Assembly (NCBI GenBank): GCA_965226495.1
Contig: OZ245365.1
Coordinates: 800,001-864,000, forward strand
Direction: 5' to 3'
Length of the DNA: 64,000 nt
DNA from: Candidatus Marinacidobacterales bacterium
GTDB lineage: Bacteria > Acidobacteriota > Vicinamibacteria > Marinacidobacterales > DATDRI01
Shown here: in pieces, positions 1-64,000 of the stretch
Numbering within the stretch: position 1 is the stretch's first letter
How the letters are laid out: each line of letters starts with the position of its first letter
Notes under the pieces: generated by a model
Seen by the model: the letters and a program-made list of their open reading frames with translations, nothing else
Databases searched by the model: none
What the model was told of the DNA's origin: nothing
Program-made: the position numbers and the translations under genes

Positions 1-571
1 TCTCGGAGAGAACGAGGTTGCAGGTACTGTTGAGAATTCCGTGAAACCCGAGAATCTTTGTGCCGGGGAGAGTCTTCTCTACGAGGTTGAAGACCGGGGT
101 CCCATCGAGCACCGTGCCCTCGAAACGAAAGGCGAGCTTCGTTTCACGAGCGAGCTTGTCGAGCTCGCGGTAGGCTAGAGCCACCGGTCCCTTATTTGCC
201 GTCACGACGTGCATGCCCTTCCGCAAGGCGTTCCGGACATGATCGATGGCCGGCAGACCGCTCCAAGGATTGAGAGTCGTGATCTCGAATAGGATCTGAG
301 ATGGTCGTCGGCGGATGAAGTCCATCGTGTCGCGAACAGGAATTCCAACGTGGATCTCTTCGATGGATTTGCCGGATTCCACGCGCCGTAGAGCCTTGCG
401 ACAGTCGAGGCCCTTCGGATCGATCGCCGAACCGTGAGACCGAGTGGCAATGCCGGTTACCCGGCAGGTGAGACCGTATTTGGAGAGGAGCTCCCGCCGT
501 TTTTCGAGGAGAAGGCGGACAAAAGCTCGACCCGCGTTGCCGAAGCCAACCAGCGCGAGAGTTACTTCCAT
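1..571 (-). CDS. hom: Homoserine dehydrogenase, partial (runs off the left edge)
   Basis: Not in the ORF track. Manual translation from ATG at 571 gives MEVTLALVGFGNAGRAF (Rossmann motif), HVVTANKGPVA, FEGTVLDGTPVF and GILNSTCN, typical HSD motifs. Confidence 0.85.
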   Translation of the reverse strand, partial: MEVTLALVGFGNAGRAFVRLLLEKRRELLSKYGLTCRVTGIATRSHGSAIDPKGLDCRKALRRVESGKSIEEIHVGIPVRDTMDFIRRRPSQILFEITTLNPWSGLPAIDHVRNALRKGMHVVTANKGPVALAYRELDKLARETKLAFRFEGTVLDGTPVFNLVEKTLPGTKILGFHGILNSTCNLVLSE

Positions 572-639
572 GCGTGAGTGAGAGTGATCAGTGGACAGTA
601 ATCAGCAGTCAGTACTGATAACTGATTACTGATAACTAA

Positions 640-1758
640 TCACGAGTGGACCTCGGAGCGAACCGTCTCCAAGAGTTCGGAGAAAAGCCCCAACCCCTTC
701 TCCAGTATCTCGGCGTCATAACCGAAACCCACGCGGATGTAGCGGTCCATGTTGAACTGGTCCCCCGGCACCAAAAGGACACTCTTCTCCTCTCGCGCGC
801 GGGTAATGAGCTCGCCCGAACCAATGTCCAAGTCGTACCGCAAACAGGCGATGGCGGCGGCTTGTGGAGGGACCATCGTGAACAGTCCGTTCTGTTCGGA
901 AACCCACTTCTCTAGGACGGGAAACTGCTTTTTTATGATGGACCGGGTCCGCTCCAGGATTTGCTGGCGACGAGTCGGCGCCAATGCGACTCGCGCGAGC
1001 GTTTCGGAGAGTGCTCCCGGGCCGATGGATGTGTAGTCTTTGTAGGACCAAAGCTCTTCCACCTTGTCCGGCGGACCGGCCACCCACCCGATGCGAAGCC
1101 CCGGCAGGCCATAGGCTTTGGACAACCCGCAGGTAACCAGCAGTCGGTCGTACCAGCCCCAAAGCGTGGGCGAGGGCTCTTCGCGATGTTCCGCACCTTG
1201 GTAGACCTCATCGGAGAGAATCCAGGCACCGACCTTCCCTCCGATTTTGCAGATTTGCCGCATATCGTTTTCGCTGAGCACCGCCCCGGTGGGGTTGTTC
1301 GGGTTGCAGACGGCGATGAGCTTGGTCTTGTCAGTGACGATGTGCGCCAGCTCATCTAGATCCGGGGCCCACTTCGTCTCTTCCCGAAGCCACAGGGGGT
1401 CGACATTGGCTCCCAGCGAACGGGCCAGACCCCAGATCTGCATGTAGTTGGGGAGCATGACGACCACGTGGTCACCCGGCTCGACCAAGTTCAAGACGCT
1501 CACGAAGTTGGCCTCCGCCGTCCCGTTGGTTACCACGATGTTCTCGGTGTCGGAGCCAGGATAGAGATCGCTGATCAGCTCCCGAAGTTCGATCGAGCCA
1601 TTGGTCTGCGGATAGCCCAACGCCGTGTCTTTCAAGGTCACGGGATCGACGAGCTCACCCAAGTTGATCGGTTTCACACCGCTTTCGGAAAGGTTGTAGC
1701 GTACCCGGTTCTCCCAGGTGGACTGCATCCTTTCCATCTCGAAGGTTTCTAATCGCAT
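640..1758 (-). CDS. PLP-dependent aminotransferase class I/II
   Basis: 372 aa with CNPNNPTG, SDEVY and the PLP-lysine motif GLSKAYGLPGLRIGW. Confidence 0.92.
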   Translation of the reverse strand: MRLETFEMERMQSTWENRVRYNLSESGVKPINLGELVDPVTLKDTALGYPQTNGSIELRELISDLYPGSDTENIVVTNGTAEANFVSVLNLVEPGDHVVVMLPNYMQIWGLARSLGANVDPLWLREETKWAPDLDELAHIVTDKTKLIAVCNPNNPTGAVLSENDMRQICKIGGKVGAWILSDEVYQGAEHREEPSPTLWGWYDRLLVTCGLSKAYGLPGLRIGWVAGPPDKVEELWSYKDYTSIGPGALSETLARVALAPTRRQQILERTRSIIKKQFPVLEKWVSEQNGLFTMVPPQAAAIACLRYDLDIGSGELITRAREEKSVLLVPGDQFNMDRYIRVGFGYDAEILEKGLGLFSELLETVRSEVHS

Positions 1759-1842
1759 GGGTTTTATCCTCTGTTTAGGCGAGGCATTATACAGCGCGAG
1801 GGTCGGCTTGGGGAGACGGAAGCTGCTGCAGGAACGCGGTGA

Positions 1843-2214
1843 TTACTGGGGTTGTTGCTCCATCAAGATTCTGATGGCTTCGGCGAGTCGCTGCTGGGTT
1901 ACTTCGTCCACGGTTCGAAAAACCAATCCGTAGTGGTCGGTCTGATCCTGTGGAGAAACCGCATGCCAACGAATCGCGGCGTCCAGCGTAATGGATTCGC
2001 CGCTTCCCTCGAAGTTTAAGATGAGCTTGATCTTACTGATACCGAAATCGGTCTTGGATTCTAGCAGGGCGCCTTGGGGGGAGATGTTGTGGACCCGGCC
2101 GTCCTCCCGTCCCTTTTCCCACTCGACGGTACACTTCAGCGAACCTTCCGGGACGAGCCGTGCCTGCGACCGCTTTTCCATAACCCTTCCTAACATGCTA
2201 TCCGGAGACGCCAT
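1843..2214 (-). CDS. PilZ domain (c-di-GMP receptor) protein
   Basis: RxxxR (EKRSQAR) and N/DxSxxG (NISPQG) motifs. Start codon uncertain. Confidence 0.8.
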   Translation of the reverse strand: MASPDSMLGRVMEKRSQARLVPEGSLKCTVEWEKGREDGRVHNISPQGALLESKTDFGISKIKLILNFEGSGESITLDAAIRWHAVSPQDQTDHYGLVFRTVDEVTQQRLAEAIRILMEQQPQ

Positions 2215-2325
2215 GTTTGTACAACCGTAATCTGAAGAGTCGACGCTCACTTGCGGCAGGGCCAGGACCGCGCGACACTAACAGTCTGAACAAAAAGCAC
2301 TCGCCTGCGCGCCGACGAAAGACAA

Positions 2326-2349
2326 GCCGTGGGGGTGGGGTCCCACGGC
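2326..2349. repeat. REP-like G-rich hairpin
   Basis: GCCGTGGG-GGTGGGGT-CCCACGGC. Same family as three copies at 8139-8408. Confidence 0.75.
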
Positions 2350-2383
2350 TCTAACACTAGATGCCAAGTTCCAGGAGGGTTCC

Positions 2384-3358
2384 ATGAAGAATTCGGTCTT
2401 GCTCGTTCTTGCGGTCGGGCTCGCCGCTTGCAGCCCCGCCCCAAGTGACCCGTCCGAGCCAAGCGATGTTGAAACGCGAGTCCATCAGCGAGTCGACGAG
2501 ATGATGAAGGAGGAAGAAGGTAACGTCGTTTTTTCCGACCTTCACAACAGCAAGGAGCTCTCCGCGGAGGAGCGGAATTACCTGGATCGTCTCTATGAAG
2601 TCTTCTTCGCCCTGCCCGCGTATTTTCAGAGCGAATCGCGGTCCGCCGGCAGAATCCCGAAGGTTGCCGCGATCGCGCACGACTACCGGATTCATCCATC
2701 GGCGGTGCGACTTCTCCTGACCGTCATGACCTCGGACTCACGGATGCCGACCCTTATCACGCTCGAAGAAGCATCTGGTGAGATTGCGTCGACGGATATG
2801 GAAAAGATCGACAAGTTCGTCGAAACGAAGGGCTCCGAGGTCAAGGTCAGTGGCTGGATCGGGAAGCCGGTTCCCACCTTCGAAGTGACCACTTTGGAAG
2901 GGGAGACGATCACCGAAAAAGACATAGCGGGAAAGAACACCTTGATATTCTTCTGGCTGACGCACTGCCCCGTTTGTCAAAGGATCACGCCGAACATGGT
3001 CGAGCTCTATCAGAAATATGCCGGGAGCGACTTCGAGATCCTGGGATTGAACGTCGACGTGGCGCTAGGCCTCGACGTGTCCGGCGAGGAGCGGGCCCAG
3101 TTCATCGCCGAGCGAAAAATCGAGTACCCGGTGGCCATCCTGGACTCGGAAACGCGTGCTGCATTCGGAAACGTCAACATCTTCCCGGCGATGTTCTGGG
3201 TGAAATCGGACGGGACGATTGGGGAATTACTCCTCAACTATCAAGATCTTGACACCCTTGTGCGTCTCGTCGAAGGAGACGAAGAGTCGAAAGCGGCGCG
3301 CCGAGGAGATAGAATACCAAGCGGTGGACAAAATGGTGACGCGAAAACCGACTCGTAG
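2384..3358 (+). CDS. Lipoprotein with C-terminal TlpA/redoxin domain
   Basis: Lipobox LAAC and thioredoxin-like motif [10 protein letters not shown]. Confidence 0.85.
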
Positions 3359-4481
3359 CGTTCGCATCGGCTCGATCAGCATCGGTGGAGGCGAGCCAAT
3401 CGCTGTCCAAAGCATGTGCGCCACCAAGACTCAGGATGTCGAGGCGACCACCGCCCAGGCAGAGGCCTTGCGGAAAGCCGGTGCTGCGGTCGTTCGAGTC
3501 GCGGTGGACAGCTCCAAGGACGCCGATGCCCTCAAGGCCATTCGGGAGCGGACCGAGGCCAATCTCTCCGTAGATCTCCAAGAAAGTTACCGTTTGGCGG
3601 AGGAGGTGGCTCCATTCGTCGACAAGATCCGCTACAACCCGGGTCACCTCTACCATCACGAGAAGTCGAGGCCGGTTCGAGACAAAGTCCGCTATCTCGC
3701 GGATGTTGCAGCGGAGAACGATTGCGCGCTGCGGGTCGGCGTCAATTGCGGCTCGGTCGATCCGGCGATTGCCGAGAAGTTCGGTGACGATTCGGTCGGC
3801 GCGATGGTGGCCTCGGCCATCGAGCACGTGAACCTACTGGAAGAGTTCGGGTTCACTCGTTACTGCGTATCGCTCAAGGACTCGGACCCTGCCAAAGTCG
3901 TGGACGCCAACACGCGCTTCGCCGAGGAACGTCCCGAGATACCGCTCCACCTTGGCGTCACCGAGGCGGGGCTACCGCCGGACGGAGTGATCAAGACCCG
4001 TATCGCATTCGAACAGCTCCTGAGTCAAGGGATCGGAGACACCATTCGCGTCTCCTTGACGCTTCCCAACCCGCGAAAGCCCGAGGAAGTCGAAGTGGGG
4101 CATCAAATCTTGAACGACATCGACGCGGGGCGTTTTCGCTCGGTGCCGGACTTCGGTAACGATCGCCTCAATATCATCTCTTGCCCGTCTTGCTCACGGG
4201 TGGAGAACGAGCAGTTCGTCGAGCTTGCGGAAAAAGTTCGCGACCTAACGGTGTACGCACAAGAGCATGCGCTCACCATCGCGGTAATGGGATGCCGCGT
4301 GAACGGACCGGGCGAGACCGACGACGCCGATCTGGGGCTTTGGTGCGGTCCTCGACTCGTGAACCTGAAGCGACGCACCGAGGTTGTCGGCGCTTTTTCT
4401 TACGAAGAGATCCTTCCGCGCCTTCGTGAAGAGCTCGATCAACTCATCGAGAAGCGGGCGTCCTCCCGCCTCGAAGTCTAG
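3333..4481 (+). CDS. ispG: (E)-4-hydroxy-3-methylbut-2-enyl-diphosphate synthase
   Basis: [44 protein letters not shown] and [10 protein letters not shown] motifs. Start set at ATG 3333. Confidence 0.96.
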
Positions 4482-4987
4482 TCGGTGCCTTCTTCCTTAG
4501 GAGCGGGTCTGTCGTTCCAGATGTCCCAGTAGAGCTTCCAGGTGCCGTCCTCTTTCTTCCAAACGACGACGTACTTGGCGAACTGAGTCGTGGGCTCTCC
4601 GCCCTCGGGCTCGAGGTTCAGGGTTGCCTCTCCGATCTCGAACGCCGTATCGCCGGAAATTTCGAACTCTACCGTCGAGAGGTCCACGGCCTTGAGCCCC
4701 ATTCCGCTCAACACTGAGCCCCATAACTCCTCGGCGCCCGCTCGGCCGCGAACGATCCCGCCACCGGGGGGCAACAAAGTAGCGTCCGAGGTGTAGAGAG
4801 CTCCGAGCGCCGCAGCATCCTGGTTCTGAACGGCTTCTTCGAACTTCGCGTTCCCTTGGTCGATCGCCGCTCGCACCTGAGCGGGGTCGACTTTCGGTGG
4901 CGCGCTTTCGGGCTGGCTCGGTGGTGCACATGAAAAAACGAACGAAAAGGCCAGTAAAGAAAGAAAAACAACCTTGCCTAACTTCAT
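4478..4987 (-). CDS. NTF2-like (DUF4440/YbcC-type) lipoprotein
   Basis: Signal peptide with Cys, [33 protein letters not shown]. Confidence 0.8.
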
Positions 4988-5019
4988 GACTGCCTCCCTT
5001 GAAACTCTTACCTGGAAGA

Positions 5020-5412
5020 TCAGGTTTCGAGCGGTACTTTGATGGGTGTCTTCTTGCCCCACTTGTCGACGGCGACGAAGACGAACTTAGTGTGGACGAT
5101 CTCTCGAGCCGCTCCGCTGGCTGGATCCTCGGCGACCACGCGCATTTCGACCGAGATAGAAGTCCTGCCCGTCTTGGACACTCGTCCATAGATGCCTAGC
5201 ACGTCGCCCAATCGACCCGGCGCCAGGAAGTCCATCGCCTCGATGTGTCGGGTCACCATACCGGAGGCGCGCGCTTTGATCATCGCGTAGCTAGCACCGG
5301 CGTCGTCCAGCCAGGCGAGCATGGTGCCGCCGAACAGACGATCCGCTCCCCCGAGGTTCTTGACCGCCACGATGTGGTGGGCGATCAAATCGAAACCTTC
5401 TGGGGCCTTCAT
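5020..5412 (-). CDS. Acyl-CoA thioesterase (hotdog fold)
   Basis: LFGGTMLAWLDDAG, GRTSISVEM, FVFVAVD. The real start is probably ATG 5412; the longer ORF overlaps pxpA antisense. Confidence 0.85.
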   Translation of the reverse strand: MKAPEGFDLIAHHIVAVKNLGGADRLFGGTMLAWLDDAGASYAMIKARASGMVTRHIEAMDFLAPGRLGDVLGIYGRVSKTGRTSISVEMRVVAEDPASGAAREIVHTKFVFVAVDKWGKKTPIKVPLET

Positions 5413-5474
5413 GGAAAGAGTTCGAGTATAATGCGCAGACAGGTTATTGGTTTCCTCAAGGTGATGCAAACCCG

Positions 5475-5560
5475 CCGTCTGGCGAGCTGGCTCGTGGCAA
5501 CCGCGCCCATTGACGGTCCGAACGAAGTGCTGACCGTCTGGCGAGCTGGCTCGTGGCAAC
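5475..5560. repeat. Two identical 27-bp direct repeats with a 32-bp spacer
   Basis: CCGTCTGGCGAGCTGGCTCGTGGCAAC at 5475-5501 and 5534-5560. Confidence 0.85.
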
Positions 5561-5610
5561 TCCGCCTGGCGACGGCCGGAAGTGGCATCGATTAGTCGGC
5601 CTGTTATAGA

Positions 5611-6387
5611 ATGCGGAAAACGATGCAGATCGATCTGAACTGCGATATCGGCGAGGGCTTCGGCATCTACCAGATAGGAGCCGATGAGGCGCTGATGCCG
5701 CTCATCAGTTCGGCCAATGTCGCCTGCGGCTTTCACGCCGGGGATCCCCAGACTCTGGACCGGACCATCGCCCTCGCTTCCAAGAACGGGGTCGCCGTTG
5801 GTGCACACCCGGGATATCTCGATCTCCGGGGGTTCGGACGCCGGCCCATCCAGGCCAGCCCGAAGGAAGTCGAAGCGGACGTTCTCTACCAGGTCGGTGC
5901 GGTGGCGGGTTTCGCGCGCTCTCACAGCGTCGAGCTCGTTCACGTCAAGCCCCACGGCGCGCTCTACAATCAAGCCGTTAGCGACAGCGAGCTCGCCCGA
6001 GCGATAGCACGCGGTGTCGCCCGCTTCAGTCGGGAGCTCATCTTCGTCGGGCTCGCCACGTCGGCAGCGATGCGCGAGGCGGCGGAAGCGGAGGGTCTCC
6101 GCTATGCCGGCGAGGCATTCGCCGATCGCGTCTACAATGCCGACGGTACGCTACAATCGCGACGCATCGAAGGCTCGGTCATCACCGACTCGACCAGGGC
6201 TGTCGCCCAGGCAGTTGCGATCGCCCACGATCGGAAGGTCATGTCGCACGATGGTGGTGTAGTCGCGCTCCAGGCGGAGACGCTGTGTCTCCACGGAGAC
6301 AATCCTAGTGCCGTCCAGAACGCACAGGCCATTCGCCAAGCTCTCGCAGACGTGGGAGTCGAAGTGCGTTCTCTCGCGAGCCGGTAG
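5611..6387 (+). CDS. pxpA: 5-oxoprolinase subunit A (LamB/YcsF)
   Basis: IDLNCDIGEGFG, SANVACGFHAGD, HVKPHGALYN, TLCLHGD. Confidence 0.95.
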   Translation: MRKTMQIDLNCDIGEGFGIYQIGADEALMPLISSANVACGFHAGDPQTLDRTIALASKNGVAVGAHPGYLDLRGFGRRPIQASPKEVEADVLYQVGAVAGFARSHSVELVHVKPHGALYNQAVSDSELARAIARGVARFSRELIFVGLATSAAMREAAEAEGLRYAGEAFADRVYNADGTLQSRRIEGSVITDSTRAVAQAVAIAHDRKVMSHDGGVVALQAETLCLHGDNPSAVQNAQAIRQALADVGVEVRSLASR

Positions 6388-6420
6388 AGAGAGACGGCTC
6401 GAGGCCCGTCTCGGATCGAG

Positions 6421-8082
6421 ATGACTTCTCCCCGAATCTTGAATGCCGGTGAAGCGGCGATGTCGGTGGAGTTCGGCGACGCGATCGATCTCGAGCTGAA
6501 TGCGAAGGTGCGAGCCCTCGACGAATCACTGCTATCCAAGCCTTTCCCGGGATTCGTGGAGGCGGTGCCGACTTATCGTTCCCTGCTCGTCCATTTCGAT
6601 CCGTTGCGGGCGGAGTTCGACGACGTCGCCGACTATCTCACACGGCTCACCGGGAAGGCCACACGCGCAAAACCAGGCCGACCACCCGTCAAAGAAGTTC
6701 CCACGGTCTACGATGGTGAAGATCTGGATGCGGTTGCGCGTGACGCAGGGCTGAGCCGCGCTGAAGTCGTCGCTCTTCACACTGGAACGGAATACCGCGT
6801 CTACATGCTCGGCTTTTCACCGGGTTTCGCCTACATGGGCCTGCTCCCGGAAGCGATCGCGCGACCGCGCAAGGCGACACCACGCACACGAGTGCCGGCC
6901 GGCTCGGTTGCCATCGCCGGTAGGCAGACCGGCGTCTATCCTTCCGCGACCCCCGGTGGTTGGAATCTCATCGGACGTGCCTCGCTCCCTTTGTTCGATC
7001 CCGAGTCGAGTCCTCCGACTTTTTTCGTTTCCGGCGATCGGGTGCGCTTCGTATCCGTTCCGGATTTGCCTGACCGCACTGAAAGGCCCGATGGCGCCCA
7101 ACGGAGCGCGACGAAAAACCAGGAACCGGGCGAGCCGACGCTCGAAGTGTTGGATGGAGGACTGCTCACAACGGTTCAGGACCTAGGACGCGTTGGCTAC
7201 CAACGGTACGGAGTTCCGGTCGCGGGGGCCGCGGACGCCGCATCGTTACGGGCCGCAAACTTCTTGGTAGGCAACGAGCCCGGAGCCGCCGCACTCGAGT
7301 GCACTGCCATGGGACCATCCCTACGATTCTTGCGAACGACCATCGTCGCAATCTGCGGGGCGAGTCTCGGGCCGGTTCTTGAGCGCGGCGACCTTGGACC
7401 TTGGGAAGTTCCCCCGAACCTATCGTTTCTCGCTCGCGCGGGAAACGTGTTGCGATTCGGTGCCCGGCAAGCCGGCTATCGTTGCTATTTGTCGGTAGTG
7501 GGGGGATGGGGAGTACCACAAGTACTTGGTTCGCGGTCGACCTATCTGACGTCCGCCCTGGGTGGTCTTCAGGGCCGGGCGCTCGAGCGCGGCGATGTTC
7601 TCACCGTGCTTCCATCCGAGAGCGACCCGAGCCCGGGTCGCCGTTGGCAGGGTGACGTCACTCCGACCGCCGCGGAAACGGTGGTGCGTGTGGTATTCGG
7701 ACTGCAGGAGGACTACTTCCATAAGAAGACGAAAGAAACCCTAACCTCCTCGGAATACACCATAGCCGCGTCCTCGGATCGAATGGGTTGCCGATTGGAC
7801 GGTCCGAGCCTTCGCCACAAAAAAGCGAGCGAGATCGTGTCCGACGGGATGGTGCAGGGAGCGATACAGGTTCCGGCGGACGGACGACCGATCGTCATGC
7901 TCGCCGACCGTGCCACCGCGGGGGGCTATCCCAAAATCGGGACCGTCATCGGTGCCGACATACCGCGCCTGGCGCAGCTCATGCCCGGCGAACGACTACG
8001 TTTCGAAGCGGTCGATCTCGAGCAGGCGGTGGAGGCTCTGCGAGCGGTCCGGCGGGCAGAGGAAAAGGCGCGGAAGGTCTAG
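6421..8082 (+). CDS. pxpBC: Fused 5-oxoprolinase subunits B and C
   Basis: N-half has VPTYRSLLV, GFSPGFAY, TPGGWNLIG. C-half has TTVQDLGR, SDRMGCRL, GGYPKI. Follows pxpA. Confidence 0.92.
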   Translation: MTSPRILNAGEAAMSVEFGDAIDLELNAKVRALDESLLSKPFPGFVEAVPTYRSLLVHFDPLRAEFDDVADYLTRLTGKATRAKPGRPPVKEVPTVYDGEDLDAVARDAGLSRAEVVALHTGTEYRVYMLGFSPGFAYMGLLPEAIARPRKATPRTRVPAGSVAIAGRQTGVYPSATPGGWNLIGRASLPLFDPESSPPTFFVSGDRVRFVSVPDLPDRTERPDGAQRSATKNQEPGEPTLEVLDGGLLTTVQDLGRVGYQRYGVPVAGAADAASLRAANFLVGNEPGAAALECTAMGPSLRFLRTTIVAICGASLGPVLERGDLGPWEVPPNLSFLARAGNVLRFGARQAGYRCYLSVVGGWGVPQVLGSRSTYLTSALGGLQGRALERGDVLTVLPSESDPSPGRRWQGDVTPTAAETVVRVVFGLQEDYFHKKTKETLTSSEYTIAASSDRMGCRLDGPSLRHKKASEIVSDGMVQGAIQVPADGRPIVMLADRATAGGYPKIGTVIGADIPRLAQLMPGERLRFEAVDLEQAVEALRAVRRAEEKARKV

Positions 8083-8085
8083 TAA

Positions 8086-8116
8086 GCAGGGTGCACAGGA
8101 TTTCACGGCACCCTGC
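8086..8116 (+). terminator. Hairpin just after pxpBC (possible terminator, no U-tract)
   Basis: GCAGGGTGC (8086-8094) and GCACCCTGC (8108-8116) form an inverted repeat. Confidence 0.45.
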
Positions 8117-8138
8117 GCGAAGAGCCATCAGCTGGACG

Positions 8139-8408
8139 GCGGTGGGGGTGGGGCCCCGCCGCACTAAGTAAGGAGCGAGCCCGCGTGGTGGCCGCCAAAC
8201 TAGGTGGTTGCTGAAGCTCGACGTGGCCAGGCGGCGGGCCGACAACAGGTGCGCCGAGCGGAGCCGTCAGCTGTCTCGCAGCCGCTTGTCGGCGAAGGGA
8301 CGAGCCGTGGGGGTGGGGCCCCGCGGCATTGATGAGAGCCCTCAGCCCGAGCGCAGCGTGAGCGAAGCGAGCCGCGAAGCGAGAGCCGTGGGGGTGGGGC
8401 CCCGCGGC
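8139..8408. repeat. Cluster of three REP-like GGGGGTGGGGCCCC hairpins
   Basis: Copies at 8139-8162, 8304-8327 and 8385-8408. Confidence 0.8.
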
Positions 8409-8441
8409 ACTCATCAAAGACTGAGCGCGCATTGAGGCATA

Positions 8442-9209
8442 ATGTCTCCGATGCTGCATCGGCTATGGCCATGTCTCTTTACGCTGAGTGTCCTGGCATG
8501 CGGCGCCCGCGGATCGCCGCCCCATCGAGTCGAGCTGACGATCTCTGCGGCCGCCAGCCTGCGCGAAGTGATCACCGAAGTCTCTAGCGTTTTCGAGCGG
8601 GAGCACGTCGACATCGCATTGCAGCTCAATTTCGCGGGTTCGGGTGCCCTACGCCAACAGATCGAGATGGGGGCGCCGGTCGAGGTTTTTGTCTCTGCGG
8701 CTTCGGAGCATATCGATCGGCTCGCCGATGCCGGGTTGGTGGTCGAGGACAAGCGCCGGATCTTCGCCCGCAACCGCCTCGTCCTCATCGGAGACCGAGA
8801 CGTGGTCCAATCTCTCGACGACCTGACTTCGAAGAGGGTCGAGCGTGTGGCAATCGGAGATCCCCGCTCGGTACCCGCCGGGAAGTATGCCAGCGAGTGG
8901 CTCGAAACGTCGGGCTTGTGGTCCGAGGTCCAAACAAAAGCCGTGCTCACGGGGGATGTACGACAGGTCTTGAGTTACGTGGCGAGAGGAGAAGTCGATG
9001 CGGGAATCGTCTACGCGACGGACGCAAAGCTCTTGGCGCTGGAACCGATCTTGATCGCCGCAAGCCCACCGGCACCGGAAGTCGTCTACGAAGTAGCGAT
9101 CGTAAACCGTAGGGAGGGGAGTCGGGCGCAAGCGCAACGATTCTTCGATTTCCTCGGCTCCGAAACCGTCATTCGCGAGCTCGAGGCCGGGGGGTTCAGC
9201 GCGCCGTGA
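8442..9209 (+). CDS. modA: Molybdate ABC transporter substrate-binding protein
   Basis: ISAAASL, GSGALRQQIEMGAP, VPAGKYA, DAGIVYATD. Confidence 0.95.
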   Translation: MSPMLHRLWPCLFTLSVLACGARGSPPHRVELTISAAASLREVITEVSSVFEREHVDIALQLNFAGSGALRQQIEMGAPVEVFVSAASEHIDRLADAGLVVEDKRRIFARNRLVLIGDRDVVQSLDDLTSKRVERVAIGDPRSVPAGKYASEWLETSGLWSEVQTKAVLTGDVRQVLSYVARGEVDAGIVYATDAKLLALEPILIAASPPAPEVVYEVAIVNRREGSRAQAQRFFDFLGSETVIRELEAGGFSAP

Positions 9210-9865
9210 GCGTCGGTTTCCCTCTTTGGTTGTCTTTGCGGGTGGCTTTCGCCGCGCTCGCGGTGATCGTACCCATCGGGCTCGTGCTCGGATATCTTCA
9301 GGCGCGTCGCGATTACCCAGGTCGTGCACTGGTGGACGTCTTGATCGTGCTCCCCATCGTCCTGCCGCCGTCGGTGACCGGCTACTATTTGATCTTGCTT
9401 CTGGGCCGGAACGGGGTCATCGGCGGGCCGCTCTATGAGCTCTTGGGCGTCTCGATCATATTCACCTTCTGGGCTGCCGTTATTGCCGCGGTAGTCGTTG
9501 CTTTGCCGCTCTTCATCAAGTTTGCGCAAGCTGCATTCAACGGAGTGGATCCGGAGTTGGAAGCGGTGGCGAGAACGCTGGGCGCTGGGCCGATCGCAAC
9601 TTTTTTTCGAGTGACGGTCCCCGTGGCCTGGCGCGGATTAGTAGCGGGAGCGGTGCTTTGCTTCGCTCGGGCCCTGGGCGAGTTCGGTGCGACGCTCATG
9701 TTCGCAGGCAACATACCCGGGAAGACCAACACCATGACGCTCGAGATCTGGAGCTCGTACCAGGCCGGAGATGACGCGCGGGCGGTGATGCTTGTCGCGA
9801 CGCTAACCGTCGTCTCCGTCGCGGTGGTACTGGCGTTCTCGCGGTTGGAAAGAGGGCGATGGTGA
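9206..9865 (+). CDS. modB: Molybdate ABC transporter permease
   Basis: LPIVLPPSVTGY, ARTLGA, FARALGEFGAT, GNIPGKT. Confidence 0.95.
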   Translation: MSVGFPLWLSLRVAFAALAVIVPIGLVLGYLQARRDYPGRALVDVLIVLPIVLPPSVTGYYLILLLGRNGVIGGPLYELLGVSIIFTFWAAVIAAVVVALPLFIKFAQAAFNGVDPELEAVARTLGAGPIATFFRVTVPVAWRGLVAGAVLCFARALGEFGATLMFAGNIPGKTNTMTLEIWSSYQAGDDARAVMLVATLTVVSVAVVLAFSRLERGRW

Positions 9866-10569
9866 CGGAAACGCCGAAGGTTCTCGACGTGAATGTGACG
9901 ATCCCTCTGGGCTCAGGGCGTGAGCGCACCACCGTCGCGGCCCGGTTTGCGCTGACGAAGGGAATCCTGGTCATCTTCGGCCCTTCCGCGACCGGCAAGA
10001 CCCTGACGGTTCGCGCCGTGGCCGGCCTACGACCCGCTATTGGCGCGATTCGCGTGGGCGGCGAGACTCTTCTCGACAGCGAAGCGCAACGAAACGTTGC
10101 CCCGGAACATCGCCGTGTTGGTTATGTGCCCCAACACGTGGCGCTCTTCCCACATCTCAATGTTCGTGACAACGTGGCGTTTGGCTTGCGGGCGCGTGGA
10201 AACGGAACCGGCTCGCGGCCACTCGCCGAGGAATGGCTGGCGCGACTCGGGGTGGAGAACTTGGCGGATCGTATGCCGCATCGCCTGTCGGGAGGGGAAT
10301 CGCAACGCGTCTCGCTCGCCCGCGCCTTGGCACCAGAGCCACGCCTGCTACTACTCGACGAGCCCTTCGCCAGTCTCGATCTCACGACTCGGCGCGAGAT
10401 GCGCCGCGTGGTGCGGGAAGTTCAAGAGAGCAGCGGGATCCCAATGGTTTTCGTTACCCATAGTCCGCGCGAAGCGATCGAGATGGGGGATCACTTGGTT
10501 CGCTACGGGCTGGGTGGAAGCCAAGAAGAAGGCTTGCCGGGGGACCTCATCGAAAGCGAATCGGAATAG
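9859..10569 (+). CDS. modC: Molybdate ABC transporter ATPase
   Basis: GPSATGKT, LSGGE and LLLDEPF motifs, in the modAB operon. Confidence 0.9.
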   Translation: MVTETPKVLDVNVTIPLGSGRERTTVAARFALTKGILVIFGPSATGKTLTVRAVAGLRPAIGAIRVGGETLLDSEAQRNVAPEHRRVGYVPQHVALFPHLNVRDNVAFGLRARGNGTGSRPLAEEWLARLGVENLADRMPHRLSGGESQRVSLARALAPEPRLLLLDEPFASLDLTTRREMRRVVREVQESSGIPMVFVTHSPREAIEMGDHLVRYGLGGSQEEGLPGDLIESESE

Positions 10570-10572
10570 GCG

Positions 10573-10989
10573 TTAAGCGGCGTCGAAGAATTCCCCGATC
10601 TTGCCCCGGATCTGATCGCGGATGCGCCGGAACTCCTGGCGAATCTCTTCGTCGGAGCCGGTGGCCGCCGCCGGATCTTCGAAGGGCCAGTGAAACCGTT
10701 GCACGTTCCCCGGGTATACCGGGCACACTTCCTCGGCACAGAGCGTGATCACCGTCCCGATTCGATCCGAAGGGATCTCGTCGATCGCCTTCGATCGGTG
10801 CGAGGAAATCTCGATGCCCAGTTCCTGCATCACTTCTCGGGCAAATGGATTGAGGTGGGTGGGTGCCGAGCCGGCGCTGTAGATTTCTCGATCCTTGGGC
10901 GCAACCGCTCGAGCGAGTCCCTCCGCCATCTGGCTGCGGGCGGAATTGGCCACACAGAGAAAGAGGACACCCGTCGGTGAATCTGCCAT
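10573..10989 (-). CDS. arsC: Arsenate reductase, LMW-PTP (thioredoxin) type
   Basis: [18 protein letters not shown]-loop, ITLC...CP, HWPFEDP. Confidence 0.9.
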   Translation of the reverse strand: MADSPTGVLFLCVANSARSQMAEGLARAVAPKDREIYSAGSAPTHLNPFAREVMQELGIEISSHRSKAIDEIPSDRIGTVITLCAEEVCPVYPGNVQRFHWPFEDPAAATGSDEEIRQEFRRIRDQIRGKIGEFFDAA

Positions 10990-10994
10990 GGCGG

Positions 10995-11459
10995 TATTCT
11001 AAACGAAAACACTCAGGGCTTGATGAAGGCGTCGGCGGCGGCAATCCACGACGAGCCCCGCCAAAGTCTGCATACCTGTCAGGGCTCGATCTTTGCCCAC
11101 CTATCGCTCAGCAAGGGAGGTTTTCGATGGCGGTTCTCGTCTCCATCCCCTATGGACCTACGAAACCGTAAAGGGCGTGTGGGAAGAGCGCTTCGAGCGC
11201 ACCTACGGTTTCTGGCGAGGGCTCTCAGATGCCTCCGTCGCCAAGTATCTCGATTGTAGCCTTTTCGAATCAGGTTTCGTTCGCGTCATGTGCCGAACTG
11301 CAAAGCCGAGTTCCTCGTAGGCTTCTCGTGCAAGTGTAGGGGACTTTATCCATCTTGTGGCGCGAAGCGAACAGCGAGCCTATCGACCGGCTCGAGTTTC
11401 TCGCCCGAGTGCTCATCCACATCCCAGAGCCCAACAAGCATCTGGTTCATTTCTATGGC
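10995..11459 (+). mobile_element. IS91-like element, type B, internally deleted remnant
   Basis: Frameshifted Zn-binding segment (YETVKGVWEERFER, FSCKCRGL.PSCG) joined directly to PIDRLEFLARVLIHIPEP. The same junction occurs at 27333-27480. Confidence 0.85.
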
Positions 11460-12810
11460 TGTCGTTCATCATTATTAAGCCGCCGGAACCGGAGGCCGTT
11501 CGGCTCGACGAGTGGGGACTGAAAGCGTGGTCGACGCACCCGGAAGGCTTCAGGGATCGCACCGCGAATGGGTTCATCCGCTGGACAACGTATACCTCAA
11601 GAGGTCCGGTCACGCACCATCTGGCCGCCGAAAACTGCTCTAAGCTGCCTCGTGCCATTCGTAGCGATGGTGCAGCCCGCCCACTCTCGGAAGCGCAACG
11701 ACTTTTGCGGTCGGTGACGGTCGCGGCGTGACCGATCTCTCGTTCGGCGAGTCTTTGTCGAGTCCCAGGTGACAACGATCCTCGTGATAATAGTCGATGT
11801 AGGACCGGGCGAGTCGGACGAGGTGCCGCTCGCTCAGGACGACGACGCGTTCGAGCATCTCTCGACGACAACTACCGATCCAGCGCTCAGCGGTTCCGTT
11901 TTGCCAGGGGCTGAGAAAAGACGTGCGAACCGGACTCGTTCCCATCGACTTGATGACTTCGACGACGGCCTCGCTGAAGATCGAATCGCGATCGAAGACC
12001 AGATATCGCGGTGCCGTGTCGTATGGAAGCGCGTTACGAAGTTGCTGAATCACCCACGCCGACGTCGGGTTGAAGGTCGGGTTGAAGTGCAAGATATGGC
12101 GACGGCCGTGCTCGATGACGAAGAACCCGTACAGCAGCCGAAGAGACGCGGTCGGGACTGTGAACAGATCCATCGCAACGATGTCGTCCTTGTGGTTATG
12201 CAAGAACGCTACCCATCGCTTCACCTGGTCGGGCTCGGTTGGACGCCGCGGCAAGTATCGCGACACCGTCATCTCGGAGACGATGAAACCGAGCTTCGTG
12301 AGCTCCGCGTGGATGCGCGGTGCGCCCCAACCATCCTGAGCCATCGTCCGGATGAGCCGGCGAATCTCGCCATCCACTCGAGGTCGTCCCAGATAACGCC
12401 TCCGCGAGATCTTTGCCCAGTATCGTCGGAATCGATCCCGATTTCACCGCGCGACCGTGTCCGCGTTGACGATGACCAAGCGACTAGCCCACCCGGGCCA
12501 CGATTGGCGGAGCGCCACCCAGAATTCGCGGTCGGCGTTGTCGAGGAGAGGCCGGGGTCGCTCCTTCTTGAGCATAGCAACCTGTTGCCGTAGCGCGAGG
12601 TTTTCAATCACGAGGTCGGCTCGCCGCCGACACATCGCCCGGATCGCGCGGGCGCCAAGAGACACGAGGACGATGAGAACACGGAGCATGATGCGGCGGA
12701 GTTTGCCCTCTCCCGCGCGTGATCTCAAGCGGGAAATCCGCCGTCCGGTCGGCACAAGAAGAACTCGTAGGTCCTTGGTTTCACTCGCGGACGAGTTTTG
12801 ATGATGGACA
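11460..12810 (-). mobile_element. IS481-like integrase-core IS; transposase (12689-11640) broken by an in-frame TGA at 12446-12444
   Basis: WGAPRIHAEL, MDLFTV, DRDSIF, SPWQNGTAERW, GGLHHRY. Imperfect IRs TGTCGTTCATCA (11460) and TGTCCATCATCA (12810, minus strand). Confidence 0.8.
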
Positions 12811-12866
12811 ACGCGTTCGGGTGAACTGATGGCCTGAACTTCTGGGCGCGCACGTCCGCCTGGCCG

Positions 12867-12946
12867 ATATATGTCGATAAAAATAGATTTTGGCGACATA
12901 TATTGTTGATATGTCGCTCGGAGCGACATAAGCTTCGGATATGTCG
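12867..12946 (+). promoter_or_regulatory. Array of five ATATGTCG/CGACATA boxes upstream of and overlapping the fic start
   Basis: Boxes at 12869, 12894, 12909, 12924 and 12939 form two inverted repeats with 10-bp arms. Confidence 0.6.
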
Positions 12947-14071
12947 CAAGAACCGAATTCGAGCGACCTGAATCGTTGGCGTCCTGACCGGCCTTACAAT
13001 AGGTTACCCCACCTTCCACCCGCGATAGAGCTAGAGACAAAAGCCGTTCTTAGACAGTGTATTACGGCCCGGGCTGCGCTCGCCGGGCTGCGCCATGCGG
13101 CGGAGCTGATCCCGAATCCGAGCATGCTCATCAACACGTTGCCGATATTGGAGGCCCAGGCCAGCACAGAAATCGAGAACATCGTCACTACCGCTGACGC
13201 ACTGTTCCGGCACCTTCACGGTGAGGGGCCGATGGACCGAGCGACGCGGGAAGCCCTGCGGTACCGGGAGGCACTACTGAACGCCTTTGCGTCGATGAAG
13301 ACTCGCCCATTGTCCACCCGAACGGCCGAATCCATCTGCACTCGCATCCGGGGTGTCGAGATGAGGGTTCGTAGGGTGCCCGGCACGGCGCTCGCAAACG
13401 TCGCCACTGGCGAGGTCATTTATACGCCACCCGAGGGCGAACACTTGTTACGGAACCTGATGGCCAACTGGGAGCGCTTCGTGCACGACGAGAGCTCACT
13501 CGATCCTCTCGTTCGCATGGCGGTGGCCCATTATCAGTTCGAAGCCATCCATCCTTTCACGGATGGCAACGGCCGTACCGGTCGCGTGTTGAACAGTCTG
13601 TTTCTCGTCGAGAATGAGCTGCTCGGACTTCCCATTCTCTACCTGAGTCGATACATCATCGAACGGAAGGCTGAATACCAACGCCTGCTTCTGCAGGTCA
13701 CGCGAAACGACACCTGGGAGCCGTGGCTCCTGTATTTGTTACGTGCAGTCGAAGAAACCGCCGAGTGGACCGTCGCCAAGATCGCGGCCGTCCGAGAGCT
13801 CGCAAGTCACACGAGCGACTACGTGCGTCAGGCGCTACCGAAGATCTACACACGCGAGCTCATCGACGTCATTTTTGAACAGCCCTATTGCCGAATTGGC
13901 AACCTCGTCGCCGCCGGCGTCGCGAAGCGTCAAGCGGCCTCTCGTTATCTCAAGGCACTCGTCAAGACCGGGGTTCTGCGCGAAGAGGTTTCGGGGCGAC
14001 AGAAACTATTCGTCCATCCGAAACTCCTGAGGCTCTTGACGGAGGGAAGCAACGAGCTCGTGCGGTACTAA
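12941..14071 (+). CDS. Fic family protein adenylyltransferase (class II-like, C-terminal HTH)
   Basis: HPFTDGNGRTGR catalytic motif, inhibitory motif STEIEN, wHTH-like C-terminus (RQAASRYLKALVKTGVL). Confidence 0.93.
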   Translation: MSQEPNSSDLNRWRPDRPYNRLPHLPPAIELETKAVLRQCITARAALAGLRHAAELIPNPSMLINTLPILEAQASTEIENIVTTADALFRHLHGEGPMDRATREALRYREALLNAFASMKTRPLSTRTAESICTRIRGVEMRVRRVPGTALANVATGEVIYTPPEGEHLLRNLMANWERFVHDESSLDPLVRMAVAHYQFEAIHPFTDGNGRTGRVLNSLFLVENELLGLPILYLSRYIIERKAEYQRLLLQVTRNDTWEPWLLYLLRAVEETAEWTVAKIAAVRELASHTSDYVRQALPKIYTRELIDVIFEQPYCRIGNLVAAGVAKRQAASRYLKALVKTGVLREEVSGRQKLFVHPKLLRLLTEGSNELVRY

Positions 14072-14383
14072 CAAGCGCGAGCTCCTAGTGCTGATGGCGG
14101 AGATTGCGCCGAAAGTACTCTGTCCGGTGTTGGCCCGTGATCTCTAGCTAAGCTAGCGAGACACTGCGCAATTCCCGCGCAGAGGGCTCGTGGGCTCGCC
14201 GCCAAATCCTTTGACTTTTCAGCGTGTAGTGTGCCAAAACCCGATCGAGCGACTCCATCATTATTAGAAAGCCATTCTCGGCGTTGAGAATGCGGAGACG
14301 GCTGTCGGGAAACGAGGCGAGCTCTGATAGGGTGCCAGCCGTCGGCAAACTGCTTGGGAAACTATATTGGCGTTAAAGTCCGC

Positions 14384-14818
14384 TCACGCCGCGTCTCGAT
14401 AGTAATATCGGAGCGTTCCGCCGAGGCGCTCCCGACATCGGATGCGACCGTCGGACCCCAGCGAATCCTGCGCCGAGCAGATGAGTTCGTTATCGAGACC
14501 TTGATGATTCCTCTCCAGATGATAATGGGCGACGAAAGCGCGGATACTCACGCGGAGATGATTCTCTCCCAAGGGAATCATCCGACTAAGGCACTCGCTT
14601 TTCATGGACCGCACAAAGCGTTCGGCGTAGGCGTTCAAATTCGGACTCCTCGCCGGCAGCTTCACCGTCTCCACGCCGACAGCACCGAGTGTGGCGCAGA
14701 ATGATGCTGAAAAGAGCGGGTCCCGGTCGTGAATGAGAAACCGCGCGTCTCGAAGAAAACCGTCAATGGCGTCGGTCAGGTTTCTGGCCACTTGCCTCAT
14801 CCAATCGTCGTAGGGCTG
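14384..14818 (-). pseudogene. Integrase-core transposase, C-terminal fragment
   Basis: HDRDPLF, SPNLNAYAERFVRS, HYHLERNHQG, RLGGTLRYY. 5' part cut off by the IS91-like piece at 14819. Confidence 0.85.
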
Positions 14819-15742
14819 GAACCCTCATATTCATGCCATCGTCACGCGTGGGGTTTTCCTCTCTAACGGACAGTGGCATCCCATCCCTTACGTCGATACG
14901 CACAAAGCCGAGCTTGTCTTTCGCCATAAGCTTCTCCGATTTCTACGAGACCGGGACCTAATTTCCGAAGAGCGCATCGACCTGCTCCTTTCTTGGCAAC
15001 ATTCCGGTTTCAGCGTTCACAATCACACCACCGTTTATCCCAGCGACACCGAAGGGCTCCATCGCCTCGCTTGCTACTTGCAACGCGCGCCAGTGAATCT
15101 GTCTCGACTTCGTTATCATCCGGAATCGGGGCTCCTTATTTATGAGCCCAAGGCCGGCCACGATGTCGACGACAGCGAGCCTATCGACCCACTTGAGTTT
15201 ATCGCGCGCGTGCTCATCCACATACCGGAGCCGAAAAAGCATCTGGTTCATTTCTACCGGACCTACGCCAACCGCGTTCGTTCGTCGACACCCAGTGTTT
15301 GCGACTCCGCGCAGAAGCAGGCAGAGGATGAACCTTCCCCTCCCCGCCGTGCTTTACGAAAAAGATGGTCAGAGCTTATTTACAAAATCTACGAAGTCGA
15401 CCCTTTGACCTGTCGGCAATGCGGGAATCAGATGAAGATCGTCGCTTTCATCACTGAGCCCGCCGTCATTTGTCGTATTTTGGCTCACCGCAAATACAAA
15501 GCCTCCCGACAAAGAGCTCCTCCCCAGCCAACCCTCAACCTCCACTAAACGCCTACCCCGTCAGGACACACTCTCCCTGTGTCTTGAACCAGCCAACGGC
15601 CTTCGTCCTCGCGACGCCGGCCACCTCGCGAGGCCTTTCTCTCTCGCAACACGTTCGATTTATTTCAAACCATCCCGCGTACGAGGATTTTCCTTCAATC
15701 TAGCCCTCCCGCAGGTTGCTCTCGGGATAGAAATGGCTATCT
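14819..15742 (+). mobile_element. IS91-like element, type A, 3' half with oriIS-like end
   Basis: Open frame from NPHIHAIVTRG (HUH motif) through LACYLQRAPV and DPLTCRQCG to the stop at 15548. Terminus GATAGAAATGGCTATC at 15726-15741. Confidence 0.88.
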
Positions 15743-16052
15743 GTTATCTGTCTTCTATGATGAGCGCATCCACGTCCGGCGCTGGCTTGTCCTCGGCTTG
15801 AAAGGAGCCCACGTCGCCGCTGTGGGCGCCATCTTCGGTGGGGCAGAACGCCCTCAAGTGGTCAAGGTGACCGGAAGACGGATTGCGATCCACCTCAGGC
15901 TGCTCTACGATTCGAACCCAGGAGATGATCGGCACGACAAAAAACTCAGAGTCCAGAAGTCAGAAGTCTCGACGGGGGAGGTTGTCGCCGATTCTGACTT
16001 CTGAATTCAGCCGGCCGCCAGGCCGGCATTCTGGGTTTCGTCAAGAAGAAAC

Positions 16053-18680
16053 ATGATCGGTACTACGATCGCCCACTATCGCATTACGGAGAAAATCGGC
16101 GAGGGCGGCATGGGTGAGGTGTATCGCGCCACAGACACCAAGCTCATCCGGGACGTCGCCCTCAAGATCCTGCCGGAGCAGTTCGCCGCAGACAGCCAGC
16201 GCATGACCAGATTCCAGCGGGAGGCAGAGATTCTCGCTTCACTGGATCACTCCAACATCGGCGCTATTTACGGAATCGAAGATGTCGGCAAAACAAAGGC
16301 TTTGGTCCTGCAACTCATCGAAGGTCCTACGCTGGCGGATCGGATTGCCCATGGCCCGATTCCCATGGAAGAGGCGCTGCCGATAGCGCTTCAGATCGCC
16401 GAGGCCCTCGAAGCAGCGCATGAAAAAGGCGTCATCCACCGCGACCTCAAACCGGCCAACATCAAGATCACCCCCGAGGGTCAGGTCAAGGTGCTCGACT
16501 TCGGGCTGGCTAAGGCAATGGAAGATGACCCAAAGCCGTCTCCTGACATGTCAGAGTCGCCGACACTGAGTCTGGCAGCCACCCAGGTAGGTGTGATTCT
16601 GGGGACGGCAGCTTACATGAGCCCCGAACAGGTACGAGGCGCCCCGGTCGATCGGCAGACCGATGTCTGGGCCTTTGGCTGTGTTCTTTTTGAGATGCTT
16701 GCAGGTGAGAAGGCTTTTTCGGGGAGCGACTTCACCGCCGTCGTCAGGGCGGATCCCCAGTGGGACCTGTTGACAGGTGTGACGGTGAGGCTCAGTCGGC
16801 TGCTTGCACGTTGCCTCGCCAAGGAGCCGCGACAACGCTGGCACCACATTGCCGATGTGCGATTGGAGTTGGCGCAGATTCGAGCCGATGGCACGAACGA
16901 AAACGTCCCGTCCTCACCGGCGGACGCTCGCATGCCTCGACGAGCCTATGTCTGGACGGCGACTGCCCTGGTTGCCGGCGCGGCTCTAACCGCCTTCCTG
17001 GGATTTTATCCAACGTCTAACTCGCAACCGACACGCCTGCTGAAGTTCGACTTTGCGTGGCAGGGGCATCTTCGCCCCTGGGACGGTCCCGCCGTTTCTT
17101 CCGACGGCACGATGGTGGTCTACAGAAACTCGGGAATGCTGTGGATTCGCGATCTGGACGATACGCGACCCCGAAAACTCGAGGGAACAGAGGGGGGTGG
17201 CCAGCCCTTCTGGTCACCTGACGGCAACTCCATCGGTTACTTCACCAACCGTCATCTGCACAAAGTACCGACAACGGGTGGGCCAAGTACGACTCTGTGC
17301 CGCTTGCCGGCAGACTTCTGGGGAGGTGCTTTCTGGACGGATAACGGCAGAATCCTGATCGGCCAGGGGCCGAAGGGGATCTTCGAGGTGGCTGAACATG
17401 GCGAGGTGCCGAGACTTGTGCTGGAGCCGGCGGCTGAGTACGGAGACAAATGGCTCTACTGGCCGCGGCTGCTTCCAGATGGGCACAGCCTGATGTTTGT
17501 CAGTCTCAAGGAAGACGGCACCTCGGAAATCGCAGTTGTTTCATCGGGAGATCGCATCTCGGTCGTCCAGCACCCGGAGTTTCTGAGCTGGCCCAGCTTT
17601 GCTGCCACTGGACACATCGTCTACGAACGTGGAGCCTCGACACCTCGCGGAGTGGCCTCCGTGAGTATCTGGGCTCTTCCTTTCGACGGCAATGAACTGA
17701 CCCGAATCGGAGAGCCTTTTCAAATCGTCCCCGAGGGAACCTCTCCGACAGTATCGTCGACCGGCATGCTCACTTATCGGTCCCGTCCCACGACGCAGAA
17801 CAGCCTCGTCTGGGTCAATCGCGATGGAGTTGTTCGGCAAACCATAGGACGGCCGCAAGACCTGATCCGGAACCCGAGCATTGCACCGGACGGAAGCAGG
17901 GTAGCGGTCGAGGGCGTGGACACGAGCGGCTTTGACATCTGGATTCACGACGATTCGCGGGGGACCAAGCAGCGTCTGACCTCGGATCTCTCGGAGAATC
18001 GCCAACCGGTGTGGGCACCAGACGGTCACCGGATTGCGTTTGGTTCTGCCGGGAGCGTGTTTTTGTGTGACGTCTCCAGTGGTGCCCAACCGGAGAAACT
18101 GATCTCGGTCGACGCAGTCGAAGAGATCTATCTGGACTGGAGCCAGGACGGGGAACATCTGATTTTCCACTACATGCCCAGGGATCAGAGTCATCGCGAC
18201 ATCTGGCAGGTCTCCCTTTTCGACAACGCACAACCCATGCCTCTGGTAAGGAGTCCGGGAGACCAGACGCTTCCGCAAATTTCCCCAGATGGACGGCACG
18301 TCCTCTACCAGTCCAGCGAAGCCGGGAACTACCTTCCGGATGTGTTTTTGGTGGAGTTTCCGGGCGGAGGTAACAAGAGGCAAGTGTCGATCGCCGGAGG
18401 AACTCATGCTCGCTGGAGCCCTGACGGTGACGAACTATTCTATGTTGATCCCGCCAACAACCTGGTAGCGGTCAGCTTCGATGCTGAGACGGCAACACTG
18501 GGACGGGCGGTGCCGCTTTTCCGCTCTGCGGACGTCGACACGGACCTGTCGCGAAATCTCCTATCGTTTCTCTACGATGTCGGACCGGGGGCGGACCGCT
18601 TTGTCGTGGTGCAGTCTCCGGGCGGCGGTCGGGTGATGGTGGTCGAAAACTGGATCCGGGAATTCGCGGAAAGGCAGTAA
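16053..18680 (+). CDS. Ser/Thr protein kinase with TM segment and PD40/TolB-like beta-propeller
   Basis: GEGGMGEVY, VALK, HRDLKPAN, DFG, YMSPEQ; repeated WSPDG motifs. Confidence 0.95.
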   Translation: MIGTTIAHYRITEKIGEGGMGEVYRATDTKLIRDVALKILPEQFAADSQRMTRFQREAEILASLDHSNIGAIYGIEDVGKTKALVLQLIEGPTLADRIAHGPIPMEEALPIALQIAEALEAAHEKGVIHRDLKPANIKITPEGQVKVLDFGLAKAMEDDPKPSPDMSESPTLSLAATQVGVILGTAAYMSPEQVRGAPVDRQTDVWAFGCVLFEMLAGEKAFSGSDFTAVVRADPQWDLLTGVTVRLSRLLARCLAKEPRQRWHHIADVRLELAQIRADGTNENVPSSPADARMPRRAYVWTATALVAGAALTAFLGFYPTSNSQPTRLLKFDFAWQGHLRPWDGPAVSSDGTMVVYRNSGMLWIRDLDDTRPRKLEGTEGGGQPFWSPDGNSIGYFTNRHLHKVPTTGGPSTTLCRLPADFWGGAFWTDNGRILIGQGPKGIFEVAEHGEVPRLVLEPAAEYGDKWLYWPRLLPDGHSLMFVSLKEDGTSEIAVVSSGDRISVVQHPEFLSWPSFAATGHIVYERGASTPRGVASVSIWALPFDGNELTRIGEPFQIVPEGTSPTVSSTGMLTYRSRPTTQNSLVWVNRDGVVRQTIGRPQDLIRNPSIAPDGSRVAVEGVDTSGFDIWIHDDSRGTKQRLTSDLSENRQPVWAPDGHRIAFGSAGSVFLCDVSSGAQPEKLISVDAVEEIYLDWSQDGEHLIFHYMPRDQSHRDIWQVSLFDNAQPMPLVRSPGDQTLPQISPDGRHVLYQSSEAGNYLPDVFLVEFPGGGNKRQVSIAGGTHARWSPDGDELFYVDPANNLVAVSFDAETATLGRAVPLFRSADVDTDLSRNLLSFLYDVGPGADRFVVVQSPGGGRVMVVENWIREFAERQ

Positions 18681-18696
18681 ACGGGAAGCAGCTGTC

Positions 18697-19143
18697 CTAA
18701 CCCTGGGCTGAGCCTCCGTAGGTCCCCTTCAAGTACTCTTCGAGCATATCCAGCGACGTGACCAGTTTCTGCAGGCCGCACTGAATCATGAGATTTACGA
18801 TCTGGTATTTGTAGTGCAGTCTCCAGTCGGTGTAGAGACCGACACAGGGTTTGCCGATACCGTGAGCATAGCCGAGTTCCCAGGCCGTGCCACTGTCGAC
18901 GCAGAGGCCATTCAGGTTAGCCACGACCAGGTCGGCATTGGAGATCGCCTCTCTGTCCTCCTCAAAGATTTTGGGAACGTCAGCGGGACCCTTCAGCGGC
19001 GTACCGTCCCGCTGTGGCAGGTATGTCGTGAAGCCGGCTCGCTGCACCCGAGCGTCGATTTCCGTGTTCCACCAACGTTCTCCTTCATTAAACAGGGGAC
19101 CAGCTATGTAAGCATGCACCAGACTCTCTCCTTTTCGTGGCAA
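18697..19143 (-). CDS. Nucleoside 2-deoxyribosyltransferase / nucleotide N-glycosidase family
   Basis: YIAGPLF, YLPQRD, DSGTAWELGYA, NLMI. Confidence 0.9.
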   Translation of the reverse strand: MPRKGESLVHAYIAGPLFNEGERWWNTEIDARVQRAGFTTYLPQRDGTPLKGPADVPKIFEEDREAISNADLVVANLNGLCVDSGTAWELGYAHGIGKPCVGLYTDWRLHYKYQIVNLMIQCGLQKLVTSLDMLEEYLKGTYGGSAQG

Positions 19144-19188
19144 GACCTGTTGGATCGTTCCGGAGTTACGCCGCGTCCGTTTGTTTCG

Positions 19189-19995
19189 TCAGTTCGCGCT
19201 GACGCAGTTCGTCAGATACGGTGTCTCGGTGTACTGATCGGGAACTCGCATCAGGAACGCTTGCGCGGCCTCGAGCACGGCCTCATTCTCGGGAAACTCG
19301 ACCTGAAATCCGTTGAATTGTCTCAGGGCGTCTTCGTAGATCTGTTTCGCCTCTTCCGACGCCAGAAACACCGTTACATCGGTACCGCTGGGGGCACGCG
19401 CAAACGCAGCGTCCAGTTCCTCCCGTATAGCCGTGGTCGACATGATGGAATCTACCGGCCTCGGGTAAGGGGGATAGCCGCCGATTGAGGTGGAGTTGAT
19501 TTCGAGCCGTTGGATGGCCTTGCCATATGTGGGATCGGTCTGACCGTAGACGGTCGCGGGAAGCTCGGTCAGCGTCATCATTCCACCACACATGGCACAG
19601 GGCTCCAGAGTCGTGTACAGCCGGTAGCCCTTCAGATCAAACTGCTCGGTGTTGTGGAGGTAGTTCGTGATCAGACGGACTTCGCCATGCTGAGACTCGT
19701 TGCCGGTCACATTGACTGAGTTTCTGGCCCAGCACCGCACCTGATGCTGGGAATCGACCAGGACTGAACCGATGTTGTAGCCGCGCCCAGAGGAACTTTC
19801 GTCCTGCCAGTCTTTGAGGATCACCGCATAAGCGAGAAGGGCGAAGATCTCATCTCTCTCCTGCTGAACAGGGTCGATCGCCTCCTGAGATTCAGGTTGG
19901 CTTGGCGGGTTCGGCGGAGGCTCGCTACAGCCCACCGTCGCTGTTGCCAAAGACAAGGCTACAATAACTCTCGAGTAAAACGTAGAAACTGCCAA
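19189..19995 (-). CDS. Zn-dependent nucleoside/nucleotide deaminase with predicted lipoprotein signal
   Basis: HGE and YTTLEPCAMC motifs. Probable TTG start at 19995 after a purine-rich RBS, then a hydrophobic stretch ending TVGC. Confidence 0.82.
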   Translation of the reverse strand: MAVSTFYSRVIVALSLATATVGCSEPPPNPPSQPESQEAIDPVQQERDEIFALLAYAVILKDWQDESSSGRGYNIGSVLVDSQHQVRCWARNSVNVTGNESQHGEVRLITNYLHNTEQFDLKGYRLYTTLEPCAMCGGMMTLTELPATVYGQTDPTYGKAIQRLEINSTSIGGYPPYPRPVDSIMSTTAIREELDAAFARAPSGTDVTVFLASEEAKQIYEDALRQFNGFQVEFPENEAVLEAAQAFLMRVPDQYTETPYLTNCVSAN

Positions 19996-20064
19996 AGTCT
20001 TCCCCCTTCTGCGACTGATAGATTCTTTTAAGACTTCTCTGCAAGTTACGTAGAAGATCAAGAG

Positions 20065-20265
20065 CTAAGCAACGGCAGTCATGTATACCTCCGGGAAGTA
20101 TTCGTCTGCAAGCTGAGTTGCGGCGGACATAATAGCGAAGCCCTTATTGGTGACTCGCCACCGACGGGTACGAGGGACCTTGGCAATGAGGGAATGAGCG
20201 TGAAGGCGTTGGAGGAGACGTGACGTTTTGGCGCTCTGGCTTCGACGCTGGTGGGGATTGCCGGA
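20065..20265 (-). pseudogene. C-terminal wHTH remnant of a putative mobile-element protein
   Basis: SAKTSRLLQRLHAHSLIAKVPRTRRWRVT resembles the C-terminus of a ~500 aa mobile-element protein family often labelled MarR. The rest is missing. Confidence 0.5.
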
Positions 20266-20412
20266 GGCTCTGGAGCCCGTATTGTGCCAAAACTCGGCCG
20301 ACGTCAAGAATTCCGAGCGTTTGCAGAGAGGACCAAAAGAAACGAAAGGGCCAGGACAGGTCGATTCATGGCTCAGCCTCCTAAATTGGGGATGTATTGT
20401 ATGCTCTGGCGC

Positions 20413-23074
20413 ATGAATAGACACGCGAAATGGTGGGCTCCGGCTTCGCTGGTAACGGGCGCTTTGTTTCTGGGTGCTTGCGGCGACGGGGGTGGTCCCG
20501 ACCTCGATCAGGCGCTGGTTCTGAGCATGGCCGCGCTCGGCGAGAACGCGGACGGCTCGCCCAACCCGCTCCCCGCGCGCATTGGGATTCTCACGCGCGA
20601 GGGTGGGGCGTGGCACTACCGTTTCATCGAGGACCCTGACAGCAACGTCTTCCACAAGGCGATGGCTTATCGATCAAGCTTGTTGACCCTCGGCGGCACC
20701 CGGGCGGCCGTGAAGCTATGGGGCACCGATGGCAGCTTGGACACGCTCTGGGACGTGGATTTCGGAGGAAAGTTCAGCCGCATGCGAGACGCCGAGGTCG
20801 GAGACATCTACGGCGACGGCTCCCAAACCATCGCGGTCGCGACGCATGACCAAGGCGTGGTCGCGGTCTTGCGGCCGGACGGCGCGGGTGGATTTTCCGT
20901 CGAGGAGCTCGACCGGACGCCCGATACCGTCGTCCACGAGGTCGAGCTCGGCGACTTGAACGGCGACGGCATCGTCGAGATCTACGCCACGCCTACCGCA
21001 CCCAACAAGCTGGATGGAACACCGCAGCCCGGCAAAGTCGCACGCTACGTCCCCGCGTCCGGCGAAGGCAGGGTGGATGTCGTCGATCTCGGAGACCGCC
21101 ACGCCAAGGAGATCCTCGTCGACGACGTCGATGGTGACGGGCGCGACGAGCTCTACGTGTCCGTGGAGGCGATCTCCGGAGGGAAGGTGGAGATTCGCCG
21201 CTACGAACAAGACACGGATCCGACCGCAGTCAATATCGTGGCCACACTCGACGACAAGTTGTGTCGTTTTCTCACCGCGGGTGACGTTGATGGCGACGGC
21301 AAGAAGGAAATGGTGGCGGCGACGCACAAAGCCGGCCTCTGGCTTTTGCGACCAGGCGAGGGCATGTGGAAGAAAGAGCTCATCGATGCGGACTCCTCGG
21401 GTTTCGAGCACGCCTCGATTCTTCTCGATTTGGATGAGGACGGTCGCGACGAGCTTTATGTCGCGAGCGACGACCAGGCCGAGCTGAGGCGTTACGTTCT
21501 TTCTGACGAAGGCTGGCAGCGCGAGACCTTGTGGAAGTTCGAGGATGATCTCGGTCGGTTCACATGGAACATCATGCCCGTTCCGCTCGGGAGCTTGCCT
21601 ACATCCTCCAACACGGCAACCACAGTATCCGAGACGACCGAAGATGAAGATATTGCCGAGCCGCCTCGAGGTCTTCTCATCAAAGAGGCGTCCGTTTCCG
21701 CCCGGCTACGTTCTCTTCTCGCCACTCCTTTCCGACGTCACTTATCTCATCGATAACGACGGCCAGGTCGTTCACACATGGGAGAGCGACTACGCGCCTG
21801 GGGTCAGCGCCTACTTGCTGGATAACGGCCATCTTCTACGAACCGGCCGCGAGCCTGAAGTGCCCTTGTTCTCTATTGGAGGGCATGGCGGCCGCATTCA
21901 AGAATTCACGTGGGACGGCGAGCTCGTCTGGGACTTCAAGCTCGCCAACGAACAGCGCCTCATGCATCACGACATCGAGCCGCTCCCGAACGGAAACGTC
22001 CTCGCCATCGCTTGGGAGAGGAAATCCCCGGAAGAAGTTCTTCGCGCCGGTCGCCGGCCGGACGCGATACCCGAGGCGGGGCTTTGGCCCGATATGGTGC
22101 TCGAGCTCGAGCCCGTACGGCCCGATGGGGCCCGCATCGTCTGGGAGTGGCATGCATGGGATCACCTCGTTCAAGATCACGATCCGAATTTGGACGGCTA
22201 CGGTGACCCGCGTTCGCATCCGGAGCTCATCAACATCCACGGCGATGGCGAGCGCACGGAGTTTCCCGCGGAGGAGCTCGAACGGCTCAAGGCTCTCGGC
22301 TACATGGCCGCCGATACGAGCTCCCAGGACTTGCTCTCCGATTATCTTCATACCAACGCCATCGCCTATAACGCCGCGCTCGACCAAATCGCTGTGAGCA
22401 CACCGCGGTTCCACGAGATCTGGGTCCTCGACCACAGCACCACGACGGAGGAAGCCGCGGGGCACTCGGGCGGGCGTTGGGGGAAGGGAGGCGATCTCTT
22501 GTATCGCTGGGGAAACCCGAGGACTTATGGGCGCGGCGACGAGTCGGCGCGGCAATTATTCGGACAGCACGACGTTCGCTGGATTCCCGAGAGCTTGCCG
22601 GGAGGCGGGAACATGCTCGTCTTCAACAACGACCCGAGCAGCCCGGCAGGCAATTACTCGGCCGTCGTGGAGATCGCGCCGCCGATAGATAGCGAAGGGC
22701 GCTACGTCTTTCCGGCGAGCGGGCCTTTGGGACCCGCCGAGCCGACATGGACCTACGAAGCTCCCGACAAGACGTCCTTTTATTCAGACTTCATGTCCGG
22801 CGCGCATCGGCTCGCGAACGGGAACACCCTCATCTGCTCCGGCGCGCAAGGACGCTTTATGGAGGTCACGGAAACGGGCGAGATCGTTTGGGAGTACTGG
22901 AGCCCCTATTCCGGCAACGTGCGTAATCCCGACGGCTCACATCCACATTTCGTCGCGGGTAACTCCTACGCTGTTTTCCGCGCTACAAGATTCGCACCCG
23001 ACGCGGCGGCGCTCGCCGGACGAGACCTGCGACCTCTCGACCCACAGCCAGCACCTGTAGCTGCCGAGCTATGA
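20413..23074 (+). pseudogene. Lipoprotein with FG-GAP/VCBS repeats fused to an aryl-sulfate sulfotransferase (ASST) domain; frameshift near 21700
   Basis: LGAC lipobox and GDLNGDG/GDVDGDG repeats. Second frame begins PGYVLFSP and has HHD, HTNAI, QHD, RLANGNTLI. Confidence 0.75.
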
Positions 23075-23084
23075 CCTAGCCGGT

Positions 23085-23909
23085 TCAATTTCTGTTTCGT
23101 AATACATCGGGCTCGAGGTGCCACTCGAGGTTGTTGGGCGGTGTGACCGCGAGCTCCTCAGGTTGGGCGAGCTCCCTCAGCTGCGGGGTGAAATCATAAG
23201 GAACGGGAAAAGGCCGCGTTGTGCCGCCTCGGTTCACATATTCCCAAACGATCTCGCCGTCGGGCTTCACTTGAAAGAGCCTCCCCGTATTGTCCTCGAC
23301 GATGAACGTGTTGCCGTTGGGAAGCCTGCGCTGGGTTCCCATGGTCTTGCTAAAAAACTTTAGATTGGCGTAGCCTTCCGTTTCGTACTTCCAAACAATG
23401 TCCTTCGTGGTCGGGTCGAACTCGATGATGAAGGTCTGTCCGTTGTGGCTCCGGTGCTTCGGAAAAAGACCGTTGTCGAACAAGATGATGTTGCCCGCTC
23501 CGGGGAGCCCTTTTTCGATCATCTCGGGCTCGTGGCAGTGCGACAACCCGCCTTTGTAGTCGTGGGTCCACTCCCACACGACCTTCTTTGTGTCCCGGTC
23601 GACGATGAAAAGCATGTCGATGTTTCGGGGATTGATGAGGATATTGCCCGGCTTGAATCGTTCGTCGCCCGCGTCGTACCACTTGTTCTCCGGAAGAGGC
23701 TGGATGGAGTTCATATGGAGCCAGTCGCCTTCGGGCGTTACGGGTGAAAACCGGTTCAGGTCGAGATGGTTATGCGCATGCCACTCCCAGACCACTTCCT
23801 TGTCCATGTTCACTTCGTAGATATCGGCGCCTCTTTGATGCTCGACGCTACCGCGCTTGCGCGGTGACCACCACGGAGCTATCTCGACATCCTCGACCTG
23901 CATTTGGAA
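23085..23909 (-). pseudogene. Aryl-sulfate sulfotransferase family, 5'-truncated
   Basis: DWLHMNSI, GNIILFDNG, RLPNGNTFI, GEIVWEY. The N-terminus is replaced by IS sequence at 23910. Confidence 0.8.
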
Positions 23910-24057
23910 AACGGCCTTCGTCCTCCCGACGCCGGCCACCTCGCGAGGCCTTTCTCTCTCGCAACGCCTTCGATTTATTTCAAACCATCCCGCGTACGAG
24001 GATTTTCCTTCAATCTAGCCCTCCCGCAGGTTGCTCTCGGGATAGAAATGGCTATCT
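23910..24057 (+). mobile_element. Isolated IS91-like type A oriIS-end segment
   Basis: Near-identical to 15595-15742 and ends GATAGAAATGGCTATCT. Confidence 0.88.
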
Positions 24058-24066
24058 GTTATCTGT

Positions 24067-24980
24067 AGTTCCTCGTCGCTTTCTCATGCAGGTGTCGGGG
24101 ACTCTGTCCGTCTTGTGGCGCGAAGCGAGCCGCGATTTTCGCCGAGTTGCTCCAACACAGGATTCTCGCGGATGTGCCTCACGCTCAATGGGTGTTCTCG
24201 ATCCCGAAAATGTTGAGACCATATTTTTTGTACCATCGAGAGCTTCTAGGTGATCTCGCAAGACTCGCCTACGAAACCGTCCGGGAGATGATGGCCGCTG
24301 CCGTCGATGAGCCTGACGCACGCCCTGGTAGTGAATCTGTCTCGACTTCGTTATCATCCGGAATCGGGGCTCCTTATTTATGAGCCCAAGGCCGGCCACG
24401 ATGTCGACGACAGCGAGCCTATCGACCCACTTGAGTTTATCGCGCGCGTGCTCATCCACATACCGGAGCCGAAAAAGCATCTGGTTCATTTCTACCGGAC
24501 CTACGCCAACCGCGTTCGTTCGTCGACACCCAGTGTTTGCGACTCCGCGCAGAAGCAGGCAGAGGATGAACCTTCCCCTCCCCGCCGCGCTTTACGAAAA
24601 AGATGGTCAGAGCTTATTTACAAAATCTACGAAGTCGACCCTTTGACCTGTCGGCAATGCGGGAATCAGATGAAGATCGTCGCTTTCATCACTGAGCCCG
24701 CCGTCATTTGTCGTATTTTGGCTCACCGCAAATACAAAGCCTCCCGACAAAGAGCTCCTCCCCAGCCAACCCTCAACCTCCACTAAACGCCTACCCCGTC
24801 AGGACACACTCTCCCTGTGTCTTGAACCAGCCAACGGCCTTCGTCCTCCCGACGCCGGCCACCTCGCGAGGCCTTTCTCTCTCGCAACGCCTTCGATTTA
24901 TTTCAAACCATCCCGCGTACGAGGATTTTCCTTCAATCTAGCCCTCCCGCAGGTTGCTCTCGGGATAGAAATGGCTATCT
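24067..24980 (+). mobile_element. IS91-like type A, internally deleted (HUH region missing) with oriIS end
   Basis: 24067-24329 matches ~28756-29019, then jumps to a match of 15092-15742. Terminus at 24964-24980. Confidence 0.9.
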
Positions 24981-25102
24981 GTTGGATGGTTCGTCTACAC
25001 TGGACGCCGAGGTGCTCCTTGCAGCGGAGCATCTCGCGAAGTGAGATATCGCTCGGGCTTGCGCACTACCGGTATAACTAACAAATTGGATAGGGGGTCA
25101 CC

Positions 25103-26035
25103 ATGTTGATGAGATTCGTGGGCATTCTTGTTTTTATCAGTGCTGCGAGTGCGTTTGCGGAGGAATCCTGTGAACCATCGAGGTGGGGACCAGACGACCA
25201 AATGGGTAACGCTAACCTCATCTCCCCGGAATCTGTGCTGAAAGCCTCCAGTCTCATTAAAACTGGCAAAACGTACGGCCTTGGAATAACCATCGACAGC
25301 AACACGCCCGCTTTTGCACCTCGCAGCTTGTCGTTGATGGTCGTGCAGCCAGGACAACAGGAAGGTGCCCGGCCATTCGGAATCAACACCTACAATGACG
25401 ACATATTTTTTGGCTGGTTTGGTATTGGATCGCAGATCGATGGCCTGGGTCATCTGGGTTACGACGGCGACTATTACAACTGTAACCGGTCCGAAGATTT
25501 TGCGCAGTTGACCGGATTGACGAAGCTGGGAATCGAAAACGTCCCACCCATCGTTGCTCGCGGGGTCGTGCTGGATATGGCGAGCCATTTTGGCGTCGAT
25601 GTTATGGAAGCTGGAAAGTACTTCTCGGTAGAAGACGTTAAAGCGGTAGCCCGGAAACAAAAAACACCGATTCGCGAAGGGGATGTGGTGTTGTTTCACA
25701 CGGGATGGACAGACGCATACCTGGATTCGGATCCTGCGACCTGGGTTGCTGCCGAGCCAGGGCAATCCGAGGAAGTTGCCCAATATCTTGCGGACTTAAA
25801 CGTGGTTGCCGTGGGGGCTGATACCTGGGGAGTTGACGTCGTGCCGCCTCAGGTGGCTGCTCGCCCGTATCAGGGTCACGTGATTCTGCTGAAAGAAAAC
25901 GGAATCTACATTCTGGAAACCATGAATACCGGACCGCTGGTTCGGGATGAAGCTTACGAGTTTCTTTTTGTCCTGGGTCAAGCGAAAGTGCGCGGCGCGG
26001 TTCAAATGATCATAAACCCAATTGCAATTCATTAA
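25103..26035 (+). CDS. Secreted cyclase-family (kynurenine formamidase-like) metal-dependent hydrolase
   Basis: Signal peptide, WGPDDQMGNAN, GSQIDGLGH, RGVVLD, GDVVLFHTGW, VGADTWG. Confidence 0.88.
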   Translation: MLMRFVGILVFISAASAFAEESCEPSRWGPDDQMGNANLISPESVLKASSLIKTGKTYGLGITIDSNTPAFAPRSLSLMVVQPGQQEGARPFGINTYNDDIFFGWFGIGSQIDGLGHLGYDGDYYNCNRSEDFAQLTGLTKLGIENVPPIVARGVVLDMASHFGVDVMEAGKYFSVEDVKAVARKQKTPIREGDVVLFHTGWTDAYLDSDPATWVAAEPGQSEEVAQYLADLNVVAVGADTWGVDVVPPQVAARPYQGHVILLKENGIYILETMNTGPLVRDEAYEFLFVLGQAKVRGAVQMIINPIAIH

Positions 26036-27332
26036 CTTTTCAAACGTTCTTCTCTGAGCGCTTTGCGACGCAACTTGCCCGCATCATCCCGCAACGGTTG
26101 ACTGACAAATTCTATTGTTCGCGGAATTTTGTATCGTACCAGGCGCTCGGCAAGATGATTGAGGTGGTTGTCTTCAGTCAGTTTTCCATCAGGCGCATCG
26201 ACTATTGCATGCACTGTGGCTCCGAGATCATCACTTGGTAGGCCAATGACGGCAGACGAGCGTACGCCGGTACAGGAATCAATCGCTGCCTCAACCTCTG
26301 CCGGGTAGACGTTTGCCCCACCGGAAAGAATCATGTCGGTGAGGCGATCCGATAGAAACAGGTAACCGTCGATGTCCATATGCCCGATGTCCCCGAGACT
26401 CTCCCAACCGCCTTCCATGACTTTTGCTTCCGCGCCGATGTAACGATAGGTGGTGCCGGCACCACTTTTCGGTCGGATGAACACCTCGCCGATTTCACCT
26501 GGGGGTAAAGTTTTGCCGTTTTCGTCGACGATTTTCATTTCGCACATCGCCGTGGGTTTCCCAACAGAACCGCGGTGTGCAAGCCATTCGACGCCGTCCA
26601 GAATCGTAGATCCAGTGCCTTCCGTGCCGCCGTAGAGTTCCCAAATGACTTCGGGACCCAACCAGTCGATGAAGGCTTCCTTCAGCCAGATCGGGCAGGG
26701 TGCAGCGAGATGCCATAACGTTCGTAGGGAAGATAGGTCATAGCGTAACCGCACGTCCGTCGGTAGATTCCAGACACGCTGCATCATTGTGGGCACCATG
26801 TAGATCGTGTCCACACTCAGAGTTTCGATGAGTTGTAATGTTTGCTCCGCATCAAAACGAGTTGTGATGGCTACCTGGTTACCTTTGCCCAGTGCCCCCA
26901 TCGCCCACATGAATGGCCCGTTGTGATACAGCGGACCGGGAATCAACACGGAGCCTTCTTTCCGGAAATTCAGAATTTCGGCATCGGGATCAGTGGTGGC
27001 CGGATGTTTCGAAACGATGAGTTTGGGGCGTCCAGTGCTGCCGCCGGAAGTCATTGCTTTGTAGGAAGTGGCGGTGAGTTCTTCCAGAGGATCGTCCGCA
27101 ATGGATACGTCGGGTTCGTACTGGGGTGGAACGGTTGTTATTTCACCATACTCGCCGGGATTCACGCCGACAATGAGTTTTGGGGCGCCGATTTCTACGA
27201 TCTGGTCGAGTTCGAATTTGGGCAGTTTGGCGGAAACCGGCTGTGGTGTGCCGCCCAGTTTCCAGGTGGCATAACACGCCGTAAAAAATTCAATGCTGTT
27301 GGATAGAGCAATCGTCACGAAATCGTCGAAGC
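26032..27332 (-). pseudogene. Acyl-CoA synthetase (AMP-binding, bile acid-CoA ligase-like), 5'-truncated
   Basis: TSGGSTGRPK, LYGGTEG, GDIG, GGANVYPAEVE, YKIPR. The N-terminus is replaced by IS sequence. Confidence 0.85.
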
Positions 27333-27790
27333 TTCCTCGTAGGCTTCTCGTGCAAGTGTAGGGGACTTTATCCATCTTGTGGCGCGAAGCGAACAGCGAG
27401 CCTATCGACCGGCTCGAGTTTCTCGCCCGAGTGCTCATCCACATCCCAGAGCCCAACAAGCATCTGGTTCATTTCTATGGCGCCTATGCCAACCGCGTTC
27501 GTTCGTCAGCACCGCGTGTCAGCGACTCTGCGGAGAAGCAGGGAGAAGATGAACCTTCTCCTGAGCGGCGCCGATTGCGAAAACGATGGCCCGAGCTTAT
27601 CTACAAAATCTACGAGGTCGACCCCTTAACCTGCCGGCCATGACGGTCATCGACGCCTCGATGCCGTCCCGGCGGCGATGCTTTTTTGCCTCACCATATG
27701 TTTGACCAAATTCGAAACGCTCCGCGTGCGAAGAATTTGCTTCAATCTAGCCGTCCCACCGACTGCTCCTCGGGATAGAAATGCCTATCT
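27333..27790 (+). mobile_element. IS91-like type B deleted element with oriIS end
   Basis: Same deletion junction as 11311-11459. Ends GATAGAAATGCCTATCT at 27774-27790. Confidence 0.88.
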
Positions 27791-27830
27791 GTTCGCGGAG
27801 GGGCTGGAAGCTGCGCATGAGAAGGGGATT

Positions 27831-28025
27831 GACAGGAGTCCATTGTCCTTGTGCATCCCAAACCCCACGAGAGGCGAGGAGCATGGGGGTGTTGGTTCAC
27901 AACACTCCCAAACGTCTGTGGGACCACAACGACTCCGGGACGGGCGTGGGGACCGCCGACGGCTTCGGCCATCAACTCCTTGATGGTCTCATAAGCAAGG
28001 CGGGCCGGATCACCGAGAAGCTCTC
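27831..28025 (-). mobile_element. Diverged IS91-like transposase fragment (type C), inverted
   Basis: The minus strand encodes [49 protein letters not shown], a paralog of RLAYETVREMMAAAVDGPDARPGMVAVIQTF..NPHIHAIVTRGV. Confidence 0.8.
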
Positions 28026-28039
28026 GCTATCTGTTCCGC

Positions 28040-28265
28040 GGCGCTGAACCCCGTCCTCACCGTGGGCGATCAAGTCGCGGAGCCTCTTCGCGTCCACCAA
28101 GGCCTGAATCGACGACAGGCTTTGGAGAGGGCGGTCGAGCTCTTTCGCGCGGTGCGCATCCCCGACGCAGAGTCGCGGGTGGACGACTACCCCCACCCAA
28201 TGAGCGGGGGGATGAAGCAACGGGTCTTGATCGCCATGGCCATCGCCTGTTCCCCCGATCTTCTG
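28040..28265 (+). pseudogene. Internal fragment of an OppD/DppD-type ABC ATPase
   Basis: [16 protein letters not shown]...[26 protein letters not shown]. Confidence 0.85.
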
Positions 28266-28439
28266 GTTGCTTTTCTTCGTCGTGACGGCGGACCACGGCG
28301 AAAGCATGACCGAGCATGATTTTTTCTTCTGGCATGGCACGTACGCTTACCAGTCCGTTGTGCGAGTCCCGCTAATCTTCTATTTCCCCAAGGGAAAGCT
28401 GACCGGCAGAAGCTCGGTTCCAGCGAGCCTCGTGGATGT
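28266..28439 (+). pseudogene. Internal fragment of a sulfatase
   Basis: [13 protein letters not shown]...HG...VRVPLIFYFP. Confidence 0.8.
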
Positions 28440-29221
28440 CATATCGCTCCCCAGGGAGGTTTTCGATGACGGACTTCGTCTCCATCCTCTATGGACACCG
28501 TGGCGGCAACTCCTGCCATCGTCCCGCCAAAGGACGACTGTCCACCCGTTTATCGCCCGCGAAACCCACGCGCAAGCTCTCTTTACCAACTCTTCGACTC
28601 ACATTACGAAACCGTCAAGGCCGTGTGGGAAGAGCGATTCGAGCGCCAGTACGGGTTTTGGCGAGGCCACTGGGATTCCGCCGTGGCCACCTACCAAGAC
28701 TGCGGTTTGTTCGAATCCGGTTTCGCTCGCGTCAGGTGCCCGAGCTGCAAATTCGAGTTCCTCGTCGCTTTCTCATGCAGGTGTCGGGGACTCTGTCCGT
28801 CTTGTGGCGCGAAGCGAGCCGCGATTTTCGCCGAGTTGCTCCAACACAGGATTCTCGCGGATGTGCCTCACGCTCAATGGGTGTTCTCGATCCCGAAAAT
28901 GTTGAGACCATATTTTTTGTACCATCGAGAGCTTCTAGGTGATCTCGCAAGACTCGCCTACGAAACCGTCCGGGAGATGATGGCTGCTGCCGTCGATGGG
29001 CCTGACGCACGCCCTGGTATGGTCGCCGTCATCCAAACGTTTTCGTCTTCTCTAAAATTCAACCCTCATATTCATGCCATCGTCACGCGTGGGGTTTTCC
29101 TCTCTAACGGACAGTGGCATCCCATCCCTTACGTCGATACGCACAAAGCCGAGCTTGTCTTTCGCCATAAGCTTCTCCGATTTCTACGAGACCGGGACCT
29201 AATTTCCGAAGAGCGCATCGA
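28440..29221 (+). mobile_element. IS91-like type A, 5' half of the transposase (ATG 28491)
   Basis: YRPRNP, Zn-binding CG...RCPSC...FSCRCRGLCPSCG, QWVFSIPKMLR, HUH motif NPHIH. 29061-29221 overlaps 14819-14980. Confidence 0.9.
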
Positions 29222-29630
29222 GCGAGCTCGTCTCTACTCTTCGCGGCATCCTGCATGTAGTGGGCATGGGCATCATAGTAATGAGCGTTTGAGAGGTGTT
29301 CCCCTTCCTTCACCAGCACCGCTCCAGACCCGTAGGGTAGGAAGAGACCCTTGTGAGGATCTATCACTATCGAGTGAGAGCGATCCATGCCGAGGAGGAT
29401 CTTATTTTCCTTCTTCGCATAGCGCGAAAAGCGCTCCGTAGGCGCCGTCGATGTGGAACCAGAGAGAATGCCGGCCGGCGATTTCACCTATGTCCCCGAG
29501 GGGATCCACCGCGCCGGTGTCGGCGCTTCCCGCGGAAGCGATGACGAGCCAGGGGCTCAGTCCGGCGGCCTTGTCCTTCTGGATCGTCTTCACGAGGGCC
29601 TCGGGGTCCATCCGACGACGTGCGTCCGGG
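29222..29630 (-). pseudogene. Internal fragment of a group II PLP-dependent decarboxylase
   Basis: ASAGSADTGAVDPL, WFHIDGAYG, frameshift, then DPHKGLFLPYGSG. Confidence 0.85.
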
Positions 29631-29705
29631 TCCAAGATTTTGCGAATCAAGGTGTTCTCGGTGATGAAGGCGACGATACGCATCCGGCCCCCGCATTGGT
29701 TACAG
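29631..29705 (-). mobile_element. C-terminal fragment of a diverged IS91-like transposase, inverted
   Basis: LTCNQCGGRMRIVAFITENTLIRKIL versus LTCRQCGNQMKIVAFITEPAVICRIL in type A. Confidence 0.75.
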
Positions 29706-29905
29706 GTCAATCGGATCAATCCGCAGGGTGATGTTGCCCATGGACGATCCGAGGTACAGAAGCAGTACGAGACGATCTTTGCCAATCGCACAGCAAATCC
29801 ATCGGCTCAACCGTTTCACGCTGACATCACCATTCGTTTTCTGAGACCAGACGTCGCCTTTCTCGACGGTAAATGGCAAGTAGACAGTCCGGACGGCAAA
29901 AGTCT
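29706..29905 (+). pseudogene. Fragment of an NTF2-like (SgcJ/DUF4440) protein
   Basis: INPQGDVAHGRSEV...IRFLRPDVAFLDG. Confidence 0.6.
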
Positions 29906-29914
29906 CGGTTCCTG

Positions 29915-30808
29915 TTACGGCTTTGCCGGGCTCTCACCGTTCGTGGTAACCGCCAGGGGTCGCACCGGAGAAGAATTCCAGCCGCGGGATCGCATCGCCT
30001 TTTCGAGCTCCGCAATCCGGAGGTTCGCCGGGGGGTGCGAGCGAAAGTATTCCCTCGGTCCTTCCGCCACGACCCTTCCCATCTCATCCACTGGCGTCGA
30101 AGCAGGTTGGTTGGGTCGACCCTCGTTCTCGCCGAGGCGCCGGTAGAGATCGATGGCTCCCTGCGGGGAATAGCCCGCCGCCACCGCATAGCCCAACCCC
30201 ACGAGGTCCGCCTCCAGCTCTTTTTCCTTGTTGTACCCCGCTTGAAAGAGAGTTATCGGAATCGAAGCAATCGCATGTGGCAAAGACAAACCGAGCTTGC
30301 GCGCAGCAAGCGCATACTGGAGCCTTTCGATGGCGTGACGACGGTCCACATGCGCGATCTCATGACCTAGGACGGCTGCCATCTCGTCCTCCGATTCCAT
30401 TGCGTCGTAGAGTCCTCTGAGTATGATCACCTGACCGCCCGGCAGGGCGAAGGCGTTCATCGCAGACCTCGCCTGAACATGGAAGTGATAAGGGATGCGG
30501 TTTCTGTCTACTTGCGCCGCAAGGCGCTTCCCAACTTGCCGAGCGTAAGCCTCGAGCGCGCGGTCGTTTTCCGTCCCTGCGCTCCTTTTCAGGCCGTACC
30601 GCTGTGCCAAGCGGCGGCCAACCTCTTCTTCCTCCTGATCGCTGACGCGGGTTGCGGTTAGTGGCAATCTCTCTGCTTGACGCTGAAAGTCCGCCACCAG
30701 GCGCATCACCGCACCAAGCCCGACCACTGTATCCCCCTGCCCACGCTCGGTGAGATAGACACCGCCCAGCAGTGCCGCCAGAACAAGCGCCATCGCGACT
30801 TTGCGCAT
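29915..30808 (-). CDS. M48 family metallopeptidase
   Basis: NAFALPGG, HEIAH, ELEAD, FRSHP. Confidence 0.9.
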   Translation of the reverse strand: MRKVAMALVLAALLGGVYLTERGQGDTVVGLGAVMRLVADFQRQAERLPLTATRVSDQEEEEVGRRLAQRYGLKRSAGTENDRALEAYARQVGKRLAAQVDRNRIPYHFHVQARSAMNAFALPGGQVIILRGLYDAMESEDEMAAVLGHEIAHVDRRHAIERLQYALAARKLGLSLPHAIASIPITLFQAGYNKEKELEADLVGLGYAVAAGYSPQGAIDLYRRLGENEGRPNQPASTPVDEMGRVVAEGPREYFRSHPPANLRIAELEKAMRSRGWNSSPVRPLAVTTNGESPAKP

Positions 30809-33800
30809 CTACCGATCCAAGACGAGCCTTCTCCACGCCTCCCGGTAGCGGGCGTAGAAGAAAGAAACCAACACCAAGACCGATCCCAGGACGATAAAGG
30901 CGACGATACGCTCCAAGGTCTCTAGTCTCCACACGTCCAGAACGAGGATCTTGGCAGTACTCAAGAGAAGAAGTGCCAAGGCAAAGAGACGGTAAGAGCG
31001 CTCCTTTACCAGCATTCCGAACACGAAGATCGCCAGTGCTTCGACCGCCCAGCCGGCAGTGAGACTCGCTCCCAGCCGGAATTCGAGCGCGAGCAAAACG
31101 GTGACGAGCCCGGCCGCCGAGAAAAAAAAGAAATGTCGGGCGGACAGATCGCAGGTCCGAACGAGCCGGCGAAACCACTGGCTTCCCGAAAGAGCCTCGC
31201 CTTTCCGTTCATCGGGGAAGGCGGTGGCGAAGGCATAGCCTGCCAACAAGACCGCGGCCACGACACCGACTGTTACCGCCCGCAGGGAGCCGACGATATA
31301 GAAGTTCTCCAACACCGCTCGGAACAACACCAAGAGCGCGACCAGCACCCCCTGAATCCGGAACTCTCCGACCTGACTCCGTCGCCCGAAGCCTGTCATG
31401 AGCACCGCGACGACGGCCCAAGCGATGGCCACCCACGCCGGGGTTAGCTCGAACCGCAGGATGGCGAGCAACGCGATCAGTCCAAGCGAAGAGTAAAAAG
31501 CCGGAACGTCCCGGGAAGATTCCCCCGAGGTCAACTTTCCAGCCAGCGCGTCGCTGCGCAGCACCGCAAAAAGGTAATAAAAGAGAACTACTAAAGGCGC
31601 GGTGCTCGCTAGCCTCGCCGACACAGGCCCGAACTGATCCACCGTGTTTAGGTTGGCAACCAGCAGCCGGACGAACGTGGCTCCCGCTAGGAGATGCCCC
31701 TGCCAACGAAAGTCCGATCGTCCAGAGGCTCGGCCGATTTCGACGAGAGCGAGCGTCAAGATAGCCCACCCGATGGCGACGCCGAGGGGCGAGAGCTCGT
31801 ACCACATCAGCAGCGCCAAGATGAGAGTGGCGGCAGGCGCGTTCAGCCAGTGTTGCAGCTGACCATCGGCGCCGCGACTCAACGGGGCCCGTCTCGCCGC
31901 CTCACCGTAGAGGTACAGGACCACCGCGACTGCCCCGGCCACGAGAGTGCGCGGCGCGTCCCCTTCGCTCGGCAAGTCGACGAAGACAACCCTCGCCGCG
32001 GCCAGAAGCGCCGTGAGCTGCGCCTGAAGACCCAGGTGGAAATCGTGACGCCAAAGTCCTAGCGCATGGAAGACGTGAGCTGCGCCTGAAGACCCATGGA
32101 AACCCCCGCCGCCAAGCCCACCGACCACCAGGCCCGAGGCAAAATCAACCAACTCGTACCGATGACGATGGCCCAAGCCGCATAGCTATAAAAGGTGAAC
32201 AGAACAGGAGGAGTCATTCGGATCTCGCCCACTTCCACTGTGGGCTGCGCTCCGCGCCGATTCTCGCAAAAGACGTACAGCATGACGGATGCGGCGATCA
32301 GGACCCCGGCCGAGGTGTTCCAGGTTGGTTCTCGGTACAGCTCGTCCCAAAGTTGTGGATAACTAATGATGGCGATTCGAGCCACTGCCGAGATCAAAGT
32401 AAAGTGCGAGATGCGGCTCAAGTGGGTTTGGCCCCATTTTCGGTAGCCCGAATAGAGGAGAAAACCGAGGGAGAGCCAAATGATTACCAGCCATTCGGAA
32501 GGAGTGAGCAACCAAGTGCCCGCCAGGGCCATCAACCATCCAAGGTACACGTAAATCGTTGTCGAGGCCCTTTCGGGTTCGGTTCGAATCTGGGAGGCGT
32601 ACTTTCGACCGAGATACAACGTATTGAAAAAGAAGGCCGCCGCCGTGACCACGAGGAGGATTCCGTCCTCGAGCTCGAGAAACCCTTTCTGGCCGAGCCT
32701 CGGTATCACCCGATCCAAGATAAGGTAAGCAGTGAGTGGAACCGTTGTGAGCCAGGCCAGCCTCCGAAAGTGAATCTCCTCGAGGCGATAGCCCACGATC
32801 AGAAAGATCTGGCACTCGAGTAGCCACATCACTACCCAATGGTCCGCCGCTGCGGCGTAGTACGTGGACAAGTAGGGTGCGGCGGCGACTACCAGAAACC
32901 CTCCAGTGGTGCTGAGGAGAAGGTAGCTGGACCTCCGGGCCAATCGCTGACCGAGAAAGGCCAGAGCGAAGTAAAGACTCCCGAGGATGAAAAGGAACCA
33001 GAACCGCCATTCTGGATGGTAGGATTGGTATCCCGAGAGCGCCAAGTAGCCGAGTACATTGAGAATGACCGCCAGTCCAAGAAACGCGTCTTGCTGTTCG
33101 TTCTTACCTCGTCGTAGAAAATGGGAAACCGTGAAGAGTACCCAGTAGCAAGTTAGCAGCGCCGTGCTCATCGAGTACTCGGCGAAAGCTCCTTTTTCCG
33201 CACCCATGGGCTCGATGATGGGCCGTAGCCAAGCATAGTGATTGGCGTATGTGCCGACGACGGCGATGCTCTCCAACCCGTACCAATCCATTTTCCAGAG
33301 CACGATGACCACCGCCAGCGAAAGCACCAGGGTCGCAAGGAGTGTGTACGATTCCACACCGTAAAAGATGATGGTGAAGTACCCGAGGGCAACGGCAAAG
33401 CCGGTAACGAACTGCGACCGGTATCGGAGCGAGTGAATGACGATACCCGCCGCCACACCAAGCAACAAAGCAAAGCCCAAACTCTCGTCCTGGACGACCT
33501 TGGTGGCCTCGACGCTGTACATTGCGTACGCGAGGAAGTAAGCGAGCCCCCAGCCTCCACTCAGCAGCACCCGGCCAAACGCCTGGTACCGGGATCGGCG
33601 CTCCAAGTTCGAGCCACCGGCAACGGCCGCCACGCTGATGACCAAGCCTAGGAGCACCTTGCCCCACGGTCCCATTTTCTGGACGGTGTAACCAAGGAAG
33701 AGCGCAACACCAATGATGAGGATGGCCATGCCGATCTTGAGCAGCCAGTTCGCCCCAAGGGTCTCTTCCAAGTCGAGCAGCTGCTGTCTCCGCGCCACCC

Positions 33801-34233
33801 TGGACCGCTGGCGCTCGGCGGCCGTGGGCTGCGCAAGAACGGGCGTCCCTCTAACGGGCGCCGGCACCTGTACGACGGGCTTTGTAGTTGCGGCGGGAGT
33901 CTCGGTGGGCCTCGGGAGCGGTGGGGCTTCGGCCGGCGGCGAGGGCTCGGGCGGCGATGGCGTGGATGGTGCGTCGGGAGCGGCAGGCGGCTCGATTGTG
34001 GGTGGTGAGGGTGTCTTGGTGGCATCCTCCGTGACAACCCTCGTCTCAGGGGTGTCGCCTAATGTCCGCCTGGCCCTTAGCTCCACCACCACCCTTCGCC
34101 CTAGGGCCTCGACCCTGTTGCCGAGTGAGTCGAGCTCCTTGGTGTGCTTCGTTTCGATCTCGCGCACGCGGCGGGAAAGAGTTCGATACCAAATGAGAAG
34201 GCCGACGGCGAGGAGGAAGGTCAAAAACGACAT
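30809..34233 (-). pseudogene. DUF2339 multi-pass membrane protein, frameshifted at ~32070-32100
   Basis: LEETLGANWLLKIG at the N-terminus and KILVLDVWRLETLERIVAFIVLG at the C-terminus. The two ORFs join at a short templated insertion. Confidence 0.8.
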
Positions 34234-34684
34234 CTATGGTGCTTTCCAGGCAAGAAGGCCGTGCAAAGAGGAAGATTGCCGAACGAAGTCTATGATCTCT
34301 TCAGATTGGCTGCAACTCGAATGGAGAAGTCCTCGGGGGTGATGACCCAGGTGCACGTCGTGCACACGTCGACCGATTGGTCGGTCTCGTCGCTACTGCA
34401 GCTGAGGTCACCCGTCGCCAACTGCCAGTTAGCCGGTCTCACGGACCAACGAAACGAGGAGAACTCGTCACGAGTCCTTGAGCGCGCCAGGAACTTTCCC
34501 TCTCAGACTCCAAGTTACTATTCTTCCGCTTCTAGAGGAGGGGAAAACGCCGCCGCCGGGCGTCGAGCAGTACCGTCCAACAGTCGCGCTGAGCGGCGGC
34601 GCCACGGCGAATTTCATCAGGCGGCGTCCGCTCCAGCGAGTCGTTATACGGAGACTTCATTATTGCGAGCTTCGCACCTCTGAG

Positions 34685-35418
34685 CTAGTGATGATGAACC
34701 CATCGGGCGTCCAAGACAGGCTGAATCTCATCCGTGCTGATGGACAACAGTTCGGGTCCGATTCCAGTTAGACCGACTTCACCAGCCATTGCGCCTAAAT
34801 CAATACGGGCTCCCTTGCTTATTTGGTAACCGTACGGAACGTGACTGCGGATTTGCTTTGTGATTGACTGAGTAACGTTCCTCAATTCTCCCGGTGACCA
34901 CTTATGGAATTCTTGCCCGCAGCCGCCGGTGCCATTGAGACACTGAGCTACTTCCAAAAAATGCTCACTCTCGACTGTCCGGAGGTGCACTTCCTCCAAG
35001 AACACGTAGGTCTCGTCTTCGCTGAGAAACAACAGGGGCGTGACAACGTCACTTTGGTTCGTTCGTAAACGATCACGTTAACAACTTTATAGCGGGAAAA
35101 CTCGGGACTGGGCCAGAGGTGGCGAGCTTCATACAATGTACGGGACCCCGATTGGCCGAGCTCGGCCCAACTGACCTGACAGTCCGGATGGGGGGTGCCA
35201 TTCCAGCTTGGAACGGGTCCTCTGTTAGTTATGCAAGTACTTGTCGCCCTGGATATGGGCACAGGCACAAACTTGACTTTCTCGCTGGCGCCTTGCGCTG
35301 TGTACACCAGACCCCACACGAGAGCTAGGGCTGCTGAGTTTGCACCAATCACGAAAAGCCGCACCTCATTCCGTATAATTGAGCGGCGGCATGGCGATGT
35401 TGTCGCCGAAGCGGGCAC
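34685..35418 (-). pseudogene. Hypothetical exported Cys-containing protein split over two frames
   Basis: Two overlapping ORFs appear continuous near 35040 and carry a hydrophobic N-terminal segment. No family recognised. Confidence 0.35.
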
Positions 35419-35490
35419 TCTCTTTCCCAGTGTCTCATAGCTTCACGAAGCCTCGGTGCCGTCCGCTCGAATTCCGAGTTAGACGGCGCG

Positions 35491-36609
35491 AATTCATAAA
35501 GTAAGTGCAACACAGCTCCCGGATGAGGTGACCTGGAATGTGCCACGATTCCTCAAACGACCAAGAATGGGGACTCGCTAATGACTTATTACCAGATCAC
35601 CTCGGAAGAACGCTACACCATCGCGGCGCTGCGACGGGAGGGATTTTGCTCGGCCGAGATCGCGCGGCGAGGTCAGGAGCGCCACCAAGAATGGGGACTC
35701 GAGACTTATTACCAGATCACCTCATCGCGGCGCTGCGACATCTCGAGAGAGGTCAGGAGGAACAGCTCACCTAGTGATGGATGCTACCGGCCGAGCAAGG
35801 CCATCGAGAGAACGAACGGACGACGCTCGCGGTCTCGCCGGAACCAGTACTTCACAAAGGCCGACTTTGCCCTGGTGGAGAAGAAGCTTAAGGCCGACTG
35901 GAGCCCAGAGCAGATCTCCGGCCACCTGCGCCTTCACGGCGAGCTCTCGATCAGCCACGAGACGATCTACACCCACGTTTGGCGGGACAAGGAGGCCGGA
36001 GGACATCTATACCGCCACCTTCGATGCTCGCCCAAACTTAGACGCAAGCGCCACAACAGCTACGACAGCCGAGGCCGCCTGGCCGGGAAGCGTCACATCT
36101 CCGAGCGGCCGTCTTGTATCGACAAGCGCCGTGCCGTTGGCCACTGGGAGATTGACACCGTGGTAGGAAAAGACGCGCCGGACTGCGTCACCACGCTCGT
36201 GGAACGAAAGACGGGCTATGCGCTGATCGGCAAACTGTCCGACCGCAGCATGTTCGGCACTAGCCAGCGAACGAAGATGTTGCTCCGGCGGGTGCCGGAT
36301 CAGGTCAAAGACCATCACCGCGGACAATGGCACGGAGTTCCACGACTACGAATCCGTCGAGGAAGCGACCGGCGTCAAGTTCTACTTTGCAACTCCCTAT
36401 CACTCATGGGAGAGAGGCAGCAACGAGAACTTCAATGGCCTGCTACGACAATACCTGCCGAAGCGCACCAGCCAAGCAGCGCTCACGCAACGCCACTGCG
36501 ATGGTATCGCAAAGAAGCTCAACACACGGCCCCGCAAGAGGCTCGGTTACCGCACACCGGAGGAACGTTTCCATGGGAACTAACGAATGGTGCGCTTCAA
36601 ACTTGAAGT
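35491..36609 (+). mobile_element. IS30 family element, transposase disrupted
   Basis: YQITSEERY, WSPEQIS, ISHETIY, GHWEIDT; second frame ITADNGTEF, WERGSNENFNGLLRQYLPK. Imperfect IRs TTCATAAAGTAAGTGCA / TGCGCTTCAAACTTGAA. Confidence 0.9.
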
Positions 36610-36955
36610 CACAGCAGCGTTGACTTCGAGGGTCATCAGGCGCCGGAACTTCTCATATTCCGACCACTGGGAGACGTCTGCATTCTCGTGCTAACGCCAG
36701 CGATGCCTTCGAGGTCTGCCGATATGTAGACCTTGAGCGACTGCTGAGCGCCAGCGGGAGATGTGAGGCATACGGATAGAACGACGGCAGCTAGTGCGAT
36801 GTTATTCATAAGTCCCCAAAGGTCTCATAGACGCTCGTATCGGTCCACTGCAATCAGCTCTCGTCATCAGCGTTACGCGGGAGCTTTCTCGAGAACGTTT
36901 GGCTCAGCGGTGAGGCGAACCGTGTGGCCCGGAACCACGGCCCGCCCAAAGGGTA

Positions 36956-37015
36956 GACAACACTTCGTTCATCACCGGGACGGATGTGGCCGTGGACGGA
37001 GGCTACACCGCGATG
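36956..37015 (+). pseudogene. C-terminal scrap of a short-chain dehydrogenase
   Basis: Manual translation gives DNTSFITGTDVAVDGGYTAM. Confidence 0.6.
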
Positions 37016-37288
37016 CCCAGATCGAGCGGATCGGTCGATTCGACCGCCTTGGATCGCTCATCAACCCTTGGCGCAAGAACGGGGACAACGACACCTTGCT
37101 ACCCATCATCCGGGGAACGATCGCCGAGCGCCTGTTTAGGACCGTAAAGAGACGCGAGTAGCTAGAGTTCCTACTCGCGGCGGCGCCCGACTTCTCGGAG
37201 TACAGCTTCGCGGACGAGGAGCCCCTACCCTGCCGGAGCGGCTAGGCGTTGTTTGACGTCGTACATACAATGCAATACACTACCGTTA

Positions 37289-37570
37289 ATGAAGTTTGAG
37301 TGGAATGAAGAAAAGAACCTCTCGAACTTTCGCAAACATGGAATCTGGTTCGAAGAGGCCCAAACTTTATGGTCCGACGAATCGAGCTCCGAGTTCTTCG
37401 ATCCCGAACACAGCGAGAACGAGGATCGGTACATTCGGATTGGCTATTCGAGCGTTCCCCGCTTACTGCTGGTGGTTTTCTGCGAACGTGCCGGCGGCGA
37501 TGTTATCCGGGTGATTTCTGCGCGACAGGCTTCTGCAAAGGAGAGGTGGCAATATGAAGAAGGAATATGA
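37289..37570 (+). CDS. brnT: BrnT family toxin (DUF497)
   Basis: MKFEWNEEKN...KHGIWFEEA...EDRYIRIG...IRVISARQA. Confidence 0.92.
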   Translation: MKFEWNEEKNLSNFRKHGIWFEEAQTLWSDESSSEFFDPEHSENEDRYIRIGYSSVPRLLLVVFCERAGGDVIRVISARQASAKERWQYEEGI

Positions 37571-37802
37571 TCTGAAGAAGCTGAAGAAGAGACCGGGACC
37601 GGTAAAAACCGACAAGGATGCGGTAAAGCTTCCGGTCTCACTTCGGTTGGACGGATCTGTTTTGGCGGCAATAAAGACCGAGGCCGATCGGCTAGGAATT
37701 CCTTATCAGACGCTAATTGGGAGCATCCTTCATCGATACGCCACGAACGAATTGCTCGATCGCCGCAACCTCGACCTTGCCAAGTCGATTAGCGCATCTT
37801 GA
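37554..37802 (+). CDS. brnA: BrnA/CopG-like antitoxin
   Basis: MKKEYDL, VSLRLD, GIPYQTLI. Overlaps brnT. Confidence 0.88.
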   Translation: MKKEYDLKKLKKRPGPVKTDKDAVKLPVSLRLDGSVLAAIKTEADRLGIPYQTLIGSILHRYATNELLDRRNLDLAKSISAS

Positions 37803-38440
37803 GGCGGATCCTTCGCAATGTTGTCACTCTGGCAAGGCAACCCATTCATGCAGCCGTGACCATGCCTCCATGAGTTCGTCACCACGATCGCCTGGAAGCG
37901 CGCCGTCGGGTACGCGCCGAGCTATTCCCTATCGACCCTCTACCGTCCTATCATCCCCGCGGTGAAATGCGCGCCTTGAAAGAGCCCGTCGCGGTGTCAT
38001 GTCGGCGATCATCATTCCCATGGTGAGTAGAGACAGCACGTCCGAGCGCACGCCATTCTCGACGACCGTGTTCCCGTGACAGCGAGTCGCGTGCACCTCA
38101 AAGTTTGTCGAGCCCATCAGATACCAGCGGACTTTCTCACGCCTACTGAGCTATGCCTACGAGGCGATGTTGGTGCCGGTCGCAAATAGAACGCGGGAGG
38201 CTCCGTGAGCCGGCGCGGCGCGGCTTCGTCCGATGCCACAGGTTGTTCGATTTAAGGACGATACGGGGAGTGCGCGCGCATCGCTCTCCGACTGGATTCC
38301 AACGTGATGACGAACGTAGGTAAACCAATCGGCCCGGCGTACCAGGCCGGAGATGATGCGCGGGCGGTGATGCTTGTCGCGACGCTAACCGTCGTCTCCG
38401 TCGCGGTGGTACTGGCGTTCTCGCGGTTGGAAAGAGGGCG

Positions 38441-39151
38441 ATGGTGACGGAAACGCCGAAGGTTCTCGACGTGAATGTGACGATCTCTCTGGGCTCAGGG
38501 CGTGAGCGCACCACCGTCGCGGCCCGGTTTGCGCTGACGAAGGGAATCCTGGTCATCTTCGGCCCTTCCGCGACCGGCAAGACCCTGACGGTTCGCGCCG
38601 TGGCCGGCCTACGACCCGCTATTGGCGCGATTCGCGTGGGCGGCGAGACTCTTCTCGACAGCGAAGCGCAACGAAACGTTGCCCCGGAACATCGCCGTGT
38701 TGGTTATGTGCCCCAACACGTGGCGCTCTTCCCACATCTCAATGTTCGTGACAACGTGGCGTTTGGCTTGCGGGCGCGTGGAAACGGAACCGGCTCGCGG
38801 CCACTCGCCGAGGAATGGCTGGCGCGACTCGGGGTGGAGAACTTGGCGGATCGTATGCCGCATCGCCTGTCGGGAGGGGAATCGCAACGCGTCTCGCTCG
38901 CCCGCGCCTTGGCACCAGAGCCACGCCTGCTACTACTCGACGAGCCCTTCGCCAGTCTCGATCTCACGACTCGGCGCGAGATGCGCCGCGTGGTGCGGGA
39001 AGTTCAAGAGAGCAGCGGGATCCCAATGGTTTTCGTTACCCATAGTCCGCGCGAAGCGATCGAGATGGGGGATCACTTGGTTCGCTACGGGCTGGGTGGA
39101 AGCCAAGAAGAAGGCTTGCCGGGGGACCTCATCGAAAGCGAATCGGAATAG
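38441..39151 (+). CDS. modC: Molybdate ABC ATPase, second copy (orphan)
   Basis: Identical to 9859-10569 except P16S. Confidence 0.88.
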   Translation: MVTETPKVLDVNVTISLGSGRERTTVAARFALTKGILVIFGPSATGKTLTVRAVAGLRPAIGAIRVGGETLLDSEAQRNVAPEHRRVGYVPQHVALFPHLNVRDNVAFGLRARGNGTGSRPLAEEWLARLGVENLADRMPHRLSGGESQRVSLARALAPEPRLLLLDEPFASLDLTTRREMRRVVREVQESSGIPMVFVTHSPREAIEMGDHLVRYGLGGSQEEGLPGDLIESESE

Positions 39152-39154
39152 GCG

Positions 39155-39571
39155 TTAAGCGGCGTCGAAGAATTCCCCGATCTTGCCCCGGATCTGATCG
39201 CGGATGCGCCGGAACTCCTGGCGAATCTCTTCGTCGGAGCCGGTGGCCGCCGCCGGATCTTCGAAGGGCCAGTGAAACCGTTGCACGTTCCCCGGGTATA
39301 CCGGGCACACTTCCTCGGCACAGAGCGTGATCACCGTCCCGATTCGATCCGAAGGGATCTCGTCGATCGCCTTCGATCGGTGCGAGGAAATCTCGATGCC
39401 CAGTTCCTGCATCACTTCTCGGGCAAATGGATTGAGGTGGGTGGGTGCCGAGCCGGCGCTGTAGATTTCTCGATCCTTGGGCGCAACCGCTCGAGCGAGT
39501 CCCTCCGCCATTTGGCTGCGCGCGGAATTGGCCACACAAAGAAAGAGGACGCCCGCCCGCGATTCCCCCAT
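39155..39571 (-). CDS. arsC: Arsenate reductase, second copy
   Basis: Same protein apart from the N-terminus (MGESRAG versus MADSPTG). Confidence 0.9.
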   Translation of the reverse strand: MGESRAGVLFLCVANSARSQMAEGLARAVAPKDREIYSAGSAPTHLNPFAREVMQELGIEISSHRSKAIDEIPSDRIGTVITLCAEEVCPVYPGNVQRFHWPFEDPAAATGSDEEIRQEFRRIRDQIRGKIGEFFDAA

Positions 39572-39577
39572 GGCCGT

Positions 39578-39956
39578 ATTCTAAACGAAAGCACTCAGGG
39601 CTTGATGAAGGCGTCGGCGGCTGCAATCCACGACGAGCCCCGCCAAAGACTGCATACCTGTCAGGGGCTCGATCTTTGCCCACATATCGCTCGCAAGGGA
39701 GGTTTTCAATGAGGGATTTCGTCCCTATCCCCTATGGACACCGTGGCGGCGTCTACTGGCCGCGTCCCACCAAAGGACGGCTGTCCACCCATTCTATGGC
39801 GCCTATGCCAACCGCGTTTGTTCGTCAGCACCGCGTGTCAGCGACTGCTTTTTTGCCTCACAATGTGTTTGACCAAATTCGAAACGTTCCGCGTGCAAAG
39901 AATTTGCTTCAATCTAGCCGTCCCACGGACGCTCCTCGGGATAGAAATGCCTATCT
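39578..39956 (+). mobile_element. Miniature non-autonomous IS91-like element (type B)
   Basis: Upstream region plus first ~19 codons (MDTVAASTGRVPPKDGCP), a short internal piece, and the terminus GATAGAAATGCCTATCT (39940-39956). Left boundary approximate. Confidence 0.8.
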
Positions 39957-39988
39957 GTCCATTTCTCAGGCTCCGTTCCGCGGACGCG

Positions 39989-41717
39989 TCACAGCTTGAT
40001 CTCTCTCGCGATTTCATCGAGCGTCGTTACGCCATCGCGCAGTTTTTGCAGGGCGCTCTCGCGGAGACTCCAACCCACCTTGGCTCCTGCTTTCTGCCGC
40101 AACGTCTCGTCGCTGGCCCCGGCAACGAGCAGTTCCTTGATCTCGGTGTCGATCTCCATCACTTCGAAGAGGCCGATGCGCCCGCGGTATCCGGTGCTAT
40201 TGCAAGCCGCGCAGCCTTCAGCGGAGAACGCGGTCACTTGCCGCGTTTCCTCCTCCGTTAACCCCGCGCGGAGCAGATATTTTGTCCCGAATTCGACTTC
40301 CTGCCGGCACTCCTCGCAGATCCGCCGCACGAGGCGTTGATTCACGACCAAACGTAGACTTCGGCTGAGCGAGTGGTGTGCGTTTCCATAGGCGCCTAGC
40401 TGAGCCTCTGGACCCTGCTCTGGGTGCATCAAGTAGCTGATCCCGGCGGCGGTGTCCCGTGCCGTCAAGTCGCCTACGGATGACGTGTCGCCTGGCGGCT
40501 TCGAGAACGACAGCGACCGCGTCCGGGTATCCCAAGCTCCCAGCCACAACCACATCGGGGTCCTGAGCCAGAACGGTCCGAAGGACGCTGGCCTTGTCGC
40601 CGACGCTTCGATCGGCTTGGACTTGGGTGACCCCTGGCAAGTCGAGCTCCATTTGCTCTTCGACGACAGCGACATACAGGTTTTCTACAGGCAGCGAACG
40701 AGCGGCGGAGTAAAGGGTCTGTGTTTTACCGCTCCGTCTCGGACCGCATACCAGAATCAAGCCGTGGGAGTCGCTCATGGCGTTCTCCAGCATTTCCCGA
40801 GGCCCTTCCTCCAATCCCAGTTCGGCTAGCTTCTTGGGGGTCAGATCGTGAACGCGAAGGAAGAGCTTCTCTCCCCAAGGAGTCGGCAGGGTATGCAGCT
40901 CGAAGTCGTGAGCGCTCATTGCGCCGCTTGTGTTGATCCGAATACGAATGCGCCCCCCTTGGGGAATCCGCTTCTCGGCAATATCCATCTTGGCCATGAC
41001 CTTGAACCGATTGGCGATCGCGTCTCTTAGCCTCATCGGCGGATTCAACACGATGTAGAGCACACCGTCGATACGGAAACGGACTTGGTATTCCCGCTCA
41101 TATGGCTCGACGTGTATTTCGCTCGCTCCGCGTCGCAGTGAGTCTGCCAGAAGGAGATTGCAAAGTTTCACGACGGGTTTTTGGTTGGTAGACCGTTCCA
41201 ACTCTTCAAGATCCATGTCGATGTCACCAGACACCTCATTAGTCTCCACGTTCTCCTCCCTTCCCCCTTGGCGATCTCGCGTAGTGTTTGCCACGCCGTA
41301 ACACCTCTCGATCGCCTGCCCTATGGCCGCTCGAGGCGCAAACACGGGCTCGATGTGGCCTCCGATCATGAACTTGATGTCGTCCAGGACGAAAAGGTTG
41401 GTCGGATCCTCCATCGCAATGCTCACCGACCCGTGGCGGAAAATTGGGATGATGCAGTAACGCTCGGCCGTTTCTCGAGGAACGAGGCCGATCACCCACT
41501 GCGGAATACTAAGTTCCGAAAGGTCCACTCCCTCGACTCCATACTTGTGGGCAAGGACCTCGGTAAGCTGATTCTCCGCGAGAAACCTCAGCTTCACGAG
41601 GATCTGGCCGAGGGCTCCACGGTTGGCCCTCTGATGCTCCAGCGCTTCATCGAGCTGTTGTCGAGAGAGGTATTCCTGTTCGATGAGTAACTCCCCCAGA
41701 CTTACAGGCATCGGCAT
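39989..41717 (-). pseudogene. PilB/GspE-like secretion ATPase with MshEN domain; degenerate, frameshift near 40480
   Basis: LGELL...LGQIL, ASEIHVEP, RFRIDGVL, DIAEKRIPQGG, GPRRSGKT; second frame QRLVRRIC, GCAACNSTGYRGRIGLFE. Confidence 0.85.
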
Positions 41718-42046
41718 AGCTGTACGTCTCCCCGTCAGGGACATTTCAGGTTGGATAAGAGAGACTGTACACCGGGGAAGAGGGAATCGTCAACGATGGA
41801 AGCTTTCGGTGACCAAAACCACCCGACTCGGTCCGGACCGGCGCCTGGCCACGTTGATGAGCAGCAACCAACTTGCTTGGCGCCAAAGAGCCTTATGCGA
41901 TTAACCAAAAGCAATGCTACAAGCCGGGAGAGCAGCAGGCGCACTTACACAATAGTTCGCCGCTCGTCATTTTCCAAGTTTTTGCCGCTTTTAAAAGGGT
42001 TCCTGAATGCAGGATATCAAACACACTTAAGGGGGAACCTGACAAC

Positions 42047-42436
42047 ATGAACACGATCTCTCAACCAAACGACGAGGTTTCCATTATAGAGGGGTTCGAC
42101 GCTCCGGATCCGGATGGCACAAAAAGATACAACCACGGTTTGGCCTGGAGCCCCGACGAACAGGAGGCCTGGGTGGCTGAAGGCAATAAAGCCTATGTAT
42201 TCGATATGAGTAATCCTCTCAAACCACGACAAACCCATGAAATGACCTACACCTCCAGTTCATCGGAACCGGGAGAGTCGAGCCCTTCTATAGACGCTCA
42301 AGTTGCTGCTGGTATAGTTGCTCCTGGAAATGTGCATTGGATTACATTTTCCATAGATGGAGTCTATGCCTACCTGGCAAGCATCTTTGGAACAACGGAA
42401 GTATGGGATGCCAAAACTAAGAAATTTGTTCAATAG
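42047..42436 (+). pseudogene. Beta-propeller (YVTN-like) fragment, AT-richer
   Basis: NHGLAWSPDEQEAWV, HWITFSIDGVYAY, VWDAKTKKFV. Looks incomplete. Confidence 0.5.
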
Positions 42437-42450
42437 CGGAAAGGACTGAT

Positions 42451-43515
42451 ATGGCTGAATTACCCGCAATAAGCAACGAGCAACTGAACGCATTTTCACG
42501 TGCGATACTTTCTGCCGTGGGGGTGGACGATGAAGAATCGCGCGTCGTTGCCGAATGGCTCGTCGATTCGAACCTTTGCGGGCACGATTCGCATGGCGTG
42601 ATTCATATTCCCGCTTATGTGAAACTGCTGCGGAAGGGTGAGTTGGCGGCCGGTGCGTCGTTGGAGATTGTTAGCGAGACGGCGGCGATCTTTGCAGCCG
42701 ACGCCCATTTCGGCTTCGGGCCGACACAGTGCAACCGCATCATCGACAAGCTTCTTCCCATGGCGCGTGAGCAAGGCATCGCCTGTGCCACTATGAAAAA
42801 CTGCAGCCACGTTGGGCGGTTGGGTGCGTGGGTCGAACAGATAGCGACCAGCGGGTTGGCTGCGATGATGATGGTCACCGACGGCGGCGTGCAGCGCAGC
42901 GTCGCTCCTCCCGATGGAATCACACCCTGCATCGGCACGAACCCGATTGCTATCAGCGTCCCCACCGGCGGCGAACCCTTGACGCTCGACATCTCCACAT
43001 CCGCGGTAGCCAATGGAAAGATTCGCGTCGCACACTTCGCGGGGCAACAATGTCCGCCGGGCTGGCTGCAGGATGCCGATGGCAACCCCACGCGCGATCC
43101 CGCTGTTCGCTTCACCGAGCCGAAGGGAACGATTCTCCCGATGGGGGGCGAACAGGGCTACAAAGGTTTCGGACTGGCGATTTTGATGAATGTACTGACC
43201 GCCGGATTGTCGGGGGGACTGTGTCCGCCGACGGACCCCGGCACCAAAATGACCAACAGCGTACTGCTGGTCGCCTGGAATCCCGAGCGGTTTGTCGGGC
43301 CATTGCACTTCTCCGGTGAGGCCGACAAGCTGATCGAATTGGTACGCGCCGCGAAGCCCAAACCCAGCGTGGACCGCATCCGGCTGCCCGGCGACCGATT
43401 GAGCGAAACGCGTCGGCAGCGCCAGCGCGACGGGATACCGCTTGACCAGGGGACTCGCAAATCGCTGCGCGAATTGGCCAATGAATTGCAGGTCGAGGCG
43501 CCGGTGTGGCTTTAA
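42451..43515 (+). CDS. Ldh-2 (malate/L-lactate/ureidoglycolate) family oxidoreductase
   Basis: GHDSHGV, SHVGRLG, GTNPIA, GYKGFGL, RLPG. Confidence 0.93.
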   Translation: MAELPAISNEQLNAFSRAILSAVGVDDEESRVVAEWLVDSNLCGHDSHGVIHIPAYVKLLRKGELAAGASLEIVSETAAIFAADAHFGFGPTQCNRIIDKLLPMAREQGIACATMKNCSHVGRLGAWVEQIATSGLAAMMMVTDGGVQRSVAPPDGITPCIGTNPIAISVPTGGEPLTLDISTSAVANGKIRVAHFAGQQCPPGWLQDADGNPTRDPAVRFTEPKGTILPMGGEQGYKGFGLAILMNVLTAGLSGGLCPPTDPGTKMTNSVLLVAWNPERFVGPLHFSGEADKLIELVRAAKPKPSVDRIRLPGDRLSETRRQRQRDGIPLDQGTRKSLRELANELQVEAPVWL

Positions 43516-43572
43516 GGAACCTCTGATTAATTATGCACGGGCGCGACGGAGTCTTTGCGGGATGCTCGGGCT

Positions 43573-43790
43573 TTCGTCGATCGCCTTCGATCGGTGCGAG
43601 GAAATATCGATGCCCAGTTCCTGCATCACTTCTCGGGCAAATGGATGGAGATGGGTGGGCGCCGAGCCGGCGCTGTAGATCTCACGACCCTTTGGCGGAA
43701 CCGCCCGAGCCAATCCCTCGGCCATTTGGCTGCGCGCGGAATTGGCCACGCAGAGAAAGAGAATACCGATCGGTGAAGTAAAAACAGGAC
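43573..43790 (-). pseudogene. arsC: Third, truncated arsC copy
   Basis: [17 protein letters not shown]...SHRSKAIDE, then unrelated sequence. Confidence 0.85.
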
Positions 43791-43795
43791 GAACC

Positions 43796-45127
43796 ATGGC
43801 CCGACAGAGTGTCTTCCTTTCGGCAATCCTTTTGATCGGTGCGACTGTCGCGGGTGCAGAGGAATACGAGCCGCGGATCGGCGAGCCCTTCCCGCGTCTG
43901 CGGTTGCCGTCACTCGAGGATGGAAGCCCCCTCTCCGTGGCGAGCTTTCGAGGCAAGAAGGTCGTTCTTCATATCTGGGCCTCCTGGTGAGCGGGTTGCC
44001 GTAAGCACGTGCCCGGGTGGCACTCGAGAACGAAACAGCTCGCCGAGCGTGGTGAGGTGCAGGTAGCGGGGATCATCCAGGAGCAGCATCCGGATCGAGC
44101 CCGTCTCTTCATGCAGTGGAAGGGAATGGACTGGCCGATCATGATCGACTCCTTGAACCTATTGGGGGTCGCGGCAGTTCCGATCACGCTGCTTATCGAC
44201 GAGCACGGTGTCATCCAGGCCGTCCAACCGAGTGACGAGGATTTTCAAGACTTCCTAGGACGTTCGTACCCAACGAGCGAAGCGAGGCAGCAAGCCATCG
44301 CCGAACTACCGGGAGACGCGACATTTTTGTGGGAAGACGTCGCCCAAGTTGGCGAAGCGATCGACGCGTACCGTCAGGCTCTGGCAAGGGAAAGAGACGG
44401 CTCCATCCACTTTCGTTTGGGAGTTGCCTATCGGCGGCGCCACGACTCGGCCTATCGGCGCGACGGGGATTTCGCGAGGGCGGTCGAGCATTGGGGCAAG
44501 GCGCTCGCTATCGATCCGAATCAGTACATCTGGCGGCGCCGCATTCAGCAGTATGGACCGCGGCTCACTAAACCTTATTCCTTCTACGATTGGGTCTCGG
44601 ACGCGCGGCAGGAGATCGAGGCGAGAGGGGAGGCATCTGTGCCGCTCGACGCCGAGCCGGGCGGGGCGGAGTTTGCCTACCCGGCGGAGAGCTTTACGAC
44701 CACCGACTCGTTGGGGAAGGAGCCAGATCCTCGAGGCCGCATACGCCGAGACGAGGAAGGCTTGATCCGGGCGGAGACAATCGTCGTGCCCGCAGTTATG
44801 GCTGCCGGAGAGTCGGTTCGGGTTCACGTCGTCTTCCGTCCCAACCCTGATATCAAGGCGCATTGGAACAACGAAGCCGACGATCTGGTCTTTTGGGTGG
44901 ATGTGCCGGAGGGGTGGGAGGTCGACCAACGCTATTTGACCGTCTCCATCCCACCCGAGCCGGTTAGCCAGGAAGTACGAAGGGTCGAGTTCGAGCTCAA
45001 GAGCCCGGCTAATGCTTCGAGTATCACCATGATGACGCCCTATGTTCTCTACTATGTCTGCGAAGATGTGAACGGCGCATGCCTTTTCCGTAGGCAAGAT
45101 CTCCCAGTGAAAATCCAGGTCGACTGA
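43796..45127 (+). CDS. Probable selenoprotein: signal peptide, TlpA/AhpC-TSA thioredoxin domain (UxxC), TPR, DsbD-N-like C-terminus
   Basis: Two ORF-track ORFs are in frame across TGA 43988-43990, giving HIWASW-U-AG-C-R. Hairpin GTGCC-CGGGT-GGCAC at 44009-44023. Confidence 0.8.
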
Positions 45128-45178
45128 CCTGTAAGCAACTGATTTAGCATGGGTAAGGATGTTTTGTTGTTTTTATTA

Positions 45179-45201
45179 ACAAATATATTTGTACGTACAA
45201 T
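45179..45201 (+). promoter_or_regulatory. AT-rich promoter/operator with two overlapping palindromes
   Basis: ACAAATATATTTGT (45179-45192) and TTGTACGTACAA (45189-45200), with a -10-like TACAAT, just upstream of a regulator gene. Confidence 0.6.
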
Positions 45202-45213
45202 AATAATTGTCAT

Positions 45214-45846
45214 ATGAAGCAGGAACGCACTCCACCCGTCGAGCTCGAGAGCATTCGCGATCCTCAACGGGTCACGGTGTTGATGCATCCACTGCGGCTC
45301 AGAATCTTGAGCCTCGCGAAGAGCCCCGCGTCGGCCACGGAGCTGGCGGGCCGGCTTCAGCTTCCTCGGCAGAGAGTGAACTATCACGTGCGAGAGCTTG
45401 CGGGAGCCCGGTTTCTGCGTCGGGCCGGGCAGCGTCGCAAACGCAATCTGATCGAACGGTGTTACCAGGCCAGCGCGCGGTCCTACGTCCTAGCTCCCGA
45501 AGTTCTCGGTCCGCTGGCCGCTGATTGGCGACGAATTGAAGACACCATGAGCGCCCAGTACTTGATCGCCCTGGGTTCCTTGGTGCAACGGGAGCTCTCG
45601 CACGTAAGCCGCGACGCTCAGAAGCAGGGGAAGAGGCTTGCGACTCTGTCGATGACTTCTGAGCTCCGCTTCGAGAGTGCAGAGCAGCGGGAGTCATTCG
45701 TCGATGTCATGCGTGAGGCTCTGGTAAAGGTCATTGCCGAGCACAGTTCACCTGCACTTCTTTCCGATGGAGGCTCCGGTCCCGGCCGGCCATACCGATT
45801 GGTGATGGGATGTTATCCGATGCCGAAGGAGGAGGACGATGGTTGA
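45214..45846 (+). CDS. ArsR-like wHTH transcriptional regulator
   Basis: HPLRLRIL, SATELA, RQRVNYHVREL. Confidence 0.88.
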   Translation: MKQERTPPVELESIRDPQRVTVLMHPLRLRILSLAKSPASATELAGRLQLPRQRVNYHVRELAGARFLRRAGQRRKRNLIERCYQASARSYVLAPEVLGPLAADWRRIEDTMSAQYLIALGSLVQRELSHVSRDAQKQGKRLATLSMTSELRFESAEQRESFVDVMREALVKVIAEHSSPALLSDGGSGPGRPYRLVMGCYPMPKEEDDG

Positions 45847-46659
45847 CAAGAAACAAACGCAAGAGCGCAAGGGGCGCGTGATGCGGAAAGAAATGACGAC
45901 TCGCGCCGCGCCTCGGGAAGTGTGGGAGGCCTGGGCGGATCCAGCGAAGCTGGCCCAGTGGTTCACCGATGGCGCCGAAGGCGAGGCCAAGGCGGGTGGC
46001 AGCATGACGTGGATTTTCGACAAGTTCGGCTACCGGTTTACCTACGACGTCTTGGAAGCACGACCTGAGGAAAGATTAGTCTTGACCGTAACACCGCCCG
46101 GTAGGTCGTCGCCGTGGCTCCTAGAGATCGACATCGAACAGGCGGGCGGCCGCACCGTCTTGAAGCTAGTCCAATCCGGATTCGGCGAGGGCGCGGAGTG
46201 GGACGACGAGTATCAAGGGATCAACTCCGGATGGGACATGGCGCTCGCGATCTTGAAGCACTATCTAGAAAACTACTTCGGACGGCCGCGCCATCACGCG
46301 CTGGTCATGGTTCCCTTCGAGTACTCGTCTTCGCAGCTACGGCCCTTTTACCGTGAAGAGCGCAGCCTGGCGAAGTGGCTCACTAGGGACGGTGCGGTTG
46401 GCGAGCCGGGGGCCACTACGAGCTCACTCTTATGACCGGAGACAAGATGGTCGGAGAGGTCTTGGCGGATACCGGAACCGAGGTGCAGTTGAGTTGGACC
46501 GAGATCGAGGGCGCGGTGGCCTTGAAGGCGTTCTCCCTGGGGCCGCAAAAGGTGCTGTGTATCGACGTCGTGACGTGGGCAGAAAAAAATCGGCTCGACG
46601 AGATCGAGCCGACCATGGCGAGCTCTCTCGAACGCCTCAAATTGGCTCTGACCGCCTGA
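45839..46659 (+). pseudogene. SRPBCC/AHSA1 domain protein; frameshift in the G-run near 46408
   Basis: APREVWEAWADPAKLAQWF, GW...L..Y. A frame change restores GEPG-GHYELTLMTGD. Confidence 0.75.
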
Positions 46660-46664
46660 GCGAG

Positions 46665-47201
46665 CTACTTCCCCGGTGCCACCTGGATCTCGAACCCCTT
46701 ACCCTTGCGGTGGGAGTTCTCTTCATGTCCGACCACCCGAGCCATCGGGACAATCGCCAACTCGGTGGCATTCTCGTTCGGATTGGGAAACAAGTGAAGG
46801 AGTCTTGTTTTGTCACTAGACGCGAGCTGACTCGCCTCTTCTTTATTCAAGTATCCGACCAAAAACGCGCTCCCGTCGGGCAGCTTGTGTGCCTCGTAGC
46901 AATTCAAATTGTTTTTGTAGAACAGCGGAAAGTTGTCGGCGGCAGGGGAGTAGGTGAATCCGTAGACACCCTTGGGGAGTCGGTCGATACCGGTCCCGTC
47001 TTCTTCCTCCGTCACGATCCTCACTTGGTGCTGGGCCCGCAGGTCTTCGATCTCTCTTAGTTCAGTCGGCACGGCATATCCTTTCTCTTTTTGGTTGGCC
47101 TTGGCGAAGGCCGTCGGATCATAGCGCTCTGCCGGAACCTTTTCAATCCCGTGCGGCCACCGTGCTAGTATTTGTTGAGCGGCTTCGGCCGCAAACTCCA
47201 A
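46665..47201 (-). CDS. Hypothetical protein
   Basis: Open frame with protein-like composition filling a gap. Start uncertain. Confidence 0.5.
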   Translation of the reverse strand: MEFAAEAAQQILARWPHGIEKVPAERYDPTAFAKANQKEKGYAVPTELREIEDLRAQHQVRIVTEEEDGTGIDRLPKGVYGFTYSPAADNFPLFYKNNLNCYEAHKLPDGSAFLVGYLNKEEASQLASSDKTRLLHLFPNPNENATELAIVPMARVVGHEENSHRKGKGFEIQVAPGK

Positions 47202-47217
47202 CAATCTAGATAGGAAG

Positions 47218-48433
47218 ATGACGGTGCAGAACCGAGAGCAGCCGTGGTCCCGGCGTCCCGACTGGACGGCGGGAAGAATCGAATACTCCAGCAAAGGGAG
47301 TATGGTCGGTGTTTGGTTGATGGCGCTGCTCGTCCTCCTGATGTCCTCACCCCTGCTCTACCGTTTACGCGAAGAGATCCTCGAGAAGAAGAACTACCCT
47401 GCGCTGGCGGGTCTCGTTTTTCCGGTCCTGGGAATCGGTCTGCTGATTCACGCGATTCGACTCACCATCCGGTGGTTGCGGTTCGGTAAGTCGGTTCTGG
47501 AGCTTTCGCGCGTGCCAGGGGTGATCGGAGGAACGGTGGCTGGCATCATCCATACCAGCTTGAATAGGGAGACAGTCGAAGGCATACGAATGAGCCTCCG
47601 ATCGATCAACCGTAGCGTCAGGAGAAAGCATCGCAAGCGGGACGTGAGAGAAAGGATCGTATGGGAGGAGCACCTTCCAATCTCGAGAGAGCGGCTTTCC
47701 GTCGGGATGATGGGGGCCGCGGTACCCTTCTCGTTTCATGTGCATTCGATTGTCAAGAAACGACCGATGAAGAGTCCGACAATCGCGTCCTCTGGATTCT
47801 CACGCTCAGGCGAGCGTTCCCGGTGTGGACTACCAAGCGGAGTTCGAGCTTCCGGTCTTCCGTACCGAAGAAAGCTCACCCGAGCCAGTTCCGTCGCCGC
47901 CAGGACGGAGTCTGGAGCCCAGCGAGCTCGGGAATCCTGCCGCCCGATCCAAGATTCGAGTCCGAACGACGCCATTAGGAGGCACGGAGTTCTATTTTCC
48001 TGCCGGCCGGAATCCATCTGCTGCGGGATCGCTCAGCGTCTTTCTGCTGATCTGGGTCGGCGCTATCTGGTTCCAAGTTCACCTTGGGGCACCGATGTTT
48101 TTTCCCATCGTGTTCAGCATCTTTGGTGCGTTGATATTGTGGTTCGTCCTGGATCTATGGTTCGGGTCGACTCGGGTAGTCATGGACGCAGACCAGGTGC
48201 GCGTCAAAAACGCCGTTCTCGGCCTGGGTAGCACCCGCCGGTACCTCCCTTCGGAGTTCGCCGACGTCAGAAAGAAGATTAGCATGCAGTCGGGTGGACG
48301 AAATGGGACCGCGTACTATTTGATTCGTCTGGTGCGGAGCTCGGGTCGCGACGTAGTGGCCGGCGAACAAATCAAAGATAAGCGAGAAGCGGAACGGTTG
48401 GCTGCTCAGTACAAGAACATCCTCGGTCTTTGA
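47218..48433 (+). pseudogene. Membrane protein with two frameshifts (~47740 and ~47810)
   Basis: Frames join as PFSFHV-FDCQETTDEESDNRVLWILTL-VPGVDYQAEFELPVF. Two TM pairs. Confidence 0.65.
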
Positions 48434-48468
48434 CACCATCATACGGCGCATCCTAGAATCCCCTTCGA

Positions 48469-50292
48469 ATGCGTCTCCGCCTCGCTTTGGGGATGGTTCT
48501 TTTTCTGGCCGCCGCCCTCCGATTCACCGGCTTATCCTGGGGTCTTCAACACACTCCCCATGTAGACGAACGCTATTTCGTCGAAAACGTCGCGGTGATG
48601 CTGGCGGAAGGGGACCTCGACTACCGTTTCTACGAATACCCCGGACTGTTCTTCTACCTTCTATATCCGGTTCTTGCCGCCGTGGACACGGACGTGCCGG
48701 CTGGTCCGGAGGCCTACTTGGCGGCTCGCGGTGTGGTGGCCGCGTTCGGTGTGGCGAGCGTCGCCCTCGTCTACCTTCTCGGCCTGCGGCTCGGCGGTCC
48801 AATAACGGGGCTCGTGGCAGCGTTATTCCTAGCCGTGTCGCCGGTTGAAGTCCACACCGCCCACAGCGTACGACCCGACGTGGTGCTCGAAACCTTCGTC
48901 CTTCTCGCCTTTCTCGTATTCCGCGCTGTGGGTGAAACTAGGCGGCAGGACGCTTTGTCGGGAATGGCCTTGGGCGCCGCGACCGCGGTGAAGTTTTCGG
49001 GAATCCTCTTGGTCCCTTCCTATATCGTCTATCGCCTTCTCGCTCCCGGGCCTCGTCTTGGTCGGATGTTTTTGGCGGGAGGGCTCTCCCTCCTTACGTT
49101 TTTGGTCTTGTCTCCATATACGCTGCTCAACGTCCGGGGGTTCTTGGACGGTGTCTTCACTCAATTCGACTACCACTATGTCGACCGCTCCGAAGGCGCC
49201 ACGGACTATCTTGGGATGCTTTGGATTTACTTGGGGCATCCCGAAGGTACTCTTCGCAAGGCATTGGGGAATCTTGGCGTGCTGCTCATGCTGGTGGGAG
49301 TGTTCCCCGCGTTGAGAGAATGGCGGAAGTGGATCCCGCTGTTGCTTTTCCCGGTTGTAGTGGTGGCTGCGTTCTCGACCGCCGAGGTTCGCCACGATCG
49401 TTTTCTAGTGCCGACGCTCGGTGTCCTGACCCTGCTCGTCGGTCGGGCCGCGGCGCACCTTTACCGGAGGCAGGCCCCGGCGACGATTGCGCTGATTCTG
49501 ATTGCGTTGGCGTTTCCTTTTTATTCATCGCTCTCCTACGTGCGCGACGTATCGCGGCCCAGCACGCGGGATCAGGCGCTCGGCTGGATGGAGGCTAATC
49601 TCGCACCGGGGTCTCGTGTGTTGAGCCCGCTTACTGACGTGGGAGGCCACGAAAACCAATTCGAGATTCTGAAGGCGAGCAACCTGCCAGAGCAGTTCCA
49701 CCTGCAGTCGGCGAACACCGGGCTGGTGATGCTCCGGCCCGCCGACGAGGAAAGGTATAGCGTCGAGCTTCCGCTCACCGTCGCGATCGAGCCAGAGAGC
49801 ATCTATTCCGGCCCGCCGCTGCGACTCTACGCGGTCCCCGACCGATTCCGCCCTGAGTACCAGAAGATCCCGCTCGAGCTTTCCTGGCTTTCGGCTTCGG
49901 AGGCTCTGGAACGAATACCTAACCTCATCGATGGTCGCCTCGCTTCTTATTGGGAGACCGAAGGAGGCCAACGGCCTGGCAACTGGATCCAAGTCCGGTT
50001 CCCGACACCGATGGTCCTCGGACGCATTGAGCTCAGTTCCGGAAACCGCCCGCTTCGCAGCGCACGGCGGCTCCGCCTCGAAGGTCTAACCGAGGACGAA
50101 GTCTGGAGAGAGATCCCCTACGTTATGGGGAGGCCGGGGCTCCAAAGGCAAGTGGTCGACGACGAGGGGCCGAGCCAGCTTCTGCTCACGGAGCCGACGA
50201 CAGTTCGTGGCCTTCGTGTCTTTCAAACCGGCCAGCGAACCAAACCTTGGTCGATTGCAGAGCTTCGAGTCGATGCGGTGCTATCCCCCTGA
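48469..50292 (+). CDS. GT-C (PMT/ArnT, GT39-like) glycosyltransferase with discoidin-like C-terminal domain
   Basis: HVDE, YPG, many TM helices; C-terminal IDG...W...WIQV.F...WSIAELRV. Confidence 0.85.
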   Translation: MRLRLALGMVLFLAAALRFTGLSWGLQHTPHVDERYFVENVAVMLAEGDLDYRFYEYPGLFFYLLYPVLAAVDTDVPAGPEAYLAARGVVAAFGVASVALVYLLGLRLGGPITGLVAALFLAVSPVEVHTAHSVRPDVVLETFVLLAFLVFRAVGETRRQDALSGMALGAATAVKFSGILLVPSYIVYRLLAPGPRLGRMFLAGGLSLLTFLVLSPYTLLNVRGFLDGVFTQFDYHYVDRSEGATDYLGMLWIYLGHPEGTLRKALGNLGVLLMLVGVFPALREWRKWIPLLLFPVVVVAAFSTAEVRHDRFLVPTLGVLTLLVGRAAAHLYRRQAPATIALILIALAFPFYSSLSYVRDVSRPSTRDQALGWMEANLAPGSRVLSPLTDVGGHENQFEILKASNLPEQFHLQSANTGLVMLRPADEERYSVELPLTVAIEPESIYSGPPLRLYAVPDRFRPEYQKIPLELSWLSASEALERIPNLIDGRLASYWETEGGQRPGNWIQVRFPTPMVLGRIELSSGNRPLRSARRLRLEGLTEDEVWREIPYVMGRPGLQRQVVDDEGPSQLLLTEPTTVRGLRVFQTGQRTKPWSIAELRVDAVLSP

Positions 50293-50295
50293 GGG

Positions 50296-50817
50296 TTAGT
50301 CCGAACGGCGCCAATCCATCAGCTTGAGCGCGGCGGCAAGAAGCACGATTCCGATCGGAACGACCAGGACGTTCCACGTCGCGTTCTCTTCTAGTAGGAG
50401 CACTTCCCACAAGAACAACACCGCCAATACTACAATAATGACTTCCACCAGCACCTGTTTGAGACGCTCGATACTAGTGATTTGGGCCCACGGCGCTCCT
50501 GCCAGGGTCTTGGGCGCCTTGATCTCAGCGATGAACAGATTGTAGACGCCGAACGAGAAGATGAGGAGGACGAGTCCGATGAGGAACGCATCCATCGACT
50601 GCAGCACGGAGATCATGGCTTGGTCGGCGAGGTCGAGGTGAACCGGCGCATCCATGACCAAAGGTTTTGCGAGAAAAAAAGCCTGGAACGCCTTAATCGA
50701 TTTCCAAGCACCGTTCAAAAACATCAACAGTGCCTCGAGAAGAGAAAAGACTACTACGATCATCGCGAGGTAACGCGCTTTTTCGAAAGGATGGGTTCTC
50801 GGTTCCTCTTTGGCCAT
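50296..50817 (-). CDS. YqhA/UPF0114 membrane protein
   Basis: DAFLIGLVLLIFSFGVYNLFI, ITSIERLK. Confidence 0.85.
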   Translation of the reverse strand: MAKEEPRTHPFEKARYLAMIVVVFSLLEALLMFLNGAWKSIKAFQAFFLAKPLVMDAPVHLDLADQAMISVLQSMDAFLIGLVLLIFSFGVYNLFIAEIKAPKTLAGAPWAQITSIERLKQVLVEVIIVVLAVLFLWEVLLLEENATWNVLVVPIGIVLLAAALKLMDWRRSD

Positions 50818-50828
50818 CAGACTCTTCC

Positions 50829-51839
50829 TCAGTCACTCGAGAGGGCAGCCACCAGCGCGAGATCTTGTTCTCGTACCGTGTGGGTGTCGAACTTGCGGGC
50901 CGACGCTGCCATGCGAGTGAGTGCCGCCCCGATTGGCATTGGCGGCTCGGTCTTGCCTTTCTTCGCGCGATGAAAGCGCACGGGATTGATACGAGCCACG
51001 ACGTAGTTGCGCAAGTACGGCGATTTGAACCCGCGTTCCTTCAGCTCGTTCACGATCTCCTTGACCCGCTCATCGATCTGCGCCAGGCGGGCGGCCAAGC
51101 CCTCTCGTTGCTGGAGACTCTTGGGAAGTGTGCCGGTGGCGAAACGATCGACTTTGCGCAGAAACGAGAAGTAGGGACTCCCCGCGAAGCGTCGCTGGTC
51201 CTCATAGATGATACCCAGGGTCAAAAGTGCGGGTTCTTCGAACTCCGCGCCGTAGTCTTTCTCCTTAGAGCGCGGCTTCCTCGCCGCTAGCTCGCGCGCC
51301 ATCCGTATGACCTCGAGGCTCCGGTCTTTCAGATTGTGAGCCTTCTCCGTATTGAGGGCGAGGATCTTGAACGCGAGCTCCTCGTCCGGGGAGACGAGCG
51401 CGGTCACCGCTTGAAGACCCAGCACCTTGGCCGCCGCATGCCGATGGCGGCCGTTCGGGGTCCACAGGCGTCCATCCGGCGCCTGAACGACGATGAGAGG
51501 ATCCAGAAAGACGCCGGCCTCTTCAATTTTCTGCGCGAGGCGTTTCGTATGTGTCGGCGAGAGATCCCGCTGAAACGGTGTTGGCTCGACGGCTTTCAAT
51601 GGCACGACTGCGATCAGAAGAGGTTTGCCGGAAAAAGGCTCCCGGTAGGCGCCGACCGGCGTTCCCCCTACCTCGCGGATGCGCTCGGAGAGAGCAGTCA
51701 GAGACGGATCGTCGACACCCAGCAAGACCTCGTCGCCAGCCAGGCCACGCTTTTCCTTGCGAGGTGTGAGGCGTTTTCGGGACGCCCCTGCCTTTTTCTT
51801 CTTCGACCTAGTCTTTTTCTTCTTCGCCGCTTTGGCCAC
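50829..51839 (-). CDS. ParB/Srx N-terminal domain protein
   Basis: PTPFQRD, FLDPLIV, TPNGRHR, ALNTEK. Lys-rich N-terminus. Confidence 0.8.
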   Translation of the reverse strand: MAKAAKKKKTRSKKKKAGASRKRLTPRKEKRGLAGDEVLLGVDDPSLTALSERIREVGGTPVGAYREPFSGKPLLIAVVPLKAVEPTPFQRDLSPTHTKRLAQKIEEAGVFLDPLIVVQAPDGRLWTPNGRHRHAAAKVLGLQAVTALVSPDEELAFKILALNTEKAHNLKDRSLEVIRMARELAARKPRSKEKDYGAEFEEPALLTLGIIYEDQRRFAGSPYFSFLRKVDRFATGTLPKSLQQREGLAARLAQIDERVKEIVNELKERGFKSPYLRNYVVARINPVRFHRAKKGKTEPPMPIGAALTRMAASARKFDTHTVREQDLALVAALSSD

Positions 51840-51930
51840 CAGTTACCTCGATCTCAGGAAACTAGATTTAGCACATTCGGGTCAGCCGAGGAAAGCAAGC
51901 GTCAGACGTAGTATCGTCCGGCGAGACGCC

Positions 51931-52270
51931 ATGATCTCACTGCGTTGGTTGATTGTCCTCGCCGCGGGTCTCGGCTCGGTACCGCCCGCCGTCGGCGAGG
52001 CCCGCCAACAATGGCTCGAAGTAAAGTCGCGGCACTTCACAGTTCTCACCGACGCGGGTGAGGGAAGCGGTCGTCGTCTTGCCCGAGAGTTTGAGCTGAT
52101 TCGCGTCGTCTTCCAGCAGGCTTTCGGCCATTCTCCGGTCGACCCAGCGGAACCGATCTTCATCTACGCGCTCCAGGAGGAAAGCGGCATGGCCGAGTTG
52201 CTTCCTCGTTTTTGGGAAGACCAGACGCGCGAGAGCACTTCGAGAAAGCGGCCAAGCTCGAGGCTGAGCA
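51931..52270 (+). pseudogene. N-terminal remnant of a secreted protein (DUF1570-like N-terminus)
   Basis: Signal peptide and WLEVKSRHFTVLTDA; the frame then runs into the convergent gene. Confidence 0.5.
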
Positions 52271-53095
52271 CTAGTTCAGTGGTTGCACTTCGCCCTCTGT
52301 GGACCAACCGCGCTCGGAGGCAAGCTGGTCCATCGCCTCGATCCGATCGTTGTTGAGAGGGTGGGTCGAGAGGTAGCTCGCGACATGGCGCCCGACGCTC
52401 GACTTCGGCAGAGGGAGCCTCTCGAAAAAGTCCCACGCGCCGGCGACGGTGCCGTACTCTTCATGGACGAGCTCCAGTCCAAATGCATCGGCCGCTTCTT
52501 CCTGAGCCCTTCCGAAACTCCGAGTGGTAAAGCTCCCGGCGAGAACGACAAGAGCGGTAGCCGACTCACCTCCACCTGTTCCCCGTATCACCGCGACCAA
52601 GAAACCAAGGGCCACGCCCCGACCCAGGTGGCGCAGGTGGTCGCGGTTGCGGAAGTGTCCAAGCTCATGGCCCACGATAAAGGCTAGCTCGTTCTCACTT
52701 TGTACATGGTCCAGCATTCCGGACGTAACGAACACTAGTCCGCCGGGAAAGGCGAAGGCATTGTCCTGTGCCTCGTCCATCACGTGGGTACGGACATCGT
52801 AGGGGTTGTCCGACCAGTGGGATGCGATCCGGTCCACCAGCTCTTGCAGTCTCTCACGACGCTCACGATTTTCGTCCGTTACCTCGGGTGCGAAAAGCGT
52901 CGAGAAACCGGTGAAGACTCTCGCTTCCCAAGAAATCGGGAGGAGCGGAACGATGAGATCCACAACGAGAGCGATAAGGATGACGAATACACCAGCCGCC
53001 CCGATCAAGCCGCCGACGAGAAGAACCGTCTCGCGGCCCAAGCTCGTGCGCGAGGTGTTGACGTCTTCTCGGGGCAGGCGAGGCGCGTGGTCCAA
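52271..53095 (-). CDS. M48 family metallopeptidase
   Basis: NAFAFPGG, HELGH, EEAAD, LSTHP. Confidence 0.9.
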   Translation of the reverse strand: MDHAPRLPREDVNTSRTSLGRETVLLVGGLIGAAGVFVILIALVVDLIVPLLPISWEARVFTGFSTLFAPEVTDENRERRERLQELVDRIASHWSDNPYDVRTHVMDEAQDNAFAFPGGLVFVTSGMLDHVQSENELAFIVGHELGHFRNRDHLRHLGRGVALGFLVAVIRGTGGGESATALVVLAGSFTTRSFGRAQEEAADAFGLELVHEEYGTVAGAWDFFERLPLPKSSVGRHVASYLSTHPLNNDRIEAMDQLASERGWSTEGEVQPLN

Positions 53096-53099
53096 AACA

Positions 53100-53573
53100 T
53101 TACCTAGCGAATCTCAATGCGGTTCCGAACGCGAGGACTTCGACTCCGGCGACTCCTCGATCGCCTCGGGAGCTTGCGAGCCGCGAAGTCTCCAGCCTCA
53201 CGTTGATTACCGCCTGAAAGCCGCGCTCTCTGCTACTTTCTTTGAGGCGCATCATGGCCTCGCGCCGCCCTCGATCGAGTAGCGTTTCATAGGCCGTGAT
53301 GCGCCCGCCGAATAACATACGCAGGCCGGCGAGAAAACGCTTGAAGTGGTCGATAGAGACAACGACGCTTCCCGTGACGAGCTCCGACGCCACGACCTTG
53401 CGGTCCTCGGGAACGTAGGGAAACGTGACGGCGAGGAAGTGTCGGGACGCGTTCTCACGAACTCTGAGACTCCGGAAATGGCGCCGCTCGATGGCCGTTC
53501 CAATGAAATACGCTCCGATTAGCACGAGGAGCGGGAGCCCCAGATTGAAGACTAGCTGGATCCACGCTTCCAT
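53100..53573 (-). CDS. YbjQ-like protein with N-terminal TM helix
   Basis: GGRITAYETLLDRGRREA, EVLAFGTA. Confidence 0.85.
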   Translation of the reverse strand: MEAWIQLVFNLGLPLLVLIGAYFIGTAIERRHFRSLRVRENASRHFLAVTFPYVPEDRKVVASELVTGSVVVSIDHFKRFLAGLRMLFGGRITAYETLLDRGRREAMMRLKESSRERGFQAVINVRLETSRLASSRGDRGVAGVEVLAFGTALRFAR

Positions 53574-53575
53574 TG

Positions 53576-53890
53576 CTATTCCACCGTGACGGCCGTGCCA
53601 TAGGCGAAAAGCTCTGCGGCGCCTTGGGCAACGGAGCTAGTGGAAAAACGTATGTTCACGACGGCGTTGGCACCGACCGACTGCGCCTGCTGTTTCATTC
53701 GGTCCAACGCTTCCGTGCGAGCCTCGTTGAGGAGCTCGGTGTAGCCGGTGAGCTCTCCACCCACGATGTTCTTGAGGCCGGCCATGATGTCGCGGCCGAC
53801 GTGTTTCGCTCGAACCGTGCTTCCGGTGACGACTCCATAAAACTCCCGGATCGTCTTGCCGGGGATGGTTTCCGTGTTACTCAGGATCAC
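53576..53890 (-). CDS. ybjQ: YbjQ/UPF0145 family protein
   Basis: GLKNIVGGELTGYTELL, GANAVV, AYGTAV. Confidence 0.92.
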   Translation of the reverse strand: MILSNTETIPGKTIREFYGVVTGSTVRAKHVGRDIMAGLKNIVGGELTGYTELLNEARTEALDRMKQQAQSVGANAVVNIRFSTSSVAQGAAELFAYGTAVTVE

Positions 53891-54002
53891 GATGTACCTC
53901 CTTGGTCAGGTTTTGTCGGAATGGCTTCAAGTCTTTGCGAGTCAGTCTTTACGGAGACGTCGATTGATCCTAGTGTAACATACCGCTGTGCTAAGCTGGC
54001 GC

Positions 54003-54716
54003 ATGCGGCCGGCGTTACCGTGGCTCAACCTCGTTCTCATCTTTATTGGTCTCGCGTCCAGTGCCTGTATTGGATGTCAGGCGAGCGAGTCCGGCCAGAG
54101 TCCAGATCAAAGAGACGACCCCGGACGAGATGTCTCGGTTGCCGCGGCACCCGGGCAGCCGAAAATCGTGACATTGGGTGACAGCCTCACCGCCGGCCAC
54201 GGCCTTGCGGTAGATGAGGCCTATCCCGCCGTTCTACAAGAGCGATTGGACGAACGAGGTTATCAGTTCGAAGTTGTCAACGCAGGTGTTTCCGGGGATA
54301 CGACGGCAGGTGGTCTCCGACGACTCGATTGGGTCCTCGAAGGCGACGTGCGGATTTTGATACTCGCCCTGGGTGGCAACGATGGACTTCGGGGTTTGCC
54401 GGCAGCGGAGATGAAGCGCAACTTGGCCACGATGATCGAACGCGCTCAGTCGCGAGGGATTGCGGTGCTCCTGGCCGGCATGGAAGCGCCTCCTAACTTG
54501 GGAGCGTCCTACACCGCCGAATTTAGACAAGTGTTCCGCGAGCTGGAGGCGGAGTATGACGTTGCTGCTCTTCCGTTCCTATTGGAGGACGTCGCCGGCG
54601 AGCGCACCTTGAACCAGCCGGACGGCATCCATCCCAATCCGAAAGGCGCACGTGTGCTTGCCGATAACGTCTGGACGATCCTCGAGCCGATGCTGGCGAC
54701 CGTCTCCAACCCATGA
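54003..54716 (+). CDS. tesA: GDSL arylesterase/thioesterase
   Basis: GDSLTAG, NAGVSGDTT, LGGNDGLRG, DGIHP. Adjacent to ybbAP-like genes. Confidence 0.9.
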   Translation: MRPALPWLNLVLIFIGLASSACIGCQASESGQSPDQRDDPGRDVSVAAAPGQPKIVTLGDSLTAGHGLAVDEAYPAVLQERLDERGYQFEVVNAGVSGDTTAGGLRRLDWVLEGDVRILILALGGNDGLRGLPAAEMKRNLATMIERAQSRGIAVLLAGMEAPPNLGASYTAEFRQVFRELEAEYDVAALPFLLEDVAGERTLNQPDGIHPNPKGARVLADNVWTILEPMLATVSNP

Positions 54717-55414
54717 TCGAGCTCAAGAACGTTTCCAAAACCGTCACCAGCGGCTCCGAGCAGCTCACCATACTTCATGCTCTCGATCTCCATGTTCCTT
54801 CCGGTCAATTTCTATCGGTGGTCGGCCCCTCGGGAAGCGGAAAATCGACACTGCTGGGATTGATCGCGGGCTTGGATTCACCGTCCGTGGGCAACGTTCT
54901 CATCGATGGAGACGACATCACCGCCCTCGACGAGGATCGCTTGGCCCGTCTGCGCGGGGACAAGATTGGGTTCGTTTTTCAATTCTTTCACCTCATCCCC
55001 TCGCTGACCGCTTACGAGAACGTTCTGGTGCCTATGGAGTTGGCCGAGGCTTCGAGCCCGGCGGATAAGGCGAACCGGCTCTTGGAGGAGATGGGCTTGT
55101 CCGACCGCGGCCATCATTACCCTGCCCAGTTGTCCGGCGGTGAGCAGCAGCGGGTTGCGATCGCACGCGCGTTGGCCAACGATCCGCCGATACTCCTGGC
55201 CGATGAGCCCACCGGCAACCTGGATAGCGCCAATGGACGCCATATCATCGATCTTCTGGTGGGAGTGCACCGGACGCGAAAATCCACCATCGTCCTCGCC
55301 ACTCACGACGCCGAGCTCGCCGATCAAGGGGACGTCATCCTGACGCTGCGCGGCGGGCGAGTAGAAAACCGCCGGGAGCTTTCGAAAAGCGTGACCACGA
55401 GCAGCTCGTCGTGA
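54713..55414 (+). CDS. ABC transporter ATPase (YbbA/LolD-like)
   Basis: [27 protein letters not shown]. Confidence 0.93.
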
Positions 55415-57960
55415 AGTTCGTTTTCCGCATGGCGGCCCGGGAGATGCGCGCCTCCTGGAGGCGCCTGCTTTTCTTCTTTATCTGCGTGGCCATTGGTGTT
55501 GCCGCCATCGTCGCACTCCGCTCGGTAATCCAAAACATCCGCACGACACTGGTGAAAGAGGCGAAAACACTCACCGCCGCCGATATTATTGTTCAAAGCA
55601 ACCAACCCTGGCCGGACGACACCAGAGCACTCATTGATGAACGGCTCTCGACCACCACCATCCTGGCGCGGACCGAATCCATCGAGACGGCGACCATGGC
55701 TCGCCCTGCGGACGATGGGAAAGCGGTTGCGACCATGATCGAGCTGCGGGCTCTGCAGTCGGAGTTCCCGCTTTACGGGGACCTCCTGCTCGAAAGCGGT
55801 CGGCCCTACTCTCACGAGCTACTGAGAGACCGGGGCGCGGTGGTGCGGCCCGAGCTATTGACGCGACTCGGTATCGAAGTCGGCGACGAGATGACGATCG
55901 GCGGCCAGGCTTACACCGTCCGCGACGTGATCACGAAGGAACCTGGGCAACGACTGGGCATTTTTAGATTCGGGCCGCGAGTTCTTGTCGACTACGATGA
56001 CTTTACGAACTCCGAGCTCTTCGGTGTCGGTGGCCGCGTCCGGTATCAGATTCTCCTTCGCACCTACGAGGCGAGCATCGAGCCCTTGGTCGAAACCCTG
56101 GAGCAGACACTAGAAAGCGAGTACGCGTGGGTGCGCTCTTACCGGGAGACCGGCGATCGGATTGGACGGCGCCTGAAGCGTGCCGAGAACTATCTGAGCT
56201 TGGTGGGTTTTGTGATCGTGATTCTCGGTGGGATCGGCATCTGGAGTGTCGTCGGCGTCTTCATGCGTCGCAAGCTCAAAAGCATCGCTATCCTGAAGTG
56301 CCTCGGGGCGAGCACCAAGCAGATCTTCGGCATCTATATGCTTCAGGTCTTGTTCCTCGGGTTGGGCGGCAGTGTTCTCGGGCTGGTCATCGCGCACTTC
56401 GCGGTAGAGGCGGTTCCGCCCGGCGTAGTGGCGGGACTAAGGATGGACGACTACGGTCTCACCGGCTCGGCCACGCTCCAGGGGATCGGTATCGGCATTC
56501 TCGTGTCGGTTCTCTTCTCGCTCATCCCGTTGATGGAATCGAGACACATCAAACCGTTGCTTCTTCTTCGACAGGAAGTGGATCGTTCGGTTATCCAGGG
56601 GAGAAGCCGGTGGGAAGCGGTCGATCGATGGGAAGTGGCGGCTGCGGCAACCGTGCTGATCGCACTGCTCACGCTCGCCAGCTGGCAGGCGGGATCCATT
56701 CGGGTGGGGGCTTTCGTGACCGTCGGTTTCGCGGCGGTGGCCCTCGTTCTCCATCTTGCCGGCACATTGCTGGTGGGGTTGGTGAAACCTCTTGGCCGGA
56801 AGGGTTGGTTTCCCTTACGCCATGCGGTCCTTAGTCTGAGTCGGCCGGGCAACCAAACTCGCATGGTGTTGCTCGCGGTCGGGCTCGGTACGTTCTTCAT
56901 CCTCGGCACGCGGGGCACAGAAACAAACCTCCTCGAGCAATTCACGTTGGAGCTCCGAGACGATGCGCCGGACATGTTTCTGATAGATGTTCAACCCGAT
57001 CAAGCTGAGCCGGCGGAGCAACTGCTGATGTCTCTCGGTGCACGTGAGGTCCGCATGGTTCCAGTTCTGCGGGCCCGAGTGACTGCGGTCCAGGGTGCCG
57101 AGCTCAACCTGGAGGGGTACCAGGAGGTTCGCGAGCACCGTTGGTTGGGACGCGAATTTACCGTCACCTATCGAGATCACCTGGACCCCAACGAGCACGT
57201 CGTGGAAGGCCGGTTTTGGGACGCCAGTCCATCCACCGAAGCCGAAGTGTCGATCGAGCCGGGTTTGCAAGAGGACTTCGGCATTCAGGTCGGCGACACG
57301 ATGCGTTTCGACATCCTGGGGCGGGCGCTCAGTGCCCGGGTGACCAGCATTCGCGAAGTGGATTGGAACGATGCGCGCAACGGCGGCTTTATGTTTGTGT
57401 TCAGGCCGGGGGCACTTGCGAATGCGCCGCATACGTTCCTCGGGTTCGTGAAGGCGCCTTTCGATACCTTGGCCCGGGCGCGTATGCAGCGTGATGTGAT
57501 CTCCGAGTTCAAAAACGTATCGATCGTCGATCTCCGGGACATCTTGCTGACTCTTCACGGGGTAGTCGAGAAATTGGCGCTCGCCATCACGCTAGTTGGC
57601 GCCATCGCCCTGATCAGCGGGGCCATGATCCTCGTTGGATCGGTGGCCATGACCAAGTTCCAACGCGAGTACGAGTCTTCGATCCTGAGGACGCTGGGGG
57701 CGAGTGGAAAAACCATAAGGACCATGGTCCTTCTCGAGTACGGAACGCTCGGTGCTCTGGCTGGTGCGGTCGGCGGCCTAGGTGCTCCTTTGCTGACCTG
57801 GGTCTTGTGCCGTCACTTGTTCGAGATCCCCTGGCAGCCCAACTTCTGGCTAAGCCTTGCCGGAATTCCAATCACCGCGCTCGGAGTCAGCATCGTTGGC
57901 ATGGTGACAACGATGGATATCCTTCGAAAGAAGCCGCTCGCGGTTCTCCGCGCCGAGTAG
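55411..57960 (+). CDS. FtsX-like ABC permease (YbbP-like)
   Basis: Duplicated FtsX architecture, IAILKCLGA, APDMFLIDVQ, LRTLGA. Confidence 0.92.
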   Translation: MKFVFRMAAREMRASWRRLLFFFICVAIGVAAIVALRSVIQNIRTTLVKEAKTLTAADIIVQSNQPWPDDTRALIDERLSTTTILARTESIETATMARPADDGKAVATMIELRALQSEFPLYGDLLLESGRPYSHELLRDRGAVVRPELLTRLGIEVGDEMTIGGQAYTVRDVITKEPGQRLGIFRFGPRVLVDYDDFTNSELFGVGGRVRYQILLRTYEASIEPLVETLEQTLESEYAWVRSYRETGDRIGRRLKRAENYLSLVGFVIVILGGIGIWSVVGVFMRRKLKSIAILKCLGASTKQIFGIYMLQVLFLGLGGSVLGLVIAHFAVEAVPPGVVAGLRMDDYGLTGSATLQGIGIGILVSVLFSLIPLMESRHIKPLLLLRQEVDRSVIQGRSRWEAVDRWEVAAAATVLIALLTLASWQAGSIRVGAFVTVGFAAVALVLHLAGTLLVGLVKPLGRKGWFPLRHAVLSLSRPGNQTRMVLLAVGLGTFFILGTRGTETNLLEQFTLELRDDAPDMFLIDVQPDQAEPAEQLLMSLGAREVRMVPVLRARVTAVQGAELNLEGYQEVREHRWLGREFTVTYRDHLDPNEHVVEGRFWDASPSTEAEVSIEPGLQEDFGIQVGDTMRFDILGRALSARVTSIREVDWNDARNGGFMFVFRPGALANAPHTFLGFVKAPFDTLARARMQRDVISEFKNVSIVDLRDILLTLHGVVEKLALAITLVGAIALISGAMILVGSVAMTKFQREYESSILRTLGASGKTIRTMVLLEYGTLGALAGAVGGLGAPLLTWVLCRHLFEIPWQPNFWLSLAGIPITALGVSIVGMVTTMDILRKKPLAVLRAE

Positions 57961-57968
57961 AGTTGCTA

Positions 57969-58547
57969 GTGTTCCAGCCGAGGCATAGACCCTGGCCGGT
58001 CGTCGCGGCCATCGTGTTGATGGTTTTGGCGTGTGGCAGATCGCAGCAGGATGTCGTCAATGAGTTTGTGAGCGCCTCTAAGAATCAGGACTTGGCGACT
58101 CTTGCCAAAGTATCGATCGTTCCTCTCCCTTTCGAGATTGCGTCGTGGCGGATCACGCGAACTGCGACACCGCGCGAAGAGCCCTTCAACCTCGAAGAAA
58201 TCCAACGAAAATTGAGCCAGGCCAGAGCTGCGCGAGATGCCGCCTTGGCCGCGAATGACGAGACCGAACGGCTTCGCATCCAGACTCGCGTCGACCGGCT
58301 CCGGGCCGAGCTAGGCGAGCAAAGAGAAGCGGCGCGCAAGTCGCTCCGCACCTGGTCGCCAATCGATGAGTTCGAAGGGACGGTCGAGGTGTCCGAGGTC
58401 GAAGTGGAGATTCGATCCCCGCGGGGTGATGACGGAGCGTTTTTCCTGACGATGAAGCGGTTTTCTCTCGAGAACTCGCAAACGGGTGCCCGGCCTCCCG
58501 CCGAGTGGATCTTGACCAGAATCGGGCCGACGAGCCCCGCCTATTGA
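57969..58547 (+). CDS. Hypothetical lipoprotein
   Basis: GTG start, hydrophobic stretch ending VLAC, coiled-coil-like middle. Confidence 0.6.
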   Translation: MFQPRHRPWPVVAAIVLMVLACGRSQQDVVNEFVSASKNQDLATLAKVSIVPLPFEIASWRITRTATPREEPFNLEEIQRKLSQARAARDAALAANDETERLRIQTRVDRLRAELGEQREAARKSLRTWSPIDEFEGTVEVSEVEVEIRSPRGDDGAFFLTMKRFSLENSQTGARPPAEWILTRIGPTSPAY

Positions 58548-59896
58548 ATGTAGCCGAGTGCCTTGAGCTCCCTTACTTGATCTTCCGTGAGCTCGAGCTC
58601 CCTGACGTTCAGCGCTTTCCTCATGCGCATCCGTAGCGCTCGGTTGTCTTCAGCAATGACTCCTAGGGTGCGAGCCATCGATTCGACGCGATCGGGAAGT
58701 GCGGCCGCCAAGTTGTTCTGCTCCTTTGGGTCCTCTTTCAGATCGTAGAGCTCGTACTCCATCCGTATTGCTCTGGGAATTTTTTCGAAACGACTGGGCG
58801 GGTTCTCGATGAGCTTCCAAGAGCTCGTGCGCAGGCAGGCGGCAAACGCTTCCGAGGCGTAGGCGAAACGCCGAGAGCCTGTCGCGGGAAGCGGATCCAG
58901 TAACAACGAACCCTGCATGGCGGGCAGCGGTTCCACTCCAACCTCCCGGAGGATCGTCGGGGTCACGTCGATCAGCTGCACCGGTTCCTCGACTCTTCGG
59001 CCCGCATGGCGCGCTCTTGGGAATCGGATCAGAAGGGGAATGCGAATGAGCTCGTCGTAGACCGAATTGCCGTGGTTCATCAACCCGTGCTCCAAGAATC
59101 CTTCTCCGTGGTCGCCGAACACGACAATGAGCGACGAGTCGTAGAGGCCCAGTGCCGCGAGCTCATCGAGGAAACGTCCGATCGCAAAATCGGCATACGC
59201 AATCTCGCCATCGTAAAGCGCAACGACTTCGGAAAGCTCTTCCGTGGAGAGCTCTTTGTCCTGCTCGTAGGGATGGGAGCGACTGATATCTCGGATGTTG
59301 GGTCGATAAGCGGGAACGTAGGCGGTGTCGAACGGCCAGGGCGGTTCGTAAGGATGATGGGCGTCGAACAAGTGCAAGAACAAGAAGAACGGTCGGGGGA
59401 GAACCGCCGGCCGACCCGGATCCTGGGCCAGCCATTCGAGGGCACGATCCACCATGATGTCGGCCGGCCGCACGCGTTCGGCCCGGTAGTACTGATCGTA
59501 GCCTTTGGAGAACCCGTAGTCCTCGCTGAGGACCGGCGCCACGAACGCCGCCGTTTGATAGCCGGCGTCCTCGAGCATTTCGGGAAGCATCCTGCTCATG
59601 TCGCTTTGCGGTGTGAGGTGGGAGATCGAATGCACCGACGGATAAAGAGAAGTGAAGAGGCTCATGTGGGCGGGCACCGTCCACGGAGTCGGCGTGAAGG
59701 CCTGCTCGAAGACCACACCCTCTTCGGCGAGTCGGGCCAAATTGGGCGTGGTGGGACGGTGGTAACCGTAGACACTAAGGTGGTCCGCTCGCACCGTGTC
59801 CAGAGAAATGAGGATGACATTGGGGAGCCGCTGTCGCTCCGCACAGCCGGCGGTCAGAAGAAGCGCGAGAGTTAGGAATATGCTTCGCCGATCCAT
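58541..59896 (-). CDS. Sulfatase-superfamily lipoprotein
   Basis: PNVILISLDTVRADH, TTPNL, WTVPAH, GDHGE, LYDLKEDP, C-terminal LKALGY. Confidence 0.92.
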   Translation of the reverse strand: MDRRSIFLTLALLLTAGCAERQRLPNVILISLDTVRADHLSVYGYHRPTTPNLARLAEEGVVFEQAFTPTPWTVPAHMSLFTSLYPSVHSISHLTPQSDMSRMLPEMLEDAGYQTAAFVAPVLSEDYGFSKGYDQYYRAERVRPADIMVDRALEWLAQDPGRPAVLPRPFFLFLHLFDAHHPYEPPWPFDTAYVPAYRPNIRDISRSHPYEQDKELSTEELSEVVALYDGEIAYADFAIGRFLDELAALGLYDSSLIVVFGDHGEGFLEHGLMNHGNSVYDELIRIPLLIRFPRARHAGRRVEEPVQLIDVTPTILREVGVEPLPAMQGSLLLDPLPATGSRRFAYASEAFAACLRTSSWKLIENPPSRFEKIPRAIRMEYELYDLKEDPKEQNNLAAALPDRVESMARTLGVIAEDNRALRMRMRKALNVRELELTEDQVRELKALGYIQ

Positions 59897-59919
59897 CGAA
59901 TCGGCATTTTACCCTACCG

Positions 59920-60120
59920 CTAAGCTCGGACGGGTCGGCCTCCGAGTAGTCGAGCCGGTAAATGAAGAAGCGCCTTCAGCAGGTCGAACACCGCGTCCAC
60001 CGTGATACCAATCAGTCGGAACGGTAGAAGTAGAAGCCAAACGAAAGGATAGGCAATTAGGGCCAACAAAGCCACGGGCCAGCAAAGCACGAAAAGAATA
60101 AGCCAAAGCATGAATTTCAA
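59920..60120 (-). CDS. Small membrane protein
   Basis: 66 aa hydrophobic ORF with a strong GAGGAGG RBS. Confidence 0.75.
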   Translation of the reverse strand: MKFMLWLILFVLCWPVALLALIAYPFVWLLLLPFRLIGITVDAVFDLLKALLHLPARLLGGRPVRA

Positions 60121-60215
60121 CAGTTTAACCTCCTCATTTAGTAGTACGTAAATCCTCGGGCATTTGTTCCCTTGAGCTGGCTCGCCTGATATAGTCCGCC
60201 GCGGAGGAGACGAGT

Positions 60216-60941
60216 ATGCGCAGTATTGTTCTGACTTTAGTCTTGGCTTTCATGGCGCCTTTGGCGGAGGCGGCCGACCTCTATCGGATCATGATGGTTC
60301 GCGCGGCGCCGGGCGGGCTAGTCTAGCTCATCGATCTCTTTAAGGAAACGATGCCGGCCATCCCTCCCGATGAGCGTCCGTTTTGGATGCGGCACAGCCA
60401 AGGCGATCAATGGGATCTGCTCCTCTTGTATCCGGTGGGGAGTTTCACCGACTTTTATTCTGCTGAGCGGGTCGTCCGCCGTGCTAAAGCGGTCAAGGAT
60501 GCCGGCATGTCGCAAGACGTCGATCGCCGCTTTCACGCCCTGTTCGCTTGGCACGAGGACATTTTCGTGGACGGGCCGCCACTGAGCGCGGTCAAACAGG
60601 CGTTCGATGGTGCCGGTTTTTTCCATGTCGAGATATTCCGGGCCCTTCCTGGAAAGCAGAAAGAGCTTCTCCGGGAGCGGGAGATGGAAAATATGTATCT
60701 CGAGAAGTTGGGCCGCCCGCAGAACCTCACCCTATTGCATCGGGAGGGCGCGGCGTGGGATGTGTTCTCCATCGGTTTCTATCGAGATCTCAAGCACTAC
60801 GCCGAGAGTGCGGATCTGTCGGCCGAAGACCAAGAGGCGGCGGCCAAGGCTGCCGGTTTCGAGGGTGCGGATCGAATCGGCACGTATCTCCGTCGCTTGA
60901 TGGCCGAGCACCATGACACATTGGCCGGTCCTATCAATTGA
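60216..60941 (+). pseudogene. Secreted protein with two NIPSNAP-like repeats; in-frame TAG at 60324-60326
   Basis: GGAGGAG RBS, ATG 60216 and a signal peptide, in frame with ORF 60351-60941. Internal repeat RAAPG / RALPG. Confidence 0.6.
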
Positions 60942-61062
60942 GAAAACTTGCTTCCCGTCTTTCTGCGCACTAGAATCGCTACGCCGGCGTCCTTAGGAGG
61001 GTGTACGTGGTCTTGGGAGATGGATCGATCGTCTGAGTTCCCCCCCTTTCTAAAACCGCAGG

Positions 61063-63357
61063 ATGAAACGTAGCCCTGTCTACATAGCTGCACTCTGCGC
61101 CGTCGCCGCCATTGTGGCGCCTTCTGTACTTGCCGCGCAGGAAGAATTCGTTCCCTTTCGCCCTACGATCACCATCAAGCGAGTATCCCAGGCGCCTACG
61201 CTCGAGGATTTTCTCGGCATGAAGCCCAGCCCGCAGATCGAAGCGGAGATGACGAAGATCTCGGGCTTCACGCAACGAGACCCGATTGATGGGGCGCCGT
61301 CGACTCTGGCCACCGACGTTTACATGGGGTATGACGACAAGAACCTCTACGTCGTCTATGTTGCCTTCGACGACCAGCCGGAAAAGGTGAGGGCGCGCAT
61401 GGCCCGTCGCGAAAGCGTGGATCGAGACGACGACCTCGTCTATATCAATATCGACACCTACAATGACGAACGGCGGGGCTACGAGTTCGGAACCAATGCT
61501 TACGGCATCCAGTTCGACTCCCTGTTCGCTGAGGGCTCGTCCCCCGATCGATCGTTCGATACGCTTTGGTATTCCCGCGGTGAGCGAACCGACCAAGGGT
61601 TCGTGGTGTGGTTCGCCTTGCCTTTCAAGAGCCTTCGCTTCCCGGCGACCGCGGAGCAGACCTGGGGAATTCTTTTCGAGCGTTGGAGTCCTCATACGAG
61701 TGATTGGTCCTTTTGGCCTCAGGCATCCACTCGCGTTCAAGGGTTCCTGAATCAAACAGCGAGGATCAAGATGGAGAACATCTCGCCCGGACGCAACGTG
61801 CAGCTCATTCCGTATGCCGCGGCGCGCGGGTTCCGCGCTCTCGATACGGAACTTCCTGAAGGTCCCGCTTTCGTCGAAGATTTCACGGACGTGAACATTG
61901 GGCTAGACGCCAAAATGGTGATCAAGGACAGCGTGACGGTCGATGCGACCGTCAATCCGGATTTCAATCAAGTCGAGTCCGACGAGCCGCAGGTTACGGC
62001 GAACCAACGGTTCGAGGTCTTTTTCCCTGAGAAGCGGCCCTTTTTCATCGAGAATGCGCAGTATTTCGAAACGCCAATTAATCTGTTTTTTTCTCGGCGC
62101 ATCGCTGATCCATCACTCGGTGCTCGCCTCACTGGTAAGATCGGGCCGTGGGCGATCGGCGCCCTAGTCACCGACGACGAAGCACCGGGGAAGCGCGCCC
62201 TTCCGGGCTCGCCGCTCCGCGGACAGAACGCGTTCTACGGGATCTTCCGGGCCAGCCGCGATGTCTTCGAGCAGGGCTCGGTGGGGGCGATGTACACCGA
62301 CTGGAGCTTCGACGGGAGCTCGAACCGAGTGGGGGGTGCCGATTTTCGCTTCAAGCTCACACCTAACTTGTCGTTGAAGGGGCAGGCGGTAGCCAGCTCG
62401 ACCACTTTCCAGGGCGAGCTCGGCGAGCTCAGCGTTACCGGACCGGCCTACGACGTTACGCTAGATCGTTCCGGAAGGCACTTGCGTATGTTTTTCGGAT
62501 ACACCGACATCAGCGACGATTTCCGTTCGGTGCCCGGTTTTGTGACCCGGCGGGACATCCGCGAGCTTAGCTACTCGTTTCGTTATCTGTTTCGGCCGGA
62601 AGGCACGCTCATCTCCTGGGGTCCGACGTTTTTCGTCGAAAGCGTTTGGGACCACAACGGGGTTCTCTTGGACGAGATTTACAACCCGGGTCTCGTATGG
62701 AATTTCATGAGACAGACGAGCATCGAGCTGGAATTCTGGAAGAAGGACGAAACGCTTCGCCCCAAGGACTTCCCGGTGCTTATCGAAAACCGTGTCTTTC
62801 CTCAGGAGCATCCGAGCATCAGCTTCAGAAGCAGCCTGCTCCCTGCTCTTTCCGTCGACGTGGAGTATACCGGCGGGACGACGATTAACTTCAACCCTCC
62901 GGCCGGCGAGGAGCCGGAGAAGGCAAATCAGAAGGGCGTGGAGCTCGAGCTTACGATTCGGCCGGCCAACGCGCACCGGATCGACACGACCTATCTTCTC
63001 ACGCAGCTCACCGAGCCCTCCGACGGGGCGAGGATCTTCGACAACCACATCTTCCGGCTCCGGTGGAACTGGCAATTCAATCGCGAGCTATCACTGCGCC
63101 TCATCGGTCAGTACGACGCCCTGCTGAGCAACGAGAGTTTGACGTCGCTTCCCACCGTCAAGAATCTCAATTTCGACGCGCTGGTAACTTATTTGGTGAA
63201 CCCGTGGACGGCGCTCTATGTCGGTTACAACGGGAACGCGCAAAACATCGACCTCATCGATACACCTAACGGACGTCGCCTCATCCGCCCTCGCAGTTCC
63301 TTCGAGAACGACGCGTGGCAGATCTTCGTGAAGTTTTCCTACCTGTTTCGTTTTTGA
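61063..63357 (+). CDS. CBM9-like / DUF5916 outer-membrane-associated protein
   Basis: Signal peptide, YDDKNLY, LPFKSLRF, TVNPDFNQVESD, FPEKRPFF, terminal FVKFSYLFRF. Confidence 0.88.
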   Translation: MKRSPVYIAALCAVAAIVAPSVLAAQEEFVPFRPTITIKRVSQAPTLEDFLGMKPSPQIEAEMTKISGFTQRDPIDGAPSTLATDVYMGYDDKNLYVVYVAFDDQPEKVRARMARRESVDRDDDLVYINIDTYNDERRGYEFGTNAYGIQFDSLFAEGSSPDRSFDTLWYSRGERTDQGFVVWFALPFKSLRFPATAEQTWGILFERWSPHTSDWSFWPQASTRVQGFLNQTARIKMENISPGRNVQLIPYAAARGFRALDTELPEGPAFVEDFTDVNIGLDAKMVIKDSVTVDATVNPDFNQVESDEPQVTANQRFEVFFPEKRPFFIENAQYFETPINLFFSRRIADPSLGARLTGKIGPWAIGALVTDDEAPGKRALPGSPLRGQNAFYGIFRASRDVFEQGSVGAMYTDWSFDGSSNRVGGADFRFKLTPNLSLKGQAVASSTTFQGELGELSVTGPAYDVTLDRSGRHLRMFFGYTDISDDFRSVPGFVTRRDIRELSYSFRYLFRPEGTLISWGPTFFVESVWDHNGVLLDEIYNPGLVWNFMRQTSIELEFWKKDETLRPKDFPVLIENRVFPQEHPSISFRSSLLPALSVDVEYTGGTTINFNPPAGEEPEKANQKGVELELTIRPANAHRIDTTYLLTQLTEPSDGARIFDNHIFRLRWNWQFNRELSLRLIGQYDALLSNESLTSLPTVKNLNFDALVTYLVNPWTALYVGYNGNAQNIDLIDTPNGRRLIRPRSSFENDAWQIFVKFSYLFRF

Positions 63358-63409
63358 CATAGGCCGCCTTCTCGACGGTCGGAGCAGCACAGCCATCGCC
63401 CTAACTCGC

Positions 63410-63435
63410 CAGAATCTCGCCCGGGCGAGATTCTG
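63410..63435. repeat. Perfect 26-bp palindrome in an intergenic region
   Basis: CAGAATCTCGCCCGGGCGAGATTCTG equals its own reverse complement. Confidence 0.8.
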
Positions 63436-63493
63436 CTTCGTTCACTGAGTCGCCTCACCTGCATCTCGAATCGTCGGTTATACTGTCGCCCAA

Positions 63494-64000
63494 ATGCGCA
63501 CGCTGAAAGACGAGCAATCCTGGTTGATGACCGCTTCGCTCATGGTTCTGGCGGCCGTCGCCATCGCGGTGGCGTTGATCTACACACGCAAGGTGATGGT
63601 GCCTTTCGTTCTCTCGATCTTCATCATGTACCTCGTCGCGCCGATTGTGGACTTTCTTCGGGCTCGTCTCCGGGTTCCCAAGGCGATTTCCATTCTCGCC
63701 GCGCTCCTCGTGGTGGTGGGGCTCTTGACGCTCTTGAGTCTGCTAATCACGACTTCGGTGCGGGGTTTGGCGGCGAGCGCACCCATCTATCGGGAGAGGT
63801 TGACCAGCCTCGCCCAGAGCTTTGTGTCCGTACTCGATCGCTTTGGCGTCGATCTGAGCCAAGATCAGGTGTTGACGACGATCAGGGAGCTGCCGGTGTT
63901 GGACATGGTGCGGCAAACGGCGGGCGGTGTCCTGGGGCTGGTATCGAACGGCATTCTGGTACTCATCTTTGTGATCTATCTGCTGGCGGGAAGACAACCG
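63494..64000 (+). CDS. AI-2E family transporter, partial (runs off the right edge)
   Basis: Manual translation gives MRTLKDEQSWL...VMVPFVLSIFIMYLVAPIVDFL, a typical AI-2E N-terminus. Confidence 0.8.
   Translation, partial: MRTLKDEQSWLMTASLMVLAAVAIAVALIYTRKVMVPFVLSIFIMYLVAPIVDFLRARLRVPKAISILAALLVVVGLLTLLSLLITTSVRGLAASAPIYRERLTSLAQSFVSVLDRFGVDLSQDQVLTTIRELPVLDMVRQTAGGVLGLVSNGILVLIFVIYLLAGRQP

Follow-up and report, generated by a model that had tools for sequence, protein, structure and literature searches.

The region spanning 10998–39958 of the window, the 64,000-nt stretch of marine acidobacterial DNA analysed, contains nine pieces of IS91-family elements (Y2 HUH transposase) of three sequence types, A, B and C, and is probably a decayed nest of this family in a mosaic island, where daughter pieces arose through misfires already known for the family. 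Such known misfiring fits better than a new gene-capture system. The original prediction of at least nine pieces of three types was borne out by the repeat pairs, Pfam and NCBIfam; none of the nine is complete, the nearest being B2, which has both ends within 379 nt. The predicted positions were accurate to a few bases (to within 3 nt for the B starts at 10995 and 39578), and the direct truncation of unrelated genes was found at all four places named, an integrase (14819), an ASST gene (23909), a ligase (27332) and a decarboxylase (29222).

Type A was recognised by Pfam Y2_Tnp at 14814–15545 (E 2e-17, profile 15–179 of 183) and by Zn_Tnp_IS91 with the N-terminus of Y2_Tnp at 28470–29221. The NCBIfam IS91 profile was matched at positions 11–197 by A-left and 151–355 by A-right, and the full-length relative L004, to which A-right was aligned, passed the IS91 equivalog cut-off of 125 with a score of 152.5. 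A subterminal palindrome, GGGATAG-N6-CTATCT, marks the ori end; in A-right it reads GGGATAGAAATGGCTATCT, and GTTATCTGT comes directly after the piece. For type B, B1-left gave tblastn matches to reference residues 64–100, 112–142 and 339–364, and B-right matched Pfam Y2_Tnp (146–180) and has an internal deletion common to B1. In type C, C' is 92.6% identical to 3797514–3797312 of the own genome, inside a 520-aa IS91-family ORF, with a tblastn match to residues 173–220, and C'' matched residues 413–460 at 29710–29579 (50% identity, E 9e-8) and reads in frame with the decarboxylase scrap.

Table. Features of the IS91-family nest and its surroundings (window positions).
Feature	Position	Strand	Description
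Direct repeat copy 1	9756–11157	+	ABC/phosphatase genes and first 160 nt of element B
ABC ATPase gene	9859–10569		Pfam ABC_tran; in copy 1
LMW phosphatase gene	10573–10989	-	Pfam LMWPc; in copy 1
B1-left	10998–11459	+	ter-side part of type B element, internal deletions
IS481/IS3-like element	11460–12780 (right end approximate)	-	transposase ORF 11643–12443; Pfam rve_3, HTH_21
IS481-like fragment (IS481/IS3-like integrase)	14226–14819	-	Pfam rve_3; cut at 14819 by A-right
A-right	14820–15745	+	ori-side 926 nt; transposase aa ~222–460 and ori end
Cargo block	15752–20325		Ser/Thr kinase with PD40 repeats (16053–18680), nucleoside deoxyribosyltransferase, deaminase; Pfam
Foreign block	20326–23909		FG-GAP/ASST gene(s) and C-terminal part of second ASST gene
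Second ASST gene, truncated	23085–23939	-	lacks N-terminal ~280 aa; break at 23909
A end, solo ori-end miniature	23910–24066	+	157 nt, including the 9-nt GTTATCTGT as after A-right
A-del	24067–24983	+	lacks ter-side 316 nt; starts AGTTCC; ori end intact
Cargo	24990–27332		cyclase gene 25103–26035 and N-terminally truncated acyl-CoA ligase (-); Pfam
B-right	27333–27793	+	type B without ter side; ori end intact, then GTTC
C'	27831–28028	-	inverted internal fragment, third IS91-family type
Ori-tip footprint CTATCTG	28027–28033	+	at C'/ABC' junction
ABC-transporter ATPase scrap (ABC')	28034–28270	+	237 nt; Pfam ABC_tran 69–131 of 137
Sulfatase scrap	28271–28439	+	~170 nt; Pfam Sulfatase 234–292 of 301
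A-left	28440–29221	+	ter-side 782 nt; Zn domain and catalytic-domain start; cut at 29221
PLP-decarboxylase scrap	29222–29627	-	Pfam profile 170–297 of 375
C''	~29628–29710	-	inverted C-terminal IS91-family transposase scrap
IS30-family element	35487–36613	+	NCBIfam IS30 157.7 vs cut-off 80
Direct repeat copy 2	38338–39958	+	1242-nt ABC/phosphatase flank and B2
B2	39580–39958	+	379-nt miniature, both ends; ori end then GTCC
Third, partial phosphatase copy	43574–43786	+	~90% identity, 5' part of gene; just before 43859

The nest lies in an island of ~33 kb, about 10998–43858, that is absent from same-genus relatives, in which the DNA at this site is far shorter or of another kind. The homology to G001 stops at 10997/10998, synteny with G002 returns from 43859, and the distance between the phosphatase flank and the 43859 homologue is ~3.9 kb in G002 against ~33 kb in the window. 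The pieces are joined by direct-repeat pairs at 14820–14980 and 29061–29221 (100% identity), 11311–11459 and 27333–27481 (100%), 15092–15745 and 24330–24983 (99.4%), 24067–24330 and 28756–29019 (99.2%), 15595–15751 and 23910–24066 (98.1%), and 9756–11157 and 38338–39739 (98.1%). As these pairs are interleaved, no simple nested history fits; none of the island's junctions is a simple insertion, and no intact A or B transposase was found in the own genome.

The ori-end motif was matched five times in the 6.34-Mb genome, always within the window at 15724–39958, so that all ori ends of the genome lie within 25 kb, a clustering far beyond chance. There are five ori ends in the window against two or three ter-side ends, and the ter side is missing from four of the five ori-end pieces. 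Each of these four shares 98–100% identity with a parent whose sequence continues across the breakpoint. The 157-nt miniature is also 100% identical to 24833–24983 over 151 nt; A-del, in tandem behind it, has an internal deletion of 313 nt. The ori ends are followed by GTTA, GTTA, GTTG, GTTC and GTCC. A-del and B-right (which starts TTCC) both begin no more than 2 nt from one shared internal GTTC, despite types A and B being only ~82% identical, and just 2.5% of the positions in the elements are that close to any GTTC. A canonical tetranucleotide stands at the left end of these two of the four ter-less pieces and is absent from the start of A-right and of the 157-nt miniature, which counts against the preferred reading.

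A similar picture was seen in the relatives, where 12 other genomes, with G007 excluded, yielded 32 ori ends. A near-complete transposase accompanied three of these ends, at least 150 aa of it two and short remnants four, and the other 23 were solo ends with no transposase within 1.9 kb; solo ends of 20–180 nt were the commonest form. CTATCT was followed by GT in 30 of the 32, GT being part of the search pattern, and those 30 included seven GTTC and five GTCC, against about two and three roughly expected at ~60% GC; both are given as IS91-family targets in the published account (PMC13181058). Pieces with only the ter side also occur, namely A-left and B1-left in the window and five of six confirmed ter-proximal motif matches in the relatives, and G026 has four ter-proximal against two ori matches, which weighs against the preferred reading. 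The ori motif may be better conserved than the ter-proximal motif used, inflating the asymmetry.

The first copy of the duplicated flank is 87% syntenic with G002 and is the native context, because its ABC operon runs on upstream. The left edge of the second copy (38338, CGTACC) has no GTTC or CTTG, a point against the preferred explanation, and the internal joint of B2 (27526 to 27679) was also found in a public contig of run X23. In the proposed mechanism two parents would have been present at the site, an A without its outer left end and a B adjoining the phosphatase gene, and would have given rise to local daughters through two termination errors, with replication starting at the ori (right) end in both. 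A premature stop inside the element may have produced A-right, the 157-nt miniature, A-del and B-right, and run-through past ter may have produced B2 with 1.24 kb of upstream ABC/phosphatase flank. Later IS481-like and IS30 insertions, recombination between pieces and deletions would then have cut the parents and stacked the blocks.

The cargo was mainly acquired horizontally, in part from a different family within the order, rather than copied from host genes. The foreign block (3.6 kb) matches G026 (family f2, genus g9) at 95% identity over 3587 nt and the remaining four g9 genomes of the search at 89–92%; it is native to g9 (five of five genomes), with no match in G002 and only 72% over ~270 nt in G001 within the same genus. 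The block ends flush with the left edge of the 157-nt ori miniature, inside an ASST gene whose intact homologue in G026 encodes 556 aa. The missing N-terminus of this gene was found nowhere in the window or genome, which counts against the preferred reading. For the block at 15752–20325, a search of 54 other genomes in the order gave no close match at the DNA level, and the sole matches were paralogues of the kinase domain at 66–72%. The AMP-binding match of the acyl-CoA ligase truncated at 27332 begins at profile position 46, and its top relative among 30 related genomes is 34% identical. The IS481/IS3-like element that cuts B1-left at 11459 was under the cut-off of both NCBIfam IS481 and IS3 and has ~10 other genome copies at ~80% identity; the IS481-like fragment has many counterparts at 97–99% identity in G018, G026 and G054 (another family), and the IS30 element has ~10 near-identical genome copies (99.6%).

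Several gene scraps lie between B-right and C''. The ABC scrap is 88.6% identical to 4111677–4111913 of the own genome and 91% to G002; the decarboxylase scrap is 85.5% identical to 3856035–3855637 and 89% to G001; the sulfatase scrap had no DNA match in 55 genomes. The array 27794–28470 as such was found in none of the 54 other genomes of the order, its pieces matching only separately. The original prediction had proposed a search for donor loci in the own genome, and none near-identical to any scrap was found there. Five bases of the ori-tip footprint are foreign to both neighbours, and the 8-mer CTATCTGT has seven occurrences in the window, where its rate across the genome would predict 0.7. 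Since the ABC scrap comes after this footprint, it is the target-side flank of an insertion and not captured ter-side DNA.

A collapsed or chimeric repeat consensus from long-read metagenome assembly, which the original prediction had held to be equally serious, was checked with contigs that match the window without a single difference, drawn from the public runs of four studies. Such contigs cross unique/repeat junctions at 15745, 24983, 27332, 28028, 28270 and 28439; one of 2409 nt (24954–27362), found in three runs, reaches 30 nt into B-right, and the C'/ABC'/sulfatase/A-left chain is bridged, with 28439/28440 in four runs. The artefact is rejected for the junctions covered because a collapsed repeat would not create them in independent short-read data, although the source sample may be among the best holders and independence is possibly less than fourfold. 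In its favour are the single-contig metagenome-type assembly with split genes (DUF2339, T2SSE, FG-GAP/ASST), the six junctions outside the contig pieces examined (11459/11460, 14819/14820, 23909/23910, 24066/24067, 27793/27794 and 29221/29222) and one X19 contig that diverges from the window left of 27831. Public contigs have loose ends at 11459 and, in all four runs, a differing continuation after 14819. Overall an artefact is very improbable, and the nest is fixed across the samples examined.

Serial capture of the Helitron or ISCR kind, which would build the array 27794–28439 and let ori miniatures carry multi-kb blocks such as 20326–23909 between genomes, is unlikely as the source of the locus. 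A-left lacks about the outermost 36 nt or more of a left end that the left-end alignment showed in three relatives, and an A without ter has to read through whenever it moves, each hop adding a slice of the earlier neighbourhood on the ter side; three unrelated scraps (C', ABC' and sulfatase) do stand directly ter-side of A-left. The exact stop of the g9 block at the ori miniature and the flank brought by B2 point the same way, and read-through is among the documented behaviours of IS91, IS1294 and IS801. Against it, the ASST/miniature junction had no exact match in genome or metagenome contigs, no pseudo-ter tetranucleotide stands at 20326 or 38338, and the array is absent from the 54 other genomes, while its ABC scrap adjoins an ori tip on the target side. 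The scraps are 85–91% identical to their nearest genes, whereas the IS pieces are 98–100% identical to one another, and are therefore older or foreign. The rolling-circle part of the predicted fragment capture gained ground from the ori excess, the common GTTC start, the duplication of B with its flank and the foreign block at the miniature. Repeated capture and shuffling of the Helitron kind did not, given that the own genome has no near-identical donor, the 54 other genomes lack the array, canonical left ends number two of four and the ABC scrap is target-side.

We also consider it doubtful that complete A, B and C copies simply decayed by deletion, IS insertion and recombination, with no role of rolling-circle replication in the fragments. 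Ter-side and ori-side fragments are both present, B1, B2 and A-del have lost internal stretches, as have relatives such as L015 and L022, an ori end was cut to a 5–7-nt tip via GCT microhomology, other ISs stand at breakpoints 11460 and 14819, and the blocks are flanked by many direct-repeat pairs, as expected from recombination. A retrospective analysis of IS801, so far as the published account goes, likewise attributed most genomic fragments to reorganisation and not to one-ended transposition (PMC3189936), which also counts against termination errors as the preferred source. Plain decay would nevertheless have to bring independent truncations of two different subtypes to within 2 nt of one and the same GTTC, keep the ori end in four of four daughters and leave 23 solo ori ends among 32 in the relatives against five confirmed ter-side-only fragments; the 98–100% identity of the daughters to their parents points to recent copying and not to long decay.

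The misfiring favoured here has counterparts in several systems. ISCR1 in complex class 1 integrons is a ter-less IS91-like element that carries upstream DNA, with partial flank duplication around a variable region, and this duplication resembles the 1.4-kb repeat found here. The ISCR clade Ia model gave only 110–166 bits against a cut-off of 925; no integron or resistance genes were seen, and the cargo here is made up of scraps and of genes for metabolism and signalling. Helitrons, as described in PMC4778049, replicate by an HUH rolling circle and capture host gene fragments through imprecise termination, and Helitron-like serial capture at this locus is possible. The present elements differ in being prokaryotic and IS-sized, with no Rep-helicase fusion and no Pfam helicase family among the transposase ORFs scanned, and the scraps lie between separate broken copies, not within one bounded element.

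IS801, IS91 and IS1294 are the closest in likeness, as far as they are described in PMC3189936 and PMC13181058: a Y2 HUH transposase with an N-terminal zinc domain, distinct ori and ter ends, a subterminal ori palindrome, a GTTC/GTCC-type tetranucleotide beside ori, right-end miniatures with the left end at a GTTC-like site, and co-transfer of 0.3–1.4 kb of upstream DNA. The present elements differ from them in the acidobacterial host, a looser target after GT (GTNN), the lack of an intact A or B copy, the packing of ori ends in 25 kb and being known from sequence alone. For IS801, 26% of events are reported to give right-end fragments of 229, 360 and 679 nt, all of them bordered by a tetranucleotide resembling that at its left end, and the element is also reported to carry 290–1431 nt of upstream DNA (PMC3189936); in the relatives of the present element, solo ori ends are the prevailing form.

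The self-comparison of the window confirmed the repeats on which the original prediction was based, and Pfam and NCBIfam assigned these to broken-up transposase genes of the IS91 family, coding for the Zn_Tnp_IS91 and Y2_Tnp domains. The Y2_Tnp (HUH, two-tyrosine) domain is preceded by an IS91-type zinc-binding domain, which places the elements in the IS91 family. The PF04986 and PF14319 matches (Pfam) were obtained on A-left, A-right, A-del and B-right, and the translation of A-right contains NPHIHAIV and HFYRTYANR, which we take to be the HUH and Y motifs. On the IS91-family model NF033538 of NCBIfam (equivalog cut-off 125 bits), the full-length relative L004 scored 152.5 bits, and the window halves scored 115.2 (profile 11-197) and 71.2 (profile 151-355), which is below the cut-off as expected of fragments. 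The 460-aa transposase of L004 was used as a ruler and every piece was placed with it by tblastn. As predicted, none of the nine pieces is complete. No intact copy of type A or B was found in the genome, and its remaining IS91-family ORFs (433, 447 and 520 aa) belong to other subtypes. In most relatives, the transposase body and the stretch corresponding to the N-terminal ~100 aa of the L004 reference are in different frames (window 28436-28942; L008, L011, L017 and L019), suggesting a separate small upstream ORF that overlaps tnpA, is fused with it in L004 and is reminiscent of orf121 of IS91.

Pieces of IS91-family elements in the window and their placement on the L004 transposase
Piece	Window coordinates	Orientation	Reference aa or content	Method
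B1-left	10998-11459		64-100, 112-142, 339-364, internal deletions	tblastn
A-right	14820-15745		~222-460 + ori end	tblastn
Solo A end	23910-24066		no transposase; 157 nt of non-coding end	
A-del	24067-24983		117-203 and 309-460	tblastn
B-right	27333-27793		116-173 (weak), 339-416	tblastn
C'	27831-28028	inverted	173-220	tblastn
A-left	28440-29221		13-268	tblastn
C''	~29628-29710	inverted	413-460	tblastn
B2	39580-39958		13-46; miniature keeping both ends	tblastn

The original prediction had considered a collapsed-repeat consensus to be an equally serious explanation. Six public sequencing runs contain at least half of the sampled words of 23000-30500, and the contigs of four of these, from four studies, were compared over 10500-30400. 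Such k-mer contigs are evidence for single junctions and not for long-range order, and the source sample may be one of the compared runs. The contigs with zero differences crossed from the ori end of A-right into the kinase block (15722-16124), from the ori end of A-del through the cyclase and ligase into 30 nt of B-right (24954-27362, 2409 nt, identical in three runs), and over the chain of C', ABC scrap, sulfatase scrap and A-left (27831-28634, 27977-28634 and 27977-28469). Such joins of unique DNA to internal IS positions would be absent from independent short-read data had repeats been collapsed in the consensus, and an assembly artefact is rejected for the visible junctions; six others (11459|11460, 14819|14820, 23909|23910, 24066|24067, 27793|27794 and 29221|29222) fall outside the contig pieces listed. 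A 933-nt contig of run X19 fits 27831-28634 with one difference and its first 129 letters are foreign to the window; this departure to the left of 27831 (27702-27830) hints at a structural or strain variant.

The oriIS and terIS ends differ from each other without terminal inverted repeats, and the ori end has a subterminal palindrome, as in the IS91 family. The right end GGGATAGAAATGSCTATCT is kept in five window copies and in 32 ends in relatives; it closes as ...CGGGATAGAAATG(G/C)CTATCT with the palindrome GATAG/CTATC, and the left end of the element is unrelated to it. All five ori-motif matches of the 6.34-Mb single-contig genome lie inside the window. PMC13181058 gives GTTC, CTTG or GTCC as the targets beside ori in the IS91 family, and GTTC as the cleavage site of the ter end in three of four studied members. 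The five window ori ends are followed by GTTA, GTTA, GTTG, GTTC and GTCC, and among 30 ends of relatives that read GT after CTATCT, where GT was built into the search pattern, GTTC occurs seven times and GTCC five times. The left end of B was placed at 10998, where G001, a genome of the same genus, ceases to be homologous after ...CCATGGCGGTAT, directly before TCTAAAC. This break between 10997 and 10998 rules out an alternative left end at 11064 and lies within 3 nt of the predicted starts of B (10995 and 39578). No canonical tetranucleotide was seen at the left end of B (TAT followed by TCTAAAC), at the left edge of its co-duplicated flank (before CGTACC), or at the starts of A-right and the 157-nt miniature. 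Compared with the left end common to three A-type relatives, A-left lacks at least the outermost ~36 nt and is therefore without a ter end. A second (T/G)ATCTGT after the ori end CTATCTGT was observed in the window (15746-15751 and 24061-24066) and at L041, L061 and L065; it recurs in independent loci of three genomes, resembles a tiny duplicate of the ori tip and is perhaps a footprint of abortive re-initiation. An extra CTATCTGT followed by TC inside the Ldh_2 gene (42837-42844, minus strand) may be due to chance, given an expectation of 0.7 occurrences of such an 8-mer per window.

According to PMC13181058, transposition in the IS91 family proceeds from oriIS to terIS, and the failure to stop in 1-14% of events carries adjacent DNA along. 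For IS801, PMC3189936 reports right-end fragments of 229, 360 and 679 nt in 26% of events in the native host, each beginning at a tetranucleotide resembling the IS801 left end, together with the carriage of 290-1431 nt of upstream DNA; its authors attribute most genomic fragments to reorganisation rather than to one-ended transposition, a point that does not fit the misfiring account. In the window, four ori-bearing pieces are without ter, and every one of them has a 98-100% identical parent piece in which the sequence continues across the breakpoint. Two of the four begin at the same internal GTTC (A-del at AGTTCC and B-right at TTCC), and a distance of 2 nt or less from a GTTC applies to only 2.5% of the positions in the element; types A and B are ~82% identical and each of the two pieces matches its own parent. 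A-del follows immediately on the ori end of the solo 157-nt miniature, and the duplication of B2 includes 1242 nt from upstream of its ter end. Of the 32 ori ends counted in 12 genomes of relatives (G007 left out; zero matches with the reversed-pattern control), near-complete transposase accompanies three, at least 150 aa two and short remnants four, and 23 have none within 1.9 kb. The ter-side-only pieces are a misfit: five of six ter-proximal matches confirmed by co-location with A-left homology are ter-side-only fragments, and G026 (family f2, genus g9) has more ter-proximal than ori matches, with the reservation that the two motifs may differ in conservation.

No junction qualified as a simple insertion, and none with both flanks, as needed to check for target-site duplication, was found. 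The missing N-terminus of the ASST gene is absent from the window and the genome, public contigs continue the IS481-like element in a way that the sequence beyond A-right does not, and the insertion test of the ligase yielded no close homologue (best 34%). The direct-repeat pairs interleave with periods of 28582, 16022, 14241, 9238, 8315 and 4689 nt, which rules out a single tandem duplication or a strictly nested history. At the junction of C' with the ABC scrap, an ori-tip footprint CTATCTG includes five bases belonging to neither side, indicating that an ori end was once there and was later almost wholly deleted, and that the ABC scrap is target-side flank and not captured DNA.

The nest lies in a region that differs between close relatives. 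Synteny with the same-genus genome G002 (at 87%) covers the ABC operon and the gene for the phosphatase; beyond these, G002 carries a remnant of B at this junction and ~3.1 kb of different DNA before its synteny with the window resumes at 43859, so ~10998-43858 is specific to the lineage of the window. The left flank of the island has been copied within it (9756-11157 equals 38338-39739, 98.1% identity), and a 210-nt phosphatase scrap with ~90% identity (43574-43786) lies directly before synteny resumes. The T2SSE match in G002, tried for the pre-insertion site of the second repeat copy, is a paralogue (42-67% aa) and thus gives no usable synteny for that copy. The remnants of element B and its initial 66 nt (10998-11459 and 27420-27799 compared with L022 of G002) are 94-98% identical, and the adjoining ABC/phosphatase flank 87%; G001 has no B at this junction. 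Such a pattern points to gene conversion, a replacement at a later time or separate arrivals of B at this site. The island also contains a Fic-domain protein gene (12941-14071) and an IS30-family copy (35487-36613) with 69 extra bases (35670-35738) relative to ~10 near-identical genome copies and a short internal repeat (35560-35603 and 35684-35723). The DUF2339 gene and the T2SSE ATPase gene each consist of two overlapping ORFs in different frames (30812-34233 and 39989-41744), being either pseudogenes or assembly indels.

The origin of the cargo was traced by comparison with the own genome, 54 other genomes of the order and the public runs. No near-identical copy of any cargo piece was found in the own genome outside the window; the best matches are paralogues with 85-92% identity, and capture from the present genome is rejected. 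Three island blocks point to family f2 of the same order. For the block 20326-23909, identity is 95% to G026 (over 3587 nt), 89-92% to the remaining four g9 genomes, and at most 72% over ~270 nt to the two same-genus genomes; the homologous stretch of G026 extends beyond the block on both sides, and the gene truncated at 23909 corresponds there to an intact ASST homologue of 556 aa. Numerous copies with 97-99% identity to the IS481-like fragment (14226-14819) occur in G018, G026 and G054, and the BrnT/BrnA toxin-antitoxin pair (given as 37247-37849 and also as 37166-37799) is 97% identical to G026. Contigs of the compared runs over 20329-23909 with 2-5% differences and 4-10x the depth of the window's own contigs run past 23909, so a carrier of the intact version co-occurs in those samples. 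No close DNA match was found among the 54 genomes for the kinase/NDT/deaminase, Fic, cyclase/ligase and M48/DUF2339 blocks; the ABC scrap (237 nt) and the decarboxylase scrap (~400 nt) are 85-91% identical to own-genus genes, and the sulfatase scrap has no match. Exact searches for the junction of the ASST scrap with the miniature gave none in genome_contigs and none in metagenome_contigs, and those for the A-type ori end none in metagenome_contigs. A GGGATAG on the g9 side of the 20326 break, similar to an arm of the ori palindrome, was set aside as a possible coincidence among the many motifs inspected. The FG-GAP and ASST region forms two overlapping ORFs in the window (501 and 509 aa; 21545-21756) and one 899-aa ORF in G026 (L072 2336-5035), a split due to a frameshift or an indel error.

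Taken together, the locus is probably an IS91-family nest that arose by local copying through the known termination errors of the family and was later broken, within a horizontally acquired island. The elements would have copied themselves locally by these errors, other ISs, recombination between pieces and deletions would then have fragmented the nest, and the surrounding island would have been built largely of horizontally acquired blocks. Of the original prediction, the rolling-circle reading finds support in the ter-less pieces and the B2 flank, and no near-identical donors for the fragments were found in the own genome. A Helitron-like serial capture finds its best support in the foreign 3.6-kb block that ends at the ori miniature, and is considered unlikely; the ori-tip footprint marks the ABC scrap as target-side flank. 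Plain decay, to which rolling-circle transposition made no contribution, would agree with the ter-side-only fragments and not with the shared GTTC start; we judge it to be as unlikely as serial capture.

A more speculative reading, which we hold to be quite improbable, is that ter-less ori ends (down to miniatures of ~60-160 nt) are working mobile units, which with transposase supplied in trans drag multi-kb chromosomal blocks between co-occurring acidobacterial lineages of different families and land preferentially beside existing ori ends, so that foreign blocks and scraps pile up at a single site. If true, prokaryotes would have their own equivalent of gene capture by Helitrons, acting between genomes.

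The elements differ from both ISCR elements and Helitrons. The ISCR-clade transposase model NF052416 scored 55.7-166.4 bits here against a cut-off of 925, and the NCBIfam matches of L004 are to IS91-family and ISCR models only. In place of the fusion of Rep (HUH) and helicase that defines a Helitron, the transposase pieces of the window show Zn_Tnp_IS91 and Y2_Tnp alone, and none of the region's scanned ORFs returned a Pfam helicase family. Abnormal transposition products of the IS91 family are mainly known from plasmids and pathogens of the Proteobacteria; the present results indicate that such products, meaning right-end miniatures and elements carrying upstream flank, dominate the copies of such an element also in large marine acidobacterial genomes. 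The IS91 pieces also mark the seams of a mosaic island in which several blocks share 95-99% identity with genomes from a different family, and if ori miniatures carry such blocks, they would let genes flow between lineages that occur together. The window matches the misfiring pattern of IS91 and IS801 in four ways, in its ter-less pieces, their shared GTTC start, the flank of B2 and the tandem position of A-del, and the locus is a well-documented example, rather than a new mechanism or a new kind of system.
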